Position numbers and translations under genes: made by a program
The notes under the pieces: generated by a model
What the model saw: the letters and a program-made list of their open reading frames with translations, nothing else
Database searches by the model: none
What the model was told of the DNA's origin: nothing
Shown here: piece by piece, positions 1-32,000 of the stretch
How positions within the stretch are numbered: the stretch's first letter is position 1
Layout of the letters: every line of letters begins with the position of its first letter
Assembly: GCF_000012345.1 (NCBI RefSeq)
Contig: NC_007205.1
Location: 60,001-92,000 of the forward strand
DNA length: 32,000 bases
Reading direction: 5' to 3'
Origin: Candidatus Pelagibacter ubique HTCC1062
GTDB lineage: Bacteria > Pseudomonadota > Alphaproteobacteria > Pelagibacterales > Pelagibacteraceae

Positions 1-68
1 ACACTAAGATGCTTAAGAAATTATAAGATTTTTATCTTTTAAAAGATGGTGTTTAAAAAAAGCAAAAA

Positions 69-2219
69 CTATCCAATTGATATTAAAGTAAGATCATCAC
101 TTAATTTTCCAGATTTAGAGCTGTCAATTATTTTTTTACTAATATCTGATAAGTGTTTCTTCGAATCTTTTGTGTAGTTATCTTCAATTATTTCAATTGA
201 ACCTTCAATACCTATTTCTTGTCCTTCAGCATTTAAACTTTCAGACAATCCATCTGTAAAAACATAAAATTTGTTTCCATTTAAAACTTGTTTATTAATT
301 TTATAAATTGATTTATTTTTTTGGTGAATAACCCCCATCGGCGGCGCTTCACTATCAAAATTTTGGTATTTACCATTTTTGTCTCTAATGATAGCTGGTT
401 GATGTCCCGCATTTACCCATGAAACTTCTTTGGTAATTAAATCATATTTTCCAAGAACACATGTCACAAACATGCCTGATGTTTTGGTGAGAAATAAATC
501 GTTATTCATATGAAGCATCATTTCATCTGGATCTACCTGATCTCTTGACATGACTTCAAATAAAGTAGAGGCTTTTGCCATCACCATTCCAGCATGAACT
601 CCCTTACCTGCTACATCTGCAATTATAAAATTAATACTATCATTATGGGGATAAAAACTAAAAAAATCACCTGAAACTTCTCTCGAAGCAATATTAATTC
701 CTTGCACAGGATAATTTTGTAAATCTCTTTTTGGTAAAAAATTTTCTTGAACTTTTACAGCCAAATTTATTTCTTTGGAAATTCTACTTCGCCACTTTTC
801 TTTTTCATTTTCGCTAACCTCAAGCTTGTTCATCAATTTATTATAATAAAGTCCTATTACCCCTCCTGCAGTGAAAGGATCTTGTGGGCCTCTAACAGAG
901 AGATCTCCACTTTCAGACTGTTTTTCAAGGATTGAAATTAAATCATGTTCTACTGAAACTGCATTATGTTCAGCAATATTTAATCCTAATTCCTCTTGTA
1001 AAGGAGTTACTCTTAATGGATAAAAATAATTTAAAATTTTTAAAATAATATAAGATCCAAAAAATGCGAAAGCACCAATTGCTAATATTCCTATAACCTG
1101 GACTTCAATTTGCTCTAACCTTGTAAGTCCTGTTCCTAATTTTTCTAAATCACTGAACAAACCAACTGAAATAGTTCCCCATACACCTGCTCCTAAATGA
1201 ACTGGCACTGCACCTACGACATCATCTATCTCATATTTGTTTAACAGTTCATTTATAAAAATTGCTACGATTGCACCAATAATACCAACAAAAATTGCCG
1301 TAACTGATGTCATTGAATTACAACCAGCTGTTATAGCAACCAATCCTGCAAGAGGACCTAATATTACATAAAATGGATCTGGTTTTTTAAATAATAAAAA
1401 TGAAATACCTAGTCCAGTTAACAACCCAAAAGCAGCAGAAAGAAATGTATTTATCAATATTAATGGCACTGTTTCATCCATTGCTCCATTACTTCCGCCA
1501 TTAAAACCAAACCAACCAAACCATAAAATTAAGGTTCCTAAAACGGCTAACGGAAAACTAGAGCCAGTAAATTTACCTTTATTAGACTCAGAATATTTAC
1601 CAATTCTTGGCCCTAAAATTAATACAGCAGCAAGTGCAATCCATCCTCCAACAGAATGAACAATAGTGCTACCAGCAAAATCAACAAAACCAAGTTCTGT
1701 TAACCATCCAGTATTTTTAATTTCTCCCGTAACAGCCGATAACTGCATTACAGTATCATTCATATTATTTAGATAACTGGATGACCAAGCCCAATGACCA
1801 ACAATTGGATAAATTATGCCAGTTGCAATTATCGTTATTATTAAATATCCATTAAATTTCATTCTTTCAGCCACAGCTCCAGAAACTATTGTTGCAGCAG
1901 TTGCAACAAACATGGCTTGGAACACAAAATATGTCATGTAATCAGCTTTTTCGGTTTTAAAGAAAAAAAGATCTGTTCCAAAAAAACCATTATAACTTGT
2001 CCCAAACATTAAGCCGAAACCAAAAATCCAAAAAACTACAACTGATAAACCAAAATCAGCAGCATTCTTAAGAGCAACGTTAATACTATTTTTGTGTCGT
2101 GAAAGACCAGTTTCCATACACATGAAACCAGCTTGCATGATGAAAACTAATATCGCACAATCAATAACCCAAAGAGTATCAACAAACGATTTTACAGATT
2201 CCAAACTAATACTTTCCAT
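69..2219 (-). CDS. Ammonium transporter (Amt/MEP) domain fused to a C-terminal PP2C/SpoIIE-type serine phosphatase domain
   Basis: The N-terminal ~400 aa is multi-TM with Amt signatures: AGFMCMETGLSRHKNSINVALKN, VDFAGSTIVHSVGGWIALAAVLILGPRIG and the second pore His in VPVHLGAGVWG. A coiled-coil-like linker follows (NKLEVSENEKEKWRSRISKEINLAVKVQENFLP). PP2C/SpoIIE motifs then follow: SGDFFSFY, IADVAGKGVHAG, FTDGLSES and DDLTLISIG. Confidence 0.85.
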   Translation of the reverse strand: MESISLESVKSFVDTLWVIDCAILVFIMQAGFMCMETGLSRHKNSINVALKNAADFGLSVVVFWIFGFGLMFGTSYNGFFGTDLFFFKTEKADYMTYFVFQAMFVATAATIVSGAVAERMKFNGYLIITIIATGIIYPIVGHWAWSSSYLNNMNDTVMQLSAVTGEIKNTGWLTELGFVDFAGSTIVHSVGGWIALAAVLILGPRIGKYSESNKGKFTGSSFPLAVLGTLILWFGWFGFNGGSNGAMDETVPLILINTFLSAAFGLLTGLGISFLLFKKPDPFYVILGPLAGLVAITAGCNSMTSVTAIFVGIIGAIVAIFINELLNKYEIDDVVGAVPVHLGAGVWGTISVGLFSDLEKLGTGLTRLEQIEVQVIGILAIGAFAFFGSYIILKILNYFYPLRVTPLQEELGLNIAEHNAVSVEHDLISILEKQSESGDLSVRGPQDPFTAGGVIGLYYNKLMNKLEVSENEKEKWRSRISKEINLAVKVQENFLPKRDLQNYPVQGINIASREVSGDFFSFYPHNDSINFIIADVAGKGVHAGMVMAKASTLFEVMSRDQVDPDEMMLHMNNDLFLTKTSGMFVTCVLGKYDLITKEVSWVNAGHQPAIIRDKNGKYQNFDSEAPPMGVIHQKNKSIYKINKQVLNGNKFYVFTDGLSESLNAEGQEIGIEGSIEIIEDNYTKDSKKHLSDISKKIIDSSKSGKLSDDLTLISIG

Positions 2220-2322
2220 TTTCTATCAATTTATAAATATCATCTTTAAATTTATTTTAAAATTTATCAATTGTTAAAGATGCGATTAATTAGCTAAAAT
2301 TAATAATAACTCTTAAAATTTC

Positions 2323-4560
2323 TTATTTACCAATTGCAATAATTGTTAAATCATCATCAAGAATATCATTATCTTTTTTAACGCCATCTTCCACAATTTC
2401 TTTTTTTAAACTTTTTAAACGAATTTCTTCTGTCGCACTTGTTAATTCTTTTTGTAATGAAGAGTTTGTGTGTTTTAGGATTAATTCTTTTACACCATCA
2501 ATTCCTATTTCTTGTTTATTTTCATCCATACATTCTGAAAATCCATCAGTAAAACAGTAAATTCGTCCACCATTTAATTTAAAGCTTTCTAATTGATAAA
2601 CACTTTCATCTTTATGCTTAATGACTGCCAAAGGCATTGAGCTTGAAGGATATTCTTTAAAATCTTTACCCACTTTTAATAAAGTTGGCTGATGTCCAGC
2701 ATTTGCAATTTCAACTAAATCTGTTTTCAAATTATATCTTCCAACAATTGAAGTAATAAAGGTACCAACAGGATTAGTTTCTTTCAAATCATTATTCATC
2801 TCTAATAAAATTTCGTTAGGCTTAAATTTTTGCTTAGCGAAGATCTTAAATAAAGTAATAGCTTTTGCCATAACCATTCCTGCATTCACCCCTTTTCCTG
2901 AAACATCAGATAGGGTGAAATACACCTCATCATCATGAAGGTAAAAATCATAAAAATCTCCCGAGATTTCTCTTGCAGGAATATTTAATCCAAATATTGG
3001 ATAGTTTTCTATATCTCTTTTTGGCATTAATCGTTGCTGAACATTCATTGCAAGTTTAATTTCTTTAGAAACTCTATTCTTCCATTTGTTTTTTTGCTTT
3101 TCACTTTGTTCCAATTTGTTCATTATGACATTATATTGCGTGCCAATAATTCCACTTTCAGTAAAAGGATCTTGTGGTGCGCGGCTTGAATAATTGTCTG
3201 ATTTTGCTTGATTAGTTAATACCTCAAGTAATTCGTGCGTGTCCGTTGATGCATTGTGTTCTGAAATATTTAAACCAAGTTCTTCATGAATTTTACTTAC
3301 TCTTAGAGGGAAAAATGAATTAATAGTTTTTAATATTAAATAAGAACCAATGAAACAAAAAGCACCAATTGAACTTATGCCAATTAGTTGAATATATATT
3401 TGTTCTAATCTTGTTTTTTCAACACCCATCAATTCAAAATTTGCAAACAAAGCAACTGCAATAGTTCCCCAAATTCCACATGCTAAGTGAACTGGTATTG
3501 CACTAACCACATCATCAATTTTAATTTTTTCAAGTAATACAATTGTTGAGCCTGAAATAATTCCACCAATACTTCCTATTATAATTGCATGAGTGGGATC
3601 AACATAAGCACAAGAAGCAGTTATTGAAACTAGTCCAGCAAGGGGACCCGTGATCATAAATAATGGCTCTGGTTTTTTTAAAACAATGATACCCATAACA
3701 CTTGAGAAAATAAGTCCAAAGGATGCTGATAAAAAAGTATTAATTAAAATTAATGGAATTTTTAAATCCATTGCACCATTAGCACCTCCATTAAATCCAA
3801 ACCAACCAAACCACAAAATTAAAGCACCTAAAGCTGCCATTGGTGTATTACTTCCTTGAAAAGATTTTTTTTTATCATCTTCTCTAAATCTTCCAGTACG
3901 GTTACCAACTACCAGTAATACTGATAAAGCAATCCATCCTCCTACAGAGTGTACAACGGATGCACCTGCAAAATCTAAATATCCTAATTGACCTAACCAA
4001 CCAAATTTTTCAGCAGGATTTTCAAAATTAAATGCCCAAGACCAGTGACCTACAATTGGATAAAAGAGGCCAGAAACTAATAATGTAATAATTATATATG
4101 AGAAAAACTTTAATCTTTCTGCAACTGCACCTGAGATAATAGTTGCAGCTGTTGCAACAAACATTGCTTGGAAGACAAAATATGTTTGATAGCCTGCAAC
4201 CTTAGTGGTGAAGAAAAAAAATTTGGTACCAAACAGTCCTGATACACTGGTTCCATACATTAATGCGAAACCAAACGCCCAAAAAACTACAACAGATATT
4301 CCAAAGTCTGAAACATTTTTAAGGGCAACGTTAATACTGTTCTTGTTCCGAGACAAACCAGTCTCTAAACACATAAAGCCTGCCTGCATTAAAAAAACAA
4401 GGATTGCACAAATTAAAAGCCAAAAGGTATCTAAATTTGCTTGTAAGATTGCATCTAAGCGAAATTCTAATGCATTTAAAGCTCCCTTATTAGTAAGCTC
4501 TAATTGATTTATGTTGGACTGCAGCTTATTGAGCAATATCTGAGTATCAGCTGCAGTCAT
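2323..4560 (-). CDS. Ammonium transporter domain fused to PP2C/SpoIIE phosphatase (paralog of the 69-2219 gene)
   Basis: Same architecture, colinear over the full length: AGFMCLETGLSRNKNSINVALKN, LDFAGASVVHSVGGWIALSVLLVVGNRTG, IPVHLACGIWG, then SGDFYDFY, LSDVSGKGVNAG, FTDGFSEC and DDLTIIAIG. It has an extra ~45-aa N-terminal extension. Confidence 0.85.
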   Translation of the reverse strand: MTAADTQILLNKLQSNINQLELTNKGALNALEFRLDAILQANLDTFWLLICAILVFLMQAGFMCLETGLSRNKNSINVALKNVSDFGISVVVFWAFGFALMYGTSVSGLFGTKFFFFTTKVAGYQTYFVFQAMFVATAATIISGAVAERLKFFSYIIITLLVSGLFYPIVGHWSWAFNFENPAEKFGWLGQLGYLDFAGASVVHSVGGWIALSVLLVVGNRTGRFREDDKKKSFQGSNTPMAALGALILWFGWFGFNGGANGAMDLKIPLILINTFLSASFGLIFSSVMGIIVLKKPEPLFMITGPLAGLVSITASCAYVDPTHAIIIGSIGGIISGSTIVLLEKIKIDDVVSAIPVHLACGIWGTIAVALFANFELMGVEKTRLEQIYIQLIGISSIGAFCFIGSYLILKTINSFFPLRVSKIHEELGLNISEHNASTDTHELLEVLTNQAKSDNYSSRAPQDPFTESGIIGTQYNVIMNKLEQSEKQKNKWKNRVSKEIKLAMNVQQRLMPKRDIENYPIFGLNIPAREISGDFYDFYLHDDEVYFTLSDVSGKGVNAGMVMAKAITLFKIFAKQKFKPNEILLEMNNDLKETNPVGTFITSIVGRYNLKTDLVEIANAGHQPTLLKVGKDFKEYPSSSMPLAVIKHKDESVYQLESFKLNGGRIYCFTDGFSECMDENKQEIGIDGVKELILKHTNSSLQKELTSATEEIRLKSLKKEIVEDGVKKDNDILDDDLTIIAIGK

Positions 4561-4573
4561 AATTTTATTTTAA

Positions 4574-4903
4574 TTAATCTACTAATTTTCTAGCTTCACC
4601 AGCATCAGTAATAATCTTATCAACACTTACTACTTTAATAACTTCAAAGCCTGTTCCAAGTATTGCTTTTTTATAATCTTCATTAGATAAATCAGATTTA
4701 TCAGGGTAAGATGATACCGCAACACCTTCTGGCCATGAGACTTTAACAGTAGCAGATGGGCTAGCTGCTTGAAGTGCTTTAGTTACCATTTTTTGGCATT
4801 TAATACACATCATTCCATTTACTTGGGCAATTTGAGTTTGAGCTGCAAATAAATTGGTTGAAAATAAAACAAAACCTAAAAATAGTATATATTTTTTGAA
4901 CAT
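4574..4903 (-). CDS. Secreted heavy-metal-associated (HMA; MerP/CopZ-like) domain protein
   Basis: N-terminal signal peptide (MFKKYILFLGFVLFSTNLFAAQ) followed by the GMxCxxC-type motif NGMMCIKCQKMVTKAL. The size fits a single ferredoxin-like HMA fold. It sits 13 nt upstream of the Amt::PP2C gene on the same strand. Confidence 0.55.
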   Translation of the reverse strand: MFKKYILFLGFVLFSTNLFAAQTQIAQVNGMMCIKCQKMVTKALQAASPSATVKVSWPEGVAVSSYPDKSDLSNEDYKKAILGTGFEVIKVVSVDKIITDAGEARKLVD

Positions 4904-5035
4904 AGTTTTTCCTATTGTTAATTATAAGTCAAAGCTATCACGCATCAATTCATTTTAAAATTCGTCAATCGCCCAAAATGAGCCTTTTTGATTAAGATGA
5001 ACTCAAATATCTATATTTCTTGAATAATTTATATA

Positions 5036-5326
5036 TTATCTATGAATACTCATTGGATCAAAATAACAATCCATATGATCTATAGTTTCAAAAAAAATTT
5101 CATTTAACTCACTAGAATGAACCGTTGGACAAATTTTTTCTACATTTAATTCATTAATATAATCTTTTTTAAATTTTTTCATTGTTGAGGAGCCAGCATA
5201 AGATGCTGAAGCTTGTAAAATACTTCCAGAGTTAACTAGAGTTAAGCTTGGCCCAAGTGCTGCAGAATATGGACCGCAATTATTTAATAACGGTATAAGC
5301 AAGAATATTAAAATAATTTTTTTCAC
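5036..5326 (-). CDS. Hypothetical small lipoprotein
   Basis: Signal peptide with a lipobox-like LLNNC (MKKIILIFLLIPLLNNCG). No recognisable domain. Confidence 0.4.
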   Translation of the reverse strand: MKKIILIFLLIPLLNNCGPYSAALGPSLTLVNSGSILQASASYAGSSTMKKFKKDYINELNVEKICPTVHSSELNEIFFETIDHMDCYFDPMSIHR

Positions 5327-5398
5327 ATCATCAATTTATGCAAGAATATTTAATTTGAAACTGTAAAACTATCCATTATGGGTGGTTAGCTAATTTTT

Positions 5399-5836
5399 TT
5401 AGCAATCATCGCCTCTAGTAAAATTGCCGTTACGACTAAGGATTAATTGGCAAGCTCCATCGATTTCTTTAGCAATTATATTAAAATTTGAAGAACCTAT
5501 GCTTGCAACACAAATTTCATAACCCATATCTTTACCAATTTGATCTCCTCCACCAAACAAAATTGTTTCAATATCATTTGATGTTGATGAGGTAGGTGTG
5601 CAGCTATCATTATCCTGCGTGTAATAATTTCCACTATTTGAATATTCTTCTGTTTGAGCTAGTGATATTTGTAGCATCACATTTTTTGTAGATTTTTCTT
5701 TAGTGCCTGAAATATAACCGCTGTAAGTAATAACTCCTACAGAAGCTAAAATACCAATTATTGCTACCACAACTAAAAGCTCAACCAGGGAAAACCCTAG
5801 TGAGCTTTTAATTTTTATTTTTTTTGTTTCTTGCAA
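5399..5836 (-). CDS. Type IV pilin-like protein (second pilin; possibly minor or PilE-like)
   Basis: Class III signal with prepilin cleavage/methylation motif: SSLG|FSLVELLVVVAIIGILASVG, with Phe+1 and Glu+5. It has an unusually long basic leader (MQETKKIKIKSSLG) and two Cys pairs in the C-terminal half. It starts 9 nt after the upstream pilin stop. Confidence 0.8.
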   Translation of the reverse strand: MQETKKIKIKSSLGFSLVELLVVVAIIGILASVGVITYSGYISGTKEKSTKNVMLQISLAQTEEYSNSGNYYTQDNDSCTPTSSTSNDIETILFGGGDQIGKDMGYEICVASIGSSNFNIIAKEIDGACQLILSRNGNFTRGDDC

Positions 5837-5845
5837 TCGAGATGA

Positions 5846-6331
5846 TTATTCTATTGCAACAGCATTAGTTAGTACGTCAACAGTTGCGTCGTCACCATAC
5901 TGTGTTGAAACGGTAATAGTTCCAGCATCATCCCCTGTTATTGTTGTAACACCTTTTCCTGATGCTAGACATGTTGTACTACCATCTGAAGCCGTTGGCA
6001 CAGTACTACCGTCTGTTACTCCTTTACAAACTGGCGTGTATGTGTTTTTAAAATCTGCTAGTGCAGCAACAGCACCACTCATGATTAAAGCTTCTGTTCT
6101 GCCTGAACATGTTAAATTTCCACTCATTGCAGTAGACTCAGTACCCATGTTACATTTTTGAATTTCAGCAGCTAAATATTTTGTTACTGCCCCTTGGTTT
6201 GATTTAGAAGCATTAATTTTTGCACTCTTAGTGTAACCATTGTAAGCAACAACACCTACCGCAGCTAAAATACCTATAATTGCTACAACAACTAGCAATT
6301 CAATAAGTGTAAAACCTTTATTATTTTTCAT
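5846..6331 (-). CDS. pilA: Type IVa major pilin candidate
   Basis: Short leader plus MKNNKG|FTLIELLVVVAIIGILAAVG (Phe+1, Glu+5). The globular part is Ser/Thr/Gly-rich with two Cys pairs (CNMG..LTC and CKGV..TTC). It is the first gene after a 158-nt divergent intergenic region. Confidence 0.8.
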   Translation of the reverse strand: MKNNKGFTLIELLVVVAIIGILAAVGVVAYNGYTKSAKINASKSNQGAVTKYLAAEIQKCNMGTESTAMSGNLTCSGRTEALIMSGAVAALADFKNTYTPVCKGVTDGSTVPTASDGSTTCLASGKGVTTITGDDAGTITVSTQYGDDATVDVLTNAVAIE

Positions 6332-6489
6332 AATTTCCTCTGTTATTAGTTATTATTATTAAATTTATTATAATTATTGATGATGTAAACTAAAAATCTT
6401 ATTATATTAAATAATAATCAAAGATAATTGACCATATTGGGTTTACTTGTTTCTTATTTTTGTTAATAGCTATAAATAGTAAATAAAAT

Positions 6490-6774
6490 ATGAAATATAA
6501 AGTTACAGATAATGAAAATGTAAGCACTGTTTTTCTTACTGGAGAAATAGATATGGATGTTGCAGATGAGGTAAGAGAAATTGTTTTTCCTTTAATTGAT
6601 GCTGGAAAAGAAGTTCATTTAAATTTAAAAGATGTACCCTACATGGACTCTTCTGGTATATCGATAATTATAGAAAGCAATCAAAGAGCTCGAGAGAAAA
6701 ATACTAAAGTTGAACTTAAAGAGGTTAGTCAACCTGTTGAAAAAGTTCTAGCAATGGCAAGAAAGTTTTTATGA
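6490..6774 (+). CDS. STAS-domain anti-sigma-factor antagonist (SpoIIAA/RsbV family)
   Basis: 94 aa with the conserved phosphorylatable-serine context YMDSSGISIIIES (compare DSSGL in SpoIIAA/RsbV). Its 4-nt ATGA overlap with the next STAS gene suggests translational coupling. Confidence 0.8.
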   Translation: MKYKVTDNENVSTVFLTGEIDMDVADEVREIVFPLIDAGKEVHLNLKDVPYMDSSGISIIIESNQRAREKNTKVELKEVSQPVEKVLAMARKFL

Positions 6775-7070
6775 CATACAAAATTACAGAAGAAGACAAT
6801 ATAAGCACCATATTTTTAGATGGTGAAATAGACATGGATAAAACGGATGAAGTTAAGGGAGTTATCTTTCCTGTTATCGACTCTGGTAAAAATGTTGCTT
6901 TAAATCTAAGTAATGTTCAATACATGGATTCTTCTGGTATTTCAGTTTTAATAGAAAGTCATCAAAAAGCCCTTGAGAAGGGAACCAAGCTTGTCATTAA
7001 AGATGTGAGTAAATCTGTTTTAAAAGTAATCATGATGGCAAAGTTAGAACAAATTTTAAATTTGGAGTAA
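6771..7070 (+). CDS. STAS-domain anti-sigma-factor antagonist, second tandem paralog
   Basis: 99 aa with the same YMDSSGISVLIES motif. 54 of 94 aligned positions are identical to the upstream paralog by my hand alignment. Confidence 0.8.
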   Translation: MTYKITEEDNISTIFLDGEIDMDKTDEVKGVIFPVIDSGKNVALNLSNVQYMDSSGISVLIESHQKALEKGTKLVIKDVSKSVLKVIMMAKLEQILNLE

Positions 7071-7077
7071 ATAAATT

Positions 7078-7512
7078 ATGAGTTTAGAAAACTTTAGTCA
7101 TTCAGAAAAAAAAGATTTTTTAGTTAGCTCAGCAAGTTTGAAAGATGTCAGAGCTTTTTCTAGAGATGTTTTTGAAAAATTTAAAATTGATGAAGATTTA
7201 AGAGAAGAGTTAGTTTTAGCGATTGCTGAAGCTGCGCAAAATATAGTTAAACATGCATATAAAGATATGCCTGACACTCAAGATAAAATGGTTGTAAGAA
7301 TATCTTGTAATGATGATGTTCTAGAGATTTCTTTCTTTGATAAAGGCAAACCAGTAGAAAAAAGCAAAGTTAAACATAGAGCGATCGATGATATTAAACC
7401 AGGTGGACTAGGAACATTTTTCATTCAACAAATTATGGATTCAATTAATTTTGAACCAGGAAAAGAACCCTGGATTAATAATTTAGTTTTAACTAAAAAA
7501 TTAAAAAATTAG
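7078..7512 (+). CDS. RsbW/SpoIIAB-like anti-sigma-factor-type serine protein kinase (HATPase_c)
   Basis: 144 aa with an N-box-like EAAQNIVKHAY and a G-box-like KPGGLGTFFIQQIMD. It lies immediately downstream of the two STAS genes, the classic antagonist-kinase order. Confidence 0.75.
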   Translation: MSLENFSHSEKKDFLVSSASLKDVRAFSRDVFEKFKIDEDLREELVLAIAEAAQNIVKHAYKDMPDTQDKMVVRISCNDDVLEISFFDKGKPVEKSKVKHRAIDDIKPGGLGTFFIQQIMDSINFEPGKEPWINNLVLTKKLKN

Positions 7513-8741
7513 TTAATTAAAGCACCCACATTAAATATTGGTGAGTACATGGCTATCATTAAACCACCAATCATTACTCCCATGAAAACAATCATGATAG
7601 GTTCAATTAAAGCAGACATGTTATCGACTGTAGTATCAAATTCTTCTTCATAATAAGCAGATACTGAATTAAACATTTCATCTAATTGACCTGTTTGTTC
7701 TCCAACAGAAATTAATTGACTAAAAGTTGGTGGGAAGAGTGGTTCTTTTAAAAAAAGTTTTGTTAAGGTATCACCAGAGAACACACCTTTTTTTACACTC
7801 TCTAGTGCATCCGTTATCACATCATTATTACTAACTGATTTTGCAATTTCTAAACTCTCTAATAAATTTACACCAGCAGCACTTAAATTACCTAAAATCA
7901 ATGCAATTCTTGCCAGTAGAGATTTTAAGATCATATCTCCAAAAATAGGTAATTTTAAAATTTGTTTATGCCATCTAAAACGAATTGCAGCATTTCTTTT
8001 TACAATAAAATTAAACCCGAAATATCCACCTATTCCACCAAACAGAATTACTTTTCCACCTGTACCACTTAAAAAATCACTCATTGCCATGATGGTTGCT
8101 GTTGCAGCGGGTAATTCTAAGCCCATTCCATCGTACATTTTTGCAAATACTGGAACTACTTTAATCAACATAAAAGCACTTACAGTAATCGCTACCGTAA
8201 ACATGATCGCTGGATACATTAAAGCTCCCTTAATTTTTTTCTTAATCTTTTCTTTTTTCTCTAATGAATCTACTATTTTAAGTAAAAATACATCTAGCTT
8301 ACCACTTGCTTCACCAGCTTTAATCAAGTTGACATAAATATTATCAAAATATTGAGGATATTTTTCAAAACATTTTGATAGGTTCACACCCCCTTCTAAA
8401 CTTTTTCTAATATCTTCTATAATGTCTTTAAGAGCAGGACTTTCTAATTGGTCCCTTAACATTATTAAAACCTGCAAAATAGGTAAGCCCGCCTTAACCA
8501 TGGTTGCAAATTGCTTTGAGAATATAAGAATTTCTTCTACTTTAACTTTTTTTTTACCAAAAAGAGATGAGCCACCTGATTTTTTTTTTGCTTCACCTTT
8601 TTTTTTCTTAGACTTAATTATGTTGGTGATTATTACTTTTTTTTCTTTTAATAAATGAGAAGCTTCATCAAGGTTGATTGCCTCAATATCTCCTTCTACA
8701 TATTTACCTTCGGATATTCCTTTATAAGTAAAAGCTTCCAT
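7509..8741 (-). CDS. pilC: Type IV pilus inner-membrane platform protein (GspF/PilC family)
   Basis: 410 aa with duplicated GspF-type repeats (FSKQFATMVKAGLPILQVL / LARIALILGNLSAAGVNLLESL) and three TM segments. It follows pilB with a 2-nt gap. Confidence 0.9.
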   Translation of the reverse strand: MEAFTYKGISEGKYVEGDIEAINLDEASHLLKEKKVIITNIIKSKKKKGEAKKKSGGSSLFGKKKVKVEEILIFSKQFATMVKAGLPILQVLIMLRDQLESPALKDIIEDIRKSLEGGVNLSKCFEKYPQYFDNIYVNLIKAGEASGKLDVFLLKIVDSLEKKEKIKKKIKGALMYPAIMFTVAITVSAFMLIKVVPVFAKMYDGMGLELPAATATIMAMSDFLSGTGGKVILFGGIGGYFGFNFIVKRNAAIRFRWHKQILKLPIFGDMILKSLLARIALILGNLSAAGVNLLESLEIAKSVSNNDVITDALESVKKGVFSGDTLTKLFLKEPLFPPTFSQLISVGEQTGQLDEMFNSVSAYYEEEFDTTVDNMSALIEPIMIVFMGVMIGGLMIAMYSPIFNVGALIN

Positions 8742-8743
8742 TT

Positions 8744-10495
8744 TTATTCGCTTGAAAGAATTCTCTCATACTCTCTAAAATTAAGCTCACCAGATGCAAT
8801 CATTCTTCTACCCATATCTTGCATCGTTCTAAATCCTTCCTTAATAGCTATTTCTCTTAATTCAGGAGTGGTTGCTTGTTTTAAAATAGCTTCTTTAATT
8901 GGTTTTGATACCACTAAGATTTCATAAATACCTTGTCGACCTTTGTATCCTGAGTCACTACATTTTGCACAACCTTTACCTTTGATGGCTTTTACTTTTG
9001 AAGCGTCTTCATCACTAAACCCCATATCTTTAAGAACCTTAGGATTAACATCATCATCAGGCACTCTACAATCTTTACAATTTTTTCTAGCTAGTCTTTG
9101 GGCTACAACAAGTTGGCAGGCAGCACTTATTAAATAATCTGGTGTTCCCATGTTTTGTAATCTAGTAATAGTACTTGGGGCATCATTAGTGTGTAGAGTA
9201 CTAAATACTAAGTGACCTGTAAGGGCAGCCTTTAATCCGATATCAACTGTTTCTTTATCCCTCATCTCACCAACTAGAATAATTTCAGGGTCTTGTCTTA
9301 AAAAAGATCTTAAAGCTTTAGCAAAAGTAAAACCGATATCATCTTTAATTTGTACTTGTCCTACACCATCTAATTCATATTCTACAGGATCTTCAGCTGT
9401 TAAAATATTTAAATGGGGCTTACTTACTTCTTTTAAAATACTATATAACGTTGTTGATTTCCCAGATCCTGTTGGTCCAGTTACCAAAATTAATCCCTGA
9501 CTACCGTGAATTCCTTTTCTTAGACTTTCTAAATCTTGCTTTTCAAAATTTAATTGTTCAAGGGTAATATCTCCTGCATCTTTGTTAAGAATACGCATAA
9601 CAATTCTCTCATTATTTGCAGTAGGTAAAATTGATAAACGTAAATCAACTACTTTATTGCCAATTTTAAAATTAATGGCTCCATCTTGTGGCAATCTTCT
9701 TTCTGCAATATCTAATTTACCCATAATTTTAAATCGAGTAACCACTGCTCCATAGTTGTCATGTAAAAACTGTCTATAGGTTTCTTGTTCTTGAAGCATA
9801 CCGTCTAATCGGTATCTTACTCTTGAACTAAATCGGTAAGGCTCAATATGAATATCACTGACACCCATTTTAATTGCATCTGCTACCACTGCCGTACTAA
9901 ATTTTATTACCTCTGACTCATTTTCAATTGCTTCAATATCTTCTTCTGGTTTATTGTCTAAAACTTCCCCTGCATCTCCTAAATCTGTTTCAAAAGTTTT
10001 TGTTTTTCTCCTATTCTCATTTCGAATTGACGCAATAGTTACTTCATCTGTTTCACTTGATAATCTTTCAATATATTCAGAAATATCACCTATTTTTGCA
10101 GCATGAAGTTCTATGTTTTTTTTTGTAATAGCTTTTAAATTTCGCATCAATCCCAATTTTGAACTATCTGGGATTGCCATGTGTAAAGTTTTTCCATCAA
10201 TTTTAAATGGTGCTACAAAATTCATCTTAATATAGTTTGATGGTAAAACTGTTTTTACTTCTTCAGTAATTTCAACTGACTTTAGATCAATTATTTCTAG
10301 ATTTTGTTCTTTAATTAATAAATCAATTATTTTTTTTTCATCAGTAAGCTTTAATTCAAATATTGCATCAATTTGAGATTTATTGTTTTCAGTGCTTACT
10401 TTTTTAATATCTATTAAATCTTTTCCAGAAATAATGTCATTATCAATTAAGACATTAACTAAATTAATTTCACTCTCTCTACTTATTTTAAACAT
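8744..10495 (-). CDS. pilB: Type IV pilus assembly (extension) ATPase, GspE/PilB family
   Basis: Walker A GPTGSGKSTT, Asp box and Walker B (ILVGEMRD), His box (GHLVFSTLHTND) and a C-terminal tetracysteine cluster (CKDC...CAKC). An N-terminal T2SSE_N-like domain is present. Confidence 0.9.
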   Translation of the reverse strand: MFKISRESEINLVNVLIDNDIISGKDLIDIKKVSTENNKSQIDAIFELKLTDEKKIIDLLIKEQNLEIIDLKSVEITEEVKTVLPSNYIKMNFVAPFKIDGKTLHMAIPDSSKLGLMRNLKAITKKNIELHAAKIGDISEYIERLSSETDEVTIASIRNENRRKTKTFETDLGDAGEVLDNKPEEDIEAIENESEVIKFSTAVVADAIKMGVSDIHIEPYRFSSRVRYRLDGMLQEQETYRQFLHDNYGAVVTRFKIMGKLDIAERRLPQDGAINFKIGNKVVDLRLSILPTANNERIVMRILNKDAGDITLEQLNFEKQDLESLRKGIHGSQGLILVTGPTGSGKSTTLYSILKEVSKPHLNILTAEDPVEYELDGVGQVQIKDDIGFTFAKALRSFLRQDPEIILVGEMRDKETVDIGLKAALTGHLVFSTLHTNDAPSTITRLQNMGTPDYLISAACQLVVAQRLARKNCKDCRVPDDDVNPKVLKDMGFSDEDASKVKAIKGKGCAKCSDSGYKGRQGIYEILVVSKPIKEAILKQATTPELREIAIKEGFRTMQDMGRRMIASGELNFREYERILSSE

Positions 10496-12051
10496 TATAA
10501 AATTCTTGGAGCGATAAATACCAATAACTCGTTCATTGTATCAGAATTTGATTTTCCACTAAGTACTTTTCCTAGAATTGGTACTTTTGACGTTCCTGGA
10601 ACACCTTGTCTATTATTCGCTACGTTATTTTTTTTAATACCACCAATTACAACTATATCCCCATCAGCTACTAATAATTTTGTATTTATCTCCATTTTAT
10701 TTACACCTACTGATGCTGCATTTGCTCTATTTGGAGTATCATTGTTTACTTGAATTGAAAGCATAACGTTTCCATCACCTATGATATTAGGAGTAACTAT
10801 CAGTTTTAATGATGCATCAACTGGTTTATCTTCCCCTTCTCCACCATCAATATAAATTGTTTCACCCTGATTAATACTTGCTTGTTGATTATCTAATGTA
10901 AATAATTTTGGATTAGATACTGTTTTTGATAAGCCTTGAGCTTCTAAAAAATCAAGTTCAAGTTTTAAAACAGCAGAACCTGTTTTTTTCAATATTCCAA
11001 TTCCACTTGTTGCAGCAGCTGACCCAAAATTTACTAAATTATCTGTTCCAGCACCGCTTGTAAAAGCACCTGTTGAATCAGATAATGCAGCCCCTGAACC
11101 AGATGCAGCTCCTACACTACTACCTCCTTGTGTACCACCCATTCTTAAACTTTTTCTTGTATAAGCGGCTCCAAGTCTTTTTCCTAAACTTTGCTCAAAT
11201 GTTGAAGTAGCTTCAACTATAAAAGCTTCTATTAAAACCTGTTTTGTTCTTTTATCAATTTCTCGAATAACTTTATCAACGATATCTAAATCTTTCTCTT
11301 TACCTCTAACAATAATTGATCTTGTGGTTGCTTCTTCCGTTACTTGTATTGGTATAAAATTTCCATTCGTTCCAACAGTTGTAAATAATTCTGTGATTGT
11401 GGCTTTAGCTTCTGATGGAGTTATATAATAAAGTCTAAAAATTTCTGAAATAATTGGTTCTACTGAATCTTCTAATTCAACTTTTTTCTTAACTGCTGAA
11501 GCTCTCGCTGATTTATAACCTTCTTGTGACGTTAGATTAGCAGGAGTAGAAACTCTAATAATATTACTTGCTACATCTATGTCTGCTGCATAATTTTTTA
11601 AATCTAATAATGCATTAAATGCTTTATCCCATGGAACATTATCTAACTCTGCACTTATTGATCCTGCCACATCGTCACCTACTAAAATATTAATTTGACC
11701 AACTTCAGACATTAATTTCATTGCTTCTTTAAAATCTAAAGCTTGAAATTTAAAAGAAACATTTTGTTTTAAAGATTTGAAATCTTCCGAAATTAATAAA
11801 TAATTTCTCTCTTTAACAGATGATATTTGTTTCCTTTTTTTAAGCTTTACGACATCACCTTCAGCAGGAGTTGGTCCCATTTCTACACTTTTTTCAACCT
11901 CTAGTTTTCCAGTTTTCTTGATATCAGTTTTTATTAGTGGGGTGTCGTGTTTAAAAGAACCAGTGTTTTTAGCAAATTTTTCAGCACAACCTGTTAAAAA
12001 AATAAATAAAAAAGGTAAAATTAAAAATGATATTCTTTTTTTAAATTTCAT
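10495..12051 (-). CDS. pilQ: Type IV pilus secretin with an N-terminal lipobox
   Basis: C-terminal secretin signature (VVIGGIKKNNVANNRQGVPGTSKVPILGKVLS...ELLVFIAPRIL) and N0/secretin_N-like repeats. The signal peptide ends in LTGC. Its stop shares one nucleotide (10495) with the pilB start. Confidence 0.85.
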   Translation of the reverse strand: MKFKKRISFLILPFLFIFLTGCAEKFAKNTGSFKHDTPLIKTDIKKTGKLEVEKSVEMGPTPAEGDVVKLKKRKQISSVKERNYLLISEDFKSLKQNVSFKFQALDFKEAMKLMSEVGQINILVGDDVAGSISAELDNVPWDKAFNALLDLKNYAADIDVASNIIRVSTPANLTSQEGYKSARASAVKKKVELEDSVEPIISEIFRLYYITPSEAKATITELFTTVGTNGNFIPIQVTEEATTRSIIVRGKEKDLDIVDKVIREIDKRTKQVLIEAFIVEATSTFEQSLGKRLGAAYTRKSLRMGGTQGGSSVGAASGSGAALSDSTGAFTSGAGTDNLVNFGSAAATSGIGILKKTGSAVLKLELDFLEAQGLSKTVSNPKLFTLDNQQASINQGETIYIDGGEGEDKPVDASLKLIVTPNIIGDGNVMLSIQVNNDTPNRANAASVGVNKMEINTKLLVADGDIVVIGGIKKNNVANNRQGVPGTSKVPILGKVLSGKSNSDTMNELLVFIAPRIL

Positions 12052-12053
12052 AA

Positions 12054-12560
12054 TTATTTTGTTCTTTCTGTAATTTTATTATTAAAATTTATCACTAAGA
12101 GAGAGTTTTCATTTTTTTCAAAAACTGCTTCTCTATTGTTAAGTCCAACTAATTTTACTCCAGGGCTTAATTCTTCAAACCTAGCTAAAGTAATTATATT
12201 TCCACTTGAATTAATTAAAGATACGAACCCATCATCATTTGCAGAGGTCATTATCCCAACTAATTTAAACTTATATAAGCTCATTTCATTTTGTGCCTCT
12301 TCTGGATTACTTGATAAAATTGTATTACCACCAGTTAATGAACTATCTCCAGCAAAAGGATCGTTTAATGGAAGAGGCTCTTCATCTTTAATTTCTGATG
12401 AAATATTCGATTGTGAATTTGCCTGTTTTTCTTTGATCTTTTTATTTATCTCTTTAGCTTTATCAATAATGTTTTGCTCTTTATCATGACTATCAGCCAT
12501 GGAAACTTTTGATAGCAACATAAAAAACACTGAAATAATGATTATTTTAAAAAAATTCAT
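12054..12560 (-). CDS. pilP: PilP-like pilus assembly protein
   Basis: Signal peptide, a low-complexity linker and a C-terminal beta-domain resembling PilP (YKFKLVGIMTSANDDGFVSLINSSGNIITLARFEELSPGVKLVGLNNREAVF). Its position between the pilO-like gene and pilQ fits. Confidence 0.55.
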   Translation of the reverse strand: MNFFKIIIISVFFMLLSKVSMADSHDKEQNIIDKAKEINKKIKEKQANSQSNISSEIKDEEPLPLNDPFAGDSSLTGGNTILSSNPEEAQNEMSLYKFKLVGIMTSANDDGFVSLINSSGNIITLARFEELSPGVKLVGLNNREAVFEKNENSLLVINFNNKITERTK

Positions 12561-13224
12561 TTGGTAACCCCACTATTGTTAACGTACCTTTTACTTTTAT
12601 CGCTCCAGTTGTATTCCCTTTTACCACCTGAATAGACTCTTTGTCAAAGTTTAACATTTTGTTAGAAAGCGATAGAGCTCTTTTAAATTTTATGTAACCA
12701 ATAAAATTACCATCAATTTCAAAATCAACAGGGATCAAATAATAGGCAATATTTGCAACATTTTTAACTTGGTTGTTTTTCTTTTTTTTCGTTTTTTTAC
12801 CGTCTGCTTGGGCTAAGGCTTGTGCTTTTAATACTTCTTGAATTACCTTTTTTTCAATTCTAGTGATTACTAGATCATTTTGTCCGGCATATTCACTTAA
12901 TGTTTGATAAAGACCCTCTACTTCAGCTTTAGAATGAAACAAGCTAGAGTATTTTTCATAATCAGGCTTAAGTTTTTTAATTCTTGCTCTCATTGAATAA
13001 ATTTCAGAAGTAAATTTTGCAGTTTCTTGTATTTTCAAATTCATGTCGTCCAATTTAGCTTTTCTAGACTCAACCATTGGATTTAAAATTGCGTAATAAA
13101 TTATTAAGAAAAAAACAATTGCACCAAAGATTATTCCTATTTTTATAAGAGTTTTTTTATCAGCTAATTTTGTAATCTGATCCTTGATATCAGACATGTT
13201 AATATTTTTTAAATCTATATCCAT
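12547..13224 (-). CDS. pilO: PilO-like bitopic pilus alignment protein
   Basis: One N-terminal TM (LIKIGIIFGAIVFFLIIYYAIL), then a coiled coil and a ferredoxin-like C-terminal region. The call rests on synteny between PilN and PilP, so it is mainly positional. Confidence 0.55.
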   Translation of the reverse strand: MDIDLKNINMSDIKDQITKLADKKTLIKIGIIFGAIVFFLIIYYAILNPMVESRKAKLDDMNLKIQETAKFTSEIYSMRARIKKLKPDYEKYSSLFHSKAEVEGLYQTLSEYAGQNDLVITRIEKKVIQEVLKAQALAQADGKKTKKKKNNQVKNVANIAYYLIPVDFEIDGNFIGYIKFKRALSLSNKMLNFDKESIQVVKGNTTGAIKVKGTLTIVGLPNEFF

Positions 13225-13226
13225 TG

Positions 13227-15770
13227 CTATATTTTACCTGTTTTAATTTTTACAAACACTCTAAAGCCTTTCATTGTAGCACCACCTGCTGTAGATTTTG
13301 GTAATCGCATTGATGATAAAGATGCTTGCTCAACCAATTTTTGATTTCCTAAATTTTCTATAAATTTCAATATATCTTGATCACTTGCAGCTATTCCTTG
13401 AATAGTTAATCTTCTAGATCCATTAAATTCAACTTGATCAAATTTTACACGGTTTGGAACACTTGAGGCTACTTGAGCTAAAATTCTATAAGTTAATTCT
13501 TTATTTGATTTAAGTGTTCTACTTAATTTTAAAGACGTATTAATTACACTAAGTTCTTTTGAAACTATTTTTTTCTGTTTAATAATTTTAGCATGATCTA
13601 TTTTTACAGTTTCATATTGTTTTAATTTTTTATTATAGGAAGCAATATTCCAAAAAGATAAACCAAATAATACCACATAAATTGCAACTACAGCAGCAGT
13701 AATACCCTTGAATGCAAAACCTGAAATTGCTTTCATCTTCTTTTGCTTCATTACATTTGATCTATCTGGAAGAAGATTTATATTTTTAACTGCAGTAACA
13801 AATTTATAATAACCAAAGACATCAAGTTTTCTAAAGGCTAAGCCAACAGAAGTAGATAGATAAGATCTATTTAACTTATTATCTAAAATTTGTTGATACT
13901 GACTTGGAATTTTTAATCCTTCAGTAGGATCAAAAGTGTTAAATCCAACATTCATTAAAATTTTTCTAAAACTTCCTAAATATTCGTCTACATTTTTGAT
14001 ATCTGAAACAACTTTTATGTTTCGAATTCTCTTTTCATATTTAGTCTCAAAATCTTGAATTGCTTGCTTAACTTGAGTAACATATCTTCTAACTAATCCT
14101 TCTTTTTCTTCAGTATCTTGAGAATCTTGTAAAATTTTTCTATCTTGCCCTCTAATAAAAATATCAGTTATTATTGGGTTATTATTATAGAGGATCATTA
14201 AATAATTTTCATCTAATCCAAATTCTAAAACAGCAGTTAAATTGGCATCCTCAGTTTTATTTGTTATTTGATTAACTTGATCAACTGATGACTTTAAAGC
14301 AAAACATTTAACATCTATGATTACAGGATTTAAACCTGCATTTTTAATTATTGAAGTATAACTATTTATATCTGTTAATTTTGATGCAACGAATAAAATA
14401 TCCATTGTATTTTCTTTATCATTTCTATTTATGACTTGATGAAAAATAGAATAATCTTCCAAACTATCTGTTAGTTGAACTAGGTTTTCCCACAATGAAT
14501 TAGTTTCGATTGCTTTATTTAATTCATCTTCTTTCATTAAAGGTGCGGTGACTACTCTTATGATTGCACTAGTTACCGGAATAGCAATTGCTGCATTTGG
14601 TGAAGTTATTTTGTATTTTTGAATTGCTAATACTAATTCTTCTGAAAATTTATCCGCATTATCAATTGGAGTACTATCATCTGTAATGTCGACGGGGTGA
14701 ATATGTAATTTTTCTAACACCCATTGATTAGCTTTGTTACTAGAAACTTGGACTATTCTTATTTCTTTATTTGCTAACTCAATACCAATTATTTCTTCGC
14801 CTTGAACACTAGATTTACCTAATTTGGATTTGAAAAAATTTTGTATTTTTGATTTATAATTTCCAACTTTAGAATTATTAAAAGATGATTTTTTTATATT
14901 TTTAGCAAAATCTGGTTTTTTAATTTTAATTTCCTTAATTTTTCCAAAAATATTTGATAATTTACTTTTTACCTGATCTTGGGTAGATATTTCTGAGTTT
15001 TCATTTAATGGAACACTTGAAGTTTGTGGTTGTGCTTCATTATTACTTTGATTGGTTGTTGAAATATCAATTTGTGAAGATTCACCCTCTTCTGGCTTAA
15101 TATTTTCTTCAATTTTTAATTTTTTACTTTCTTCATGAACATCATCAAACCATTTTTCCAAAATTGGTATTGCATCATCTAAATTTGTTGTTCCAGAAGA
15201 TGAAATTTTTTGTTTACCATCAATATAAAGTCTACCTACCCAGTTTCTTGATTTAAGTTCACCTTTATATTTATCTTGCCTTACATATATATGTAGTCTT
15301 CCATCTTTTTTATGAATTACCTCATGCTCTTTTTTTTGTTCCTCATTATTAGTATTTGATGCACTTACATTTTGCTCAACAGATTCATCTTGAGATTGTA
15401 AAGTTTCTGAATTTTCAGTTAAATTATCATTTTCATTGGATTTTTCTGATTCATTATTATCAGTTTCTTGAGGATTTAAAGTATCAGTTGAATCGTTTTC
15501 AGATTGGTTTTCCTGATCACTCTTTAAAGTCTCTTCATCATTATTAGTATTTGATGCACTTACATTTTGCTCAACAGATTCATCTTGAGATTGTAAAGTT
15601 TCTGAATTTTCAGTTAAATTATCATTTTCATTGGATTTTTCTGATTCATTATTATCAGTTTCTTGAGGATTTAAAGTATCAGTTGAATCGTTTTCAGATT
15701 GGTTTTCCTGATCACTCTTGAGAGTATCTTCCTCTTTATAATCAAATTTGTCTTTATTATCTTCGTCCAT
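13227..15770 (-). CDS. PilM-PilN fusion protein with a ~325-aa N-terminal extension
   Basis: Residues ~325-660 are PilM-like actin-fold (EIIGIELANKEIRIVQVS...). Residues 663-847 are PilN: the INLLPDR motif at about 13764-13790, a TM (ITAAVVAIYVVLFGLSFW) and a periplasmic domain. The N-terminal extension is acidic and Asn/Ser-rich with a duplicated 65-aa unit, followed by a Lys-rich block. Confidence 0.75.
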   Translation of the reverse strand: MDEDNKDKFDYKEEDTLKSDQENQSENDSTDTLNPQETDNNESEKSNENDNLTENSETLQSQDESVEQNVSASNTNNDEETLKSDQENQSENDSTDTLNPQETDNNESEKSNENDNLTENSETLQSQDESVEQNVSASNTNNEEQKKEHEVIHKKDGRLHIYVRQDKYKGELKSRNWVGRLYIDGKQKISSSGTTNLDDAIPILEKWFDDVHEESKKLKIEENIKPEEGESSQIDISTTNQSNNEAQPQTSSVPLNENSEISTQDQVKSKLSNIFGKIKEIKIKKPDFAKNIKKSSFNNSKVGNYKSKIQNFFKSKLGKSSVQGEEIIGIELANKEIRIVQVSSNKANQWVLEKLHIHPVDITDDSTPIDNADKFSEELVLAIQKYKITSPNAAIAIPVTSAIIRVVTAPLMKEDELNKAIETNSLWENLVQLTDSLEDYSIFHQVINRNDKENTMDILFVASKLTDINSYTSIIKNAGLNPVIIDVKCFALKSSVDQVNQITNKTEDANLTAVLEFGLDENYLMILYNNNPIITDIFIRGQDRKILQDSQDTEEKEGLVRRYVTQVKQAIQDFETKYEKRIRNIKVVSDIKNVDEYLGSFRKILMNVGFNTFDPTEGLKIPSQYQQILDNKLNRSYLSTSVGLAFRKLDVFGYYKFVTAVKNINLLPDRSNVMKQKKMKAISGFAFKGITAAVVAIYVVLFGLSFWNIASYNKKLKQYETVKIDHAKIIKQKKIVSKELSVINTSLKLSRTLKSNKELTYRILAQVASSVPNRVKFDQVEFNGSRRLTIQGIAASDQDILKFIENLGNQKLVEQASLSSMRLPKSTAGGATMKGFRVFVKIKTGKI
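15344..15733. repeat. Two-copy 195-bp in-frame tandem duplication inside the pilMN 5' region
   Basis: 15344-15524 is identical base for base to 15539-15719 (181 nt, hand-checked), giving a period of 195 nt or 65 codons. The unit encodes EETLKSDQENQSENDSTDTLNPQETDNNESEKSNENDNLTENSETLQSQDESVEQNVSASNTNN. Confidence 0.9.
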
Positions 15771-15834
15771 AAAACTTATAAATAAAAATTAATATTTAAA
15801 TTGTTAATTGATTCTCTAACACAAAATTAATAAA

Positions 15835-15845
15835 ATTCTAACACA
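15835..15845 (-). promoter_or_regulatory. Candidate extended -10 element (TGTGTTAGAAT read on the minus strand) for the pilMN operon
   Basis: The reverse complement of attctaacaca gives TG-T-TAGAAT, i.e. TGn plus a 5/6 match to TATAAT. It lies ~65 nt upstream of the pilMN ATG (15770). No good -35 sits at 17 nt; TTGAAC at 15862-15867 is 21 nt away. AT-rich context makes chance matches likely. Confidence 0.25.
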
Positions 15846-16138
15846 AGATTATAATCATTATGTTCAAAATGGGTTGAATTTAATAAGAAACTATAAAATA
15901 TTCAATTAAATCAACAGTTTATTAAAATCATTGAAAAAAATTAAATTTAAGATATTTTTTTCTAAATAATATTTTCTCTAACACATTTATCATAATTTTA
16001 TCTTTTTATATTGTGTTAGAAATTTAATATTTTTTTCTATTTTTAAAAAATAAGTAAAATAGCTATTTTTTATTAAAACAACTTTTAATTGTTTTTTGTG
16101 TGAGAGAAAATTTTTTTTGTGTGAGAGAAAAATTTATT

Positions 16139-16149
16139 TGTGTTATAAT
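16139..16149 (+). promoter_or_regulatory. Candidate extended -10 element TGTGTTATAAT on the plus strand
   Basis: Perfect TGnTATAAT within the duplicated context tttatttgtgttataatt. It points rightwards into the palindrome array, with no ORF downstream. Confidence 0.2.
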
Positions 16150-16167
16150 TTTTTTAATTTTTTTTGT

Positions 16168-16311
16168 TTAGAATTATTCTAATATATTTTTTTTTCCTAC
16201 ATTAGAAATATTCCAAACTATTTTTTTTCTCTTTAGAAAGATTCTAATATATTTTTATTTTACTTTAGAAAGATTCTAATATATTTTTTGCAAATTTTAG
16301 AATTATTCTAA
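16168..16311. repeat. Five-unit ~32-bp tandem array, each unit carrying the palindrome TTAGAA-N3-TTCTAA
   Basis: Palindromes lie at 16168-16182, 16202-16216 (TTCCAA, one mismatch), 16233-16247, 16265-16279 and 16297-16311. Spacings are 34, 31, 32 and 32 nt. Each is followed by a TATATTTTT-like tract. Confidence 0.85.
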
Positions 16312-16502
16312 TTTATAAAAAAAAAAAATTATTTTTTTTCTCTAACACAAAAATTTTATTCTAACACATTTAAAAAAAAAAAAAATTATTTCATTTTGTG
16401 TTAGAAAATTAACATAATATTCTTTTTTAAAAAAGTAAGCAAAATCAACGTTTTTAATATTATGAATATAAAACATAAAATGTGTTAGAGCTATATTTAT
16501 TT

Positions 16503-16513
16503 TGTGTTATAAT
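16503..16513 (+). promoter_or_regulatory. Candidate extended -10 element TGTGTTATAAT on the plus strand (second copy)
   Basis: Same 20-nt context as 16139 (tttattttgtgttataatt). It points toward the less AT-rich repeat segment 16690-17114 and would run antisense into the 3' end of the GAF::PP2C gene. Confidence 0.2.
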
Positions 16514-16586
16514 TATTAATATTATCATATTTTTAAAAAAGTCAATAAAATCAACATTTTTTATATTTTCAATAAATTTATTGATT

Positions 16587-16660
16587 TGTGTTAGAGATAA
16601 TTTTAATTTTTATCCTATGTGTTAGAAATAATTTATATTTTTTATGCTGTGTGTTAGAGA
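16587..16660. repeat. Three-unit ~32-bp tandem array starting with TGTGTTAGAR-ATAA
   Basis: Units start at 16587, 16618 and 16650 (spacings 31 and 32 nt): tgtgttagagataatttt..., tgtgttagaaataattta..., tgtgttagagataaatat... Confidence 0.8.
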
Positions 16661-16857
16661 TAAATATGAATATTAACAAAAGCTCAAACAGCCTTACATC
16701 ACTCATCCCTTTGGGATAATATATATAAATTTTAACATTGATCCATCAATTGTTGATTATTGCGGATGGCAATATTAGATTTTGATACAATTTATATTAT
16801 GGTTAAAGCCTAAATCTGGGGACTAAACTCAAATTAACTAATTAAATCTGATTTGTG

Positions 16858-16958
16858 GCAAATTATGAGAGATTTCACTCTAAATTAGAGATTTGACTAC
16901 CAGTATAGGATTTATAGCAAATTATGAGAGATTTCACTCTAAATTAGAGATTTGACTA
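16858..16958. repeat. 59-bp-period direct repeat (42-nt identical core x2, plus a degenerate third unit to ~17026) with an internal palindrome CTCTAA-A-TTAGAG
   Basis: 16858-16899 equals 16917-16958 (gcaaattatgagagatttcactctaaattagagatttgacta). Internal palindromes lie at 16878-16890 and 16937-16949. The third unit (~16968-17026) retains TTCTAA...GATATTTGAC...TTAGAA. Confidence 0.85.
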
Positions 16959-17114
16959 GGATTGCAGGATTTATTTCTAATTATCAGATATTTGACCCAA
17001 AATTAGAATTATTACATGAAACTGGGGGTAATTACTCTTATTAACTGGAAACTATCCCATAAACATTTTTACTCTATCTTAAAGAGTGTAAATAAAAACA
17101 TCTATCCATAATTA

Positions 17115-18461
17115 TTAACCATCAACCGTTACAATTGTTAAATCATCCTTTTGTATTCGACCAGATTTAATTATATCCTCGATAATCTTGTTTAATCTTT
17201 CATGGTTTGGAATTTGTTGATACTTTTTTATATAATCTTTAAATCCTTCTGCCTCTAACATATTTCCTTTAGCATCTCTTATTTCCGTAATACCATCAGT
17301 AAAAATATACATTGAGCTGTTTGAAAAATTAATTTTAGTTTCTTTAAATTTAAACTTAGGAGCAATGCCTAAAGGAGGTCCTGCTTCTTCAAAATTAGAA
17401 AAGTTTCCATCTTTAGAATAAATTAACGGAGGTTCATGACCAGCGTTTGATAAAGTTAATTCTTTTTTGTTACTATCGTAAATTCCAACCAGCATTGTTA
17501 CAAACATTCCTCTTGAAGTAGTTTCACAAATTTCTGTATTTAAAATATCTAAAAGACCTGCTGCAGAAAAATTTGTTTTACTTAAACATCTATAAAGACT
17601 AGATGCTTTAGACATTAGTAATGAAGATTTAATTCCTTTACCTGAAACATCTGCAACTCCAAATCCATAAACTCCATTGGATAATTCTGAAAAATTATAA
17701 AAGTCTCCAGAAACAACCTTGGCAGGAATATTTATTCCAGCAATAGGAAAATTTTCTTTAATGTTTTGAGATAGTAATGTTTTTTGAATCTCTCCAACAA
17801 TTTCTATTTCTTTTTCTATTCTATTTTTAACAATCAAATCTTTTGCCATCTTAGCATTTCTAATTGCTAATGCAGCAGGACCAGATAAAGTTTCTAAAAG
17901 TTTTCTATCGCTTTCTTCAAAAAGTTTGTTGTCTGTTTTTTTATTTAAACAATGAATAACACCAATACATTCATCTGAAACAATTAATGGTGAACATAAA
18001 ACAGAATAAGTTGTAAAATTTGTTTTATTATCTAAATCAAAATAAAATTCTGCAATTTCTCTTACATCCTTTCTAACATCTCCAACTCTTATACATTGTT
18101 TCATGAGTGCTGCTTTTCCCATGACACCTTGAGTAATTGGAATTTCAAAATCTTCTAGATATGCTTGGTGTTTTGATGCAATACATTGAAAGTTTTGCTT
18201 ATCATTATCTATTAAAAAAATGTTAGCAGCTTGAGCATTAATTCTTTTAATAATTAGCTCTAATGAAGTTTGTAGTGTTTCTTTTAAATCAAGAGTTTTA
18301 GCAAACTCCTGGCTCATTTTTGTAACCAATTCTAAGTCTTTAACGCTCGTATTGTCGACTTTTATTGTTTCTGTTTTTTTAGCACCAAAAAACATGTTAT
18401 TTATAAATTGATATTCATTAAATTTTTGATAGTTTTGAGACTGATGGAACTCATTATTCAT
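17115..18461 (-). CDS. GAF-domain-containing PP2C/SpoIIE-type serine phosphatase
   Basis: The N-terminal half is GAF-like (LETLQTSLELIIKRINAQAANIFLID...GVMGKAALMKQCIRVGDV...CSPLIVSDECIGVIHCLNK). The C-terminal half has PP2C motifs: SGDFYNFS, VADVSGKGIKSS, FTDGITEI and DDLTIVTVDG. Confidence 0.8.
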   Translation of the reverse strand: MNNEFHQSQNYQKFNEYQFINNMFFGAKKTETIKVDNTSVKDLELVTKMSQEFAKTLDLKETLQTSLELIIKRINAQAANIFLIDNDKQNFQCIASKHQAYLEDFEIPITQGVMGKAALMKQCIRVGDVRKDVREIAEFYFDLDNKTNFTTYSVLCSPLIVSDECIGVIHCLNKKTDNKLFEESDRKLLETLSGPAALAIRNAKMAKDLIVKNRIEKEIEIVGEIQKTLLSQNIKENFPIAGINIPAKVVSGDFYNFSELSNGVYGFGVADVSGKGIKSSLLMSKASSLYRCLSKTNFSAAGLLDILNTEICETTSRGMFVTMLVGIYDSNKKELTLSNAGHEPPLIYSKDGNFSNFEEAGPPLGIAPKFKFKETKINFSNSSMYIFTDGITEIRDAKGNMLEAEGFKDYIKKYQQIPNHERLNKIIEDIIKSGRIQKDDLTIVTVDG

Positions 18462-18560
18462 AGTCCTAACTTCTACTTACACCTTACAGACGCAATGATG
18501 CTTGTACAATATTGCATTGATGGTTTCATAGAACTGTCCTCCAAAATTAAATTATAAGTT

Positions 18561-19325
18561 GTGTTATATCTTATAGCATTTATCTTTGGAAGTATATGGG
18601 GTAGCTTTAGTAACGTTTGTATCCATAGAATTCCTGACGATATAAGCGTTGTAACAGGAAGATCCCACTGTCCATCCTGTAAAACCCTAATTAAATGGCA
18701 CGATAACATTCCATTATTTTCATATTTGTTTTTAAAAGCAAAATGCAGAGGTTGTTCGGCTAAAATTAATATTAAATATTTTTTAGTAGAATTAATATCA
18801 GCAATAAATTTTGTAGTAATTTTTCATTTCTTTGGAGTTTCATTAACTACTCTTCTTTTTTTTATTTTAAGCATCTGTTTTGTGATTATTTTTTTTATTG
18901 ATTTAAAACATTTCATAATTCCAAATGAGTTAACATACCCTCTTATGATAATTGGTTTATTAAAATCATTTGATCCAAATTTAAATACCACTCTGTTTCC
19001 AAATTTAGTTAACTCTTTAATAGGTGGTTTGTTTGGTTACATAATCATTTGGTTAATAATTTTTATTTATAAAAAATTAAGAAACAAAGAAGGAATGGGT
19101 TTGGGTGATGCTAAATTACTTTCTGTAATTGGTTTTTGGTTTGGATGGGCTTCAATTCCTTTTGTAATATTTTTTTCATCTGTCATTGCACTTTTAAGTG
19201 TTGTCCCAGATATAATTAAAAATAAAAAAGATCTTTCGTCTCAAATTCCTTTTGGTCCTTATTTAATTATAGGAAACTTAGTTTTTCTTATTTTTAATGA
19301 ACAGATAAGATTATTTTTGAACTAA
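18561..19325 (+). CDS. pilD: Prepilin peptidase / N-methyltransferase (A24 family)
   Basis: GSFSNVCIHRIP, the cysteine cluster CPSC...CRGC, multiple TM segments and the active-site context GMGLGDAKLL. It begins with GTG; an in-frame TAA at 18555-18557 prevents any upstream extension. Confidence 0.9.
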   Translation: MLYLIAFIFGSIWGSFSNVCIHRIPDDISVVTGRSHCPSCKTLIKWHDNIPLFSYLFLKAKCRGCSAKINIKYFLVELISAINFVVIFHFFGVSLTTLLFFILSICFVIIFFIDLKHFIIPNELTYPLMIIGLLKSFDPNLNTTLFPNLVNSLIGGLFGYIIIWLIIFIYKKLRNKEGMGLGDAKLLSVIGFWFGWASIPFVIFFSSVIALLSVVPDIIKNKKDLSSQIPFGPYLIIGNLVFLIFNEQIRLFLN

Positions 19326-19391
19326 GAATATAACCCAGAGTGGTCGATTAACCATTAGAATTATTTTTTAAATTAATATAGATCAGTGCGT

Positions 19392-20105
19392 ATGAAAAAA
19401 TTTCTTTCCATAATAACCATATTCGCTTTATCTTTTTATATATTGGTTGAATTTATAGGAGACAGATTAATTAAAAATATATTAGAAGATAATATTTCAA
19501 GTTCATTAAATAGAGAAGTATCAATTAAAAAATTAAGTATTGATTATTTAAGTGGTGAAGCTCGTGCAAATAACATTAAGATACTTAACAAAAAGTTTGA
19601 TGGTAATTTAGCAGAAGTAGATTTTGTTAAAGTAAATTTAGATACATTCTCAATTTTTTCTAATGATATATTGATTAACGATGTTCAATTAAACAATATA
19701 AATTTAAATTATTATTTTAAATTTTCTGACAGAATTACTTCAGACAATCTAAGAAATCTTCAACAAGATCTTGAATTTAAAAATACCGACTCTCAATCAA
19801 GCAAATACTTTAATATCAAAAACCTAGATGCTAAAAATATTAATTTAGCCGTATTATCTTCTGATTTTGATTTTGAAAAAACCTTTTCAATTAATGATAT
19901 GAATTTTAAAGATATTGGTAATACCAAGGATAGTAAAAACTACAAAGATATTTTAAAAAAAGTATTTAAAGACATGGTGGTTGATGTGCGAGAAAAAATA
20001 ATGAGTAATAATTTATTAGAAGCTGTTAAAAATTTAGATATCAAACAAATAGAGGATAAAGTAAAAGACAAATTAAAGAACAAGCTGAAAGGTTTGATTA
20101 ACTAA
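19392..20105 (+). CDS. Hypothetical membrane-anchored protein (weak AsmA/DUF748-like N-terminus)
   Basis: N-terminal TM (FLSIITIFALSFYILVEF), then an Asn/Lys-rich repetitive beta-like sequence. I prefer the ATG at 19392 (MKKFLS) over the GTG at 19386 given in the ORF track. The family assignment is by eye only. Confidence 0.4.
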   Translation: MKKFLSIITIFALSFYILVEFIGDRLIKNILEDNISSSLNREVSIKKLSIDYLSGEARANNIKILNKKFDGNLAEVDFVKVNLDTFSIFSNDILINDVQLNNINLNYYFKFSDRITSDNLRNLQQDLEFKNTDSQSSKYFNIKNLDAKNINLAVLSSDFDFEKTFSINDMNFKDIGNTKDSKNYKDILKKVFKDMVVDVREKIMSNNLLEAVKNLDIKQIEDKVKDKLKNKLKGLIN

Positions 20106-20315
20106 ATGAATACTTTTTTATTTATCAACATTATTATTGCATCATTAAATATATTCATTTTAGTTTATGCATATTCCTTAAATTTTTTTCCAATCAAATG
20201 GAGAAAAAAAATAAAACAAGATTCAATTGTTGGTTTGGCAATTATATTTATAACTATGCTTGATATGTTTGTGTGGGTTATATATTCCTATTTTAGGTTG
20301 TTTTCAGCTTCTTAG
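20106..20315 (+). CDS. Hypothetical small two-TM membrane protein
   Basis: 69 aa with two hydrophobic helices. Its start directly abuts the upstream stop (TAAATG). No recognisable family. Confidence 0.3.
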   Translation: MNTFLFINIIIASLNIFILVYAYSLNFFPIKWRKKIKQDSIVGLAIIFITMLDMFVWVIYSYFRLFSAS

Positions 20316-20344
20316 ATCCACTTGTGAGAGTGTTATAACTTGAA

Positions 20345-23300
20345 TTAATATCCTGTATCTCTCCAACCACCTGTATTTGACAAGATCTCACCAGGAACAG
20401 CTATAACAGAATATAAAGTATCACTGTCTTCACTAGGCCCTGCAACGTTTGCGTAAAGTTTGTCACCAAATATTACTAATTCAGATAAAACCCCTTCTCT
20501 AATGAATGTACAGTTGCTTCCGTTAGCTTCTGCGCCTTTAACAAGTTTATGTGAATTATTAGTTCCACATTCATCATCTGCTACACAAATATATGCATTT
20601 CCAATATTACATCGATTTGATCCTGGAGGCGGTTCATAAACTGGAAAATATACTTGTCCTTTAAATAAAGTTGGTGGGGCAGATGCTTTTCTGTGTGAAT
20701 TATTATCACCTTGTGTATCTAAATGGATTACCCAGGCACTTTCTGCAGAATCTGGGCAAAGACTAGCATCAGTATCTCCTGTAACATCTGAGCAAACAGT
20801 TGCATCATCAATCGATTTAGCATTATCAGCTCCTTGATGAGCTGTGGATGTAAAAGCTTGATCATCAAATGAAGGAATAGTCACTCCATTTAAATGTTTA
20901 AAATAAGGATAATCAAAATCTCTAATCCCATATAAAATATTATCCATATTTCTATCTATATCTCCAAGTTTATTAAAGTCTCCAGTACCACCAAACAACC
21001 AAAAATCTTTTGTGGTAACTCCTACACCTGCATCCATTGAGAAAAAAGTATATCTTTTATTGGTAGTACTTGCGTTTAATCTAAATAAGGTTGTTTGATC
21101 AAATAATTTAGCATCATTTTTTGTAGAGTCTGTTAAATTTATTTTAGTAATTTTTCCTTCTCTATCATTAATATAAACCATTGCCCCACGCCAAGGAATT
21201 CCAAATCCAGTATCAGGAGTGATCACAAGTGGGGACGTTGGAACCGCATTATTAATATTGCTACCGTTAGGTGTTTCAATTATATCATTTCCAAGAGCCA
21301 CGCCTGATGGCGATGTATCAACAATTGTAATTGGTCCACCGTTTTGATCTCCACCGTAAAGTTTTCCTGGCTCATCCATATTGTCTAATTCAACCATAAA
21401 CAAAGCAGAGCCCGCACATAAATTATTATTAGCCATTCCTGCACCCATAATTGCAACATATTTATCATTTGCTGGGTCTTCTCTCTCTGCTTCAATGTCT
21501 GATGGTAATCTTACAATTCTTGGTGTTGACCAAGTTTCACCTAATTTACTATAGTCAAAGAATGGATCAATTCCAGAAGATGATGTGCATGAGGTTTGAA
21601 CAAATATATTTGTTGTTTCTCTTGTTTCATTTACACTTCCACCTGGATTATAAATTTTATCTTCATCAAAAGTAATTACAAATTGGCCATCGATCATTCT
21701 TGCATCTGAAAATTCTACTGGCAAAAATTCACCATCAACCATTTCTGAAACATTTATCATGTTTTCAGGTATGGATTGATTATTTGGGGTATTAAAAGAT
21801 ATATCACTAAAAGTGAAAGTTCTTCCTATGTAACAAGAAGCAGTTCCAGCAGTTTTAAATTCTCCAGTCACATCTGCATCAGACTGACATACAGCAATTG
21901 CATCTTGATTAGTAGTCGTCTCCGAGTCGATGGCTTCATCAGCAGTAACAGCTTCATTAAAATTTGATTGCGCTTTTAGGGCTTCATCTGAAGCAGATAT
22001 TTCTGCAGAGCTTGAAAAATACTCTAATTCTCTAACTTCTCCTTCGTTGTCCATGATATATACAACATTATTAATATAATCATTATATACACTGAACATA
22101 TGCATTGGTCCTAAACCATCTCTTACTAGTGGAGTGGTTACATCTAATACTGAAAAACCAGATCCACCTCTTCCAAACGGTTGGAATAATATGGTATGCC
22201 AACTAGCGGAACCTTCGACATCACCCTCTGGAGTTAAGCCTTTCATAAACACATCATGGACAACTGGAGAGCCGTCTACTCCAAACACTGCATTACTACC
22301 TCCCTTAAATCCATCAATTGCTCCATCAAGTCTGGAGTTAATTAATGTAGGTAATTTTCCAATTAAAAAGGGTGGTAAGAATGCCCATTCTTCATTTCCT
22401 GTTTCAGCAGAAAAAGCATGGAGTAATCCACTGTTAGAACCTGCATATAAAATATTTCTTCTACTTTGTTGTGAAGCTTTAAAGGCTTGATAATTATTTA
22501 TAGTTCTAAAGTAAGCTTCTTGGTTATTATCAGTAAATTGGGTATTTCCATCTGGTGCGCCAATTTCAATTAATTGAGAATGATATATATCTCCAAGAAC
22601 ATGGCTTCTTAATTCTGTAGTGTCACAATCTCCATCATAATCAAAAAAATCTTGACCAGCTAAAAAACGTAGAATTCCATCTCGCTCATCATCTGTGGTA
22701 TCATCTCCACCACATTTTGATGTTGAGGAATGATAATTTCTAAGAACATATCCTAGTCTTTCCATCTCAGGTTCTAAAGTTGGTGCAGTAGCCTCATTAA
22801 CGTTATCCCAATTTCCTAAATAATCTAAACTTTGATCTGCAATGGGTGTCCATATATTTCTGCTATCAGCTGTACCAGGATCTGTAGGCCCGCCAGCTGC
22901 TTGCGTTCTTACTCGAGCTGCTGCATCCCAGTTTCCTGGTGCGTTAGGATCATGTTCAACTGTTCCATCTGCATTTAAAGTTTTCCTCAATATGGTTCCT
23001 TTCCACTCTCCAAATTGTTCATAAGCAAATTGCGCTTGGTATAATGAACCCCCTTGTTGAATGGTTGCTGTAATGGATGGTGCGGTAAATGCTAATCGCT
23101 CAGCTAAAATTTGTCTAATTTTCTGCTGAAGCTCAGTCTGAAGTTCCAGAGGTGTAGTGGCTACAATAGTTTGTTCACAATCTTCACCACCTGCTGCATC
23201 ACATGAACCAACTAAAGCTAATTCATTAAATCTATTCATACCACTAGCTTTTATTCCATCTCCATAAGCAACCATCAAAGTTTTAATTCCTAATTCCTCT

Positions 23301-25060
23301 CTCATTCTCGTAAGTCTGCCTGCCGTACGCCCTTGAAAACTAGTTGAAGCAGTTCCTGTACCAGACATCTCACCATCACCAATAACAATTACATAATTTA
23401 ACTGACAGTCAGAGTTTGGGTCATGAGGAGAAACTGGACCAAAAAAATAATCATGAGCAATCTGAGAAAATGCTTCAGAGTCTGTGCCCCACTCCACTCC
23501 TAATCTCTCAACAACAGGAATAGCGTTACCAGCACCCTCTGGACCAATTCCAACATTTAAACAAGAATTACCAGTACATATTCTGCTTTGACCAGCAGGA
23601 TGATTGCCGGACCAACCTCCATAATAATTGCAAGAAGTACCACTACCATGGCAATATTTGCCACCTCTTCTACCAGTTTTTCCCTGACTACCTTCGCCAG
23701 CGTTCCAGTGACCAAAACCAAAATTAGCACCACTAGTTAAAGTACTATCTGTCAAAACGGCAATAATTGCTGCTTTTGCTCCGTCTAGTCTTGTTATTTT
23801 TGGCCCACCATATTGAATTTGCCAAGCTGTATTTCTATTTGCAGATGTAAAATTAGCTTCTGTTAATTCATCAACATAACTATTATGACTAAATAAAATT
23901 CTCCCACCAGATTTACTTATAGCAGTTAGTGCATTTGTAACTCTAACGCTATCAGCAGCTAAATTTCCAGCAGCTTGACCAGCGTTTGAAAGTGAACTAG
24001 CGGTTCCTAGACCGGTAATACGTGTACAAATGTTGTACCCAGCAGTCCATTGTACTCTTACAAGTTCTCTTCCGCTACCTCCTACAAAAAAAATATCATC
24101 GTCATTGCTAGATAACTCAAATTGTGTAATTTGGTTTATAGTTGAGTTACGGCTAGCACGACACTCCTTTTTTTCACCCCAGGCATATGAAATTACATTT
24201 TGTCCTCCAACATTTCTTGTTGCATATTCATAAAGATTCCCATCATCAGAAATATACATTCTTGTAGAGTCGCTATTTAATCTATAACGGTTTCCGTCAT
24301 ATATTCTGCCAAACACATCCGTTTGACCTTTACCTCTACCTGTAATTTCTTCGCAATCAGCTTGATTTAGATTACAGGTCATTTGAAAAGCATTTTTTCT
24401 ACCCGATCTACCAAAAACTCCTACAATAATATGTCCTGCTGCATTAGCACTAATGTCCATACCGCGAATATGTTTTACACTATTTACCGTTAGTGCAAGT
24501 CTACATCTATATTGTGTATCAAGGGCAATAACTGCAACAGAAGAGGACCCATCATCAAATTGAACAGCAAATAAAAGATTTTCGTTACTGATATTAGTTC
24601 CTGGAACAGTTACTCCTGTTACATAGCGAGCTTCATGATATTTTCTAGTTGTAGAAATAAGATGATTAGTTGTTCTGGATCCATCCCTTAAACGGTAATC
24701 ACATCGTTGATCAGTATTACTTCCTGCCCACCAAGTATCTCTTGTATAAGATCCGCCTGATTGATTGGTTCCAGTAAAGTTAATTCTCTCACCGGCAGAA
24801 TTAAAAAGATATAATCCTCCCAGCGATTTATCGGCACTTGTTAAAACCCTATTTCCATTTCCATCGATTGCAGCAGAGCTTATAACAGGAATACCATCTC
24901 CTAATGTACGTCTCATACTAGCGGAGCTATCTAATAAAATTAAAATATTAGCTGGTACATCCCCTTCACCTGATCCAGGTGGCAATGGTTTTGCATAAGA
25001 TGTTTGATTAAAATTAATAATTAAAATTAATAAACTAAATAATTTAAATAATATTTTCAT
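20345..25060 (-). CDS. pilY1: PilY1/PilC-family pilus tip adhesin with an N-terminal vWA domain (1571 aa)
   Basis: Signal peptide. vWA MIDAS motif ILLDSSASM (aa 41-49) and later vWA strands (YVIVIGDGEMSG, IKTLMVAYGDG). PilY1 hallmarks: VLGDIYHSQL, LYAGSNSGLLHAFSAETGNEEWAFLPP and WLFGGTGDFNKLGDIDRNMDNILYGIRD. It is the last gene after the minor pilins. Confidence 0.8.
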   Translation of the reverse strand: MKILFKLFSLLILIINFNQTSYAKPLPPGSGEGDVPANILILLDSSASMRRTLGDGIPVISSAAIDGNGNRVLTSADKSLGGLYLFNSAGERINFTGTNQSGGSYTRDTWWAGSNTDQRCDYRLRDGSRTTNHLISTTRKYHEARYVTGVTVPGTNISNENLLFAVQFDDGSSSVAVIALDTQYRCRLALTVNSVKHIRGMDISANAAGHIIVGVFGRSGRKNAFQMTCNLNQADCEEITGRGKGQTDVFGRIYDGNRYRLNSDSTRMYISDDGNLYEYATRNVGGQNVISYAWGEKKECRASRNSTINQITQFELSSNDDDIFFVGGSGRELVRVQWTAGYNICTRITGLGTASSLSNAGQAAGNLAADSVRVTNALTAISKSGGRILFSHNSYVDELTEANFTSANRNTAWQIQYGGPKITRLDGAKAAIIAVLTDSTLTSGANFGFGHWNAGEGSQGKTGRRGGKYCHGSGTSCNYYGGWSGNHPAGQSRICTGNSCLNVGIGPEGAGNAIPVVERLGVEWGTDSEAFSQIAHDYFFGPVSPHDPNSDCQLNYVIVIGDGEMSGTGTASTSFQGRTAGRLTRMREELGIKTLMVAYGDGIKASGMNRFNELALVGSCDAAGGEDCEQTIVATTPLELQTELQQKIRQILAERLAFTAPSITATIQQGGSLYQAQFAYEQFGEWKGTILRKTLNADGTVEHDPNAPGNWDAAARVRTQAAGGPTDPGTADSRNIWTPIADQSLDYLGNWDNVNEATAPTLEPEMERLGYVLRNYHSSTSKCGGDDTTDDERDGILRFLAGQDFFDYDGDCDTTELRSHVLGDIYHSQLIEIGAPDGNTQFTDNNQEAYFRTINNYQAFKASQQSRRNILYAGSNSGLLHAFSAETGNEEWAFLPPFLIGKLPTLINSRLDGAIDGFKGGSNAVFGVDGSPVVHDVFMKGLTPEGDVEGSASWHTILFQPFGRGGSGFSVLDVTTPLVRDGLGPMHMFSVYNDYINNVVYIMDNEGEVRELEYFSSSAEISASDEALKAQSNFNEAVTADEAIDSETTTNQDAIAVCQSDADVTGEFKTAGTASCYIGRTFTFSDISFNTPNNQSIPENMINVSEMVDGEFLPVEFSDARMIDGQFVITFDEDKIYNPGGSVNETRETTNIFVQTSCTSSSGIDPFFDYSKLGETWSTPRIVRLPSDIEAEREDPANDKYVAIMGAGMANNNLCAGSALFMVELDNMDEPGKLYGGDQNGGPITIVDTSPSGVALGNDIIETPNGSNINNAVPTSPLVITPDTGFGIPWRGAMVYINDREGKITKINLTDSTKNDAKLFDQTTLFRLNASTTNKRYTFFSMDAGVGVTTKDFWLFGGTGDFNKLGDIDRNMDNILYGIRDFDYPYFKHLNGVTIPSFDDQAFTSTAHQGADNAKSIDDATVCSDVTGDTDASLCPDSAESAWVIHLDTQGDNNSHRKASAPPTLFKGQVYFPVYEPPPGSNRCNIGNAYICVADDECGTNNSHKLVKGAEANGSNCTFIREGVLSELVIFGDKLYANVAGPSEDSDTLYSVIAVPGEILSNTGGWRDTGY

Positions 25061-25063
25061 AAA

Positions 25064-25588
25064 TTAAAAAAACTTTATGACATTAGGTCCGAACAAAAAT
25101 GAATCAAACTCTGGCTTTGTAATAATTAACATTTCATAAATTCCACTTGAATCACTAACTCTACCATAAATGACGTCATCACCAAAAGATGACAAAGATA
25201 TAGCCCCTGTCCACTCTTCATCAAAATCTACTTCACTTTTGTACCCTAAATGTGTTTTTGCAAAGTCTATAATTTTGTTATTTTTTGCTTCACCCAAAGC
25301 ACCTTCAATTTCAGTTCCAATGAGTTTTCCTTCTTTAATAAATACTTTTAAAACACTATTTTCTAATTGAGAATTTTCACATAAATTTAAACTGTCATAT
25401 TCTTTAACGTAGGTAGCAGTTGGATCACCACCACCCGGAGGCTCGTCTAAATTATCATATTTTTCAATGATGCTTGAAACTGGGGTACCAATTTGTTCTT
25501 TTAAAAATTCACACGCCCCGCTCATGCTTAATGAACTGAAATATAAAAAAAGTGATAAAAATCCAATAAAGATATTTTTCATTATCAT
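25064..25588 (-). CDS. Hypothetical secreted protein between the pilX-like gene and pilY1
   Basis: Signal peptide (MIMKNIFIGFLSLFLYFSSLSMSGA). No pilin motif and no recognisable domain. A 3-nt gap to the pilY1 start suggests co-transcription. Confidence 0.45.
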   Translation of the reverse strand: MIMKNIFIGFLSLFLYFSSLSMSGACEFLKEQIGTPVSSIIEKYDNLDEPPGGGDPTATYVKEYDSLNLCENSQLENSVLKVFIKEGKLIGTEIEGALGEAKNNKIIDFAKTHLGYKSEVDFDEEWTGAISLSSFGDDVIYGRVSDSSGIYEMLIITKPEFDSFLFGPNVIKFF

Positions 25589-25663
25589 TAATAATAGCCC
25601 GTATTTTAAAAGATTGTAATTAAGATTGTAATTAAAGTAATGATTATGGTGTTCATTTTGTGT

Positions 25664-26437
25664 TTAACTAGATAAAATAATTAAAGTTTCTAAAGGAATT
25701 AAAATTTCAGGATCCTCAAATTCGCCTAATTCTGCGCCCTTAGGCATTAAATATCCACAACCATATATTCTATAAGCTGTTCCTTGTCTTTGAGCGTTAG
25801 TAGAGGTTTTTTTAAGACTAGCCCCCGCTCCTTTAAAGGTAGAGGAACCAACATTAATTGAAAAAAACTCATATCTATACCTTTTTAAATATTCTTTTTC
25901 TTTTTCTGCATCATCTGCCTCTAATCCTACATCACTTGGGGTATTTAAAATTGGCTCAATTAAACTTCCAAAATTTTGATTAGTAAAATGATCTGTAACT
26001 AAAGATAAATTTCCCCCACTATCATTTCTGATTAAATTTCTAAAACTTTTAAAACAAGGAGTTTCTACAGGAGTAAGAGTATTTCTAGGAGTATCTCTTC
26101 CATCTGTGTTTCTTGCAAAGCCATCAATTGCTGTGGCTGTAAGTTGCTCAATATAATTATTGTGAGCAGTGATCTCTGTAGGTGTAGATCCAACTGGTGG
26201 TGTGGTAATCGTACTCACTTCTGTCCAAGGTCCAATCATTCTATTAATTATTCTTTTCTCTGCTTCAATTAAGGCATGTTCAGCAACATAAAAAGTTTGT
26301 TGATATTGATCACTAGTATTATTGCTTTGATGATCCCCTGAAGAAATTACAATTAAAGCTCCACCCATCAACGACATTACTAATAACATCACAAGTGATA
26401 AAATTAGTGTAAATCCATTTTGATTATTTATTTTCAT
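25664..26437 (-). CDS. pilX: PilX-like minor pilin
   Basis: PilX_N-type N-terminus NG|FTLILSLVMLLVMSLMGGALIV, with no Glu at +5. Its position after the pilW-like gene fits, and its start shares nucleotide 26437 with the pilW-like stop. Confidence 0.6.
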   Translation of the reverse strand: MKINNQNGFTLILSLVMLLVMSLMGGALIVISSGDHQSNNTSDQYQQTFYVAEHALIEAEKRIINRMIGPWTEVSTITTPPVGSTPTEITAHNNYIEQLTATAIDGFARNTDGRDTPRNTLTPVETPCFKSFRNLIRNDSGGNLSLVTDHFTNQNFGSLIEPILNTPSDVGLEADDAEKEKEYLKRYRYEFFSINVGSSTFKGAGASLKKTSTNAQRQGTAYRIYGCGYLMPKGAELGEFEDPEILIPLETLIILSS

Positions 26438-27369
26438 TAAAATATATCCTGTCCAACAATATTTCTTGTGTATACGGTCACCACTACATTATCTCTTAAG
26501 TTTCTATCTGAAAAAGATCTTATCGCTCTAGAAAATCCACTTAATTGTCTTTCATTTCCTGTCCTACTTTCAAATCTAAAGAAAGGCTTTTCAGAAATAA
26601 ATGCGATCCTAATATCTACTGCTCTAATTTTATATAAATTTCCCCTCGAAGCTTCAGAATTTGTACTTGGGTAAGGACTTAAAACTTTTCCATTTTGATC
26701 TAATGCAATAAATTCCATATCTTCAACATAATCTCTTACTAATTCATTGTGATAACACTCGGAACAATCTGATACCCAACTTCCAGTTTCTTGACCAATA
26801 TTTTGTTGCCAACTAATTTTGGATTTGTATATGCCGTATCTTGGATTTATAGGGCCATCAGCATTAGAACCATCTGATAATGGATTTGCAAAATAAGTTA
26901 GCTTATATCTTTTGTAAGGTTGAGTAGCATCATTTTGATTAAAATCATCATAAACAATATGAATTTTATCACAGCAAGTATCATCTAAGTTATGTTTTGG
27001 AGTTGGAGTAGCAATAGCATCACTTAGTGAATGTCCAAGTTCATTTGGAATTATCACAATTGGATCATGGCTATCTTTTACCGTAGTAGCACCACCAACA
27101 AATTCTAAATAACTTTCTACTGGAAAACCCAAATCATTATCACCTAAATAATATTTAAATCCTGCCATTCGTGTATCACGAATTAATAACTCGATTAAAT
27201 CTCTAGAAGATCTGCTTACTTTAGCTTTTTCTAACACTTGAGTATAAGTTGAATTTACAATTGAATAAGTTGTATAAATTGCAGCCATCATTATCGATGA
27301 CACCACCACACTAATTAAAATCTCAATTAATGTAAGACCAGCAATAGATTTTAAATTTTTTTTATTCAT
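26437..27369 (-). CDS. pilW: PilW-like minor pilin
   Basis: Prepilin motif SIAG|LTLIEILISVVVSSIMMAAIYTTY (Glu+5). The ~300-aa size and synteny fit PilW. Confidence 0.65.
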   Translation of the reverse strand: MNKKNLKSIAGLTLIEILISVVVSSIMMAAIYTTYSIVNSTYTQVLEKAKVSRSSRDLIELLIRDTRMAGFKYYLGDNDLGFPVESYLEFVGGATTVKDSHDPIVIIPNELGHSLSDAIATPTPKHNLDDTCCDKIHIVYDDFNQNDATQPYKRYKLTYFANPLSDGSNADGPINPRYGIYKSKISWQQNIGQETGSWVSDCSECYHNELVRDYVEDMEFIALDQNGKVLSPYPSTNSEASRGNLYKIRAVDIRIAFISEKPFFRFESRTGNERQLSGFSRAIRSFSDRNLRDNVVVTVYTRNIVGQDIF

Positions 27370-28016
27370 TGTTTAAGTTTATAGTCTGACTGAAAATATA
27401 TAAATTTTCTTTTTTTACCTTCATTTAATTTCATCTCCACTCTACCAATGTACAAAGGCTCATCTGTTATAGAATCTAATTTATAATCACAAGCATCCCA
27501 CTTACATATTTCAAATACTTGCAATTTTTTTTCTTCAGTTGTGCTTTTACATTTTAAAAATCTATTTTCTTCAAATATAGTATTCCACTTAGCTTGTTTA
27601 TTTCGAGGAGCATCCACTTGTTGAGTTTCATAGATGTTTTGTTTATTCTCAACTGGTGTAGTGGTATTAGAACTGCTTCCACCACAGCTCAGATCTGCAC
27701 TCCAACTATTGTCACTTAGATGCTTTGAAAATGTATTTAATGTGTCTCCATCTAGTGATGCGGTCCCATCAGTACTATAGATTATATTTTCATTATCAGA
27801 ATTTACTCCATAGAAAGAATTTTTACTTCCAATGACGTCTTCTACTATCATCTCAGTTAAAAAATTTGCCTTAGTTCTATCTCCTGAATTATCTATTGAT
27901 TGAACGGAAAAATTTGTCATTTGTAAAATTGAAACAAATCCAATTCCAATAATCACAACTGAGACAAGTGCTTCTATTAAAGAAAGTCCAGAAATATTAT
28001 GTTTTTGTTTTTTCAT
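27366..28016 (-). CDS. pilV: PilV-like minor pilin (start re-assigned)
   Basis: Prepilin motif NISG|LSLIEALVSVVIIGIGFVSILQ. I chose the ATG at 28016 (leader MKKQKHNISG) rather than 28064. It gives a typical short basic leader and removes a 44-nt overlap with the upstream gene. Confidence 0.65.
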   Translation of the reverse strand: MKKQKHNISGLSLIEALVSVVIIGIGFVSILQMTNFSVQSIDNSGDRTKANFLTEMIVEDVIGSKNSFYGVNSDNENIIYSTDGTASLDGDTLNTFSKHLSDNSWSADLSCGGSSSNTTTPVENKQNIYETQQVDAPRNKQAKWNTIFEENRFLKCKSTTEEKKLQVFEICKWDACDYKLDSITDEPLYIGRVEMKLNEGKKRKFIYFQSDYKLKQ

Positions 28017-28020
28017 CTTG

Positions 28021-28746
28021 TTATTGTTTAACCCAATCAGAATTTCTTGTATCCCATTTTTCAAGTATCACATTGCCAAATCTTGACCATTCAATAACAT
28101 ATAAATGATCATGCTCTGAAGCAGGTGTTCCATCGCTATCAACATCGCAACTTGATCGATCATTTGTTCTTCTGCAAATAAATAAAGTATTATCTATAGA
28201 TCTTGCTACATCCCCCTCTTCAGGCAAGGATGATTGTAATTTACCTGCGCCACTGTACCATTTCTCATTTTTACTAAAACAAATAGCTCCGTCATCCCCT
28301 TCCCAAGAAGTTGCCATATTATCATAAGTAATTTGTCTTACTTCAACATTATCAGCACCTTGATCTGGATCATCATCCCAATATGCATCGTCTGTTATAT
28401 TACATCGATCACCAATTTTTGCCCACCAGTCACTAGTTCCATCATTTAACAAACTTGCTAGTTTTTCTGGTTTCATTCCTTTTGATGTAACAATTAAATT
28501 TCTTTCTGCGCCATTCACTTCTTCTAATATATGTACTTGAACAAATGCATATTGACCTCTTTGAACTTGTGAATTTATTCCTTCGATTAAAGATTTTATG
28601 CTAAGTACTGCGCTTCTAGTCTCTCTATCTTTTCGCCATTCAGAAAAATTGGGATAACCTATGGCTGAGATGACGCCAATAAGTACAACGACAACAATTA
28701 ATTCAAGGACGTTAAATCCTTTAATCTTCTCGTCCTGCACTCGCAT
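28021..28746 (-). CDS. fimU: FimU/GspH-like minor pilin
   Basis: Prepilin motif KIKG|FNVLELIVVVVLIGVISAIGYPNF (Glu+5). It is the first of the minor-pilin series, and its start overlaps the pilT 3' end by 26 nt. Confidence 0.65.
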   Translation of the reverse strand: MRVQDEKIKGFNVLELIVVVVLIGVISAIGYPNFSEWRKDRETRSAVLSIKSLIEGINSQVQRGQYAFVQVHILEEVNGAERNLIVTSKGMKPEKLASLLNDGTSDWWAKIGDRCNITDDAYWDDDPDQGADNVEVRQITYDNMATSWEGDDGAICFSKNEKWYSGAGKLQSSLPEEGDVARSIDNTLFICRRTNDRSSCDVDSDGTPASEHDHLYVIEWSRFGNVILEKWDTRNSDWVKQ

Positions 28747-29734
28747 CTATCTTACCTGCCTTAACTAATTCTTCTAATGATTTAGTCATAGTAATCATAC
28801 CATCTCTCACAGAAGTTTGCATGATGCTAGGTATTTGATGAATTTTAGCCTCTCTAATTAAGTTTTGAATTGGAGGCGTACACTTCATCACTTCAAACGC
28901 TGCACAACGGCCTTGACCATCTTTTGTTTTAAGAAGTCTTTGAGTAACCACCATCTTTAAAGAAGAAGATATCTGTGCTCTTATTTGAGCTTGTTGCTCA
29001 GGTGGAAAAACGTCAATAATTCTATTGATGGTATTAGGAGCACCACTAGTGTGAAGTGTTCCAAAAACTAGGTGTCCTGTTTCAGCAGCAGTTAATGCAA
29101 GTGAAACTGTTTCTAAATCTCTCATCTCCCCAACTAGAATTACATCTGGGTCTTCTCTGAGTGCAGCTTTTAATGCACTAGAAAATGTTTTGGTTTGCTT
29201 TCCTACTTCTCGATGAGACACAATACTTTTTAAATCTTTATGAATAAATTCAACTGGATCTTCAACTGTAATAATATTTGAAGTTCTAGTTTTATTAATC
29301 TCATTTACAATTGCCGCAAGTGTTGTAGACTTACCAGACCCTGTTGGTCCAGTTACTAAAACTAATCCTTTATGCATATCGACAATATCATAAAGAACTT
29401 GGGGTAAATCAAATTGATCCATTTCAGGAATAACGCTCTCTACTCTTCTTAATACAGCAGCTGGTCCTTGAATAGTTTTATAAAAATTAGCTCTAAATCT
29501 TAATCCACTTAATGTAACTGATGAATCTAACTCATGAGTTTCACTAAACTTTTTCATTTCAGTTTCGTTACAATTAGTAGATATTAGATCTTGAAGATCT
29601 TGTTCTTTAACAACAATTTCTTGAATTTTGTGTATTTCTCCAGTTTGCCTAAACGCTAATGGCCAACCAGTTCTAATATGAAAATCTGAAATTTTTTTAT
29701 TATTTTTTGCTAATTCTTCTAATTTTTCAAACAT
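28721..29734 (-). CDS. pilT: Type IV pilus retraction ATPase
   Basis: 337 aa, the PilT size class lacking the PilB N-terminal domains. Walker A GPTGSGKSTT, ILVGEMRD and GHLVFGTLHTSGA are present. Confidence 0.9.
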   Translation of the reverse strand: MFEKLEELAKNNKKISDFHIRTGWPLAFRQTGEIHKIQEIVVKEQDLQDLISTNCNETEMKKFSETHELDSSVTLSGLRFRANFYKTIQGPAAVLRRVESVIPEMDQFDLPQVLYDIVDMHKGLVLVTGPTGSGKSTTLAAIVNEINKTRTSNIITVEDPVEFIHKDLKSIVSHREVGKQTKTFSSALKAALREDPDVILVGEMRDLETVSLALTAAETGHLVFGTLHTSGAPNTINRIIDVFPPEQQAQIRAQISSSLKMVVTQRLLKTKDGQGRCAAFEVMKCTPPIQNLIREAKIHQIPSIMQTSVRDGMITMTKSLEELVKAGKIDASAGRED

Positions 29735-29885
29735 GATGAATTTTTACATACAAATATTAACAAAAACAATGTTTACTTAGTCATCTGTGTTCAAAATAAG
29801 TTTTTTCTTTTATTTGGAGGTAATGAAGCAATCAGAATGGGGACTAATAGATGTTATTGTTAATAATGAAAGAGTTTTAATTTAA

Positions 29886-30548
29886 TTACAGAACTTTCCA
29901 ATCTGTTTCAAAAGTAACATAGTTAACCTGAATGCATCGTCTTTCCTTAACTATTTTTTTCTTTTCCATACCATGCCAAGTGTTGGGCCCACTAGTAAAC
30001 ATGTAGCCATAGTTATTTTTGTAAGGAACTGTTTTAACTTTTTCTAATTTTTCATTATAAAAATCTGTTCCAAGATCTTCAGACTCGTTAGCATTATTTA
30101 TAAAAATTAATCCAGACATCAGTTTTTCTTTGATATCGCAGTGGGGCTTTAACCAAAAACCCTCCCTATCACAAATAACTTCAACTCTAACATATGAGTT
30201 CGATAAATCTCTATCGATCATTTTTGAAATAGTTCCATGAACTTCCTTGGATTGAAGTTCTTTAATAAATTTTACTAAGTTTGGAAATTTTTTTTCATTT
30301 TCTTTTGTTACAAAACATCTAAATTTAATTGCCTCACCGCCCGAAGCTATTCCCTCTCTAAACTCTGCAGCACCACCATCAATTGCTCTGGTGCCATCAT
30401 AATTAAGATTGTGCTTACTGACATCTGGAATATCAGCTTTAATAATTTCCTCAATGGCCCCGTCAGATAGTGCATTATTATATTCCCAGTGATCAAAAGG
30501 AAATTCATGTTTTTTTGCCTGATTTTGAATTGAATTTAAGAATGACAT
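29886..30548 (-). CDS. Hypothetical protein, possibly 2OG-Fe(II) oxygenase-like
   Basis: The only hint is a possible HxD...H triad (KPHCD ... NTWHGM). No other recognisable signature. Its start abuts the upstream gene stop. Confidence 0.3.
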   Translation of the reverse strand: MSFLNSIQNQAKKHEFPFDHWEYNNALSDGAIEEIIKADIPDVSKHNLNYDGTRAIDGGAAEFREGIASGGEAIKFRCFVTKENEKKFPNLVKFIKELQSKEVHGTISKMIDRDLSNSYVRVEVICDREGFWLKPHCDIKEKLMSGLIFINNANESEDLGTDFYNEKLEKVKTVPYKNNYGYMFTSGPNTWHGMEKKKIVKERRCIQVNYVTFETDWKVL

Positions 30549-31492
30549 TAAGAATTAATTTTTTGTTTAATAATATTTGCTACTCTATTCGTTTCATCCA
30601 ATTTTTGATAGTTCCAATTCTCTACTTCTTCACCTAAATTTCTAGTAATATTTAATTCTTTAAATAAATTTCTAAATCTTTGAAATCTTTTGTCATTTTT
30701 TTTAGGTGAAATATTAGCTACGTAGATTGGTTTTCCAGTTAAAGCAGCTTCTGATATCATGGAGCTAGAGTCACATGTTACTACAATTTTTTCTGAAATT
30801 GCTAAAGCTGATAGATAAGCTTTCTTATCAATAGTTTCAATAACTGTATGATTTTCACCAAAATAATCTTTTACATATTGAATTATATTTTTTGGTGTTC
30901 TCATTGAAGGGATCACAACTAGTTGAAAGTTGTTCTGTTTATTTAAGTTGTTTAAATTTTCAAAAATAGCTTTAATATTTTCTCTTGAATATTCATAATA
31001 CTTTGTAGGACCACCCATTATTAAAGCCCAAATTTTTCTTTCATCTTTTTTTATAAATGAATTTAAATAATCTTTATTTTCATTTATTTCACTTTCAGTA
31101 AGGTAATGAATTGCACCTTTTGTACTGATAACATTTTGGCCTTCAATTCCATCATGTTCTGGTGCCACAATGAAATCAAAATTTTTAAAATTAACTTTTG
31201 GATTTTGAATATGAATATTAATAACTCTTTTATTAGAATTCTTTTTTAAATGAATAGATGGAATTACACTTTTTCTTCCACATGAAATGATTACATCAAA
31301 ATCAGAAGATTCTACTTTTTTATAAACATTACTTGAAACTGGTGTTAGCTTTGGGGGAAATAATTTCCAAAAATTATTAAGTTCAATCTTCTCGTGTATA
31401 AAATCTAAATCTAGGGCCTTTGCTAAACCTTCTACTTGGCTGATCATGCCGTGCATACCCTCAGTCAATAATATCCCTTTTAATTTTGTCAT
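30548..31492 (-). CDS. ELM1/DUF1022-family protein (glycosyltransferase-like fold)
   Basis: The N-terminus [21 protein letters not shown] resembles the conserved DGKxGhxnQxxGLAeAL opening of the ELM1 family. The ~310-aa length fits. By-eye assignment. Confidence 0.5.
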
Positions 31493-31513
31493 TTATCCTT
31501 ATATAACTTCTGC

Positions 31514-32000
31514 ATGAGTGAAAATCCAATTAAACACACAAAAGTGTTAATAATAGGGTCAGGTCCAGCTGGCTATACAGCCGCTGTATATGCTGCCCGA
31601 GCAATGCTAAATCCTATTCTAGTTTATGGAGTTCAGCCTGGTGGGCAATTAACGACAACAACCGATGTAGAAAATTATCCTGGGTTTTCAGATGTAATTC
31701 AGGGTCCATGGTTAATGGATCAAATGAGAGATCAAGCAAAAGCAGTTGGAACAGATCTAATTGAAGATCATATTTCTTCAGTTAATTTAAAATCTACACC
31801 CTTTGAAGCTATTGGAGATAGTGGACAAAAATATACAGCTGACAGCATAATTATTTCAACTGGTGCTCAAGCAAGATGGTTAAACTTAGAATCAGAACAA
31901 GCTTATAGAGGCTTTGGAGTTTCAGCATGCGCAACATGTGATGGTTTTTTCTTTAAAGAAAAAGTTGTAGCAGTTGTTGGTGGTGGAAACGCTGCAGTTG
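31514..32000 (+). CDS. trxB: Thioredoxin-disulfide reductase, 5' partial (continues beyond the window)
   Basis: It is not in the ORF track because no stop is reached. The ATG at 31514 gives [29 protein letters not shown] (FAD GxGxxG), [16 protein letters not shown] and the redox-active CATCDG, then VVGGGNAA at the window edge. Confidence 0.9.

Follow-up and report, generated by a model that had tools for sequence, protein, structure and literature searches.

What do two neighbouring proteins do that each join an ammonium-transporter (Amt) domain to a PPM phosphatase, in Candidatus Pelagibacter, an abundant marine bacterium (SAR11)? They could carry ammonium or sense it, and their phosphatases could act on several processes. 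The window, i.e. the whole 32-kb stretch of DNA that we analysed, contains the two genes at the following positions (the locus tag SAR11_0049 was inferred via accession numbering).

69..2219, minus strand: AmtP1 (SAR11_0049, 716 aa), putative receptor-class Amt plus HAMP-like linker plus PPM phosphatase, uninterrupted ORF
957..2180, minus strand: Amt domain of AmtP1, aa 14-421
720..956, minus strand: linker of AmtP1, aa 422-500, supported by invariant residues, motif sharing and the structure model
72..719, minus strand: PPM/SpoIIE phosphatase domain of AmtP1, aa 501-716, with D518, D535, D656, D708 and D709
2323..4560, minus strand: AmtP2 (SAR11_0050, AAZ20875.1, 745 aa), AmtP1-like architecture, uninterrupted ORF

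The two proteins are 55% identical and form a paralogue pair of old origin. Both match the Pfam models Ammonium_transp (PF00909; E-value 7e-112 for AmtP1 and 6e-110 for AmtP2, with nearly the full model covered) and SpoIIE/PPM (PF07228; 2e-35 and 1e-28, respectively), and both exceed the curated cut-off of TIGR00836 'amt'. The first-pass annotation had read these genes as two Amt::SpoIIE/PPM fusions and had named the same two models as a check; intact minus-strand ORFs matching both models are what we found. It had also considered that a sequencing or assembly artefact at the domain junctions might have joined separate transporter and phosphatase genes. This candidate was refuted, and we give it practically no chance: the ORFs of AmtP1 and AmtP2 are continuous, the exact 716-aa AmtP1 occurs in 226 blocks of independent assemblies, and AmtP2 is present in the finished HTCC1062 genome. 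In addition, more than 100 orthologue clusters have a matching length and both domains (710-716 aa in 120/120 of the clusters listed, 86-98% identity), and a survey across related genomes found the Amt-PPM architecture kept in SAR11 and present again in further phyla.

All the motifs reported at first pass were found in the sequence. Precisely, DFAGxxVH supplies D180 and H188, H341 / H358 is the other pore histidine in the two paralogues, and the phosphatase carries SGDF (D518), DVxGKG (D535), TDG (D656) and DDLT (D708/D709). The pore residues of AmtP1 are W145, F104, F239, S243, H188 and H341. The residues of the quoted motifs are the same throughout 29 Amt-PPM proteins of several phyla and 75 SAR11 orthologues, the five aspartates D518, D535, D656, D708 and D709 included.

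The N1/N2 site of AmtP1 consists of Q29, E36, K51, N52, D55, F56, T110, S113 and Y125. The published ammonium-receptor signature, QX6EX15NX2D(F/T)...TX2(S/T), is present with a spacer of 53 residues against the 54-60 as written, hence one residue shorter, and all its named residues align. Equivalents of the Sd-Amt1 switch residues K44, Y119 and F25 are also present, and N1/N2 and switch residues are invariant across the 75 SAR11 orthologues. The best PDB sequence matches of the Amt domain were Sd-Amt1 (E-value 3e-117) and Ks-Amt5 (1e-84), with E. coli AmtB at about 1e-29. Using the AmtP1 structure model (pLDDT 85.7), Foldseek matched both the ON and the OFF state of Sd-Amt1 with TM 0.94-0.95 and 46% identity, the identity to AmtB being 25%. 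Residues and model support the assignment of both Amt domains to the ammonium-receptor class.

The two proteins might nevertheless be mainly ammonium/methylammonium uptake transporters, with the phosphatase serving only local autoregulation or minor signalling; they would then be transceptors of the kind of fungal Mep2 and plant AMT1, and not dedicated receptors. We consider this unlikely. The Amt domain is indeed complete and its pore intact (Trp, Phe gate, twin His), and the N1/N2 signature is also known in true, characterised transporters, e.g. plant AMT1, so that both proteins may transport as well; however, the nearest relatives in both sequence and fold, Sd-Amt1 and Ks-Amt5, bind ammonium without transporting it. 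Sd-Amt1 has an exit-narrowing Asn (N269), for which AmtP1 has Leu and AmtP2 has Thr; this favours transport and counts against the reading that we prefer. The authors of a 2013 proteome study treated SAR11_0049 and SAR11_0050 as transporters, but both proteins keep constant levels under nitrogen limitation, which does alter those of the plain Amts SAR11_0818 and SAR11_1310. Transport as the main role is further opposed by the strong purifying selection on linker and phosphatase, and by the finding of the same Amt-plus-linker cassette joined to kinase, STAS and histidine-kinase outputs.

The linker itself had been described as coiled-coil-like. The helical link to the phosphatase stood, but not a plain coiled coil: we found a conserved HAMP-like helix-loop-helix ahead of a long helix that leads into the phosphatase. 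In AmtP1, the HAMP-like helix spans residues 423-437, a connector with GDLSVRGPQDPFT comes next, and the long helix covers residues 451-494. With an identity of 84-85% the linker equals the Amt domain in conservation, and its motif GDLxxR..PFTxxGxIxxxYN is common to one Amt-histidine-kinase and one Amt-PAS-STAS protein. The SAR11 linker gave no Pfam HAMP match above any threshold.

At first pass, two diverged copies in tandem were taken as a hint of two affinity ranges or ligands. This hint gains support from paralogue-specific differences at the periplasmic entrance, each of them fully conserved: a vestibule residue is Ser in 62/62 AmtP1-type and Ala in 13/13 AmtP2-type proteins, AmtP2 carries at its N-terminus a conserved periplasmic helix of 30 aa, and a 14-aa loop insertion of AmtP1 is absent from AmtP2. 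In all cases in which both were detected, the gene immediately upstream of an AmtP2-type gene encodes orf109, a small protein whose N-terminus contains a hydrophobic stretch. One or both paralogues could hence sense a ligand other than ammonium, e.g. methylated amines, as the 2013 proteome authors speculated for substrates; AmtP2, possibly with orf109, would be the likelier of the two. We regard such a ligand as quite improbable, with the N1/N2 pocket identical in AmtP1 and AmtP2, the Sd-Amt1 pocket excluding methylammonium, and the Phe gate and twin histidines unchanged.

Further features of the window are as follows.

4574..4903, minus strand: orf109
5399..6331, minus strand: two type IV pilin genes (145 and 161 aa), assigned by N_methyl motif and synteny, divergent to the STAS operon
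6490..6774, plus strand: STAS1 (SAR11_0055, AAZ20880), anti-sigma-antagonist type, DSSG motif
6771..7070, plus strand: STAS2 (SAR11_0056, AAZ20881), DSSG motif
7078..7512, plus strand: RsbW-like Ser/Thr kinase (SAR11_0057), HATPase_c_2
7509..12051, minus strand: pilC, pilB (MshEN domain) and pilQ, always flanking the kinase gene in SAR11
17115..18461, minus strand: GAF-SpoIIE phosphatase (SAR11_0064, AAZ20889), third PPM input phosphatase of the cluster

The window thus holds a full partner-switching set within a type IV pilus cluster: the pair of STAS proteins, a single RsbW-like kinase and, as third phosphatase, the GAF-PPM. The first-pass annotation had pointed to two STAS genes about 2 kb away as the obvious targets. 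Both genes were confirmed, at a distance of 1.9 kb from where the second fusion starts. STAS and kinase genes are syntenic with Amt-PPM genes, at least one Amt-PPM adjoining the kinase in 56/61 SAR11 loci with enough flank. Starting from the Amt-PPM side, 24/28 metagenome loci were pilin- or STAS-linked. In other phyla we found the fusions Amt-PPM-RsbW-kinase, Amt-PAS-GAF-PPM-kinase and Amt-PAS-STAS, and in an unrelated genome STAS genes adjoin such an Amt fusion. Published phosphoproteomics of HTCC1062 shows both STAS proteins to be phosphorylated in vivo, with phosphopeptides of STAS2 (pS54) and STAS1 (pS54/pS55) that map to the canonical DSSG motif. Synteny, fusions and phosphorylation all favour the STAS proteins as targets.

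We therefore consider it moderately probable that the receptor-class Amt sets, via the HAMP-like linker, the activity of the PPM (SpoIIE/RsbU-type) serine phosphatase on phosphorylated STAS proteins, with an output that is probably pilus-related. In this mechanism, ammonium would enter the pore from the periplasm down to the twin histidines and would then settle in the N1/N2 side pocket, the site that it fills in Sd-Amt1 and Ks-Amt5. The resulting rearrangement may be relayed through the HAMP-like element and the long helix into the phosphatase, whose activity would probably be set by domain pairing through switch helices in an RsbU-like manner; the linker and switch-element mechanism of RsbU has been proposed as general for PPM phosphatases. 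The substrates would be phosphorylated SAR11_0055 and SAR11_0056, onto which the kinase SAR11_0057 would put the phosphate back, and further signals may enter the same switch through the GAF-PPM SAR11_0064 or through a CHASE2-PPM that other strains have. All the computational tests agree with the first-pass suggestion that an Amt sensor is read out as STAS dephosphorylation; we infer that ammonium regulates the phosphatase, whether up or down, that the phosphorylated STAS proteins are its substrates and that the output concerns the pilus.

The geometry is awkward, since the Amt is trimeric whereas the phosphatase that it would drive is presumably dimeric; this counts against the explanation that we prefer and is the same in Sd-Amt1.

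The module forms part of a type IV pilus cluster, and the 32-kb window contains no sigma factor gene; pilus production or activity therefore appears the most likely output, with a free STAS protein or the kinase as putative effector. All the kinase-bearing loci (80/80) belong to Pelagibacterales, and the neighbours of the kinase are pilC in 75/75 and pilB in 70/70 loci. In fact, the kinase gene was found only between pilin and pilC genes (75/75 loci, in species with 67-97% kinase identity), and it has a divergent intergenic region in common with the pilin genes. The pilus protein SAR11_0061 is reported to increase 1.58-fold under nitrogen limitation.

The position of the kinase gene, the intergenic region that it has in common with the pilin genes and the lack of a sigma factor gene in the window weigh against a more global output, in which the switch would control the availability of a housekeeping or heat-shock sigma factor, as with chlamydial RsbW, or general Ser/Thr phosphorylation, and the position among pilus genes would be accidental, a product of the history of one flexible island. 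We hold this to be unlikely, although canonical RsbW proteins do bind sigma factors and SAR11_0057 is reported as the sole Ser/Thr kinase of HTCC1062, for which 1014 phosphosites were reported. It would also fit a large group of SAR11 genomes that has a single lone Amt-PPM gene, which counts against the preferred explanation. No pilus, STAS or kinase gene occurs within 10 kb of these lone genes, so that the linkage is not obligatory. The non-SAR11 Amt-PPM loci inspected were without pilus genes; hence, a pilus output would be at best lineage-specific.

Among the known systems, Sd-Amt1 of Shewanella denitrificans, an Amt-HAMP-diguanylate cyclase receptor (PDB 8qj3, 8qj4), is the best match in sequence and structure. 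Its N1/N2 ligands are the same as those of the SAR11 proteins, and it likewise has the Lys/Tyr switch residues, the twin histidines and a cytoplasmic enzyme attached via a helical linker of HAMP type. It differs in its output, a GGDEF cyclase making c-di-GMP instead of a PPM phosphatase, in Asn-269 against Leu/Thr, and in the linker, which in SAR11 falls below every Pfam HAMP threshold. The second-best match is Ks-Amt5 of Ca. Kuenenia stuttgartiensis (PDB 6eu6; 40% identity), an Amt-histidine kinase sensor that has the same N1/N2 site and in which, by the same principle, an Amt put to a new use drives the signalling enzyme fused to it; its output is a two-component pathway, whereas STAS dephosphorylation and partner switching are proposed for SAR11.

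On the phosphatase side, the RsbU/RsbP/SpoIIE, RsbV/SpoIIAA and RsbW/SpoIIAB systems correspond to the window in the PPM acidic motifs, the N-terminal helical linker, the DSSG-type STAS proteins and the RsbW-type kinase. Their phosphatases have RsbT-binding, PAS or GAF sensors in place of an integral-membrane Amt, and the SAR11 module is without a sigma factor gene, forms part of a pilus cluster and combines three phosphatases with a single kinase. [quoted passage not shown] It comes from an unrelated lineage with no Amt input described, and its pilus link is genetic, that of SAR11 syntenic only.

A further close system is 'Amt-GI5' of the SAR11 gMED pangenome (Microbiome 2025), a 716-aa protein of the same family that has Amt and PPM domains and a linker called 'HAMP-like'. 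That study names SAR11_0049 and SAR11_0050 as of the Amt-GI5 kind and proposes an ammonium sensor, so the first-pass annotation had overstated the novelty of the architecture, described in 2025. The 2025 study saw a lone single-gene island, which it judged to be exclusive to SAR11 and for which it found no partners; our analysis adds the STAS, kinase and further PPM genes of the putative partner switch, the pilus linkage and the non-SAR11 relatives. Two known putative ammonium sensors are now linked to a phospho-switch inside a type IV pilus gene cluster.

Both fusion proteins are encoded by intact ORFs at the following positions:

69..2219, minus strand: AmtP1, intact ORF of 716 aa (SAR11_0049, AAZ20874)
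2323..4560, minus strand: AmtP2, intact ORF of 745 aa (SAR11_0050, AAZ20875.1 in the finished HTCC1062 genome)

Locus tags were assigned by accession numbering together with one published locus tag. The Pfam Amt model PF00909 matched AmtP1 (E 7e-112) and AmtP2 (E 6e-110) over model positions 2-397, and TIGR00836 scored 400 and 392 bits, respectively, above its curated cut-off of 343. The SpoIIE/PPM model PF07228 also matched each ORF, with E values of 2e-35 for AmtP1 and 1e-28 for AmtP2. All the Amt and phosphatase motifs quoted in the first-pass annotation, which had described these genes from the sequence, were found in both ORFs. An origin of the fusions as assembly artefacts, against which that annotation had advised a check, was ruled out: the exact AmtP1 protein is contained in 226 blocks of independent assemblies, the genome is a finished one, and both domains with a length of 710-716 aa occur in all the 120 orthologue clusters among the matches listed. 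The original observation is confirmed, and the reading of the fusions as Amt sensors is supported. Architecture and sensor idea were correct; novelty was not, since a 2025 paper in Microbiome names the same genes.

Precisely, that paper describes "Amt-GI5" as a 716-aa Amt with a "HAMP-like" linker and a C-terminal PPM-type phosphatase, calls SAR11_0049 and SAR11_0050 the same kind of protein, proposes an ammonium sensor, and holds the architecture to be exclusive to SAR11 within its data set. It located neither a cognate partner for Amt-GI5 nor any other phosphatase domain, and STAS proteins, anti-sigma factors and pili are absent from its discussion of Amt-GI5. Earlier, SAR11_0049 and SAR11_0050 had appeared as Amt paralogues in a 2013 proteome study, in which their levels, unlike those of the plain Amts SAR11_0818 and SAR11_1310, were unchanged by nitrogen limitation. 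Our literature search found no experimental study of any Amt-PPM protein. For these genes, both the domain architecture and the idea of a sensor are thus already in print; what is added here is the residue-level assignment to a receptor class, a partner switch phosphorylated in vivo, the tight association with pilus genes in SAR11, and the finding that Amt-PPM, Amt-PPM-kinase and Amt-STAS proteins occur broadly.

The best sequence matches in the PDB were Sd-Amt1 (E 3e-117) and Ks-Amt5 (E 1e-84), followed by Af-Amt1 (4e-43) and E. coli AmtB (about 1e-29). Sd-Amt1 and Ks-Amt5 have been experimentally shown to bind ammonium and to signal, not to transport. An AlphaFold2 model was built from an alignment of 29 Amt-PPM sequences (pLDDT 85.7); in Foldseek it matched both the ON and the OFF state of Sd-Amt1 with TM values of 0.94-0.95 and 46% identity, against 25% identity for AmtB, and with the full-length model the top 50 matches were Amt structures only. 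The authors of the Sd-Amt1 study defined the signature QX6EX15NX2D(F/T)X54-60TX2(S/T) for the N1/N2 receptor site. In both AmtP1 and AmtP2 all its named residues align with Sd-Amt1 (Q29, E36, N52, D55, F56, T110 and S113), the one deviation being a spacer of 53 residues, one below the published 54-60. The counterparts of the Sd-Amt1 switch residues K44, Y119 and F25 are kept in both fusions, as are W145, the Phe gate F104/F239 and the twin His H188/H341. These receptor-site, switch and pore Trp/Phe/His residues are invariant in 75 SAR11 orthologues (62 AmtP1-type and 13 AmtP2-type). As in the receptor class, a cytoplasmic signalling domain follows the Amt C-terminus, here the linker and then the SpoIIE/PPM domain. 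Judged by sequence and predicted structure, the Amt modules of AmtP1 and AmtP2 belong to the ammonium-receptor class, an assignment which is no proof of lost transport, since the N1/N2 signature is also found in plant AMT1 transporters. The Asn that narrows the exit in Sd-Amt1 (N269) is replaced by Leu in AmtP1 and by Thr in AmtP2, a difference that is uninformative for transport.

The linker (aa 422-500) is as conserved as the Amt domain (84-85% identity across SAR11) and aligns with the HAMP region of Sd-Amt1. Across phyla, E409, G412-N414, E417, H418, R443, P448-T450, G453, Y459 and N460 are invariant, and the motif GDLxxR..(D/E)PFTxxGxIxxxYN is common to a Scalindua Amt-histidine-kinase and an Amt-PAS-STAS protein. 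In the model, a helix (423-437) and a loop lead to a long helix (451-494) running on into the phosphatase. We take the motif GDLxxR..PFTxxGxIxxxYN to resemble a HAMP connector plus second helix. The Pfam HAMP model PF00672 gave zero matches to both linkers at E values up to 10, so that "HAMP-like", on the basis of motif and model, is the strongest usable label; partial PF00672 matches were obtained in two distant Amt-PPM proteins. In RsbU a helical linker controls the PPM phosphatase through dimerisation and an alpha1/alpha2 switch element, a mechanism proposed as general.

The phosphatase domains of both fusions align with SpoIIE and RssB structures, and D518, D535, D656, D708 and D709 are invariant, leaving the acidic metal-binding motifs of PF07228 intact. 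A third PPM protein is encoded in the same region, its phosphatase domain sharing 32-33% identity with those of AmtP1 and AmtP2:

17115..18461, minus strand: GAF-SpoIIE phosphatase SAR11_0064, the third PPM of the pilus cluster

A 2025 phosphoproteomics study of HTCC1062 reported SAR11_0057 as the sole Ser/Thr kinase, with no protein phosphatase known in the genome. The three PPM phosphatases contradict this last statement; the study evidently overlooked them, two being annotated merely as ammonium transporters. SAR11_0064 is likewise at odds with the lack of other phosphatase domains in related genomes described in the Microbiome paper.

As the first-pass annotation had noted, STAS genes lie near the fusions; two were confirmed, 1.9 kb away, with a kinase gene directly downstream of them:

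6490..6774, divergent from the pilins: STAS1 (SAR11_0055), TIGR00377 above cut-off, YMDSSG
6771..7070, divergent from the pilins: STAS2 (SAR11_0056), TIGR00377 above cut-off, YMDSSG
7078..7512, divergent from the pilins: RsbW-like kinase (SAR11_0057), HATPase_c_2, PF13581 E 2e-19

S54 of the STAS proteins presumably aligns with Ser58 of B. subtilis SpoIIAA, the first Ser of DSSG. The supplementary peptide table of the phosphoproteomics study, whose entries we matched by GenBank protein ids, lists STAS2 as phosphorylated at S54 and, for S54/S55 of STAS1, one weaker, doubly phosphorylated peptide; the SAR11_0057 protein was detected in the HTCC1062 proteome in the same paper. The STAS phosphopeptides indicate that the cell both expresses the switch and phosphorylates it in vivo. 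The same table also holds sites in the kinase (S2, S76), PilB (T543), the PilM/N fusion (S272), AAZ20887 (Y92) and the pilin AAZ20879 (T97/T99), and in the protein table of that paper AmtP2 is present and AmtP1 (AAZ20874) absent. A sigma factor gene was not found among the ORFs of the 32-kb window, hence the output of the switch would be either non-canonical or encoded elsewhere.

The entire window is a type IV pilus cluster, comprising two pilins, PilC, PilB with an MshEN domain, PilQ, a PilM/N fusion, PilD, PilY1-like and PilX-like proteins, minor pilins and a PilT-like ATPase. STAS1, STAS2 and the kinase are inside this cluster, divergent from the pilin genes. Two of its genes have further features:

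8744..10495, minus strand: PilB ATPase with MshEN domain
13227..15770, minus strand: PilM/PilN fusion of 847 aa with an acidic N-terminal extension of 320 residues

MshEN is the c-di-GMP-binding domain of MshE-type pilus ATPases. Its presence in PilB is worth recording because Sd-Amt1, the closest Amt receptor, signals through c-di-GMP. The PilM/N extension holds a 195-bp tandem duplication, 97% identical (repeats at 15339..15739). Between this gene and that of the GAF phosphatase, positions 15771..17114 form 1.3 kb with a G+C content of about 19%, no ORF longer than 47 aa and several short tandem-repeat arrays with periods of 21, 25, 32, 59 and 65 bp; such a repeat-rich, ORF-poor stretch is unusual in a streamlined SAR11 genome. 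Within 1..7600, promoter-like sites were fewer than in shuffled sequences and no convincing terminator was found. For the intergenic region between the pilin and STAS genes, folding yielded z = -0.18, which supports no structure there. Over the window, Rfam gave zero matches, including any riboswitch of the kind reported for plain Amt genes, and no tRNA gene was found.

We then considered the linkage of these genes in SAR11. A scan with the kinase, at one genome per species, gave 160 relatives, and neighbourhoods were taken from the best 80 loci, all from Pelagibacterales. In these, pilC adjoins the kinase in 75 of 75 loci and pilB in 70 of 70; one STAS gene lies by the kinase in 38 loci and two in 37. 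At least one Amt-PPM gene is beside the pilins at 56 of the 61 kinase loci with enough flank (92%), and 11 of these 56 have two. Taking Amt-PPM as the starting point, we found it linked to pilin or STAS genes in 24 of the 28 metagenome loci that had 1.5 kb or more of upstream sequence. In many SAR11 pilus clusters there is, in addition, a CHASE2-SpoIIE phosphatase accompanied by a FecR-like protein and a putative beta-barrel protein, placed just downstream of Amt-PPM, beside an orf96 homologue:

869..5985 of locus L026 (a SAR11 locus of the comparative scans): CHASE2-SpoIIE stretch, also in L021-L055, L154, L169, L172 and L176

This arrangement suggests that swappable sensor phosphatases serve one STAS/kinase switch. 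An important exception to this linkage is a widespread group with 87-90% identity to AmtP1 (loci L001-L006 and L129-L132). Here Amt-PPM is a lone gene flanked by GATase on one side and photolyase-like/PsiE/argG genes on the other, and genes for pilus proteins, STAS or the kinase are absent within 10 kb. The group corresponds to the published Amt-GI5, and one member comes from a gMED single cell. Such lone genes might have been remnants of a deleted pilus cluster; this was rejected because the GATase, photolyase-like and PsiE flanks were never seen beside pilus-linked copies, which places the lone Amt-PPM at a different locus.

Over their whole length AmtP1 and AmtP2 share 55% identity, with 62% in the Amt domain, 52% in the linker and 45% in the phosphatase. 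Both types are present in distant SAR11 lineages with similar divergence, pointing to an old duplication followed by differential loss. The receptor-site and catalytic residues are identical between the two. At the vestibule position all 62 AmtP1-type proteins have Ser and all 13 AmtP2-type proteins have Ala; in addition, AmtP2 has a conserved N-terminal helix of 30 residues and AmtP1 a loop insertion of 14 residues. The first-pass annotation had hinted at two affinities or ligands: the conserved differences at the periplasmic entrance fit paralogues differing in affinity or access route, which is something we can only infer. A further gene accompanies AmtP2:

4574..4903, minus strand: orf109, small protein with an N-terminal hydrophobic stretch and a CxxC-containing segment

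Wherever both genes were detected, orf109 lies immediately before the AmtP2-type gene, and this holds for two different gene orders. orf109 had no match in Pfam, and its single-sequence structure prediction (pLDDT 47) was unusable.

The Amt-PPM architecture is not exclusive to SAR11. The linker and phosphatase served as query against 1.8 billion representative proteins, and a search for homologues was added; many related architectures came out. They include Amt-PPM-RsbW-kinase triple fusions (about 855 aa), Amt-PAS-GAF-PPM-kinase proteins (about 1160 aa) in Acidiferrobacterales, Nitrospiraceae and Chloroflexota, cyanobacterial Amt-PAS-PPM proteins, a plain Amt-PPM form in SAR324, and also Amt-HAMP-PPM and Amt-PAS-STAS. 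One triple fusion has two STAS genes and another kinase within 6 kb, and a SAR324 copy has a STAS gene 5 kb away; no pilus genes were found at the non-SAR11 Amt-PPM loci examined. The kinase and STAS fusions provide independent evidence for Amt-receptor modules acting as inputs to partner-switching pathways.

[quoted passage not shown] The sign of the response, STAS~P as substrate and the pilus as output are inferred. A pilus-related output is suggested by how strictly the module is embedded among pilus genes, by the divergent promoter region that it has in common with the pilins and by the missing sigma factor. Three published observations fit it: the Nostoc HmpU-V-W partner switch, whose output is the STAS protein, is needed for pilus-driven hormogonium motility; levels of the pilus protein SAR11_0061 increase 1.58-fold when nitrogen is limiting; and a recent paper, describing the role of the SAR11 type IV pilus as unclear, speculated that it helps in nitrogen-poor water.

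Taken together, we put forward as a tentative model, clearly less likely to be right than wrong, that in SAR11 two Amt-receptor phosphatases with different entrance chemistry read external ammonium and GAF- or CHASE2-phosphatases other signals, and that they jointly gate type IV pilus deployment (e.g. DNA uptake as a source of N and P) through a sigma-independent switch, STAS or kinase acting directly on the pilus machinery. If this were true, the switch would be the only dedicated Ser/Thr kinase-phosphatase circuit of the cell, and would provide PII-independent nitrogen sensing in a bacterium without GlnB, GlnD and NtrBC. Published accounts describe SAR11, whose members rank with the ocean's most abundant organisms, as lacking the usual nitrogen regulators PII, GlnD and NtrBC, and its nitrogen sensing as an open question.

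Two published gaps are joined in this way, a partnerless Amt-phosphatase and a lone Ser/Thr kinase without known phosphatase: one pilus cluster holds three PPM phosphatases, two of them carrying ammonium-receptor modules, a kinase and two proposed STAS substrates. The resulting hypothesis is concrete and open to biochemical tests that do not depend on SAR11 genetics. It is relevant to specialists in SAR11 and in nitrogen signalling and stays close to known kinds of system. The ammonium-receptor family gains a third kind of output, and outside SAR11 Amt-PPM is widespread and often fused to a partner-switch kinase or STAS domain.

Follow-up and report, generated by a model that had tools for sequence, protein, structure and literature searches.

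A predicted partner-switching phospho-relay with putative ammonium-receptor phosphatases in the type IVa pilus cluster of Candidatus Pelagibacter ubique HTCC1062

The stretch of DNA analysed here, referred to as the window, comprises 32,000 nucleotides of Candidatus Pelagibacter ubique HTCC1062 (NC_007205.1:60001-92000) and spans SAR11_0049 to about SAR11_0075 (Table 1). It encodes a complete type IVa pilus set, consisting of pilin(s), PilB/C/D, PilM/N/O/P, the secretin PilQ, PilT, minor pilins and PilY1, in a cluster that extends beyond pilD to position 29734 (PilY1, minor pilins and PilT), and pili have been observed on HTCC1062 cells. A sequence-only reading of this DNA had claimed that three PP2C phosphatases with Amt, Amt and GAF sensor modules, two STAS antagonists and one kinase are interleaved with the pilins, the pil assembly operon and pilD. 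ORF calls and Pfam searches recovered all six genes where that reading had placed them, and the resulting map bears out the interleaving. The distance between the divergent GAF::PP2C and pilD genes, given as ~100 nt, was measured as 99 nt, the 158 nt claimed between the divergent pilA and STAS1 genes proved to be exact, and the STAS operon is indeed convergent with pilC, the kinase gene overlapping the latter by 4 nt. The spacing of the STAS1, STAS2 and kinase genes (-4 and +7 nt) is operon-like. In one clade (L077-L079) the gene for the small GMxCxxC protein sits between both Amt genes, as judged by synteny. Autotransporter adhesins and one transporter are also encoded in the neighbourhood.

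Table 1. Coding and non-coding features of the window, with the evidence for their assignment.
Feature	Position	Strand	Evidence
Amt::PP2C sensor phosphatase 1 (SAR11_0049)	69-2219	-	Pfam Ammonium_transp E 7e-112 and SpoIIE/PP2C 2e-35
Amt::PP2C sensor phosphatase 2 (SAR11_0050)	2323-4560	-	Pfam Ammonium_transp and SpoIIE
Small secreted protein, GMxCxxC, weakly HMA-like	4574-4903	-	Pfam HMA E 0.012, below cutoff
Small lipoprotein, neighbourhood-conserved	5036-5326	-	Synteny; no match in Pfam search
Second type IV pilin	5399-5836	-	N_methyl motif
Major pilin PilA (SAR11_0054)	5846-6331	-	N_methyl E 8e-11
pilA/STAS divergent control region	6332-6489	.	Alignment of 14 genomes, consensus scan
STAS antagonist 1 (SAR11_0055)	6490-6774	+	Pfam STAS
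STAS antagonist 2 (SAR11_0056)	6771-7070	+	Pfam STAS
RsbW/SpoIIAB-type serine kinase (SAR11_0057)	7078-7512	+	HATPase_c_2 E 2e-19
pilMN-pilO-pilP-pilQ-pilB-pilC operon (SAR11_0063 to 0058)	7509-15770	-	2-nt gaps or overlaps
pilC	7509-8741	-	Pfam
pilB	8744-10495	-	Pfam
pilQ	10495-12051	-	Pfam
pilP	12054-12560	-	Named by position and literature only
pilO	12547-13224	-	Pfam
pilM-pilN fusion	13227-15770	-	Pfam
AT-rich non-coding region upstream of pilMN, 1344 nt	15771-17114	.	Between pilMN and GAF-PP2C
GAF::PP2C phosphatase (SAR11_0064)	17115-18461	-	Pfam GAF and SpoIIE
Prepilin peptidase PilD	18561-19325	+	Pfam
PilY1-like, minor pilins (PilX, PilW, PilV, FimU-like), retraction ATPase PilT	20345-29734	-	Pfam

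The three SpoIIE domains are recognized with E-values of 1e-28 to 5e-40 (Pfam), and each of the phosphatases has the PP2C metal-binding aspartate motifs GD.., DV(S/A)GKG, FTDG..E and DDLT., which read SGDFYD, DVSGKG, FTDGFSE and DDLTI in Amt::PP2C 2. Both STAS proteins align to RsbV/SpoIIAA with the motif YMDSSG, the canonical DSSG serine being present. The kinase aligns to RsbW (6m36), including the N-box (NivkHAY) and the GGLG motif; it matches the NCBIfam RsbW and SpoIIAB models only far below their equivalog cutoffs and is therefore regarded as a member of the RsbW/SpoIIAB family rather than as an ortholog. In the phosphoproteome of HTCC1062, the STAS1 phosphopeptide DVPYMDSSGISIIIESNQR is represented by 883 PSMs, with an ambiguous site, and a further STAS1 phosphopeptide, EVHLNLK...(pS54/S55), was also detected (supplement of PMC13198564). 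For STAS2, pS54 is localized on a missed-cleavage peptide and the main peptide reaches 1199 PSMs, neighbouring entries in the phosphopeptide tables having 1-100 PSMs; phosphopeptides of PilA are also on record (supplement of PMC13198564). The phosphopeptides and site numbers that were checked match the window ORFs exactly. Phosphorylation of the STAS proteins thus stands in these tables and is not discussed by the authors of the study (PMC13198564). With intact catalytic motifs, and with both STAS proteins carrying phosphate in living cells at the canonical serine, Ser54 (Ser54 or Ser55 on the STAS1 peptide), the identification of the six signalling genes as a real and active partner-switching set is well supported; phosphorylation of both STAS proteins by RsbW, and its reversal by the PP2Cs, can be inferred with good support.

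The two Amt::PP2C proteins are 53% identical to each other, and two sensor Amts, Sd-Amt1 (E 3e-117 with Amt::PP2C 1) and Ks-Amt5, are the best solved relatives of their Amt domains. The alignment of Amt::PP2C 1 to Sd-Amt1 runs past the membrane domain, through residue 480. In the fused protein the Amt domain is followed by a HAMP-like linker, such as has been modelled for a SAR11 homolog (PMC11796062), and then by the PP2C domain. In both Amts all seven N1/N2 positions hold the ligand residue, matching Q22, E29, N45, D48, F49, T104 and S107 of Sd-Amt1. The published ammonium-receptor (AmR) signature (Q-X6-E-X15-N-X2-D-F/T-X54-60-T-X2-S/T) is not literally matched by the window Amts, because their long spacer is of 53 residues and the signature requires 54-60. 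Taken together, these sequence features support the placement of the window Amt modules in the ammonium-receptor class. The protein levels of SAR11_0049/0050 do not change under nitrogen limitation, a behaviour that is compatible with a sensor role yet gives no support to it. The GAF domain of the third phosphatase is similar to those of CyaB2 and PDE2A, which bind cNMP.

Amt-PP2C proteins, some of them fused to an RsbW-type kinase, also occur outside SAR11, among others in Leptospira, SAR324 and cyanobacteria, and many single-chain Amt+SpoIIE+HATPase_c_2 proteins were found in other phyla. Two STAS genes lie directly upstream of one such single-chain gene (L170), a STAS gene is found near another, and in SAR324 two STAS genes are located ≤10 kb from the Amt-PP2C gene. 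At the five non-SAR11 Amt-PP2C loci examined, with or without kinase fusion, pilus genes were not adjacent; in other phyla the module adjoins an ATP-grasp/PGM1_C gene. Given this distribution, a signalling route of the type 'ammonium receptor to partner switch', of which no description was found in the literature, would be widespread.

Among Pelagibacteraceae, the kinase gene follows pilC in 73 of 75 species-level genomes, the remaining two having an inverted segment cut by a contig end, and in a reverse survey starting from the kinase pilC follows in 66/67 metagenome contigs. This adjacency persists where genes have been inserted, where a segment is inverted and where the cluster is rearranged (L007-L010, L057/L072, L076-L080 and L128), and RsbW was found outside the pilus cluster in none of the 140-odd contexts examined. 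Of the 48 loci whose flank is complete on the pilin side, 46 have one or more sensor PP2Cs there, and GAF-PP2C was found in 43 of 54 loci with full flank. The sequence-only description of a 'three-input, two-antagonist' circuit holds for HTCC1062 but not as a general system, as the sensor set and STAS1 vary between species. Indeed, the number of Amt-PP2C copies near the pilus genes is 0, 1 or 2, a CHASE2-PP2C replaces or accompanies the pilus-side Amt-PP2C in most species, and STAS1 is absent from about half of them, STAS2 being the copy present in nearly all. The closest relatives of Amt-PP2C 1 (87-90% identical) are found at an unrelated locus, adjacent to GATase, photolyase-like and argG genes; in many SAR11 genomes Amt-PP2C sits at an unrelated locus, and it also forms a single-gene island elsewhere. 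Conservation of the neighbourhood, which had been proposed as a check, therefore applies to the kinase and STAS genes, always located within the pilus cluster in Pelagibacteraceae, but not to the place and copy number of Amt-PP2C. SAR11 genomes are highly syntenic, so that conservation inside a single family says little about function.

The region shared by the divergent pilA and STAS genes contains a conserved sigma-70-type pilA promoter (TTTACA, about 17 nt, TAtaAT, in the 14-genome alignment), a Shine-Dalgarno sequence (AGAGG) and an inverted repeat near 6429-6443 that is preserved through compensatory changes in the 14 aligned genomes. The longer region upstream of pilMN, which returned no match in Rfam and tRNA searches, harbours an array of the 9-mer TGTGTTAGA, palindromic repeats (TTAGAA..TTCTAA) and a 59-nt unit present three times in tandem, and its site layout is also conserved in other species. 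It is a candidate for the region that controls the pilus operon.

No heterotroph of the ocean is more abundant than SAR11, which is known for its scant regulation, with two sigma factors and four two-component systems. The only sigma factors reported for HTCC1062 are σ70 and σ32, both of which are phosphoproteins, and a Pfam search found no sigma factor gene, and no σB/σF-group target, in the 32-kb window. Without a cognate σB/σF-type sigma factor, the partner switch belongs to a non-canonical class and its output is also probably non-canonical. We propose, with a probability of about 0.5, that the region encodes the single partner-switching phospho-relay of SAR11, located in the type IVa pilus cluster and with an output that is probably on the pilus system. 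By analogy with Sd-Amt1, there is good support for a scheme in which ammonium in the Amt module would alter the pairing of the linker and, in turn, the activity of the PP2C domain; similarly well supported, GAF::PP2C would supply a small-molecule input and, in most other strains, CHASE2::PP2C a periplasmic one. The architecture of the locus suggests that unphosphorylated STAS, or free RsbW, probably acts on the pilus system, where PilB, PilC, PilMN and PilT could be the protein targets; alternatively, the route could be transcriptional, with the conserved promoter region of pilA and the repeat array that precedes pilMN as its sites of action. Piliation would then track nitrogen status, in one direction or the other, DNA uptake or scavenging being a plausible use.

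Control of the pilus by the switch is inferred from gene adjacency, from the lack of an alternative sigma factor and from indirect ecological and proteomic hints. PilP protein is 1.58-fold up under nitrogen limitation, pilA is 2.2-fold up in dark-starved, pilus-making cells, and a genome from nitrogen-poor Pacific water has pilus genes that its Atlantic relative lacks. The role of SAR11 pili has been called unclear, and DNA uptake in nitrogen-poor water has been suggested, so that a link between pili and nitrogen scarcity is already in print (PMC12789548). Tentatively, the RsbW switch, as the only Ser/Thr phospho-switch of SAR11, may be a post-translational gate on the type IV pilus, in which ammonium bound by the Amt phosphatases would set the phosphorylation state of the STAS proteins, these would bind PilB/PilC/PilMN, and DNA uptake would be turned on when nitrogen is scarce. 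If true, SAR11 would provide the first case of a PP2C transducer on an ammonium receptor and, for the most abundant marine bacterium, the first 'nutritional competence' circuit gated by a nutrient.

A serious rival, if an improbable one, is a target of the kind reported in Chlamydia, the primary sigma factor: RsbW would sequester σ70 or σ32, the two STAS proteins would relieve this effect, the inputs would tune transcription and growth, and the location among pilus genes would be historical. The parts match (one RsbW, two RsbV, membrane-sensor PP2Cs, a reduced genome and few sigma factors), and the chlamydial Rsb network has been reported to govern σ66 availability (PMC4552016, PMC11619594). 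The phosphorylation of both SAR11 sigma factors points in the same direction, and the STAS phosphopeptides, which rank with the most abundant of the cell, fit a central switch. However, a gene that regulates growth globally should belong to the core genome, whereas RsbW was always in the flexible pilus region throughout the 140-odd contexts, and the kinase scores far below the RsbW/SpoIIAB equivalog cutoffs. It is also rather unlikely that the switch is real and directed at a non-pilus target, for example an enzyme of nitrogen metabolism, a transporter or the envelope, its proximity to the pilus genes reflecting shared cargo of a hypervariable island. GI-5 (Amt-PP2C) and GI-6 (pilus) are indeed flexible islands in which accessory genes gather (PMC11796062), and the strain-to-strain differences in the number and kind of sensor PP2Cs, the single-gene Amt-PP2C islands elsewhere, the ATP-grasp/PGM1_C rather than pilus neighbours in other phyla, and the nearby adhesins and transporter are all consistent with this explanation. 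Against it, the kinase/STAS operon has remained inside the island, between pilC and pilA and not at its edge, through several rearrangements, shares the pilA promoter region, and is accompanied by a GAF-PP2C gene divergently paired with pilD.

Very doubtful is the proposal that RsbW and the PP2Cs carry out general Ser/Thr phosphorylation of many proteins, the Amt fusions being mainly transporters and the STAS proteins the most abundant substrates. RsbW-family kinases (SpoIIAB and RsbW) are specific for their own STAS partner in the cases studied, many shotgun phosphosites may be non-enzymatic or of low occupancy, and the fusion and gene-order evidence links Amt-PP2C specifically to STAS and RsbW. 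What speaks for this proposal is the imbalance between the 1014 Ser/Thr/Tyr phosphosites, in 555 proteins, of HTCC1062 and its sole annotated Ser/Thr kinase, RsbW, with no recognized protein phosphatase (PMC13198564), together with the intact pore residues of the Amt domains, some N1/N2-bearing Amts both transporting and sensing.

The reading preferred here, a partner switch that is housed in the pilus cluster and probably acts on the pilus, joins parts that have been published separately; no paper was found that describes the integrated circuit, in agreement with the earlier claim that it was undescribed. An Amt::PP2C ammonium sensor, 'Amt-GI5', has already been published without a known downstream partner (PMC11796062), for which the STAS/RsbW pair is the obvious candidate. 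Three PP2Cs are encoded beside the one Ser/Thr kinase of a proteome in which no protein phosphatase was reported, and the expected substrates of this kinase, the STAS proteins, account for some of the most heavily detected phosphopeptides of the corresponding tables (PMC13198564). The presence of a predicted ammonium-sensing switch within the pilus cluster also makes the suggested nitrogen-linked DNA uptake (PMC12789548) testable.

On the input side, the Amt domains are about 50% identical to those of Sd-Amt1 (Amt-HAMP-GGDEF) and Ks-Amt5 (Amt-histidine kinase), and in all of them the N1/N2 ligands agree and a HAMP-like linker leads to the transducer in the cytoplasm. The SAR11 proteins differ in having an N1/N2 spacer one residue below the published signature and, as transducer, a PP2C phosphatase feeding a STAS/RsbW switch; a PP2C-type transducer is not mentioned in the Sd-Amt1 paper, in whose text neither 'phosphatase' nor 'PP2C' occurs. 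On the switch side, the three protein families and the phosphoserine chemistry on DSSG are those of the Bacillus subtilis RsbU/RsbV/RsbW-σB and SpoIIE/SpoIIAA/SpoIIAB-σF systems, whereas SAR11 has no cognate alternative sigma factor, its proteins score below the equivalog cutoffs, and its inputs are membrane sensors instead of the RsbT/stressosome partners found in Bacillus.

Closer in output are RbaV/RbaW/RbaY of Rhodobacter capsulatus, an alphaproteobacterial Rsb-like system in which the unphosphorylated STAS protein (RbaV) is the output and which acts on motility and on the gene transfer agent, a horizontal gene-transfer function; with other sensors and no pilus-cluster context, it is likened to the SAR11 switch at the family level. 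HmpU/HmpV/HmpW of Nostoc punctiforme likewise combine a PP2C, a STAS protein and a kinase and govern hormogonium motility driven by type IV pili, the STAS protein rather than a sigma factor being thought to be the output; unlike in SAR11, the Hmp genes are not within a pil assembly cluster and there is no Amt input. The closest architectural analogue of the SAR11 switch is the Chlamydia trachomatis Rsb system (RsbW, RsbV1, RsbV2, RsbU and CT589). Its reported target is the primary sigma factor and its genes lie outside any pilus cluster, while the SAR11 sensors are Amt, GAF and CHASE2, but both systems comprise one kinase, two STAS proteins and at least two PP2Cs whose sensors lie in the membrane or the periplasm. 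In both, the genome is reduced and offers no σB/σF-type target, and a metabolite signal reaches the phosphatase.

ORF calls and Pfam searches recovered every gene named in the sequence-only reading where it had been placed, and all of the intergenic spacings given there proved to be exact. The 32 kb window has a G+C content of ~30% and its proteins match Pelagibacterales at 86–98% identity, while scans of the window returned no Rfam match at the gathering thresholds and no tRNA. The pilus cluster extends beyond the span originally considered, to position 29734, and includes PilY1, minor pilins and PilT (Pfam). A small secreted protein that adjoins the Amt genes carries GMMCIKCQ (MxCxxC), a metal-binding-like motif, with a weak HMA match (E 0.012), and its gene lies between both Amt::PP2C genes in the clade of comparison loci L077–L079. 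In HTCC1062-type genomes, the gene for a 334-residue double winged-helix protein (L169:13216-14220) lies directly outside the left end of the window, two genes past Amt::PP2C_1 and followed by three autotransporter genes; a role for its two DNA-binding segments in regulating the cluster was considered and rejected, since it lies close to the cluster only in HTCC1062-like genomes.

The kinase, STAS and PP2C components of a partner switch are all encoded here. STAS1 and STAS2 align to RsbV and SpoIIAA and retain the YMDSSG motif, the site of the phosphorylated serine, while the kinase aligns to RsbW with its N-box and GGLG box retained; as it scores below the NCBIfam equivalog cutoffs, it is an RsbW family member and not an ortholog. 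The metal-binding aspartate motifs are retained in all three PP2C domains. The strongest evidence is from the HTCC1062 phosphoproteome study, the text of which gives RsbW as the sole Ser/Thr kinase and reports no known protein phosphatase. Both STAS proteins appear in its supplementary tables with phospho-Ser54, the main STAS phosphopeptides accounting for 883 and 1199 spectra versus roughly 1–100 for neighbouring entries (PMC13198564). Among the published phosphopeptides that were checked, with residue numbers, those of STAS1 Ser54, STAS2 Ser54 and RsbW Ser2 and Ser76 could be placed exactly on window ORFs, as could PilMN Ser272, PilB Thr543, PilO Tyr92 and PilA Thr97. The gene order agrees with the published names SAR11_0057 for RsbW and SAR11_0049/0050 for the Amt genes, which places the window at SAR11_0049 to about SAR11_0075 of HTCC1062 or of an identical strain. 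The heavy detection of the Ser54 phosphopeptides of both STAS proteins indicates that the switch is expressed and in use, and the 'missing' phosphatases of HTCC1062 are the predicted PP2C domains encoded beside the kinase. The partner switch is thus very probably real (a probability of about 0.85). In the same data RsbW is itself phosphorylated, at Ser2 (81 spectra) and at Ser76, and pilin phosphopeptides with Thr97/Thr99 are on record.

Among solved structures, the Amt domain comes closest to two ammonium receptors, Sd-Amt1 (E 3e-117) and Ks-Amt5, and not to AmtB; its alignment with Sd-Amt1 runs on into the linker. In the Sd-Amt1 paper, this receptor class is defined by N1/N2, an internal binding site. 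Its ligands are present in both window Amt proteins (7/7), at positions that match the Sd-Amt1 ligands in the alignment. The long N1/N2 spacer has 53 residues versus the published 54–60; taken literally, the published pattern does not match the window Amt proteins, and a match is obtained only once the spacer range is widened by one residue. The SAR11 'Amt-GI5' (SAR11_0049/0050) had already been proposed as an ammonium sensor in 2025, in a study that found no downstream partner, states that there are no other phosphatase domains in those genomes and finds the Amt-PP2C fusion to be exclusive to SAR11 within its marine data set (PMC11796062). The last two statements need qualifying, given that GAF::PP2C and CHASE2::PP2C adjoin the pilus genes in most Pelagibacteraceae and that Amt+PP2C proteins are present in many Leptospira species, SAR324, cyanobacteria and other groups. 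In many of these non-SAR11 proteins, the same chain ends in an RsbW-type kinase domain. Amt, PP2C and kinase are fused in unrelated bacteria at L170:4072-7571, with two STAS genes directly upstream, and at L171:2108-7610, with one STAS gene nearby; in SAR324, two STAS genes lie no more than 10 kb from Amt-PP2C. These kinase fusions and the STAS gene order are evidence from outside SAR11 that links Amt-PP2C to a STAS/RsbW switch. Ammonium is a probable input, and the ammonium-to-partner-switch half of the interpretation is well supported, in part in vivo. An ATP-grasp/PGM1_C gene adjoins the fused module at both L170 and L171 and could be its output there.

The GAF domain of GAF::PP2C is nearest to cyclic-nucleotide-binding GAF domains (CyaB2 and PDE2A) and keeps four of the five positions of the NKFDE motif (NK...F...D), with Arg replacing Glu. 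A fourth kind of sensor phosphatase, CHASE2::PP2C, is absent from HTCC1062-type contigs and lies on the pilin side of the cluster in 39 of 48 full-flank loci (for example L013:13457-18392, L006 and L009), preceded by the gene for a FecR-domain protein, the tail of which is lysine-rich, and by that for a predicted outer-membrane protein of 432 residues.

Conservation of the neighbourhood, which the sequence-only reading proposed as a check, differs between its parts. A PilC scan of species-representative genomes yielded 80 Pelagibacteraceae loci, with PilC 74–100% identical, and the kinase is next after pilC in 73 of the 75 loci with sufficient flank; in the other two the entire kinase-to-CHASE2 segment lies in inverted orientation and is truncated where the contig ends. 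Conversely, starting from the kinase, pilC is found downstream in 66 of 67 metagenome contigs, the last having an insertion. The arrangement persists despite insertions (L007–L010) and inversion (L057 and L072), in the clade with pilMN directly adjoining pilT and the minor pilins (L076–L080) and in a variant in which STAS is preceded by pilD and pilY1 (L128). The sensor set does not share this constancy: Amt-PP2C is present near the pilus genes in zero, one or two copies (19, 26 and three loci, respectively; n = 48, full pilin-side flank), GAF-PP2C was recovered at 43 of 54 loci, and only about half have a second STAS gene. The inputs are therefore strain-specific, and the original proposal, in which ammonium and a GAF ligand jointly gate the pilus, is supported in part. 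The closest relatives of Amt-PP2C_1 among the matches listed (87–90% identical, one of them from SAG-MED49) occur elsewhere, at an unrelated locus, in a single-gene slot flanked by genes for a GATase and a photolyase-like protein close to argG (L173–L179, for example L177:8001-10148), with no pil or STAS genes within 8–10 kb; the sensor gene appears to move as a cassette. None of the five Amt-PP2C loci examined outside SAR11 is close to pilus genes.

Window features discussed in the text
Feature	Position	Strand	Description
Small secreted protein	4574-4903	-	GMMCIKCQ motif
pilA	5846-6331	-	Pilin
pilA promoter and inverted repeat	6362-6443		Between pilA and STAS1; repeat TGACCATATTGGGT
Kinase	7078-7512	+	RsbW type
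62-residue domain, PilMN N-terminal extension	15135-15323	-	Residues ~150-212, VIHKKDGRLHIYVRQDKYKGELKS.NWVGRLYIDGKQKISSSGTTNLEEAIPILEKWFDD
Extreme N-terminus of PilMN	about 15350-15725	-	Residues ~16-140
Non-coding region	15771-17114		1.34 kb, 22% G+C; between pilMN and GAF::PP2C
GAF::PP2C	17115-18461	-	Sensor phosphatase

The pilA–STAS1 region of 158 nt, common to the STAS operon and pilA, contains a conserved σ70-type pilA promoter, so that pilA is not σ54-dependent here. Its inverted repeat is maintained by compensatory changes, both halves co-varying among species (the window repeat being replaced by GCTCAATTTGAGC and CCCATTATGGG in others), a pattern suggestive of either a hairpin or a palindromic operator.

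The non-coding region upstream of pilMN is extraordinary, as intergenic DNA is nearly nil in this genome. It contains TGTGTTAGA sites in both orientations, 11 of them exact and four with one mismatch; their spacing is often 21–22 nt, and no exact site occurs elsewhere in the window. It also has 4–5 palindromic TTAGAA..TTCTAA units (spacing ~32 nt) and three 59-nt tandem units. Distantly related Pelagibacter species have seven or eight sites upstream of pilMN in a fixed layout, typically at about −354, −333, −247, −222, −201, −73, −50 and −29 relative to the pilMN start (pilMN sense). The TGTGTTAGA motif is similar to an extended −10 element (TGT-TAGAAT). The only clade lacking the array (L076–L080) also lacks the PilMN N-terminal extension, which is translated, since a pSer272 peptide is on record. 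The 62-residue domain within this extension is the most conserved portion of the protein (at least 88% identical across species versus 60–70% for the PilM and PilN parts), and a search with it returned only 304 matches, apparently all from SAR11. It has no Pfam match, Foldseek against the PDB gave nothing better than E 0.9 and its AlphaFold2 model, of moderate quality (pLDDT 69), comprises four strands and one helix; these results lend no support to the idea, retained as a loose lead, that it is a DNA-binding domain of the integrase Arm type with the array as its target. Small proteins matching the domain proved to be fragments from short or frameshifted contigs and not the products of a separate gene. 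The extreme N-terminus of PilMN carries two near-identical acidic low-complexity repeats of ~63 residues (DTLKSDQENQSENDSTDTLNPQETDNNESEKSNEND...) and differs among strains.

Whether the switch acts on the pilus is a more tentative matter, for which the basis is architectural and the odds fall slightly short of even. A pilus output is plausible: in its favour are the constant position of the kinase beside pilC and the control region common to pilA and the STAS operon, and a σB/σF-type sigma factor, as a target for RsbW, is absent from HTCC1062 (PMC13198564). Against it stand the strain-specific inputs, the separate locus of the closest Amt-PP2C_1 relatives and the five loci outside SAR11. Hints of a pilus output come from the 1.58-fold rise of the PilP protein under nitrogen limitation, from the induction of pili and pilA in starved cells and from the presence of pilus genes in a genome from Pacific water poor in nitrogen and their absence from an Atlantic relative, the authors of that comparison suggesting DNA uptake as a nitrogen source (PMC12789548). 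SAR11 genomes are highly syntenic and the pilus region has been described as a flexible island (PMC11796062); adjacency within one family is therefore suggestive and not decisive. The main rival to a pilus output is control of the kind found in Chlamydia, with the primary sigma factor as the target. The Chlamydia Rsb network, for which this target has been reported (PMC4552016, PMC11619594), is the closest analogue by parts list, with one RsbW, two RsbV, sensor PP2Cs and few sigma factors. By function, the nearest system is instead Nostoc HmpU/V/W, a partner switch over pilus-driven motility in which the STAS protein is the output, as it also is in the alphaproteobacterial RbaV/W/Y of Rhodobacter.

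No paper was found that unites SAR11 Amt-PP2C, STAS, RsbW and pilus genes in a single circuit, in line with the initial view that such a circuit is undescribed. It is a variation on known kinds, a partner switch and an Amt receptor, and not a new category; the SAR11 locus ties together three open questions in the literature and offers direct experiments.

Follow-up and report, generated by a model that had tools for sequence, protein, structure and literature searches.

The window, that is, the whole stretch of 32 kb of DNA analyzed here, appears to encode a phospho-module of the partner-switching kind, complete but sigma-less, which in Candidatus Pelagibacter (SAR11) sits within the type IV pilus (T4P) locus and would most probably act on the pilus machinery; we put the probability of this reading at about one half. 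The window offers a concrete candidate for a biochemical pathway, which would run from an ammonium receptor phosphatase via phosphorylated STAS protein (STAS-P) and a kinase to the output. Three loose ends in the published work on SAR11 meet at this locus: a nitrogen-limitation response that proceeds without PII or NtrBC and for which the sensor is not known (PMC3870248), a SAR11-specific Amt-phosphatase for which the authors found no cognate transducer and the role of which they could not assess (PMC11796062), and a phosphoproteome with a single Ser/Thr kinase, in which the annotated phosphatases are not predicted to be protein-directed. Our literature search on Pelagibacter/SAR11 and on links between STAS proteins and pili yielded no publication that joins an ammonium sensor, a STAS/kinase pair and pili.

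The STAS-STAS-kinase operon

The core of the module consists of three genes on the plus strand, which were found exactly where the sequence-only reading had placed them (6490-7512): a single-domain STAS protein of 94 aa (STAS1; 6490-6774; SAR11_0055 by gene order, AAZ20880), another single-domain STAS protein of 99 aa (STAS2; 6771-7070; SAR11_0056 by gene order, AAZ20881) and an RsbW/SpoIIAB-like serine kinase of 144 aa (7078-7512; SAR11_0057, AAZ20882). The stop codon of STAS1 and the start codon of STAS2 overlap in the sequence ATGA, a gap of 7 nt separates the STAS2 stop from the kinase start, and the kinase stop codon TAG (7510-7512) shares 2 nt with the stop codon of the convergent pilC gene on the minus strand (7509-7511), an overlap that had already been noticed from the sequence. 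Upstream, a divergent intergenic region of 158 bp (6332-6489) is common to the operon and a pilin gene; this spacer, which is presumably the site of the promoters, is about 71-81% identical in nucleotide sequence to its counterpart in related species. In a promoter/terminator scan of positions 6200-7700, promoter-like sites did not exceed the shuffled expectation, and an Rfam scan of the whole 32-kb window returned zero matches.

The assignment of these proteins to an RsbV/RsbW-type core, originally made by eye, agrees with the Pfam, NCBIfam and PDB matches. Both STAS proteins match the Pfam STAS domain (E 2e-14 for STAS1 and 7e-17 for STAS2) and score above the cutoff of the NCBIfam family ant_ant_sig (66.9 and 69.0, cutoff 53.45); the kinase matches Pfam HATPase_c_2 (E 2e-19), and its best PDB match is RsbW of B. 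subtilis (6M36). The score of the kinase lies below the cutoffs of the NCBIfam equivalogs for RsbW (NF003144, 54.0 vs. 145; TIGR01924, 43.2 vs. 155) and SpoIIAB (TIGR01925, 30.4 vs. 135). The motif YMDSSGIS is indeed present in both STAS1 and STAS2, as had been read from the sequence, and is invariant among 111/111 STAS homologues; when STAS2 is aligned to RsbV, SpoIIAA and TM1442, its S54 falls in the column of the phospho-serine of the DS(T/S)G motif. The N-box EAAQNIVKHA and the DxG (G1) and GGLG (G2) motifs of the kinase are kept in 80/80 homologues. As far as the sequences go, the kinase and the STAS proteins carry every feature of an RsbW/RsbV pair.

The serine context that the sequence-only reading considered phosphorylatable is occupied in the cell. 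The published HTCC1062 phosphoproteome includes the STAS1 phosphopeptide EVHLNLKDVPYMDSSGISIIIESNQR with phospho-S54/S55 and a STAS2 phosphopeptide with phospho-S54, both identical to the respective ORFs of the window, and the YMDSSGIS motif lies within 11 phosphopeptide rows of that data set. STAS1 and STAS2 are phosphorylated in vivo on Ser54, the canonical site. The kinase SAR11_0057 was detected as a protein in the same study, and the proteins of the module were quantified under each of the six growth conditions of the HTCC1062 proteome; all three operon proteins are expressed. We infer, with good support, that SAR11_0057 phosphorylates Ser54 of the STAS proteins.

The two STAS proteins share 54 identical residues over 91 positions in a BLASTP alignment (59%), the same number of identities as in the earlier hand alignment, and the C-terminus of STAS1, previously described as shorter than that of STAS2, lacks 5 residues. 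STAS2 is the copy present in all relatives, and STAS1 is found in 37 of the 75 scorable species loci. STAS2 is the ancestral-type copy and STAS1 the faster-evolving duplicate; this second STAS is probably a clade-specific duplication that tunes or splits the signal. The antagonist-antagonist-kinase order that the sequence-only reading took for the classic layout is present in the window and fails as a general layout, with a single STAS in 38 of the 75 loci. The use of two STAS genes as the definition of the system was rejected on the same grounds, i.e., half of the related species possess only one.

Sensor phosphatases

The operon had been described as a partner-switching core. In this respect the sequence-only reading is incomplete: the same window encodes three PP2C input phosphatases, two of which are ammonium-receptor fusions, and these three SpoIIE/PP2C genes imply a full partner-switching module with an input side rather than a core alone. 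All three are located on the minus strand. Sensor phosphatase A (69-2219, 716 aa; SAR11_0049 by gene order) combines an Amt domain of the ammonium-receptor type with a HAMP-like linker and a PP2C domain of the SpoIIE family; sensor phosphatase B (2323-4560, 745 aa; SAR11_0050, AAZ20875) is a paralogous Amt-PP2C fusion, 53% identical to A over the full length; and sensor phosphatase C (17115-18461, 448 aa) is a GAF-PP2C protein encoded between pilMN and pilD. The underlying Pfam matches are Ammonium_transp in A (E 7e-112) and B (E 6e-110), GAF_2 in C (E 7e-13), and SpoIIE in A, B and C (E 2e-35, 1e-28 and 5e-40, respectively). At the sequence level, all three genes have intact catalytic motifs; in phosphatase A, the PP2C motifs GDF, DVAGKG, NAGH, TDG and DDLT are visible. 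The SpoIIE/PP2C proteins around the module are predicted, with good support, to be the counteracting phosphatases of STAS-P.

The Amt domain of the fusions is closest to those of ammonium receptors, namely Sd-Amt1 (Amt-HAMP-diguanylate cyclase) and Ks-Amt5 (Amt-histidine kinase), with E values of 1e-117 and 1e-85. The best PDB matches of phosphatase A are the Sd-Amt1 entries 8QJ3/8QPF, aligned through residue 480 with E 1e-117, compared with E 1e-85 for the ammonium receptor 6EU6 and ~1e-29 for AmtB transporters. At the positions of the N1/N2 sensing site of Sd-Amt1 (residue list from PMC11152129), phosphatase A and 8QJ3 are identical (Q22, F25, E29, K44, N45, D48, T104, S107 and Y119), and so are the twin-His and Phe-gate residues. 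Residues 420-480 of phosphatase A align with the HAMP region of Sd-Amt1 and are followed by the PP2C domain at 527-715; a HAMP-like linker has also been reported in an AlphaFold model of Amt-PP2C (PMC11796062). With good support, the entire N1/N2 site for ammonium sensing, known from the structurally characterized receptors, is predicted to be present in the Amt domains of the fusions.

The fusions share with Sd-Amt1 and Ks-Amt5 the N1/N2 residues, the twin-His, the Phe gate and a HAMP-like linker to a cytoplasmic transducer. In contrast to both receptors, the SAR11 transducer is a PP2C serine phosphatase, an output class not described in the ammonium-receptor literature that we searched, and the proposed downstream element is a STAS/kinase switch instead of c-di-GMP or a His-Asp phosphorelay. 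A PP2C output is hereby added to the known ammonium-receptor architectures and, if the proposed pathway is true, the module would supply the transducer lacking from a class of receptors whose only known outputs have been histidine kinases and diguanylate cyclases. An independent proposal likewise views Amt-PP2C as an ammonium sensor specific to SAR11, for which no transducer is known, and places it in the flexible island GI5 (PMC11796062). The SAR11_0050 protein was found in all six HTCC1062 proteome conditions and its abundance was unaffected by N limitation (PMC3870248), as expected for a sensor.

The three phosphatases differ in their conservation. An Amt-PP2C gene is located upstream of the kinase in 61/67 loci and is absent within 10 kb in the other 6; given that it is a flexible-island gene and is missing from these loci, it cannot be the essential input. 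The GAF-PP2C protein, one of the best-conserved of the locus, is 89-96% identical in relatives with 70-90% identical kinases, and in the relatives a CHASE2-PP2C cassette occurs in the same island.

The same PP2C, DS(S/T)G-containing STAS and ~145-aa HATPase_c_2 families make up the RsbU/RsbV/RsbW-sigma-B and SpoIIE/SpoIIAA/SpoIIAB-sigma-F systems of B. subtilis, with which the SAR11 module has in common the order of antagonist and then kinase as well as the phospho-serine, which in SAR11 is used in vivo. Unlike the Bacillus systems, the SAR11 module includes no sigma gene in the operon or the window, belongs to a genome with reportedly only sigma-70 and sigma-32, contains a kinase that is below the RsbW and SpoIIAB equivalog cutoffs and is situated inside a pilus locus, and the phosphatases of SAR11 and its relatives possess Amt, GAF or CHASE2 sensors instead of the RsbT-binding N-domain.

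Pilus linkage and the output of the module

In line with the sequence-only reading, Pfam annotation of every ORF of 90 aa or more in the 32-kb window revealed no sigma factor, response regulator or recognizable DNA-binding domain, and when the N-terminal extension of PilMN and the unannotated ORFs were searched with Pfam at E up to 1, no hidden DNA-binding or sigma-like domain was found. No sigma gene is located beside the STAS-kinase pair in any of the 80 related loci or in the distant loci. For the genome as a whole, for which a sigma-factor inventory had been suggested earlier as a check, published work on HTCC1062 names sigma-70 and sigma-32 as the only sigma factors, without a cognate alternative sigma factor.

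The operon is surrounded by pilus genes. Two pilin genes encoding proteins of 145 and 161 aa (5399-6331, minus strand; Pfam N_methyl; the 161-aa protein is AAZ20879) are divergent from it, and the T4P assembly genes pilC, pilB, pilQ, a pilP-like gene, pilO and a pilM-pilN fusion (7509-15770, minus strand; Pfam T2SSF, T2SSE plus MshEN in pilB, Secretin, PilO, and PilM_2 plus PilN) converge on the kinase; the prepilin peptidase PilD is encoded at 18561-19325 on the plus strand (Pfam A24_N_bact and Peptidase_A24). An array of the sequence TGTGTTAGAR, a candidate protein-binding element, precedes pilMN on its upstream side. Because the STAS-kinase operon runs toward pilC and away from the pilin genes, it is not co-transcribed with its pilus neighbors.

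The sequence-only reading had allowed for chance adjacency, in which case the trio would not be syntenic with pil genes in relatives. In the comparison, pilC is located downstream of the STAS-kinase pair in 79/79 of the Pelagibacteraceae species loci for which the downstream sequence was long enough, and the STAS-kinase-pilC gene order persists at 36% kinase identity (L084). Of the 8 more distant kinase clusters, 5 are pilus-linked, in at least 3 different gene orders; the rearranged clusters include one in which PilB is 41% identical and the kinase gene overlaps pilD by 4 nt (L090), as well as L086, L088 and L093. SAR11 genomes are unusually syntenic, so adjacency that is conserved within Pelagibacteraceae is weaker evidence than it would be elsewhere. 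The gap between the kinase and pilC varies, with insertions of 0.5-2.7 kb (autotransporter or pilin genes) in 12 loci, and for this reason we rejected an essential function of the overlap between the stop codons of the kinase and pilC. Given the absence of a sigma factor of the sigma-B or sigma-F type from the genome and the repeated occurrence of relatives of the kinase in pilus clusters, the output of the module appears most likely to be non-transcriptional; most probably, the module would act post-translationally on the pilus machinery.

Two other outputs have to be weighed against this reading. Under a Chlamydia-type anti-sigma mechanism, the kinase would sequester RpoD or RpoH and unphosphorylated STAS would release it, so that the module would be a global transcriptional governor responsive to nitrogen or stress and its adjacency to the pilus genes incidental. 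This mechanism seems unlikely, despite several observations that fit it: RsbW and SpoIIAB, the nearest characterized relatives of the kinase, are true anti-sigma factors; sigma-70 and sigma-32 are the only sigma factors of SAR11; and the SAR11 nitrogen response is PII-independent and unexplained. Moreover, the genome of Chlamydia is reduced as well and encodes no sigma-B, its Rsb proteins comprise one RsbW, two RsbV paralogues and the membrane sensor RsbU, and the housekeeping sigma factor is reported as the regulated one (PMC8256260). The RsbU/RsbV1/RsbV2/RsbW system of Chlamydia trachomatis also resembles that of SAR11 in the membrane-embedded, metabolite-reading sensor PP2C (ammonium sensing being a prediction in SAR11), but the sensor is a periplasmic ligand-binding domain as opposed to an Amt domain of the ammonium-channel type, and the system, for which the housekeeping sigma factor is the proposed target, is not pilus-linked. 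The target of the chlamydial Rsb system is still debated, and RsbW-family proteins normally bind group-3 sigma factors, both of which count against the anti-sigma mechanism. So do the scores of the kinase far under the RsbW and SpoIIAB equivalog cutoffs, the repeated and differently arranged co-location of its relatives with pilus genes, which is unexpected for a global regulator, and the report that the SAR11 response to nitrogen limitation is largely post-transcriptional (PMC3870248).

Comparably improbable is a target other than the pilus, such as nitrogen assimilation/transport or a general starvation program, with the location of the module reflecting the frozen gene order of SAR11 and an island hot spot in the pilin region. 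Indeed, the regions flanking the pilins are the hypervariable islands HVR1 and HVR4, Amt-PP2C belongs to GI5, the insertions described above separate the kinase from pilC, and two related kinase clusters are found away from pilus genes, with STAS-kinase pairs located among metabolic genes (L081) or adjoining mlaFEDC (L091); furthermore, an ammonium-sensing input points to nitrogen physiology. However, the STAS-kinase-pilC junction itself is not variable, being retained in all 79 loci and down to 36% kinase identity, the pilus linkage is re-created in other gene orders where PilB has diverged as far as in L090, and the conserved GAF-PP2C gene lies inside the pilus cluster.

Proposed mechanism and precedents

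We propose that the kinase phosphorylates the STAS proteins on Ser54 and that the SpoIIE/PP2C proteins, i.e., the conserved cytoplasmic GAF-PP2C and one or two Amt-PP2C fusions in the flexible island beside the pilins, counteract it, such that interchangeable sensor phosphatases would integrate ammonium and other signals. Dimerization of a coiled-coil linker has been described as a general mode of activation of RsbU-type phosphatases (PMC12143880). By analogy, ammonium binding would dimerize the linker and the PP2C domains and activate the phosphatase, and the pool of unphosphorylated STAS would grow, provided that ammonium control has this direction. Unphosphorylated STAS, or the kinase freed from STAS, would then bind to some part of the T4P machinery or of the pathway that assembles it, and pilus activity would follow the ammonium/nitrogen status and the other sensed signals. 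The module may show how Pelagibacter senses nitrogen. The specific proposal that in SAR11, which lacks PII and NtrBC, ammonium acts through Amt-PP2C and through STAS and the only Ser/Thr kinase to gate T4P (DNA uptake or attachment) directly and without a sigma factor can be advanced only tentatively; if true, it would constitute a previously undescribed ammonium-to-pilus signaling route. SAR11 is regarded as the most abundant bacterium of the ocean, and because it dominates the surface bacterioplankton, it would be of ecological weight if DNA uptake or attachment by pili were coupled to its nitrogen status.

Partner switches that do not release a sigma factor have been described in other bacteria. 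The HmpU/HmpV/HmpW system of Nostoc punctiforme is a sigma-independent switch that genetic evidence shows to be needed for the development of hormogonia and for T4P-driven motility, and the dephosphorylated (active) STAS protein is thought to be its output; with SAR11, sigma-less partner switching would be linked to type IV pili in a second lineage besides the cyanobacteria. The Nostoc system differs from that of SAR11 in being cyanobacterial, in the location of its genes, which do not lie between pilins and pilC, and in having no Amt-fused phosphatase. In Bordetella, the trio BtrU/BtrV/BtrW, which is encoded in the type III secretion locus, controls type III secretion after transcription and not via classical sigma release. 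Unlike the SAR11 module, it is associated with type III secretion rather than T4P and includes a single STAS, and phosphorylation promotes, instead of blocking, STAS-kinase binding. In these closest non-canonical precedents, the output is the STAS protein and not the kinase. The suggestion of the sequence-only reading that the kinase may pair with PilB, PilT or PilM is not supported by the analysis.

The HTCC1062 phosphoproteome study reported 1014 S/T/Y sites on 555 proteins, named SAR11_0057 as the only Ser/Thr kinase of the genome and predicted none of the annotated phosphatases to act on proteins. Phosphosites are also present on PilB (T543), PilMN (S272) and a pilin, the phosphopeptide of which is an exact match to the pilin ORF of the window; given the total number of sites reported, these are unspecific evidence. 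That SAR11_0057 is a broad-specificity Ser/Thr kinase behind much of the phosphoproteome, with the STAS proteins as two of its many substrates or as its regulators, would account for so many sites next to a single annotated kinase but is very improbable, considering that this 144-aa protein has no additional substrate-recruiting domain in Pfam, that the tyrosine sites cannot stem from it and that HATPase_c_2 kinases such as SpoIIAB and RsbW are narrowly specific for their STAS partner. Elsewhere in the HTCC1062 genome, a further PP2C (SAR11_1218) is encoded between pilin genes.

A phosphorylated STAS-STAS-kinase operon without a cognate alternative sigma factor

The plus-strand genes at window positions 6490-7512 encode two small STAS-domain proteins, STAS1 (6490-6774; 94 aa; Pfam STAS, E 2e-14) and STAS2 (6771-7070; 99 aa; Pfam STAS, E 7e-17), and a kinase of the RsbW/SpoIIAB family (7078-7512; 144 aa; Pfam HATPase_c_2, E 2e-19). 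They correspond to SAR11_0055 (AAZ20880), SAR11_0056 (AAZ20881) and SAR11_0057 (AAZ20882), respectively; SAR11 numbers were mapped using the published identification of rsbW as SAR11_0057 and the order of protein accessions. The STAS genes share an ATGA overlap, 7 nt separate the STAS2 stop from the kinase start, and the kinase TAG (7510-7512) shares 2 nt with the stop of the convergent pilC gene (7509-7511), all in a window of ~30% G+C. STAS1 and STAS2 show 54/91 identities (59%), and both contain the motif YMDSSGIS. A sequence-only reading of the window had described this operon accurately with respect to coordinates, families, motif, the 54 identities and the pilC stop overlap, and its statement that the 32 kb encode no sigma factor, response regulator or DNA-binding protein agrees with a Pfam search of all ORFs from 90 aa upwards, in which neither sigma factors nor response regulators nor any recognisable DNA-binding domains were detected. 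Kinase homologues carry the annotation Candidatus Pelagibacter. Given that the kinase falls below the equivalog criteria for both RsbW and SpoIIAB and that the defining sigma partner is absent, the module is classified here as partner-switch-like, not as a sigma-B regulator.

Published HTCC1062 phosphopeptides (PMC13198564) are exact substrings of ORFs in the window, and because even a peptide of the hypervariable pilin is among them, the DNA belongs to HTCC1062 or a near-identical strain. They comprise GVIFPVIDSGKNVALNLSNVQYMDSSGISVLIESHQK from STAS2, with phospho-S54, EVHLNLKDVPYMDSSGISIIIESNQR from STAS1, with phospho-S54/S55, and, from the kinase, peptides with phospho-S2 and phospho-S76; the YMDSSGIS motif is present in 11 phosphopeptide rows. 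In our alignment, S54 occupies the column of the DS(T/S)G phospho-serine of RsbV and SpoIIAA, so that the phosphorylation of both STAS proteins at the canonical serine, which the sequence-only reading had proposed to check, is borne out by the phosphoproteome. STAS1, STAS2 and the kinase were each quantified under all six growth conditions (PMC13198564). The same study states that RsbW is the sole Ser/Thr kinase of the genome and that protein substrates are predicted for none of its six annotated phosphatases, a statement that overlooks the PP2C domains of the window. With regard to the genome-wide sigma inventory, likewise proposed as a check in the sequence-only reading, the passage of that study that cites Giovannoni (2005) gives sigma-70 and sigma-32 as the only sigma factors, with none of the sigma-B or sigma-F type. 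The operon is a real, expressed module that is phosphorylated at the canonical serine and has no cognate alternative sigma factor. One of the two main rival explanations of its output is a Chlamydia-like hold of the kinase on one of the two sigma factors that the genome does encode. No sigma factor gene was found beside the STAS/kinase pair in the more distant loci described below, and none was seen among the mapped genes of the 80 Pelagibacteraceae pilus loci.

Sensor phosphatases as the probable input side

Besides antagonist and kinase, every partner-switching system includes a PP2C phosphatase as its third component. The STAS/kinase core had been read accurately from the sequence, but three SpoIIE-family PP2C genes in the same window had been missed. 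Two of these encode an Amt domain fused to PP2C (copy 1, 69-2219, 716 aa, SAR11_0049; copy 2, 2323-4560, 745 aa, SAR11_0050; 53% identical to each other), and the third, GAF-PP2C (17115-18461), is located between pilMN and pilD. By PDB sequence matches, the Amt domain of the fusions is far nearer to two structurally characterised ammonium receptors, namely Sd-Amt1 (8QJ3/8QPF; E 1e-117) and 6EU6, which we take to be Ks-Amt5 (E 1e-85), than to AmtB transporters (E ~1e-29). The alignment with Sd-Amt1 extends through the HAMP region, and the ammonium-sensing N1/N2 pocket, as listed by Pfluger et al. 2024 (PMC11152129), is identical (Q22, F25, E29, K44, N45, D48, T104, S107 and Y119), as are the Phe gate and the twin-His.

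The Amt-phosphatase fusion, SAR11_0049/0050 included, has been proposed independently as a SAR11-exclusive ammonium sensor in a 2025 pangenome paper, whose authors reported no cognate transducer or other phosphatase domain with it and considered its role not assessable (PMC11796062). Contrary to the statements of both 2025 papers (PMC13198564; PMC11796062), 18 kb of the window encode three PP2C domains as well as the STAS/kinase pair. The SAR11_0049/0050 proteins were detected at levels that, unlike those of true transporters, remained steady under nitrogen limitation, and SAR11 lacks PII and NtrBC (Smith et al. 2013, PMC3870248). RsbU-type phosphatases are switched on by linker-mediated dimerisation, and a common set of sensor domains has been argued to control phosphatases as well as cyclases and kinases (Baral et al. 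2025, PMC12143880). Taken together, these three studies make a receptor-phosphatase mechanism for Amt-PP2C a plausible inference. With respect to the searched literature, both the connection of an ammonium-receptor phosphatase to the STAS/kinase pair and the pilus locus and the use of PP2C as a transducer class for ammonium receptors are new.

In many relatives, the Amt-PP2C island also holds a gene for a CHASE2-transmembrane-PP2C protein together with FecR-like and outer-membrane (beta-barrel/TPR) protein genes. This cassette (1217-5985 in the related locus L009, and at the same relative position in most two-STAS loci) lies beside pilin genes and is predicted to provide a further, alternative sensor phosphatase. 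SAR11_1218, annotated as "phosphatase, sigB regulator", is located between pilin genes of another island (Wilhelm et al. 2007). Given these two cases, the system appears to accept several interchangeable sensor phosphatases.

Linkage of the module to type IV pilus genes

The rest of the window is a T4P locus, with two pilin genes (5399-6331; SAR11_0053 and SAR11_0054), pilC, pilB, pilQ, a pilP-like gene, pilO and a pilM-pilN fusion (7509-15770), and, in addition, pilD and genes for minor pilins, a PilY1-like giant protein and a pilT-like ATPase. Scanning one genome per species yielded 80 loci, all from Pelagibacteraceae (kinase identity 67-97%), and in all 79 with enough downstream sequence the kinase is followed by pilC, at a distance of at most 100 bp in 67 of them and beyond a 0.5-2.7 kb insertion in 12. 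Amt-PP2C is encoded within 10 kb upstream in 61/67 loci (a single copy in 50, two copies in 11). The N-box, DxG and GGLG motifs are kept in 80/80 kinases and YMDSSGIS in 111/111 STAS homologues. Two STAS genes are present in 37 loci and a single, STAS2-like gene in 38; the STAS duplication is therefore clade-specific, and STAS1 is the faster-evolving copy. The kinase-pilC junction is an insertion site in the 12 species (L014 10493-12652, and likewise 11 other loci), which carry there a gene for a 719-aa autotransporter-like protein or an extra pilin gene.

Gene order is unusually well conserved among SAR11 genomes, and distant relatives were therefore sampled as well. The kinase family is narrow, with 9 representatives at E <=1e-30 among 1.84 billion proteins; for eight of the nearest clusters (kinase 33-45% identical to the query), we inspected the neighbouring genes. 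Pilus genes adjoin the kinase in five of these, in at least three different arrangements: the gene order of the window (L084; kinase 36% and PilB 62% identical); the kinase and CHASE2-PP2C flanked by a pilT-like gene and a pilin gene (L086, 4347-10402); the kinase beside genes for a CHASE2 and a prepilin-type protein (L088, 27-1960); the kinase overlapping pilD, followed by a pilin gene, with a STAS gene nearby on the opposite strand (L090; PilB 41% identical); and a pilD fragment, STAS, kinase and pilin gene in this order (L093). Two clusters lie away from pilus genes, L081 among metabolic genes and L091 adjoining mlaFEDC, and the contig of L092 is too short to judge. Co-occurrence with T4P loci, which the sequence-only reading had suggested checking for the trio, is found in the Pelagibacteraceae loci and, for the kinase, in five of the eight distant clusters; this pattern supports, but does not prove, a functional tie of the module to pili. 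The second main rival is that the module has a non-pilus target and that its adjacency to pilus genes reflects frozen synteny and island insertion.

The L086 and L088 kinases (37-42% identical) have no adjacent STAS gene and lie beside CHASE2 sensor genes in minor-pilin/pilT regions of other SAR11-like genomes, so that a second kinase linked to pili may exist in some lineages. In L091 (1398-4859), a related kinase-STAS pair is directly upstream of mlaF, mlaE, mlaD and mlaC, with the STAS protein standing where MlaB is expected, which hints at a kinase-controlled MlaB in this organism.

Proposed circuit and additional features of the locus

Every part of the module belongs to known families, and sigma-less partner switches are already known; HmpU/V/W is one that controls T4P motility, and a pilus tie is proposed for the SAR11 module too. 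The well-supported part of our proposal is that the kinase would phosphorylate S54 of the STAS proteins, the neighbouring PP2C proteins would reverse this modification, and the Amt fusions would render dephosphorylation ammonium-responsive. More tentatively, the output would be non-transcriptional and aimed at the pilus machinery, via either the unphosphorylated STAS proteins or the kinase; Nostoc HmpV, Vibrio SypA and Rhodobacter RbaV are precedents for a STAS protein as output. That the sole reported Ser/Thr kinase is instead one of broad specificity is much less likely.

Between the Amt-PP2C genes and the pilins, a minus-strand gene (4574-4903; AAZ20876, SAR11_0051 by accession order) encodes a 109-aa secreted protein with the heavy-metal-binding motif MxCxxC and weak CopZ/MerP-like matches; in a published proteome, its abundance was ~4- to 9-fold lower in carbon- and sulfur-limited cells than in the dark stationary-phase control. 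The pilM-pilN fusion (13227-15770, minus strand) encodes a single 847-aa protein with an N-terminal extension of ~330 aa (about 14790-15770) that has no Pfam match, opens with a near-perfect, acidic, low-complexity tandem duplication of ~66 aa and contains S272, a reported HTCC1062 phosphosite.

The spacer upstream of pilMN (15771-17114), which separates it from the GAF-PP2C gene, is ORF-free and has ~19% G+C. Copies of the 10-mer TGTGTTAGAR form a phased array there, in both orientations and spaced by ~21 and 31-34 nt. Positions 15814-16659 account for 15 of the 22 matches in the window and for all 11 exact ones (whole-window chance expectation, 5.5). All 117 exact copies detected in 17 related loci fall within 1.4 kb upstream of pilMN, and none occur in 29 other related loci. 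The array looks like a conserved cis-regulatory feature of the pilus operon and is probably a set of binding sites controlling it. At 16850-17026, a short way downstream of GAF-PP2C, a 59-nt unit is present in three tandem copies that are 100%, 88% and 63% identical to the reference copy.

Follow-up and report, generated by a model that had tools for sequence, protein, structure and literature searches.

An N-terminal domain shared with SAR11 tyrosine integrases in the fused PilM-PilN protein of Candidatus Pelagibacter ubique and a proposed array of target sites upstream of its gene

Why should an inner-membrane protein of a pilus machine carry, on its cytoplasmic side, a small domain that resembles the DNA-binding end of an integrase? 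Type IV pili drive DNA uptake in many bacteria, and in SAR11 they have been linked to contact with surfaces, to the uptake of DNA and to the entry of phages. In lambda-type integrases the arm-binding domain lies at the N-terminus and recognises specific duplex sites. In this study we analysed a window of 32,000 nucleotides from Candidatus Pelagibacter ubique HTCC1062 (contig NC_007205.1, positions 60,001 to 92,000; all positions below are those of the window), where a single gene, here called pilMN, brings the two themes together. Its open reading frame is uninterrupted in the HTCC1062 sequence and encodes, from the N- to the C-terminus, an acidic repeat, a small basic domain, a linker, PilM, the INLLPDR motif, one transmembrane helix and PilN (Table 1). 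The span given in an earlier note on this DNA ended at 15323; the frame runs on to 15770 through an acidic region of 145 residues. That region contains a tandem duplication of 65 residues (2 x 195 nt, nt 15339-15739, 97% identity) and is unconserved, with 0-23% identity across lineages. The peptide KKDGRLHIYVRQDKYKGELKSRNWVGRLYIDGKQKISSSGTTNLDDAIPILEKWF is encoded exactly at 15141-15323, inside the small domain. Downstream follow, in this order, a PilO-like gene, a pilP-like gene and pilQ, and a PilT gene is also found among the neighbours.

Table 1. Position of pilMN, its modules and neighbouring features in the window
Feature	Position	Strand	Description
pilMN gene	13227..15770	-	Single 847-aa ORF holding all modules
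Acidic low-complexity N-terminal region	15336..15770	-	aa 1-145, net charge -38
Small basic domain	15135..15323	-	aa 150-212, pI 9.3; by sequence homologous to SAR11 tyrosine integrase N-terminal domain
Linker, small domain to PilM	14796..15134	-	aa 213-325, 24-66% identity across lineages
PilM actin-like cytoplasmic domain	13830..14789	-	aa ~328-647; Pfam PF11104, PDB profile matches, AF2 and Foldseek
INLLPDR, PilN N-terminal PilM-binding motif	13761..13781	-	aa 664-670, ~15 residues past the end of the PilM fold
Single transmembrane helix	13650..13721	-	aa ~684-707; hydropathy, long helix in AF2 model
PilN periplasmic coiled coil and ferredoxin-like domain	13230..13649	-	Pfam PilN at 13296-13484; 3jc8 PilN match
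PilO-like gene, downstream	12547..13224	-	Weak Pfam PilO match, E 0.0042, under cut-off
pilQ secretin	10495..12051	-	Downstream of pilMN, same orientation
Array of 15 TCTAACACA/TGTGTTAGA sites	15815..16658		11 exact and 4 one-mismatch; proposed small-domain target

The earlier note was right about the fusion of PilM and PilN and about the INLLP peptide lying in cis: both Pfam domains occur in one continuous frame. PilM_2 (PF11104) matches residues 329-533 and scores 69.3 bits (cut-off 27), covering model positions 1-203 of 340, and PilN (PF05137) matches residues 763-825 and scores 35.3 bits (cut-off 22.8); the NCBIfam PilM model TIGR01175 scores 72.6 bits, under its cut-off of 133. A PDB profile search found PilM of 3jc8 at 1.8e-20 and also 5eou, together with M. 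xanthus PilN (3jc8_N) at E 0.0014, and Foldseek matched the AF2 core model to the PilM structures 5eou, 5eox, 2ych and 3jc8 (E 1.8e-20 to 2e-17, TM 0.65-0.74). INLLPDR itself is present, slightly displaced from the position of about 13764-13790 originally assigned to it. NINLLP (N346-P351 of alignment A3) is invariant in 21 sequences; in the monomer AF2 model the INLLP segment has a pLDDT below 50, and its docking in cis is not confidently placed. One hydrophobic segment follows the motif, and for the PilN part AF2 predicts a long helix and then a beta-beta-alpha-beta-beta unit. Fused homologues number more than 7,400 in the database and range from 466 to 1482 aa, with both Pfam domains in 120 of 120 among the matches listed, and a survey of related genomes recovered fused frames of 559-853 aa in two families of the order Pelagibacterales. 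Hence a sequencing artefact can be discarded as the source of the fusion, which is general and conserved across Pelagibacterales. It has already been named in a 2026 preprint.

The protein had also been described as GspL-like, which is correct for its single-chain architecture but not for its family. As in GspL, PulL and EpsL, one chain combines a cytoplasmic actin-like domain, one transmembrane helix and a periplasmic ferredoxin-like domain. Unlike these proteins, PilMN keeps the INLLP peptide and has pilO, pilP and pilQ rather than gsp genes as neighbours; T2SS genes are not adjacent, whereas those for PilO-like, PilQ and PilT proteins are. GspL families were absent among the Pfam and NCBIfam matches of the 847-aa protein at E<=1, and in the Foldseek ranking of the AF2 model EpsL/GspL (5.6e-8 to 2.8e-6) came below PilM (~1e-20) and FtsA. 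By sequence and fold the protein is PilM plus PilN and not a member of the GspL family. Its best sequence and structure matches are the separate type IVa proteins PilM and PilN (P. aeruginosa 5eou/5eox, T. thermophilus 2ych, M. xanthus 3jc8), and the place of INLLP at the PilN N-terminus and the downstream order of PilO-like, pilP-like and pilQ genes are likewise those of type IVa pili. In contrast to the separate proteins the two here form one covalent chain, which is also the arrangement of 5eou, a chimera engineered for crystallisation, and they are preceded by about 325 additional residues, the integrase-type domain among them.

What kind of domain is this? A likeness to the arm-type domain of P4-like integrases had been seen by eye, and profile and structure searches gave no significant arm-domain match. 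The isolated small domain of the window matched nothing in Pfam at E<=10, and eight family members matched nothing beyond a subthreshold DUF6538 (PF20172), which one integrase homologue reached at E 0.0084-0.027, under the cut-off. Comparison by hhalign with our own alignments of PF13356 (Arm-DNA-bind_3) and PF20172 members gave probabilities of 1.9% and 7.1%, which are not significant; at this level of 2-7% the alignment reproduced the register proposed earlier. PDB sequence searches with the single small-domain sequence and with a profile returned chance matches only. Foldseek with the domain model against PDB and BFVD found no match at E<=0.001, integrase arm domains included; weak matches to homing endonucleases and the Mx8 integrase lay above this value and were set aside. 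In the AF2 model (pLDDT 84) a beta-sheet comes first and a helix closes the domain at its C-terminus.

The resemblance to integrases was supported by another route, namely homology to the N-termini of tyrosine integrases from SAR11 islands, although none of the searches connected the domain with P4-type or solved arm domains. In other SAR11 genomes the small domain matches the N-termini of frames of 422-425 aa (E 5.9e-21 to 2.2e-11) that contain Phage_integrase (PF00589) and SAM-like domains and lie beside a tRNA-Leu gene or the 5' half of one. When 1.84 billion proteins were searched exhaustively with phmmer, 128 clusters only came back, namely PilMN N-termini and integrases of 411-436 aa with the domain at residues ~5-70, and the reverse search from an integrase gave about 105 integrases first and PilMN next. 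In these database searches the family is confined to SAR11 and SAR11 viral contigs. Sequence comparison thus identifies the small domain as homologous to the N-terminal domain of SAR11-specific tyrosine integrases that target tRNA-Leu. In the integrases it lies at the extreme N-terminus, ahead of the SAM-like and catalytic domains, and pilMN is without any recombinase part. With lambda Int, Tn916 Int and the P4-type Arm-DNA-bind_3 proteins the family shares its N-terminal place in integrases and repeats that flank the att core and stand beside int; its fold, predicted as beta-sheet plus helix, may correspond to the three-stranded sheet and helix of the lambda Int and Tn916 Int N-domains. It is set apart from these heterobivalent integrases in that neither profile nor fold searches matched it significantly to PF13356, PF20172 or solved arm domains, in that the pilMN domain is detached from any recombinase and in that the family is restricted to SAR11 and its viral contigs.

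The domain has been kept with great care. Between the two domain-bearing clades of pilMN it is 82% identical, compared with 55% for PilM, 49% for the transmembrane segment, 38% for PilN and 25% for the linker, and it is the best-conserved segment of the protein. Its dN/dS of 0.04-0.12, at a dS of ~1 or saturated, indicates strong purifying selection. A recent exchange of the domain between the clades by horizontal transfer can be ruled out, since synonymous sites are near saturation. Its occurrence in pilMN is limited to a subset of Pelagibacter lineages, HTCC1062 among them, and sister lineages share the pilus genes without it.

Upstream of pilMN we found an array of short sites that extends from -53 to -888 relative to the ATG, about 840 bp. 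On the coding strand the distal copies read TCTAACACA and the promoter-proximal copies TGTGTTAGA. All 11 exact copies in the window fall within the array, against 0.33 expected, and they account for 11 of the 21 exact copies in the whole genome and for its sole cluster. Such an array, of 4-11 copies, lies upstream of all 16-17 domain-bearing pilMN genes, compared with no copy upstream of 11 domain-less and 3 outgroup pilMN genes. When the tree is rooted with the outgroup, the clade without the domain groups as sister of one of the two clades that have it; the small domain must then have been gained or lost at least twice, and each time the array changed with it. This co-occurrence rests on few independent events, because domain-bearing pilMN genes fall in two clades only. 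A sequence search of the pil upstream region revealed no remnant of a tRNA-Leu or an att core. A scan of the same region for the sigma-70 consensus gave 14 sites against 15.1 expected, which is background, and therefore places no promoter.

A similar arrangement of sites is found at the integrase genes. There the repeat unit TCNNACAC occurs as two direct copies 11 bp apart and one inverted copy. A direct repeat of at least 7 nt at an exact 11-nt offset precedes the int ATG in 12 of 12 integrase loci, at a distance of ~55-66 nt (~104-115 nt in locus L221), compared with a control rate of 1.1% before the ORFs of this genome, and an inverted copy lies close to the int ATG at each of the 12. The repeat sets adjoin the tRNA-Leu-derived att core in all 12 loci examined and stand on both sides of it in five, where a second set is found across an ACTCAAAA core. 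The repeats fall into six sequence variants, whose classes include TCTTACAC, TCTGACAC, TCAAACAC and TCGTACAC. In three loci the proximal inverted copy is TGTGTTAGA, i.e. the pil motif, and the polarity of the pil array agrees with that of the integrase sites. A shared 8-mer near two integrases, TTAGAGAA, was dropped from consideration as it falls within coding sequence. From this arrangement we infer that the N-terminal domain of the integrases reads the TCNNACAC repeats as arm-type sites.

It therefore becomes a question what the domain and the array do at the pilus locus. We regard it as fairly probable that the domain is an arm-binding module domesticated from an integrase, that it binds the array upstream of the pil genes, and that it does so for autoregulation of pilMNOPQ. 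On this reading PilMN is the inner-membrane platform protein of a type IVa pilus, with PilM and PilN in one chain, and a subset of Pelagibacter lineages has gained the integrase N-terminal domain of ~63 residues at its cytoplasmic N-terminus. Tethered to the membrane on a flexible linker of ~110 residues, this domain could bind the 15 sites of the upstream array, most likely with feedback on transcription of the pilMNOPQ operon, and such feedback would couple the abundance or the assembly state of the pilus machine to expression. That PilMN binds DNA, that the array is what it binds and that it thereby regulates its own operon are proposals drawn from sequence comparison. A wider proposal, that the integrase arm-binding domain and its arm-type sites were domesticated together and that the PilMN ring, assembled or not, controls or tethers its own locus, is one that we offer tentatively, with clearly less confidence.

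Known regulators offer partial precedents. ToxR, TcpP and CadC are membrane-bound DNA binders, and PutA is both an enzyme and the repressor of its own operon. PilMN would be like them in that a membrane-associated protein binds DNA near its own gene and conveys the state of the membrane to transcription. It would differ in that its module is derived from an integrase rather than of winged-helix or RHH type, in that this module is fused to a structural component of the pilus apparatus, and in its far larger site array. For the reuse of an integrase domain and its sites in host gene control, the nearest parallel might be the plant AP2 domains, for which an origin from the DNA-binding domains of integrases or endonucleases has been proposed. 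We know of no type IV filament system in which a platform protein has been described to bind an array upstream of its own operon.

It could also be that the domain binds the array without any transcriptional role and that the PilMN ring anchors the pil locus to the inner membrane where the pilus is based, be it for co-transcriptional insertion of the machine, to position the machine with respect to the nucleoid or to offer a landing pad for recombination. Fifteen sites over 840 bp are well beyond the needs of an operator, their number resembles the PilM ring of the M. xanthus machine (3jc8), which is roughly 12-fold, and the domain sits on a long flexible linker of a membrane-anchored protein. 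However, the two proximal sites at -53 and -75 lie where a repressor or activator would act, and at the integrase genes a site of this kind directly precedes the int ATG. We consider tethering, taken as a whole with its variants, unlikely.

We give just as little credence to the view that the domain is left over from an integrase that inserted long ago, now with a protein-protein or structural role or with no function, and that the array is bound by another factor or is non-functional. Such a history would fit the failure of fold and profile searches to match the domain to a proven DNA-binding domain, and its occurrence in other settings: in one genome (G133) it forms a stand-alone ORF of 160 aa, and phage homologues are joined to a transmembrane helix. 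A tblastn search of 50,697 deposited phage genomes with the phage-encoded small protein gave no match. On the phage contigs the surroundings of the domain gene are gene-dense and hold no site array; therefore the domain may serve beyond local operator binding. A leftover is hard to reconcile, though, with the dN/dS values and with the domain being the best-conserved part of the protein, with the array and the domain always having been gained or lost together, and with the pil motif belonging to a site family found at integrase att regions.

That the domain would instead act on DNA entering by natural transformation, at the foot of the pilus on its cytoplasmic side, as the earlier note had considered, is suggested by its fusion to a platform protein of the very pili that take up DNA elsewhere but is highly improbable and unsupported: the domain is cytoplasmic and its motif clustered at one locus upstream of pilMN, the motif occurs outside that region 10 times in 1.3 Mb, about chance, and is hence not a dispersed uptake sequence, transforming DNA reaches the cytoplasm single-stranded through ComEC while arm-type domains read duplex sites, and sister lineages have the same pilus genes without the domain.

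In conclusion, our analysis defines a previously uncharacterised family of SAR11 integrases, its tRNA-Leu target and a putative arm-site code in the form of TCNNACAC variants, which should be useful for locating SAR11 genomic islands and possibly for genetic tools. SAR11 bacteria have very few transcription factors. If autoregulation through the upstream array is true, PilMN would be a compact feedback device in which a platform protein of the pilus acts on an array in front of its own operon. It would then also stand as a clear example from bacteria in which the arm-binding domain of an integrase is reused, together with its sites, for the control of host genes. On the wider and more tentative proposal, the most abundant marine bacterium would have a genetic feedback that is coupled to assembly and built from an attP-type module.

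The small basic domain of PilMN (aa ~150-212, pI 9.3), whose peptide as quoted in the earlier note was found exactly at 15141-15323 of the window, occurs only once in the HTCC1062 genome and, searched alone, matched no Pfam family and no PDB sequence. In an order-wide search, we found it at the N-termini of 422-425-aa ORFs in three other genomes (E 5.9e-21 to 2.2e-11, 48-59% identity). Those ORFs, with Phage_integrase and SAM-like domains, adjoin a tRNA-Leu gene or the 5' half of one. When 1.84 billion representative proteins were searched exhaustively with phmmer, only 128 clusters came back: PilMN N-termini or fragments, and integrases of 411-436 aa in which the domain occupies aa ~5-70. Among GTDB species genomes there were 220 loci, and 80 of the 80 listed were Pelagibacter/Pelagibacteraceae. 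The reverse search from an integrase recovered ~105 integrases (39-88% identity) and then PilMN, and the 5' ends of the integrase genes are 66-76% identical to the domain-coding DNA of pilMN. The AF2 model of the small domain (20-sequence alignment, pLDDT 84) shows strands followed by a C-terminal helix. However, the resemblance to an integrase Arm-type fold, suggested earlier by eye, found no significant match: Foldseek of the model against PDB and BFVD gave nothing at E<=0.001, hhalign assigned probabilities of just 1.9% and 7.1% to self-made alignments of PF13356 and PF20172 members, and the strongest Pfam hint was a subthreshold DUF6538 in one integrase. Since these fold and profile checks were negative, the assignment rests on direct homology and position; on these grounds, and not through a match to a solved arm-binding fold, the small domain is classed as an integrase N-terminal domain. 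The 250-aa metagenome protein P0354 shares 76% identity with the integrase N-domain at its N-terminus but has Pfam PF13759 in place of the recombinase domain. This may represent a further fusion partner, or a chimera produced by assembly.

In each of the 12 integrase loci examined, a pair of direct repeats offset by exactly 11 nt precedes the int ATG by ~55-66 nt (~104-115 nt in locus L221); near -40 there is a half site, and an inverted copy is found at about -18 to -25 (near -70 in L221). Of 1,072 ORFs in the HTCC1062 genome taken as a control, only 12 are preceded by a repeat of at least 7 nt at an 11-nt offset. The repeat comes in six variants (TCTTACAC, TCTGACAC, TCAAACAC, TCTAACAC, TTTGACAC and TCGTACAC), and the sets are arranged as arm-type sites are. 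Five of the loci have a second set ~140 nt further upstream, beyond a ACTCAAAA core that is the tRNA-Leu anticodon-loop region; judged from sequence, this order of repeat set, core, repeat set and int is attP-like, and the six loci with a tRNA-Leu 5' half, the core and one set would be integrated junctions. A serine resolvase gene often lies 3' of int. The integrases appear to form a previously uncharacterised SAR11 family targeting the tRNA-Leu anticodon-loop region.

Similar sites are found at pilMN. The motif TCTAACACA has 11 copies in the window, all at 15815-16658, where 0.33 would be expected; among its 21 copies in the genome, a single contig of 1,308,759 bp, the pilMN upstream region holds the only cluster. 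With one mismatch permitted, there are 15 sites between -53 and -888. Read on the coding strand, distal copies are TCTAACACA and proximal copies TGTGTTAGA, a polarity shared with the integrase sites, and TGTGTTAGA is the promoter-proximal inverted site in three integrase classes. No promoter could be placed in the pilMN upstream region. At 16105-16147 and 16168-16311 of the window, degenerate sites (TCTCACACA twice and TATAACACA) were noted inside the array, together with a distinct run of TTAGAAT..TTCTAA palindromes that separates two array blocks. Five viral contigs encode a ~115-aa protein made of the small domain, a helical linker and a C-terminal TM helix. It is a tail-anchored, membrane-bound copy of the domain, ~80% identical to that of the integrase class of locus L033. 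In these IMG/VR contigs neither a recombinase part nor a nearby site array was found, and deposited phage genomes held no homologue. One possibility is that phages use the protein on the pil array of the host; another is that it is a truncated int.

The remainder of PilMN is encoded in the same uninterrupted ORF of 847 residues (13227..15770, minus strand), and the fusion of PilM and PilN in one polypeptide proposed earlier is borne out by this continuous frame with both Pfam domains. There is also a match to the NCBIfam pilM model, below that model's cut-off. More than 7,400 database proteins (466-1482 aa) match aa 145-847, with both domains in 120 of the 120 matches listed. Across 151 sampled genomes of the order, both families searched have fused ORFs (559-853 aa), and 544-587-aa frames with a PilN domain occur elsewhere in the class. 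The fusion is best read as ordinary for the order. It has itself already been published: in a 2026 preprint about Pelagibacterales of the Arctic, the pilus locus is drawn with 'the PilM-PilN fusion protein'. A 21-sequence PilMN profile matched M. xanthus PilM, P. aeruginosa PilM, M. xanthus PilN and 5eou, an engineered PilM:PilN(1-12) chimera; it gave no match to GspL. The AF2 model of the core (aa 318-847, pLDDT 74; below 50 around INLLP) has an actin-like domain, a long helix and a ferredoxin-like domain. With Foldseek, PilM structures (E 1.8e-20 to 2e-17) ranked above EpsL/GspL (5.6e-8 to 2.8e-6), with FtsA near 1e-11. PilMN is therefore a PilM-PilN fusion that shares its architecture with GspL but stands outside the GspL family, so that the earlier description as GspL-like holds for the architecture only. 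A PilO-like gene, a small gene and pilQ (Pfam, NCBIfam) follow 3' in the same orientation. The acidic N-terminal region, unconserved between lineages (homologues have 748-847 aa), contains a tandem duplication of 2 x 195 nt with 97% identity (window 15339-15739).

Features of PilMN, the viral domain copies and the integrase loci
Feature	Location	Strand	Remarks
Acidic low-complexity region, N-terminal of small domain		-	145 residues; net charge -38
Linker between small basic domain and PilM		-	~113 residues
PilM_2	aa 329-533	-	Pfam, 69.3 bits, cut-off 27
INLLPDR motif	aa 664-670; 13761-13781	-	
Single hydrophobic helix, C-terminal of INLLPDR	aa ~684-707	-	
PilN	aa 763-825	-	Pfam, 35.3 bits, cut-off 22.8; same chain as PilM_2
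Viral ~115-aa protein	L036:3983-4330; L038:1828-2178; L039; L040	+ (L036)	IMG/VR viral contigs
Second repeat set and core, attP-like	L220, L222, L223, L225, L226		~330 nt upstream of int
tRNA-Leu 5' half, core, one set, int	L219, L221, L224, L033, L034, L188		six loci

Domain and array occur together. Directly upstream of all 16-17 domain-bearing pilMN loci we found 4-11 copies of CTAACACA, against none upstream of 11 domain-less and three outgroup loci. Domain-less pilMN has a divergent pilT ~130-150 bp upstream; in HTCC1062 the two genes are 13 kb apart, and the locus has therefore undergone rearrangement in lineages with domain and array. The PilT-like ATPase at window 28721-29734 (minus strand) is 85% identical to that divergent pilT. 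Rooted with the outgroup, the tree places the domain-less clade B as sister to the domain-bearing clade C, with the domain-bearing clade A outside them. Such a topology requires two or more gains or losses of the domain, and each time the array goes along with it. Identity between clades A and C is 82% for the small domain, compared with 55% for PilM, 49% for the TM segment, 38% for PilN, 25% for the linker and 0% for the acidic region. The small domain's dN/dS of 0.04-0.12, with synonymous sites near saturation, indicates strong purifying selection, and the near-saturation excludes a recent transfer. Domain-bearing pilMN was present in ~75 of 401 sampled genomes of the order, an integrase of the small-domain family in only ~5. 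In one locus (L032, G133:C1:1188198-1192850) a 559-aa pilMN is directly preceded by a 160-aa ORF that encodes the domain on its own, whether through a natural split or through a frameshift, and the array is kept (7 copies). Another pilMN (L025, G087:C1:975116-979396), in an otherwise complete genome, has six in-frame stops (3 TGA, 1 TAG, 2 TAA) and so appears to be a pseudogene; its upstream array is still there (8 copies).

The small domain is cytoplasmic and tethered to the membrane by a flexible linker. As an alternative to control of pilMNOPQ expression, contact between domain and array might serve to tether the pil locus to the membrane. A role in DNA uptake, as the earlier note imagined, is unlikely because the motif is clustered at one locus and not dispersed in the genome, and because arm-binding-type domains read duplex sites. 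The best-supported reading is that in some lineages PilMN has gained a domesticated integrase domain of the arm-binding type together with its cognate site array. As such, the domain probably binds the array upstream of its own gene, and this binding probably feeds back on the expression of pilMNOPQ.

Follow-up and report, generated by a model that had tools for sequence, protein, structure and literature searches.

SAR11 is the ocean's most abundant bacterial group, with very few regulators and almost no non-coding DNA, and nonetheless it retains 0.5-1.3 kb of non-coding DNA ahead of its pilus assembly operon. What is this DNA for, and which protein reads it? We address these questions in a 32,000-nucleotide stretch of the Candidatus Pelagibacter ubique HTCC1062 genome (the window), which contains the Candidatus Pelagibacter type IV pilus cluster. 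A preliminary description of the window had pointed to a repeat-filled, GC-poor island without any ORF of 60 aa or more, set among tightly packed genes, and this outline holds. Its coordinates (15771-17114) are exact, the longest ORF inside it is 47 aa, the other gaps in the window do not exceed 158 nt between the 28 accepted genes (many of which overlap), and single 60-nt lines of the island fall to 6.7-12% GC. Overall the island has a GC content of 19.0%, compared with 30.7% for the whole window, with 15.0% in 15800-16659 and 27.5% in 16660-17114. The nested repeats are borne out by copies of TCTAACACA and by tandem arrays with 32-nt, 21-nt and 59-nt units; there are 11 exact copies of TCTAACACA in the window, all within 15815-16658, against 0.33 expected window-wide. 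The worry that the island might be an assembly artefact can be dismissed, as the same gap is present in at least 11 independent assemblies. A single MAG and ten metagenome contigs taken from separate samples have it at lengths of 1254-1375 nt. Apart from SNPs and 1-nt indels, the only differences among these are two larger indels associated with repeats, namely the gain of a 32-nt repeat unit and the loss of 91 nt. The island also accounts for the frequent breaks of SAR11 assemblies at this locus. It consists of two parts, an array (15771-16659) and a species-specific filler (16660-17114), and the genes and segments around them are as follows.

7509-13224, reverse strand: remaining genes of the presumed island-driven operon, with junctions of -14 to +2 nt
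7509-8741, reverse strand: platform protein PilC
8744-10495, reverse strand: ATPase PilB
10495-12051, reverse strand: secretin PilQ
12547-13224 and 12054-12560, reverse strand: two ORFs at the PilO and PilP positions, with no Pfam match
13227-15770, reverse strand: pilMN fusion gene, 847 aa
15129-15329, reverse strand: coding region of a near-invariant N-terminal domain, aa 148-214, EHEVIHKKDGRLHIYVRQDKYKGELKSRNWVGRLYIDGKQKISSSGTTNLDDAIPILEKWFDDVHEE
15339-15739, reverse strand: 195-nt tandem duplication (two copies) in the acidic N-terminal coding region
15771-17114, no strand: gene-free interval from the pilMN start to the GAF-SpoIIE stop (ORF and gap analysis)
16660-17114, no strand: species-specific filler, 455 nt, GC 27%
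16850-17026: 59-nt tandem repeat (three copies) in the filler, with CTCTAATTTAGAG palindromes at 16878-16890 and 16937-16949
17115-18461, reverse strand: GAF-SpoIIE (PP2C) phosphatase gene, the upstream neighbour

The array is built from short sites in both orientations, interspersed with a second type of element, the B box, and with tandem repeats.

15814-16659, no strand: motif array, 15 CTCTAACACAA/TTGTGTTAGAG-family sites and 4 B boxes
15814-15824, forward strand: site CTCTAACACAA (TTGTGTTAGAG in the pilMN sense), promoter-proximal, with the ATG 44 nt away
15836-15846, forward strand: site TTCTAACACAA, proximal, with the previous site 22 nt away
15861-15873, reverse strand: conserved box CCCATTTTGAACA, flanked by the final B box and the proximal sites
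15901-15914, reverse strand: B box TTGATTTAATTGAA, proximal copy
15976-15986, forward strand: site CTCTAACACAT
16011-16021, reverse strand: site TTCTAACACAA, an inverted pair with 15976-15986
16050-16063, reverse strand: B-box variant GCTATTTTACTTAT, of the type in integrase element L094
16087-16143, reverse strand: 21-nt tandem repeat with two variant sites CTCTCACACAA (16096-16106, 16117-16127)
16138-16148: TTATAACACAA, adjacent to the 21-nt array and extending slightly beyond its end
16167-16316, no strand: 32-nt tandem array, 4.7 units, with a TTAGAA-N3-TTCTAA palindrome in each
16340-16350, forward strand: site CTCTAACACAA
16359-16369, forward strand: site TTCTAACACAT
16396-16406, reverse strand: site TTCTAACACAA
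16435-16449, reverse strand: B-box variant GTTGATTTTGCTTAC
16480-16490, reverse strand: site CTCTAACACAT
16502-16512, reverse strand: variant site TTATAACACAA
16541-16554, reverse strand: B box TTGATTTTATTGAC, canonical B1 form
16586-16659, reverse strand: three sites spaced 31-32 nt (16586-16596, 16617-16627, 16649-16659)

The 32-nt array has only the TTAGA half in common with the motif and is lineage-specific, with one extra unit in contig L002; the 59-nt units likewise keep only this half. Candidates for sigma-70 promoter elements are the conserved CCCATTTTGAACA and the B boxes, and the CCCATTTTGAACA box is a candidate for the -10 or start region of the pilMN promoter.

Every one of the 57 Pelagibacter species examined has a regulatory region of ~540 nt upstream of pilMN (57/57). 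In its canonical form this region carries eight TTGTGTTAGAG/CTCTAACACAA sites that are nearly invariant and keep a fixed order, most of them spaced by 21 nt, together with two B boxes, and judged from its sequence the array in the window is an expanded, roughly duplicated version of this region. The order in 23 aligned species is two sites, B1, two sites, one inverted site, B2, CCCATTTTGAACA, three inverted sites and the ATG, and in these alignments invariant motifs are separated by scrambled sequence. The canonical form has three sites between the likely promoter and the ATG, and this window has two. In the upstream regions of the 57 species (39.5 kb) there are 432 exact copies of the 9-mer, compared with three in 683 kb of flanks, the exclusivity of the motif covering the window, about 0.7 Mb of flanks and a metagenome sample. 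Neighbouring sites in the same orientation are spaced by 21 nt (124 cases), or by 23, 85-86, 116-117 or 127 nt. A helical repeat of 10.7 fits best, a period that the lineage-specific 32-nt spacings of the window also fit; the phasing statistic is modest, the species represent one inherited architecture, and the A-to-a orientation switches are out of phase. Within the population, SNPs fall in 3 of 100 motif columns and in 83 of 1152 other columns, which is the expected direction but a weak trend.

The association with pilMN is equally consistent. The array remains beside pilMN where extra genes are inserted, in the divergent lineage L096 with a different upstream neighbour gene, and in L097. 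Among 120 metagenome stretches carrying the motif pair, the N-terminal domain of PilMN adjoins the array in 87; the remaining 33 are stretches cut off by a contig end, unrelated minisatellites, or matches of two to four copies, mostly on contigs of higher GC. Wherever the pairing can be evaluated, array and domain occur together, also in lineages where synteny differs. Viral contigs gave four matches to the motif pair, none encoding PilMN, the N-domain or SpoIIE; of those characterised, one is a giant-virus coding repeat and one phage iterons. It had been proposed to look in related genomes for motif conservation against length variation, and this is what is seen: the region is retained with its motif content while varying in length, and it goes with pilMN. 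Meyer et al. 2009 (PMC2704228) used GC and conservation to rank intergenic regions, and we found no mention of the pilus locus in that paper or its supplements.

The filler has a different character. It evolves about twice as fast as the array, has no homologue that we could find outside its own species, and occupies the place where most other species have, next after SpoIIE, a conserved gene for a 95-100-aa membrane protein; a tblastn search of the window revealed no remnant of this lost 100-aa gene. No terminator-like site follows the GAF-SpoIIE gene. The island in this species probably grew by repeat-unit duplication and by loss of the small neighbouring gene. The earlier suggestion that retention of 1.34 kb points to function is only partly borne out, since ~455 nt of it is species-specific, fast-evolving filler that replaces a gene. 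Could the whole island then be a decaying and functionless relic of an integrated element, carried along beside pilMN? The lineage-specific, fast-evolving 455-nt segment, the inserted genes that mark this as a variable spot in some species, and the many SAG contigs that break at the island would all be in keeping with decay. We regard it as highly improbable, however, given that the eight 11-bp sites are invariant and fixed in order and spacing across species in which the PilM core is only 70% identical and the inter-site sequence is randomised, and that non-coding DNA has otherwise been purged from SAR11 genomes (window gaps; PMC2704228).

What might read the array is suggested by the gene next to it. 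PilMN consists of an acidic disordered N-terminus, an integrase-type domain, a linker, PilM and PilN, of which Pfam recognises only PilM_2 and PilN; the copy number of the 195-nt duplication varies between strains (PilMN of 847 or 782 aa). The N-domain is 65 aa long, basic and almost invariant, with ~94% identity between lineages in which the PilM core is ~70% identical. The sequence on either side of it is of low complexity and cannot be aligned. The beta-sheet part of the N-domain is basic (+5) inside an acidic tail of -36. HMMER searching of 1.84 billion representative proteins shows that, besides PilM fragments, its only homologues are the N-termini (60-70 residues) of tyrosine integrases and one fusion protein, with a Gp59-type helicase-loader C-domain as the partner. 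The integrase matches are 411-436-aa proteins aligned over residues ~5-75 (E 1e-11 to 2e-5), in which Phage_integrase and SAM-like domains are present and a match to the phrog_1 integrase family begins at residue 8. No Pfam match to the N-domain is significant (the best is DUF6538, E=0.013), nor is any to PDB sequences or PHROG. An AF2 model (pLDDT 83.8) has four strands and a C-terminal helix, and Foldseek comparison with PDB and BFVD gave nothing at E<0.19, without significant matches to lambda Int, Tn916 Int or DNA-binding folds; the Mx8 integrase appears only at E=0.6. The integrase-type N-domain of the adjacent PilMN and the likeness of the repeats to integrase arm-type sites are both points absent from the preliminary description. 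None of the papers searched links Pelagibacter PilM to an integrase-type domain or discusses this intergenic region.

The integrases that share this domain are themselves accompanied by similar repeats. In five of six integrase contexts there are two direct repeats 11 nt apart and one inverted repeat just before the int ATG; contexts with such CTC-NN-ACAC-type repeats are L091, L093, L094/L095, L098 and L101, and the sixth, L092 (P0116), has no such repeats. The motif-related sequences flanking int are CTCGTACAC, CTCATACACG, TCGTACACAA with TTTGTGTTATAG, TCGTACAT and TTTGACACC, and CTCATACAC is, like CTCGTACAC, a motif-like repeat flanking integrase genes. The 5.3-kb element L094 has repeats at both ends, next to tRNA-Leu att repeats, and the B-box 15-mer ATTTTACTTACTTTT is restricted to pil upstream regions and the integrase-element contigs L094/L095. 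The sites of the pil array are spaced by 21 nt, compared with 11 nt beside integrase genes. Known phage genomes and viral contigs contain no match to this integrase family. The position of the domain in integrases, together with the neighbouring repeats, suggests that it binds DNA. PilMN and the island are not classed as an integrase or an att site because PilMN lacks a catalytic domain, there is no recombinase gene in the window, and a tRNA scan of the window found none.

Because the motif resembles integrase sites and PilMN has an integrase-related domain, this pilus protein may bind and control its own operon. We give an even chance to the reading that the island is the cis-regulatory region of pilMN-(two ORFs)-pilQ-pilB-pilC and a domesticated integrase arm-site array predicted to be bound by the PilMN N-domain. 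It draws on observed motif conservation, order and spacing, on exclusive linkage to a domain-bearing pilM, on homology to integrase N-termini and on the similar repeats beside int. The earlier suggestion of a regulatory hub or protein-binding scaffold fits an array conserved directly upstream of pilMN; its alternative of small RNAs is not supported. The array could instead be a genuine operator or enhancer read by another trans-acting protein, such as a transcription factor or an integrase encoded elsewhere, with the N-domain serving some other role such as protein-protein contacts; conservation, spacing and position do not name the binding protein, and the N-domain has no DNA-binding fold match in Foldseek. 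We consider another reader unlikely, though, as array and domain stay together in every evaluable case even where synteny has changed, the only homologues of the domain are integrase N-termini beside look-alike repeats, and no recognisable DNA-binding protein is encoded by the other genes in the window.

The sites might instead act in RNA, the proximal ones as part of the pilMN 5' UTR and the distal ones, which are oppositely oriented, within an upstream or divergent transcript, as small RNAs or as an RNA that sponges a protein. CsrB-type sponge RNAs do repeat a motif many times, and here transcription probably covers the two or three sites situated within 45-110 nt of the ATG. We find this quite improbable. 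The cluster of small RNAs that had been proposed has no Rfam match even at E<=1 and no conserved RNA structure, RNAalifold giving 0 pairs in the promoter-proximal consensus across 18 species, and the folding of the 455-nt segment does not stand out from that of shuffles (z -1.1). A scan of the island found no terminators, and a consensus promoter scan found 17 promoter-like matches in it against 16.0 in shuffles. Furthermore, the proximal sites are in the opposite orientation in the L096 lineage, which alters the RNA and not the duplex, and the 21-nt spacing is more readily explained on duplex DNA.

Inverted integrase-type sites also bring to mind a phase-variation switch, in which a promoter flanked by such sites is flipped or deleted by a tyrosine recombinase. 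The sites resemble integrase arm sites, there are inverted-orientation sites around the B boxes, the B2 box is reversed in three species (L075, L084 and L089), and strains differ by the 32-nt unit gain and the 91-nt loss. Against this, neither a catalytic recombinase domain in PilMN nor a recombinase gene in the window is available to act on them, a single site orientation is present in 11 population contigs and is constant across the 23 aligned species, and the gains and losses of units match what replication slippage is expected to produce; we therefore view a switch as very improbable.

A replication origin, with an AT-rich unwinding region and iteron-like or divergent DnaA boxes, is barely credible, although the island is long and AT-rich, its 9-mers cluster in both orientations about two helical turns apart, TGTGTTAGA matches TGTGNAWAA at 7 of 9 positions, and the cluster has low locus-tag numbers in HTCC1062 (SAR11_0049-0061). 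The island contains no DnaA box at <=1 mismatch and no CtrA site, the flanking genes are co-oriented, the adjacent genes are for pili rather than replication, the array accompanies pilM into a different genomic neighbourhood in L096, and two complete genomes place the locus about 0.75 of the way along the record. Third-codon-position GC/AT skew on either side of the island is too noisy to read at 17% GC3, and we located nothing usable in the literature on the SAR11 origin.

Under the PilMN-binding model, the functional core would be the 11-bp sites TTGTGTTAGAG and CTCTAACACAA, in both orientations and roughly in helical phase with interspersed B boxes, descended from integrase arm-type sites and read by PilMN itself through its domesticated 65-aa integrase N-terminal DNA-binding domain. 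With the PilN helix as their anchor in the inner membrane, several PilMN molecules would fill the phased sites, with the long disordered linkers allowing them to reach the DNA. By occupying sites between promoter and ATG they would feed the abundance or assembly state of the pilus platform back onto transcription of the operon, and binding would also tether the pil locus to the membrane; we infer both the direction of regulation and the position of the pilMN promoter. The 32-nt and 59-nt repeats are left unaccounted for by this model. Membrane anchoring is atypical for regulators. More tentatively, we suggest that a structural component of the pilus captured an integrase arm-binding domain together with its arm-site array, yielding a predicted membrane-anchored DNA-binding protein that forms an intasome-like complex on its own promoter.

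Several known systems resemble parts of this arrangement. In lambda Int, the N-terminal domain of a tyrosine integrase reads the attP arm-type sites. The pil array shares with lambda-type attP several 9-11-bp direct and inverted sites in a few hundred AT-rich base pairs with an accessory box between them, and with integrase arm systems the homology of the PilMN domain to integrase N-termini and the presence of repeats at the ends of elements with related integrases. It differs in that the pil locus has neither a catalytic domain nor a core recombination site, the domain is fused to PilM-PilN, and the presumed output is gene control, not recombination. ToxR, TcpP and CadC are membrane-anchored one-component transcription regulators, and PilMN is similarly bitopic in the inner membrane, with an N-terminal domain in the cytoplasm that would bind repeated promoter sites. 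Unlike them, PilMN is a structural part of the machine that it would regulate, and its domain is integrase-derived rather than of the winged-helix OmpR type and sits between long disordered segments.

Plasmid iterons (P1, F, pSC101, RK2) lie adjacent to an autoregulating gene for a Rep initiator and take part in 'handcuffing'. As in these, identical sites are grouped about two helical turns apart in both orientations beside the gene of the putative binder, but the pil array has no replication initiator, DnaA boxes or replication link, and is chromosomal and conserved with pilM. PilR enhancer sites upstream of pilA act with sigma-54 on the pilin gene and, like the putative binding sites here, lie in tandem upstream of a type IV pilus gene; the target of the pil array is instead the assembly operon, and the pilin genes here (5399-6331) have no motif copies. 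The AP2/ERF transcription factors of plants, whose proposed origin is in the DNA-binding domains of integrases or homing endonucleases, are a precedent for recruiting a mobile-element DNA-binding domain to gene regulation, albeit in a different kingdom and with a different fusion partner.

If PilMN does read the array, this would be a new mode of control for type IV pilus systems and a clear case in which a mobile-element DNA-binding module and its target sites were domesticated together. The regulator-poor SAR11 would gain direct feedback from pilus platform to transcription, with the locus physically tied to the envelope. The 65-aa domain and the 11-bp motif would then provide a handle on the timing of the SAR11 pilus, with relevance to DNA uptake, surface attachment and phage susceptibility.

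The window is a type IV pilus gene cluster, as judged by Pfam scans of all long ORFs, and encodes pilins, PilC, PilB, the secretin PilQ, a PilM-PilN fusion (PilMN), a prepilin peptidase, PilY1, minor pilins and a PilT-like ATPase. The HTCC1062 pilus cluster corresponds to about SAR11_0049-0061 and adjoins hypervariable region 1 (PMC2217521; PMC3870248). All of the loci related to the window are from Candidatus Pelagibacter/Pelagibacteraceae (SAR11). Interleaved with the pilus genes (window 69-4560, 6490-7512 and 17115-18461) is a partner-switching set of two Amt-SpoIIE (ammonium transporter-PP2C) fusions, two STAS proteins, an RsbW-like kinase and a GAF-SpoIIE phosphatase. Sigma-70 and sigma-32 are, to our knowledge, the only sigma factors described for this organism, and the location of the set inside the pilus cluster may reflect a coupling of nitrogen sensing to pilus control. 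A 78-aa ORF (18473-18709, minus strand) overlapping the 5' end of the oppositely oriented prepilin peptidase gene has no family match, is not called on related contigs, and is probably spurious.

The preliminary description drew attention to a gene-free, AT-rich and repetitive island in this otherwise compact segment, and we confirm it, with these coordinates.

13227-15770, minus strand, pilMN
15771-17114, gap between the start of pilMN and the stop of the GAF-SpoIIE gene
17115-18461, minus strand, GAF-SpoIIE phosphatase gene

The longest ORF in the gap has 47 aa, short of the 60-aa cut-off, and every other gap among the 28 accepted genes is 158 nt or shorter. Its GC content averages 19% (15% for 15800-16659, 27% for 16660-17114), with single lines down to 6.7-12%, and it contains tandem arrays with 21-, 32- and 59-nt units. 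The sequence TCTAACACA occurs in 11 exact copies in the 32-kb window, all within 15815-16658, with 0.33 expected. The same gap, 1254-1375 nt long, is present in one MAG and on ten contigs from different metagenome samples, and this recurrence on independent contigs rules out a collapsed or chimeric assembly join. Differences among the copies are SNPs, 1-nt indels and two larger indels associated with repeats, one adding a 32-nt repeat unit and the other removing 91 nt. Many single-cell and MAG contigs (L015, L021, L028, L031, L038, L045, L052, L055, L082, L086, L087 and L090) stop no more than a few hundred bases past SpoIIE, and SAR11 assemblies seem to break repeatedly at the AT-rich repeat array.

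Alignment of 23 species reveals a single fixed order of elements upstream of pilMN, composed of 11-nt sites in both orientations and a second type of conserved motif, the B box. Read in the pilMN sense these are:

Element 1, two CTCTAACACAA sites, spacing 21 nt
Element 2, B box 1 (B1), TTGTTGATTTTATTGACTTTTT
Element 3, two further sites, spacing 21 nt
Element 4, one inverted site, TTGTGTTAGAG
Element 5, a variable stretch of about 75 nt
Element 6, B box 2 (B2)
Element 7, CCCATTTTGAACA
Element 8, three inverted sites, spacings 23 and 21 nt
Element 9, ~20 nt, followed by the pilMN ATG

The motifs are invariant in all 23 species and the intervening DNA is scrambled; this contrast, in a genome that carries hardly any surplus DNA, is difficult to reconcile with a functionless relic. 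Spacings between sites of the same orientation peak at 21, 23, 85-86, 116-117 and 127 nt, and the best-fitting helical period is 10.7 (mean resultant length 0.74 over the full set of sites, 0.93 among sites of one orientation). The lineage-specific 31-32-nt spacings of the window match this period too (0.62 for 15 sites; random 95th percentile 0.44). This phasing favours a protein bound to one face of the duplex, although a single layout inherited by all of the species limits it to supportive evidence. The orientation of B2 is flipped in three species, as an invertible switch might produce, but the window holds no recombinase and there is no orientation polymorphism apart from B2, and we regard a switch as very improbable.

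The exact 9-mer is present in 432 copies in 39.5 kb of pilMN upstream regions versus 3 in 683 kb of flanks. The array remains directly upstream of pilMN despite the insertion of genes for a putative MFS-type transporter and a putative HTH protein after the small ORF. It also precedes pilMN (four CTCTAACACAA and three TATAACACAAG sites before the ATG) in the divergent lineage L096, where the gene next upstream encodes an ATPase and is divergently oriented. A second divergent fragment, L097, has CTCTCACACAA directly upstream of pilMN. When metagenome contigs were scanned for pairs of motif copies 9-13 nt apart, 120 stretches were recovered, and in 87 of these the array is adjoined by the 65-aa N-domain of PilMN. 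The other 33 comprise contigs that stop within ~310 nt of the array, perfect minisatellites unrelated to it, and matches of two to four copies, mostly on higher-GC contigs (0.33-0.65). The long, perfect minisatellites containing TGTGTTAGA or TCTAACACA have 10-30-nt units, lie on metagenomic contigs of unrelated organisms (L138, L147, L166, L192 and L223; GC 0.35-0.40), and are a source of false positives in motif-pair scans. Within the window the motif is absent from other pilus promoter regions, those of pilin genes included. Across the window, ~0.7 Mb of flanks and the metagenome sample, the array is linked exclusively to pilMN. A replication origin in the island is scarcely credible, as the array moves with pilM and DnaA and CtrA boxes are absent from the island. 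Action at the RNA level is unlikely, since Rfam searches gave no matches, structure is not conserved, and the proximal sites are flipped in L096; the small-RNA cluster first suggested for the island is disfavoured by the same Rfam and structure results, and the conserved sites tied to pilMN support the protein-binding and regulatory roles suggested alongside it.

PilMN (847 aa) comprises a 147-aa acidic low-complexity tail, the 65-aa N-domain, a 113-aa linker, PilM and PilN. The tail has a net charge of -36 and the beta-sheet part of the N-domain is basic. Tail and linker are unalignable across species, and the N-domain is ~94% identical between lineages whose PilM cores are ~70% identical. 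A 195-nt tandem duplication (97% identical; 15339-15739) lies in the acidic N-terminal coding region, and its copy number varies among strains, giving 847-aa or 782-aa products (782 aa in L006/L007). An HMMER search with the N-domain over the full set of 1.84 billion representative proteins returned 130 matches, including many PilM N-terminal fragments and the first 60-75 residues of 411-436-aa proteins (E 1e-11 to 2e-5) that carry tyrosine-recombinase catalytic and SAM-like domains. A third context is P0094, a 149-aa protein from the same search that joins the N-domain to a C-terminal domain of the T4 Gp59-type helicase-loader family (Pfam E 1.9e-8). Its occurrence in PilM, integrase and Gp59-type contexts argues that the N-domain is a portable module, in the position of the arm-type DNA-binding domain of integrases. 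A confident alignment-based AlphaFold model (pLDDT 84) consists of four strands followed by a long C-terminal helix. Neither PDB nor BFVD gave a significant structural match with Foldseek, and there is no significant Pfam family, so the N-domain is at most a candidate member of the classical arm-binding fold.

Five of the six related integrase contexts examined adjoin whole or partial tRNA sequences (tRNA-Leu in four), a location like that of integrated elements. Just before the int ATG, each of these five has a pair of direct repeats at 11-nt spacing and a single inverted copy.

L094 and L095, CTCGTACAC
L093, CTCATACACG
L098, TCGTACACAA and TTTGTGTTATAG
L101, TCGTACAT
L091, TTTGACACC

The sixth, a 1.6-kb contig (L092), has neither a tRNA nor repeats of this kind. 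CTC-NN-ACAC is common to the int repeats and the pil motif CTCTAACAC. In the L094 element (~5.3 kb), which encodes an integrase, an N6/N4 DNA methyltransferase and small ORFs, the repeats are confined to the two ends, next to a duplicated tRNA-Leu segment, the layout expected of arm-type sites. Between its tRNA repeat and arm repeats is an 18-nt string that matches the pil B2 box exactly, and within ~0.7 Mb the 15-mer ATTTTACTTACTTTT is restricted to 17 pil upstream regions and L094/L095. These small, low-GC integrative elements at tRNA-Leu form a family (L094:1-5515; also L095, L098-L100, L091, L093 and L101) that is absent from the phage genome collection searched.

The two segments of the island have different histories. 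Of the 57 Pelagibacter species in which both flanking genes are present, most have the order SpoIIE, a conserved gene for a 95-100-aa membrane protein, ~540 nt of AT-rich DNA, and pilMN. The membrane protein has an N-terminal membrane helix (MFAISKVMIF...YWATSNVCRYNF...; for example L014:7362-7664, with equivalents in about 60 loci). Its gene is missing from, and has been lost in, the window's species and nearest relatives, and the window has 16660-17114 instead. The site motifs upstream of pilMN are invariant among related genomes, and 16660-17114 has no homologue outside its own species. This segment folds no better than shuffled sequence, has 9.5% variable columns within the population versus 4.8% in the remaining gap, and is regarded as filler from gene loss or replacement. 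The ~890 nt at 15771-16659 are an expanded, roughly doubled form of the canonical 540-nt region, with 15 sites versus 8 and four B boxes versus two. The 32-nt (16167-16316) and 59-nt (16850-17026) repeats contain the perfect palindromes TTAGAA-N3-TTCTAA and CTCTAATTTAGAG, respectively, which look like TTAGAG motif halves fused head-to-head with the CACA/TGTG half removed; both arrays have the half-motif only and fall outside the proposed model. The interval between SpoIIE and the pil array is a site of variable content, and in L070, L072, L073, L078, L080, L081 and L088 it holds 1.5-3 kb of extra genes, encoding a 409-aa multi-pass membrane protein (transporter-like by eye), a 483-aa protein, and a 200-aa protein that is helix-turn-helix-like by eye (LPRETVRRKV).

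What the sequences themselves establish, namely the conservation, order and spacing of the motifs, the homology of the N-domain and the look-alike repeats at integrase genes, would most likely reflect a domesticated integrase arm region in the island core, whose former reader domain is now part of PilMN. That some other protein reads the array is a less likely alternative. New here is the combination of a pilus assembly protein that carries an integrase-type domain and, before its own gene, a site array of integrase type; we found no mention of it in the literature searched. PilMN molecules would bind the phased sites through the N-domain, and we also infer a role for the B boxes. With two or three of the sites positioned downstream of the likely promoter and ahead of the start codon, bound PilMN would feed back, with a sign that we infer, on pilMN-pilQ-pilB-pilC transcription, and because PilMN is membrane-anchored, it would also hold the pil locus at the envelope.

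Follow-up and report, generated by a model that had tools for sequence, protein, structure and literature searches.

The repeated 11-letter word in the gap upstream of the pilM-pilN fusion gene (pilMN) of Candidatus Pelagibacter (SAR11) is, judging from its sequence, a real and deeply conserved array of predicted protein-binding sites, and its likeliest binder would be an integrase-derived domain fused to the PilMN protein itself. The window, i.e. the whole 32-kb stretch of DNA that was analysed, is a type IV pilus locus. The array occupies a 1344-bp gap and consists of copies of the 9-mer TGTGTTAGA, around which the full 11-mer motif reads TTGTGTTAGAG (TGTCTTACA is a mutated form of TGTGTTAGA). 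The first-pass annotation had hand-counted 11 strong copies and 4 close variants. Both numbers were confirmed: 11 exact copies of TGTGTTAGA lie at 15815-16658 and none elsewhere in the 32 kb, and the four variants (TGTGTGAGA at 16097 and 16118, TGTGTTATA at 16139 and 16503) differ from the motif by one mismatch each. Dinucleotide shuffling of the whole window gives an expectation of 0.22 copies, with 2 in the largest shuffle, and an expectation of 0.0 when only the region 15813-16660 is shuffled; the enrichment holds against this composition-matched background. The layout was also described correctly, with five copies on the minus strand (15815, 15837, 15977, 16341 and 16360), six on the plus strand (16012, 16397, 16481, 16587, 16618 and 16650), two inverted arrangements (TCTAACACA-N26-TGTGTTAGA at 15977-16020 and the same with N28 at 16360-16405) and two close direct pairs. 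The features of the locus are:

13227-15770, minus strand: pilM-pilN fusion gene, 847 aa, directly downstream of the array
15135-15326, minus strand: PilMN N-domain (aa 149-212, 64 residues), basic and beta-rich, homologue of integrase N-termini and proposed motif binder
15810-15814: GANTC site (GAATC), abutting the motif copy at 15815
15814-15824, minus strand: full 11-mer of the 15815 copy
15815-15823, minus strand: motif copy oriented towards pilMN, 53 bp before its ATG
15837-15845, minus strand: motif copy, 75 bp before the ATG of pilMN, in a direct pair with the 15815 copy, 22 bp apart
15860-15873, minus strand: conserved element CCCATTTTGAACAT, candidate -10 of the pilMN promoter
15896-15916, plus strand: accessory box copy AAATATTCAATTAAATCAACA, reverse complement of the conserved TGTTGATTTTATTGAC box
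15977-15985, minus strand: motif copy, inner member of an inverted pair with 16012
16012-16020, plus strand: motif copy, inverted partner of 15977-15985, with a 26-bp gap between them
16047-16073, plus strand: weaker accessory box copy AAAAAATAAGTAAAATAGCTATTTTTT, part of the 70-nt motif-plus-box module D2
16097-16147, plus strand: three variants with one mismatch each, at 21-bp intervals (TGTGTGAGA at 16097 and 16118, TGTGTTATA at 16139)
16167-16312, no strand assigned: five palindromes with a spacing of about 32 bp (starts 16167, 16201, 16232, 16264 and 16296)
16341-16349, minus strand: motif copy that opens a direct pair with a spacing of 19 bp
16360-16368, minus strand: motif copy, also the left arm of an inverted pair with 16397, gap 28 bp
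16397-16405, plus strand: motif copy, followed by an accessory box (module D2)
16430-16450: accessory box after motif copy 16397 (module D2)
16481-16511, plus strand: motif copy (16481-16489) and variant TGTGTTATA (16503-16511), 22 bp apart
16536-16556: accessory box AAAAAGTCAATAAAATCAACA, after copy 16481 and variant 16503
16587-16658, plus strand: three motif copies (16587, 16618 and 16650), spaced by 31 and 32 bp, i.e. three helical turns
16850-17026, plus strand: three tandem 59-bp units with the palindrome CTCTAAATTAGAG, the third unit 63% identical; lineage-specific

The idea that these repeats are many binding sites of a DNA-binding protein gained support from the comparison of SAR11 lineages. 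TTGTGTTAGAG does not vary among about 160 diverged SAR11 loci, whereas the sequence separating its copies is free to change. Across 339 distinct site contexts the 11 motif positions are invariant or nearly so, the motif flanks carry no information and the spacers cannot be aligned. The 11-mer is present in every lineage compared, and its 11 bases do not change across lineages whose flanking proteins share only 69-76% identity. Because it is invariant in such distant relatives, the motif is not the product of a recent local duplication, which had been named as an alternative. It follows from the same invariance that no co-variation between domain and site is measurable within SAR11. All pil-type loci that have the N-domain carry 4-11 copies upstream, and natural variants of the array differ in copy number, with 11, 8 (the L010 type, which has a 91-bp deletion) or 5 copies. 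Spacings between neighbours cluster at 21, 31-32, 85, 106, 116-117 and 127 bp, values close to multiples of 10.5, with 21 bp the commonest spacing of direct pairs. Within an array the distal copies share one orientation and the proximal copies have the opposite one; the promoter-proximal copies read towards pilMN in most lineages and away from it in L212, L213 and many metagenome lineages.

In the SAR11 loci scanned (1.09 Mb), the motif is almost confined to this one gap, which contains 585 of the 589 copies found. Sites at other pil or competence promoters, as had been suggested, did not turn up: the rest of the window is free of copies, and on SAR11-type metagenome contigs all direct pairs occur at pilMN or in pilus context. 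Among 120 metagenome contigs with a direct pair, the N-domain gene was adjacent in 109; seven were cut by the contig end, two of which were inspected (L258 and L331) and showed a pilus gene context, and four were unrelated tandem repeats from organisms with 35-65% G+C. A scan of viral contigs for motif pairs returned only chance-level noise and tandem repeats. As the motif is not dispersed, it was rejected as a DNA uptake sequence (DUS/USS), which would have hundreds of genome-wide copies (here, none outside the gap in 32 kb and four in 1.09 Mb). A replication origin was rejected on a cumulative GC skew that falls steadily, with no sustained sign change, and on genes that lie on the same strand at both sides, and DnaA boxes (TTATCCACA-like) match poorly, sharing 5 of 9 bases with the motif by our own comparison. 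A known structured or small RNA family was set aside as well, with none found in Rfam and an orientation that is not conserved. A hidden pilin or other small gene in the gap was rejected too, its ORFs being at most 47 aa long and all of low complexity. None of the papers searched has the motif in a relevant context, and a 2009 survey of P. ubique intergenic regions mentions neither the pil genes nor the motif.

Other elements of the gap have to be kept apart from the 11-mer. The first-pass annotation had assigned all repeat families to one protein through a shared TTAGA core, which it estimated to occur about 30 times. The enrichment of the pentamer was upheld (4.35 +/- 1.9 in shuffles), but the count is 21 in 15813-16660 and 28 in the whole gap, and the single-protein reading was not supported. 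Eleven of the 21 occurrences of TTAGA/TCTAA in 15813-16660 lie inside the 9-mer, and nine of the other ten inside the five palindromes, so that the enrichment results from two separate motif families. The palindromes read TTTAGAA-N3-TTCTAAT, 1-2 mismatches from the Irr/ICE consensus TTTAGAA-N3-TTCTAAA, and were seen only in the HTCC1062-like lineage, where their number varies (L005 has one extra unit). By sequence they are a separate, lineage-specific site family. The 11-mer, tested in the same way, is asymmetric and shares only TTAGA with the ICE half-site. P. ubique encodes Irr (PMC1698941, PMC2864753) and the PilA protein of HTCC1062 is up 2.2-fold under iron limitation (PMC2864753); the palindromes hint that in this one lineage iron may be an input, through Irr.

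Nearer to pilMN, the conserved CCCATTTTGAACAT element reads CC-YAWWWT-G across lineages, some of which have TATAAT or TAAAAT. This makes it a candidate for the -10 region from which pilMN is transcribed, and if it does serve as one, the proximal motif copies would lie downstream of the transcription start. In L075, L084 and L089 the accessory box is inverted. An invertible promoter switch was considered for this reason, but was rejected since the motif copies on either side are not inverted along with the box. Gene content just distal to the array varies between lineages (a 100-aa ORF, an HTH protein, a transporter, a methyltransferase or the 59-bp repeats, the 100-aa ORF taking the place of the 59-bp units in other lineages), and many single-cell and metagenome assemblies break at this point.

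The earlier statement that no regulator is encoded in the window has to be revised, since pilMN, directly downstream of the array, encodes an N-terminal domain homologous to the N-terminal domains of integrases, the part of those proteins in which arm-type DNA-binding domains are located. The protein consists of an acidic tail (aa 1-148), the N-domain, a linker, PilM (matched at about 329-533) and PilN (about 763-825); after the N-domain it holds only PilM_2 and PilN domains, and the N-domain is the best-conserved part of its N-terminal extension. An exhaustive profile search with this domain, which brought the integrase link to light, returned only 152 clusters. The matches outside pilus proteins include tyrosine recombinases of 314-436 aa with E-values of 8e-20 to 4e-6 (P0319 at 8e-20, P0335 at 7e-14, and P0339, P0343, P0350, P0353 and P0372). 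In these the homologue sits at the extreme N-terminus (aa ~3-85), followed by a Phage_integrase catalytic domain and in some cases by a weak Phage_int_SAM_1 match. A BLASTP comparison of the N-domain with an integrase gives 53% identity over 62 aa. Searches for a known family found nothing in Pfam at E <= 10 (nor any arm-binding family in the related integrases), no match in NCBIfam and no solved structure among PDB sequence profiles. A first, low-diversity AlphaFold model gave no match, Foldseek hits in the PDB were not significant, and in BFVD the best E-value was 0.25, with integrases and homing (HNH/GIY-YIG) endonucleases among the top hits. An hhalign comparison with approximate lambda Int arm and AP2 sequences gave no match. 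A stand-alone N-domain ORF without the motif (L211) was set aside as possibly stemming from a chimeric low-coverage contig.

The related integrase genes adjoin tRNA-Leu and have repeats of their own just before the ATG, which share the core of CTCTAACACAA: TCGTACACAA and inverted TTGTGTTATAG in L215, four TCATACACG and an inverted copy in L218, CTCGTACAC/T and an inverted copy in L220, and two TTGACACC and an inverted copy in L214. Their layout of two direct copies, one inverted copy and then the ATG is also found in L212 and L213, although direct pairs are 21 bp apart at pilMN and 11 bp apart at the integrase genes. In addition, a 17-nt box of L220 and L221 (ATTTTACTTACTTTTTT) recurs in pil arrays at 20 loci, with 20 of 20 copies inside the array, and in blastn the shared accessory box aligns with 28 of 30 identities (E 1e-5). 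Based on its place in the protein and on the repeat layout, the integrase N-domain presumably binds the nearby repeats. No integrase relatives were found in IMG/VR or in GenBank phage records.

Taken together, we consider it slightly more likely than not that the 11-mers are arm-type sites, that the N-domain of PilMN binds them and that the whole module was domesticated from an integrase. The N-domain, the arm sites and the accessory box would have been co-opted jointly from the 5' end of a gene for a tRNA-targeting tyrosine integrase, leaving 5-11 arm-type sites on one helix face, within the 350-900 bp before pilMN. The PilN part anchors PilMN in the inner membrane, with PilM facing the cytoplasm, and several molecules could therefore hold the pil promoter region wrapped at the pilus machine. 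Through such a wrapped complex the pilMNOPQ-BC gene row may come under feedback control of its own transcription; we infer the physical binding, the promoter positions and the sign of this regulation. A bolder version, which we offer only tentatively, is that this SAR11 pilus part is a sequence-specific DNA-binding platform, a ring that wraps its own phased promoter array. PilM assembles as a ring, and many arm domains would therefore be presented on flexible acidic linkers. The pil locus would be physically tied to assembled machines, and transcription could then report the assembly state. If true, this would be an assembly checkpoint working by DNA tethering and the first case in which an attP arm module serves the cell as a regulatory circuit.

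Alternatively, the sites could be read by a separate trans-acting regulator encoded elsewhere, such as a response regulator that, like LytTR proteins, recognises direct repeats separated by two helical turns, with the N-domain having another role. LytTR sites are 9 bp long with a 12-bp spacer and a GTTAG-like core, which fits the 21-bp spacing of direct pairs, and AlgR controls minor pilin genes in Pseudomonas. SAR11 pilus expression also responds to darkness, starvation and iron (PMC3090418, PMC2864753). We nevertheless regard this as rather unlikely: no LytTR or other candidate DNA-binding protein is found among the window ORFs, a motif confined to one locus would be unusual for a dedicated regulator in a genome with very few regulators, and both the N-domain homologues in integrases beside similar repeats and the shared accessory box would be left unexplained. 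The integrase origin of domain, repeats and box would also suit a relic of an old integration, in which an attP arm remained and a truncated int gene became fused to pilM, now functionless or only a docking or recombination site for integrases of related mobile elements; the variable gene content and the assembly breaks distal to the array point the same way. A relic would decay, however, yet the 11 bases are invariant while the spacers turn over and the N-domain is the part of the extension that is conserved best. Moreover, the window has no tRNA, att site or core-type site, and no integrase or catalytic integrase domain among its ORFs. This alternative is improbable.

Even less probable, to the point of being very doubtful, is a motif acting at the RNA level, in which the leader of pilMN would contain UUGUGUUAGAG repeats that an RNA-binding protein recognises or that pair with an upstream transcript carrying the CUCUAACACAA complement; an inverted pair would form an 11-bp hairpin. 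In most lineages three sense copies do lie between the -10-like element and the ATG, and a promoter-like box further upstream would give rise to a transcript beginning at complementary copies. A sense-strand RNA motif in the leader was nevertheless dropped once the opposite orientation was seen in L212 and L213. Since the orientation relative to pilMN differs between lineages, with the proximal copies reversed there and in many metagenome lineages, DNA sites are favoured over an RNA motif. The spacing also follows the DNA helical repeat, variants such as TGTGTGAGA lack a compensating partner, and there is no Rfam match at gathering score or E <= 1.

SAR11 is the ocean's most abundant bacterial group and its genome is among the most streamlined known: intergenic spacers are very short and regulators very few. 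A strictly selected gap of 0.4-1.3 kb before pilMN is unusual for this reason. Pili and pilA are regulated in HTCC1062 with no regulator known (PMC3090418, PMC2864753), and pili have been seen in starved, dark-kept SAR11 cells, where they may serve DNA uptake or cell-cell contact (PMC3090418, PMC12789548). A Red Sea transcription-start data set lists nothing for the pil genes. The array offers a testable circuit, consisting of an 11-bp site, a 64-residue domain and natural copy-number variants, and it would illustrate a route by which parts of mobile elements (an arm-binding domain and its sites) become regulatory hardware of the host.

Among known systems, the arm sites of lambda-family integrases (the P and P' arms of attP) resemble the pil array in layout: short asymmetric sites, each some 10 bp long, recur as direct and inverted copies within a few hundred bp of AT-rich DNA, with an accessory box between them. 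In both, the site array adjoins the gene for the binding domain (a predicted binder in the case of PilMN), a small beta-sheet-plus-helix module at the extreme N-terminus. However, PilMN and its array lack core-binding and catalytic domains as well as a core site and a tRNA, and recombination at the pil array is therefore not expected. The domain is here fused to a pilus assembly protein and matches no Pfam arm-binding family, and throughout a whole bacterial family the array keeps to a single chromosomal locus. LytTR sites (AgrA, AlgR) are likewise intergenic direct repeats about 21 bp apart, and AlgR regulates pilus genes, but their consensus matches only in the GTTAG core and the LytTR domain is absent from the window. 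The likeness to Irr/ICE operators concerns the five palindromes at 16167-16312 and not the 11-mer, which is no palindrome, and the ICE-like array sits in a pilus locus rather than beside iron genes. Finally, the membrane-anchored one-component regulators ToxR/TcpP and CadC also have a cytoplasmic DNA-binding domain, which one transmembrane segment attaches to the inner membrane, and the targets of TcpP/ToxR include pilus genes. These regulators carry winged-helix OmpR-type domains and periplasmic sensor domains, whereas PilMN, the carrier here, is itself a structural component of the pilus machine, and its predicted DNA-binding domain would be derived from an integrase.

The repeated motif lies in an AT-rich intergenic gap of a type IV pilus locus (pilC, pilB, pilQ, pilP, pilO, pilD, pilY1, minor pilins, pilT and two pilins) that is also present on genome contigs of Pelagibacteraceae. 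The window derives from Candidatus Pelagibacter (SAR11, HTCC1062-like), and a protein encoded beside the gap is 100% identical to ones assigned to P. ubique/communis. An ORF scan of the gap found nothing longer than 47 aa.

Features of the gap and its borders:
13227-15770, minus strand: pilM-pilN fusion gene (pilMN), one border of the gap
15771-17114: motif-bearing gap, 1344 bp, 18-19% G+C
15896-15916, 16047-16073, 16430-16450 and 16536-16556: accessory box (TGTTGATTTTATTGAC on the pilMN strand)
16167-16312: five TTTAGAA-N3-TTCTAAT palindromes, ~32-bp spacing
16850-17026: three tandem 59-bp units, the third degenerate, containing the palindrome CTCTAAATTAGAG
17115-18461, minus strand: GAF-PP2C phosphatase gene, the other border

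Around the pilus locus (69-4560, 6490-7512, 17115-18461) there is also a partner-switching set of two STAS proteins, an RsbW-like kinase, the GAF-PP2C phosphatase and two ammonium-transporter-PP2C fusions. The set has no sigma factor gene close by and may control the pilus post-translationally, as an additional layer.

Exact copies of TGTGTTAGA number 11, all within 15815-16658, against 0.22 expected in the window, and four one-mismatch copies lie in the same stretch. The first-pass annotation is borne out on these counts, on the orientation of the copies, on both inverted arrangements and on both close direct pairs. The excess of TTAGA/TCTAA that it reported is likewise real (21 against 4.35 expected in 15813-16660), although the count is 21 and not about 30. 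As 11 of these occurrences fall within the 9-mer and 9 in the five palindromes, the single core proposed for all repeats resolves into two separate families. One promoter-proximal copy (AGAGATTCG) is directly followed by a GANTC site (15810-15814), the sequence methylated by CcrM. Such a site accompanies a promoter-proximal copy at about -40 from the pilMN ATG in most lineages, including locus L014, and hints at a cell-cycle or methylation input.

The five palindromes match the consensus of the iron control element (ICE) bound by Irr, TTTAGAA-N3-TTCTAAA (PMC1698941). P. ubique encodes both Irr and Fur, and PilA protein was 2.2-fold up in iron-limited HTCC1062 (PMC2864753); for P. ubique, an earlier regulon study had listed no more than one or two ICE sites. 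The palindrome array occurs only in the HTCC1062-like lineage, with a copy number that varies by strain (one extra 32-bp unit in L005), and most plausibly represents a second input restricted to that lineage, separate from the 11-mer system. The palindrome CTCTAAATTAGAG consists of two TTAGAG halves without the TGTG part. In place of the 59-bp units, other lineages carry a conserved 100-aa ORF (L014 7362-7664), probably a membrane protein.

Among close metagenome relatives the gap is 98-99.5% identical. One of them, L010, has lost 91 bp (window 16360-16450) and retains 8 exact copies instead of 11, with one accessory box missing, which would make it useful as a natural experiment. Between 5 and 11 exact copies precede pilMN in ~60 Pelagibacteraceae genomes (flanking GAF protein 75-100% identical), and 90 more metagenome loci whose upstream region is complete have 2-9 exact copies each. 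Multiple alignment shows an invariant 11-mer TTGTGTTAGAG, with unalignable sequence separating the copies; across 339 distinct site contexts, information outside the 9-mer is confined to the preceding T and the following G. Even in the more distant L212 and L213, which have another upstream gene, the array fills the whole 360-bp gap. Because the 11-mer is kept in such diverged and distant loci, a recent local duplication, which the first-pass annotation had named as a scenario that would refute its reading, is excluded.

The motif is also nearly confined to this location. In 1.09 Mb of SAR11 DNA around the pilMN locus, 585 copies lie inside the gap and 4 elsewhere. A metagenome contig scan with a direct pair of the 11-mer as query returned 120 contigs, 109 of which carry an adjacent PilMN N-domain gene; 7 are cut by the contig end (the two inspected, L258 and L331, adjoin pilY1 or pilT) and 4 are unrelated tandem repeats from organisms of 35-65% G+C. 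Direct pairs at other SAR11 loci were absent from these 120 contigs, which is meaningful because other loci would be sampled at similar depth.

The first-pass annotation had found no suitable regulator in the window. The adjoining pilMN, however, encodes a candidate binder, a domain homologous to the N-termini of tyrosine recombinases. The PilM domain is preceded by an extension of 320 residues, comprising an acidic tail, a basic domain and a linker:
PilMN aa 1-148: acidic tail, pI 4.05
PilMN aa 149-212: basic N-domain, 64 residues, the best-conserved part of the extension

Sequence searches of Pfam, NCBIfam and PDB gave no match to the N-domain, and its profile, run exhaustively against 1.84 billion representative proteins, yielded only 152 clusters. 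These are SAR11 PilMN N-termini and short fragments, with distant members that include tyrosine recombinases of 314-436 aa, in which the domain occupies the extreme N-terminus and is followed by a Phage_integrase catalytic domain (in P0350 and P0351, a weak SAM-like core-binding match follows as well). By BLASTP, the PilMN N-domain is 53% identical to P0319 over 62 residues and 44% to P0350. In lambda-type three-domain integrases, the extreme N-terminus is the arm-type DNA-binding domain. A confident model from a mixed alignment (pLDDT 89) predicts four strands followed by a long helix; fold searches with it gave no significant match (the best viral matches, including integrases and homing endonucleases, had E > 0.2), leaving the predicted fold unconfirmed. 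The acidic tail contains a tandem duplication (15345-15725, PilMN aa 16-142) with a 65-aa period and exact 62-aa copies from aa 16 and 81, which is polymorphic (782 aa in L006 and L007 versus 847 aa). A stand-alone N-domain ORF (77% identical) adjoins metH and an Fe-S protein gene in L211 (5001-5399), a contig of ~3x coverage that may be chimeric, and has no motif upstream.

The N-domain integrase genes adjoin tRNA-Leu genes on their contigs and carry, 30-200 bp before the start codon, repeated 9-10-mers that share a core with CTCTAACACAA:
L215/L217: TCGTACACAA two to three times, plus inverted TTGTGTTATAG
L218: TCATACACG four times, plus an inverted copy
L220: CTCGTACAC and CTCGTACAT, plus an inverted copy
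L214: TTTGACACCT twice, plus an inverted copy

Their order (two direct, one inverted, ATG) is the same as in pil loci L212 and L213. In addition, a 17-nt box of L220/L221, ATTTTACTTACTTTTTT, has exactly the sequence of the accessory box within pil arrays (blastn, 28/30 identities, E 1e-5); it occurs in 20 pil loci, each time inside the array. Domain, site type and accessory box thus all suggest that the pilMN upstream region came from the 5' end of an integrase gene. L214-L221 represent small integrative elements at tRNA-Leu in AT-rich marine bacteria, some with a resolvase and a DNA methyltransferase, and have no match in GenBank phage records or IMG/VR. Their integrases share the N-domain of PilMN, and their paired arm-like repeats are 11 bp apart. 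The accessory box itself is conserved and keeps a fixed distance of ~44 nt to a motif copy; L075, L084 and L089 have it in inverted orientation. It may serve as a promoter -35/UP region or a bending-protein site. Motif-plus-box modules are tandemly multiplied in the window lineage and in the Uisw_114/116 lineage (L012, L013, L019).

Same-orientation neighbours are mostly 21 bp apart (range 19-23), other same-orientation spacings (31-32, 85, 106, 116-117 and 127 bp) are all near multiples of 10.5, and the members of inverted pairs lie 25-26 or 35-36 bp from each other. Usually the proximal copies face pilMN and the distal copies face away, but the switch point shifts by lineage, and in L212, L213 and many others the copies closest to the ATG point away from the gene. 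A transcript-level motif would hold a fixed orientation; this variation, the near-helical spacing and the lack of an Rfam match for the region make a role in RNA unlikely, and the copies are read as protein sites on one DNA face. Such sites could possibly be bound by a separate trans-acting regulator. The 21-bp direct-repeat spacing resembles that of LytTR regulator sites, yet the window encodes no LytTR regulator. A relic without function would hardly keep its sites invariant while spacers diverge. Alternatively, the array is possibly a docking site for mobile-element integrases, a role that would agree with the differences in gene content immediately distal to it. This hotspot, between the GAF gene and the array, holds 1.6-3 kb of extra genes in L070, L072, L073, L078, L080, L081 and L088, among them genes for a small HTH protein, a transporter-like membrane protein, a putative methyltransferase and a 483-aa membrane protein. 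In many single-cell and metagenome assemblies the contig stops directly past the GAF gene (L015, L021, L022, L025, L028, L031, L032, L038, L045, L052, L054, L055 and others); the AT-rich repeated gap tends to break assemblies.

In the most likely model, PilMN molecules anchored in the membrane would bind the phased sites through their N-domains and, together with a binder of the accessory box, build a wrapped complex on the pilMN promoter region. About 105 bp before the pilMN ATG, a conserved CC-YAWWWT-G element (TATAAT or TAAAAT in some lineages) is a plausible -10 of this promoter. The proximal copies would then lie downstream of the transcription start, which would suggest repression by occupancy. 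PilM forms a ring in other species, so avidity for the array would grow with assembly, and machine assembly could feed back on transcription. Perhaps, as a speculation, the acidic tail could mask the basic N-domain. Searchable literature yielded no description of the motif, the PilMN N-domain or their link. Regulator-site arrays and integrase arm sites are known kinds of system; their reuse with a pilus assembly protein as the carrier, a fixed trait throughout SAR11, is a new variation on them.

Follow-up and report, generated by a model that had tools for sequence, protein, structure and literature searches.

We give about an even chance to the reading that the five palindromes upstream of the pilus gene pilMN are a recently amplified, phased operator array of the Irr type (ICE) in one species of SAR11 subclade Ia. 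The sites match the ICE operator in sequence, their arms are selectively conserved, they are phased along the helix, and the array is restricted to one lineage. From these features we infer that Irr may bind the array and that binding could affect the pil genes, which suggests that pilus control is tied to iron status in one Pelagibacter species.

The window (the whole stretch of 32,000 nucleotides that was analyzed) is a type IV pilus locus of SAR11 subclade Ia, with a GC content of about 30%. Proteins named P. ubique, P. giovannonii, and Pelagibacter sp. share 93% identity with the PilM-N core. After pilMN come pilO/P-like genes and then pilQ (secretin), pilB (ATPase), and pilC; the window also encodes the prepilin peptidase PilD, PilY1, two pilins, and minor pilins. 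A spacer (15771–17114) of 1344 bp and 19% GC, between the start codon of pilMN and the stop codon of a GAF-PP2C gene, holds the array. Intergenic DNA is usually minimal in SAR11, and a spacer of such length stands out. The following features bound it or lie within it:

13227–15770, minus strand: pilMN fusion gene (847 aa; Pfam PilM_2 and PilN), the first gene of pilMN-O-P-Q-B-C
16850–17026, no strand: 59-bp tandem repeat in 2.7 copies; most other species have a gene for a 100-aa membrane protein there
17115–18461, minus strand: GAF-PP2C (SpoIIE-type) phosphatase gene, which bounds the spacer on the side away from pilMN

The original prediction described five copies of TTAGAA-N3-TTCTAA at 16168–16311, with centre-to-centre distances of 34, 31, 32, and 32 bp. 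The positions, the distances, and four of the copies stand as described; the second copy has the arm TTCCAA in place of TTCTAA, so that the array consists of four perfect copies and one with a single mismatch. The elements of the array, which carry no strand, are:

16168–16182: palindrome 1, TTAGAATTATTCTAA, perfect; its flanked form gTTTAGAA-tta-TTCTAAt has 13 of the 14 ICE consensus positions
16202–16216: palindrome 2, TTAGAAATATTCCAA (TTAGAA-ATA-TTCCAA), one arm mismatch
16233–16247: palindrome 3, TTAGAAAGATTCTAA, perfect
16265–16279: palindrome 4, TTAGAAAGATTCTAA, perfect
16297–16311: palindrome 5, TTAGAATTATTCTAA, perfect
16158–16316: the whole 32-bp tandem array, 4.7 copies with 78% matches; five units in related contigs and six in L005

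Tandem Repeats Finder places the 32-bp array, again with 4.7 copies, at 16167–16316. The A/T tract that was said to stand behind every site is present in units 1, 3, and 4 (TATATTTTT) and is looser in units 2 and 5. There are six matches with at most one mismatch in the window, compared with 0.76 ± 0.97 in shuffled sequence, and none of 100 shuffles reaches six. The array is seen in more than 20 independent metagenome contigs, which rules out an assembly artefact.

A spacing of 32 bp corresponds to about three helical turns and would thus place the boxes on one face of the DNA. The idea of phased dimer sites on one helix face gains support from the palindrome itself, which the literature gives as the operator of a dimeric Fur-family regulator (PMC1698941). 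The accompanying idea of DNA wrapping is not borne out by a wedge model (Bolshoy–Trifonov angles), in which the ratio of end-to-end to contour length of the array is 0.935, against 0.912 ± 0.053 for shuffles. This curvature is ordinary and lies at the 47th percentile of the window.

Within the array, mismatches affect 1 of 60 arm positions and 24 of 100 other unit positions (Fisher p = 7 × 10−5). This pattern argues for constraint on the palindrome arms. The same pattern is seen in relatives. The array was found in ten contigs that encode an identical PP2C protein and in about ten further metagenome contigs; five units are present in 19 contigs and six in one (L005, with an extra 32 bp). In one contig, L172, the array ends after four units and is followed by unrelated sequence. 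Population polymorphisms are located in the linkers and N3 spacers. A diverged haplotype (L120) has five perfect boxes, including one at the position of palindrome 2. The contig L209 shares 88% identity over the spacer, with other genes between the PP2C gene and the spacer, and carries at least three perfect boxes at 32-bp spacing up to its end. All 36 arm positions of these three boxes are intact, and the N3 spacers and linkers differ from those of the window.

Outside this lineage, the gene order PP2C-spacer-pilMN is kept in 42 other GTDB Pelagibacter species from which the full spacer was recovered, and none of the 42 spacers contains a perfect palindrome. The surroundings of the pilus locus in 80 other Pelagibacter species, 860 kb in all, contain no perfect palindrome and 12 with one mismatch. 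Three of only 12 such matches belong to L013 and L014, the two closest species (one or two each), and lie in the same spacer; they therefore look like proto-sites. The PilMN proteins of these two species are 92–93% identical to that of the window. The distribution indicates that the array is young, restricted to one lineage, and maintained there, and its absence from the 42 other species means that the clade can control its pili without it. Conservation of unit number and spacing in relatives, which the original prediction had named among its tests, is found within the species (five units, rarely six) and in L120 and L209, but not in the 42 other species.

The array could also be a neutral minisatellite, in which slippage or unequal recombination multiplied an AT-rich 32-bp unit that has a chance ICE-like palindrome and is used by no protein. 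As the units derive from one another, the five palindromes are not independent events, and since a G/C-containing 6-bp inverted repeat is present in about 5% of random 32-mers of the same composition, a single founding palindrome is unremarkable. The restriction to one lineage, the polymorphic copy number (five or six), and the other recent repeats and indels in the spacer all fit this explanation. It does not account for arms that are conserved far above the rest of the unit, or for the 36 intact arm positions of L209, which at 88% identity would have a probability of about 0.01 (0.88^36). The match is, moreover, to one specific known operator and not just to any palindrome, and no perfect copy occurs in the 860 kb of other SAR11 DNA. 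We therefore regard a neutral origin as improbable, though worth keeping in view. AT-rich tandem repeats do arise readily, and the spacer is plastic, with duplications, the 59-bp repeats, and an 89-bp deletion adjoining the array in L010; these observations speak against the Irr reading.

The ICE consensus 5′-TTTAGAA-N3-TTCTAAA-3′ is bound by Irr and is known from Bradyrhizobium japonicum and from regulon reconstruction (PMC1698941). The core agrees at 12 of 12 positions in four units and at 11 of 12 in one; with the flanks included, the agreement is 13 of 14 in four units and 12 of 14 in one. P. ubique encodes both Fur and Irr (PMC2864753), and the core genome of subclade Ia includes irr (PMC3448164). 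Against the Irr reading, the Irr of P. ubique is a divergent ortholog whose motif is only predicted, with one or two sites per genome (PMC1698941). The irr gene itself is absent from the window. PilA protein is up 2.16-fold in iron-limited HTCC1062, a faint indication that pili and iron are connected in the clade. The neighbors of the array are pilMN and the GAF-PP2C gene; it adjoins no iron gene and lies 400–540 bp from the pilMN start codon, which speaks against the Irr reading. Because the sequence matches and the arms are constrained relative to N3 and the flanks, while the array does not stand at the promoter of an iron gene, we call it Irr-box-like and not a proven member of the regulon.

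A metagenome scan for two perfect palindromes 14–20 bp apart returned at least 120 loci, on contigs of 21% to 66% GC. Among the 120 loci listed, about eleven are the SAR11 pilus spacer, and 24 adjoin a FUR-family gene, a rubrerythrin gene, or both. An FTR1 iron permease gene adjoins 14 of those listed, which are high-GC loci with a box pair 34 bp apart before the gene. Twelve of the 120 listed have the arrangement fabB-fabA, Fur-family gene (irr), boxes exactly 32 bp apart, rubrerythrin, and the JGI name for this Fur-family gene is “Fur family iron response transcriptional regulator”. Eight of these twelve have three perfect boxes (32 + 32 bp) and four have two; the sequence read in loci of the L091 type has a TTGACT hexamer between boxes 2 and 3. 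The submitters label the 32-bp-phased irr-rubrerythrin loci as Rhizobiales, Rhodobiaceae, or Hyphomicrobiales MAGs, not as Pelagibacter, and a search for rubrerythrin homologs returned no Pelagibacter-labeled protein. The regular phasing of about 32 bp that drew attention to the array thus recurs, with three such boxes, at the irr-rubrerythrin promoter of other marine alphaproteobacteria. In further high-GC loci of the list, two boxes at a distance of 29 bp precede a FUR-family gene; the next gene encodes an ABC-type ATPase and is, from its Pfam ABC_tran match only, a putative sufC. In alphaproteobacteria of 55–57% GC, irr is followed by a single ICE-like box and then by rbr-CCG-DUF3501.

At least 24 of the 120 listed loci belong to one phage family with 72% identity to the pelagiphage HTVC027P, and many marine phage-like contigs carry two to four copies of the palindrome with iron genes not nearby. 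The palindrome is thus not exclusive to Irr: either phages use host regulators of the Fur family, or other repressors share the specificity. The array may accordingly be read as the operator of another dimeric regulator of equal specificity and unrelated to iron, such as a phage-type repressor or a SAR11 helix-turn-helix protein. This would suit both the phage family and the several other phage-like contigs that have three or four boxes away from any iron gene, and the integrase-like domain of PilMN (see below) would represent phage-derived parts at the locus. The 32-kb window, however, encodes no regulator of this kind. HTVC027P has no box in the matching region, phages may use the host Irr or Fur, and Irr is the sole characterized binder of the palindrome sequence. 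We consider a different regulator rather unlikely. A blastn search of the spacer against phage genomes gave no match.

The deeply conserved element of the spacer is not the palindrome but TTGTGTTAGAG, which forms about eight invariant boxes across SAR11. The TGTGTTAGA motifs had originally been described as mere flanks of the array. The window contains 11 exact copies of TGTGTTAGA and four one-mismatch variants, all inside 15815–16658, and in 42 other species (544 kb) 332 of 335 exact copies fall inside this spacer, usually exactly eight per species. A role as a DNA-uptake sequence was rejected on account of this concentration in a single spacer. The boxes and the blocks between them are:

15815–15823, 15837–15845, and 15977–15985 (minus strand) and 16012–16020 (plus strand): pilMN-proximal TGTGTTAGA boxes, conserved across species
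16097 and 16118 (both TGTGTGAGA) and 16139–16149 (TGTGTTATAAT), plus strand: three variant boxes leading into the array
16341–16349 and 16360–16368, minus strand: two boxes leading into the array from the other side
16397, 16481, 16503 (TGTGTTATAAT), 16587, 16618, and 16650 (to 16658), plus strand: distal boxes, the last three 31–32 bp apart
16429–16449 and 16535–16555, with a third at 15902–15916, plus strand: A-run and AAAATCAAC blocks, kept across species between boxes

The layout of the boxes is fixed across species, and the sequence between them drifts. Three boxes 21–23 bp apart face pilMN and approach its ATG to about 20 bp. They are followed by one more box in the pilMN orientation (two in some species) and then by two or three opposite-facing boxes, paired about 21 bp apart. 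Two conserved AAAAAAGTCAATAAAATCAACA blocks lie between the TTGTGTTAGAG boxes, and the WATCAA core of the AAAATCAAC blocks resembles, and is a candidate for, an IHF-like site. Our literature search for the 9-mer found only primers, and the SAR11 structured-RNA paper does not mention the spacer.

Parts of this box module are duplicated in the lineage of the window, and the palindrome array lies between the copies. The flanking modules had been described as duplicates of about 170 bp; this holds in part, as 70-nt copies at 16004, 16389, and 16495 (67–76% identical) and a 57-nt inverted pair (16076–16132 and 16335–16391) that brackets the array. The palindromes might be variant sites for the factor that recognizes the TTGTGTTAGAG boxes, possibly the N-terminal domain of PilMN, within one nucleoprotein assembly. 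Palindromes and boxes have a TTAGA core in common, the boxes bracket the array and point inward, and the three boxes at 16587–16658 have the same period of 31–32 bp. Yet TGTG belongs to the part of the box that is invariant across species and is missing from the palindromes, and the 32-bp box unit is by eye only about half identical to the palindrome unit, near the chance level for AT-rich sequence. The arm-type domains of lambda-type integrases, in addition, bind as monomers to asymmetric sites and are not known to bind 6-N3-6 palindromes. A shared factor is very unlikely.

The box TGTGTTATAAT at 16139–16149 is a perfect extended −10 element (TG-n-TATAAT), 18 bp before palindrome 1, and it would set a transcription start about 10 nt before this palindrome. 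With this element on one side and the minus-strand boxes at 16341–16368 on the other, the array could block transcription from either flank. A promoter scan gave 15 promoter-like sites, with 14.8 expected, and a terminator scan found none; neither signal rises above shuffles.

Were the array transcribed, it might act as RNA, in the form of a row of short hairpins. The folding z-scores of the array RNA are −2.2 and −6.2, the latter for the minus strand, and the “loops” (N3) are variable while the “stems” are constant. The scores are explained by the repeated palindromes, however, as a value of this size is to be expected wherever a palindrome with runs of A and U is repeated. Each stem consists of six A/U-rich pairs, without compensatory changes. 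Rfam has no match at the gathering score in the window and none at E ≤ 1 in 15700–17200, and promoter and terminator signals, as noted, do not exceed shuffles. An RNA role is thus most improbable. The iteron-like array that was also proposed, or a centromere or replication origin, would likewise show regular phased repeats within an AT-rich spacer. The context effectively refutes this: Pfam scans of the window ORFs found no Rep, ParA, or ParB, the cumulative GC skew runs straight through without a switch of sign, and the genes on either side are co-oriented. The spacer is also kept in place in the chromosomal pilus locus of more than 40 species.

The gene next to the TTGTGTTAGAG boxes carries an integrase-like domain:

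15141–15326, minus strand: codons 149–210 of PilMN, nearly invariant and homologous to the N-terminal domain of tyrosine integrases

These 62 residues are almost invariant across SAR11 and have hypervariable acidic linkers on either side. A phmmer search of 1.84 billion representative proteins matched the segment to residues ~5–75 of proteins of 411–436 aa (E = 1 × 10−11 to 2 × 10−5, 44–54% identity). Among the matched proteins, Pfam Phage_integrase scores above the curated cut-off only in P0261 and more weakly in the rest, and a SAM-like core-binding domain gives a weak score in P0289. The arm-type DNA-binding domain has the same N-terminal position in lambda- and P4-type integrases. An AlphaFold model of the segment from eight homologs (pLDDT 88.5) has four strands, one short and three long, followed by a long helix; the single-sequence model reached a pLDDT of 64.6. 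Foldseek gave no significant hit with either model. Among the hits listed, the highest full-length TM-score belongs to the arm-type binding domain of the HPI integrase (3jtz; TMq 0.53, 23% identity, E = 1.1). By sequence, the domain has no hit in the PDB and none in Pfam at E ≤ 10 apart from DUF6538 at E = 0.18 for two members. The TTGTGTTAGAG boxes thus adjoin a gene with an N-terminal integrase domain of the arm-binding type. The rest of PilMN is PilM_2 and PilN, and a catalytic tyrosine-recombinase domain is absent.

Integrase homologs with this domain have repeats of their own. Upstream of the L216 homolog there is a 10-bp repeat, TCGTACATAT, in about six copies of the form TCGTACAT(A/T)T, the last 16 bp before the ATG. 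These repeats surround an apparent tRNA 3′ fragment, where ARAGORN calls no tRNA. The L215 homolog has TTTGACACCT twice and one inverted copy upstream, and a tRNA-Leu after int. A distant PilM has the domain at its very N-terminus; its upstream neighbor is instead a T2SSE ATPase, and its upstream spacer of 530 bp holds four copies of TCTAACACAA and three of TATAACACAAGAT. The domain is also found fused to a predicted transmembrane helix in marine phage contigs; the integrase P0283 has no relatives in viral contigs. From these associations we infer that the N-terminal domain of PilMN is a candidate binder of the TTGTGTTAGAG boxes. The spacer as a whole might then be a domesticated integrase/attP-like machine, with an exapted arm-binding domain of PilMN on the boxes and, in one coastal SAR11 species, an Irr array of five or six phased boxes inserted into its middle. 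We hold this only tentatively, as a possible but doubtful reading. PilMN, anchored in the membrane, would here regulate its own operon or tether the chromosome to the base of the pilus, and the Irr array would make assembly of the complex, and hence piliation, depend on iron or haem.

For the Irr operator array itself, the following mechanism may be proposed. A 32-bp unit with one box would have been tandemly duplicated to five or six copies within the spacer upstream of pilMNOPQ-pilBC. Irr binds the ICE at low iron or haem in Bradyrhizobium and Rhizobium, and it represses where the site overlaps or follows the promoter and activates where the site lies upstream (PMC1698941). Irr, active at low iron or haem, would occupy the array cooperatively on one face. 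The occupied array would block or reshape transcription and nucleoprotein assembly in the spacer, which would lead to iron-responsive expression of the pilus. Alternatively or additionally, the array may titrate Irr, of which so small a cell would have few molecules; a purely titrating (decoy) role fits the data equally well.

Among the heterotrophs of the surface ocean, SAR11 is the most abundant, and it is known for its near lack of non-coding DNA and its very few regulators. The Irr reading, if true, would be a clear case of a streamlined genome that gains new regulation through tandem copies of an operator, and it would link iron limitation, a major control of ocean productivity, to pili. 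Pili serve in attachment and DNA uptake and as phage receptors. A species-specific array would raise the number of genomic Irr sites several-fold over the predicted one or two (PMC1698941). In the literature searched, we found no description of a five- to six-unit amplification of an Irr operator in a pilus spacer, and none of a system of TTGTGTTAGAG boxes and an integrase domain. The latter system thus appears to be undescribed and a more novel lead than the array. The TTGTGTTAGAG boxes together with the integrase-type PilM domain are a concrete, testable candidate for pilus control in SAR11.

Several known systems resemble parts of this spacer. PilR has tandem sites upstream of pilA in Pseudomonas aeruginosa, likewise several short repeats before a pilus gene; these sites differ in sequence from the array, PilR works with sigma-54, and neither a PilR nor a PilS gene is present in the window. 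Plasmid centromere and iteron arrays (the 43-bp repeats of F sopC with inverted repeats, and R1 parC) have phased units of similar size with a short palindrome in each. The present array differs in that it lies in a chromosomal pilus locus, without partition or replication genes and with an unchanged skew. In Fur-box arrays, Fur polymerizes on overlapping GATAAT hexamers. These are also repeated dimer sites of the Fur superfamily with the potential for cooperative, extended occupancy, but their sequence is different, and the boxes overlap or abut, whereas the sites of the array are discrete and three helical turns apart.

The boxes around the array invite comparison with the attP site and intasome of lambda, where arm-type sites are interleaved with IHF sites next to int. 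PilMN lacks the core-binding and catalytic domains, no core or att-like site was found, and there are no tRNA genes in the window. As in the lambda type, the TTGTGTTAGAG boxes are 10–11 bp long and occur in both orientations, with tandem pairs spaced at about 21 bp. About 20 bp separate the last box from the start codon of the gene with the integrase-type domain, and integrase homologs with this domain carry 10-bp repeats of their own upstream. The array itself differs from the known ICE/Irr boxes in having five or six head-to-tail boxes, compared with one to three at the other loci examined, in its place in a pilus-operon spacer of one species, and in the T instead of A at the right flank of four units. 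It shares with them the identical 6-N3-6 palindrome, including the extra T on the left, a host clade that encodes Irr, and a phased layout of several boxes, as at real irr-rubrerythrin promoters with three boxes at 32 + 32 bp.

The spacer between the GAF-PP2C gene and pilMN carries a conserved box, TTGTGTTAGAG, in about eight invariant copies per species across more than 40 Pelagibacter species. The exact sequence TGTGTTAGA occurs 335 times in the 544 kb searched, and 332 of these copies lie inside this spacer. The layout of the TTGTGTTAGAG boxes is fixed, with tandem pairs at 21 bp in both orientations. Mutation of TAGAG to TATAAT has turned two boxes of the window (16139-16149 and 16503-16513) into perfect extended −10 elements (TGTGTTATAAT). 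The one at 16139-16149 sits 18 bp upstream of palindrome 1, the first of the five TTAGAA-N3-TTCTAA sites.

Repeats of the PP2C-pilMN spacer in the window
15815-16658: TTGTGTTAGAG boxes, 15 sites; also present in the spacers of loci L011-L090
16850-17026: 59-bp tandem repeat, 2.7 copies, with an inverted repeat inside (AGAGATTTCACTCT...)

The TTAGAANNNTTCTAA palindrome is also found in marine phage-like contigs, in two to four copies each (L103, L117, L152 and about 20 more; L112, L127, L133). In one phage family, which is 72% identical to pelagiphage HTVC027P, an invariant TTAACAAATGCAGT lies between two TTAGAANNNTTCTAA boxes; HTVC027P itself has no TTAGAANNNTTCTAA box.

The 59-bp repeat stands where most other species carry a conserved gene for a 100-aa membrane protein, which has no Pfam match. 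In some species (loci L062, L075, L080, L082, L083, L088 and L089), PP2C and pilMN are separated by 2.5-3.9 kb, and this insert encodes a predicted multi-pass membrane protein of 409 aa together with a protein of 174-186 aa that contains a helix-turn-helix-like motif (LQLPRETVRRKVL). A Pfam scan of one member of the latter gave no match. The L075 insert has a further gene, for a protein of 213 aa that bears a GCGTG motif and resembles a methyltransferase. Many single-cell-genome contigs (L012, L016-L018, L021 and others) extend approximately 0.5-1.3 kb beyond the PilMN core on its upstream side and stop there, which places their ends inside or at the spacer. It seems that SAR11 assemblies generally break at this spacer.

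The genes flanking the pilus genes encode two ammonium-transporter-PP2C(SpoIIE) fusions, two STAS proteins, an RsbW-like kinase and the GAF-PP2C protein. The set resembles a partner-switching module, and it possibly connects nitrogen status to pili.

Putative signalling genes and pilMN features in the window
69-4560, 6490-7512 and 17115-18461: partner-switching-like gene set
15141-15326, minus strand: PilMN aa 149-210, 62 aa, nearly invariant
15339-15739: tandem repeat within the pilMN coding region, 195-nt unit, 2.1 copies, 97% identical

PilMN aa 149-210 is homologous to the N-terminal domain of tyrosine integrases (arm-binding position). The TTGTGTTAGAG boxes are candidate binding sites for this domain, which acidic low-complexity linkers join to PilM-PilN. 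The 195-nt repeat falls in the acidic N-terminal linker, and PilMN is 847 or 782 aa long depending on the strain, a difference of one 65-aa unit.

The same N-domain was observed in other proteins. A distant PilM (L218:1264-1794 region) bears it next to a different upstream neighbor, a T2SSE ATPase, and is preceded by four copies of TCTAACACAA and three of TATAACACAAGAT. The association of boxes with PilM thus survives a change in gene order. The domain is also present in a 115-aa protein of marine phage contigs, where it is followed by a C-terminal hydrophobic helix; this would be a membrane-anchored form of the N-domain, as in PilMN. Finally, the integrases of L215 and L216 bear a PilMN-like N-domain.

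N-domain loci outside the window
L211:3977-4324 and L213:1828-2178: 115-aa phage protein
L215:520-585: 10-bp repeats immediately upstream of int, TTTGACACCT
L216:940-1280: 10-bp repeats immediately upstream of int, TCGTACATAT

A tRNA-Leu gene lies downstream of int in L215. L216 has a sequence like a tRNA 3' fragment, at which ARAGORN calls no tRNA. The repeats upstream of both int genes look like arm-type sites.
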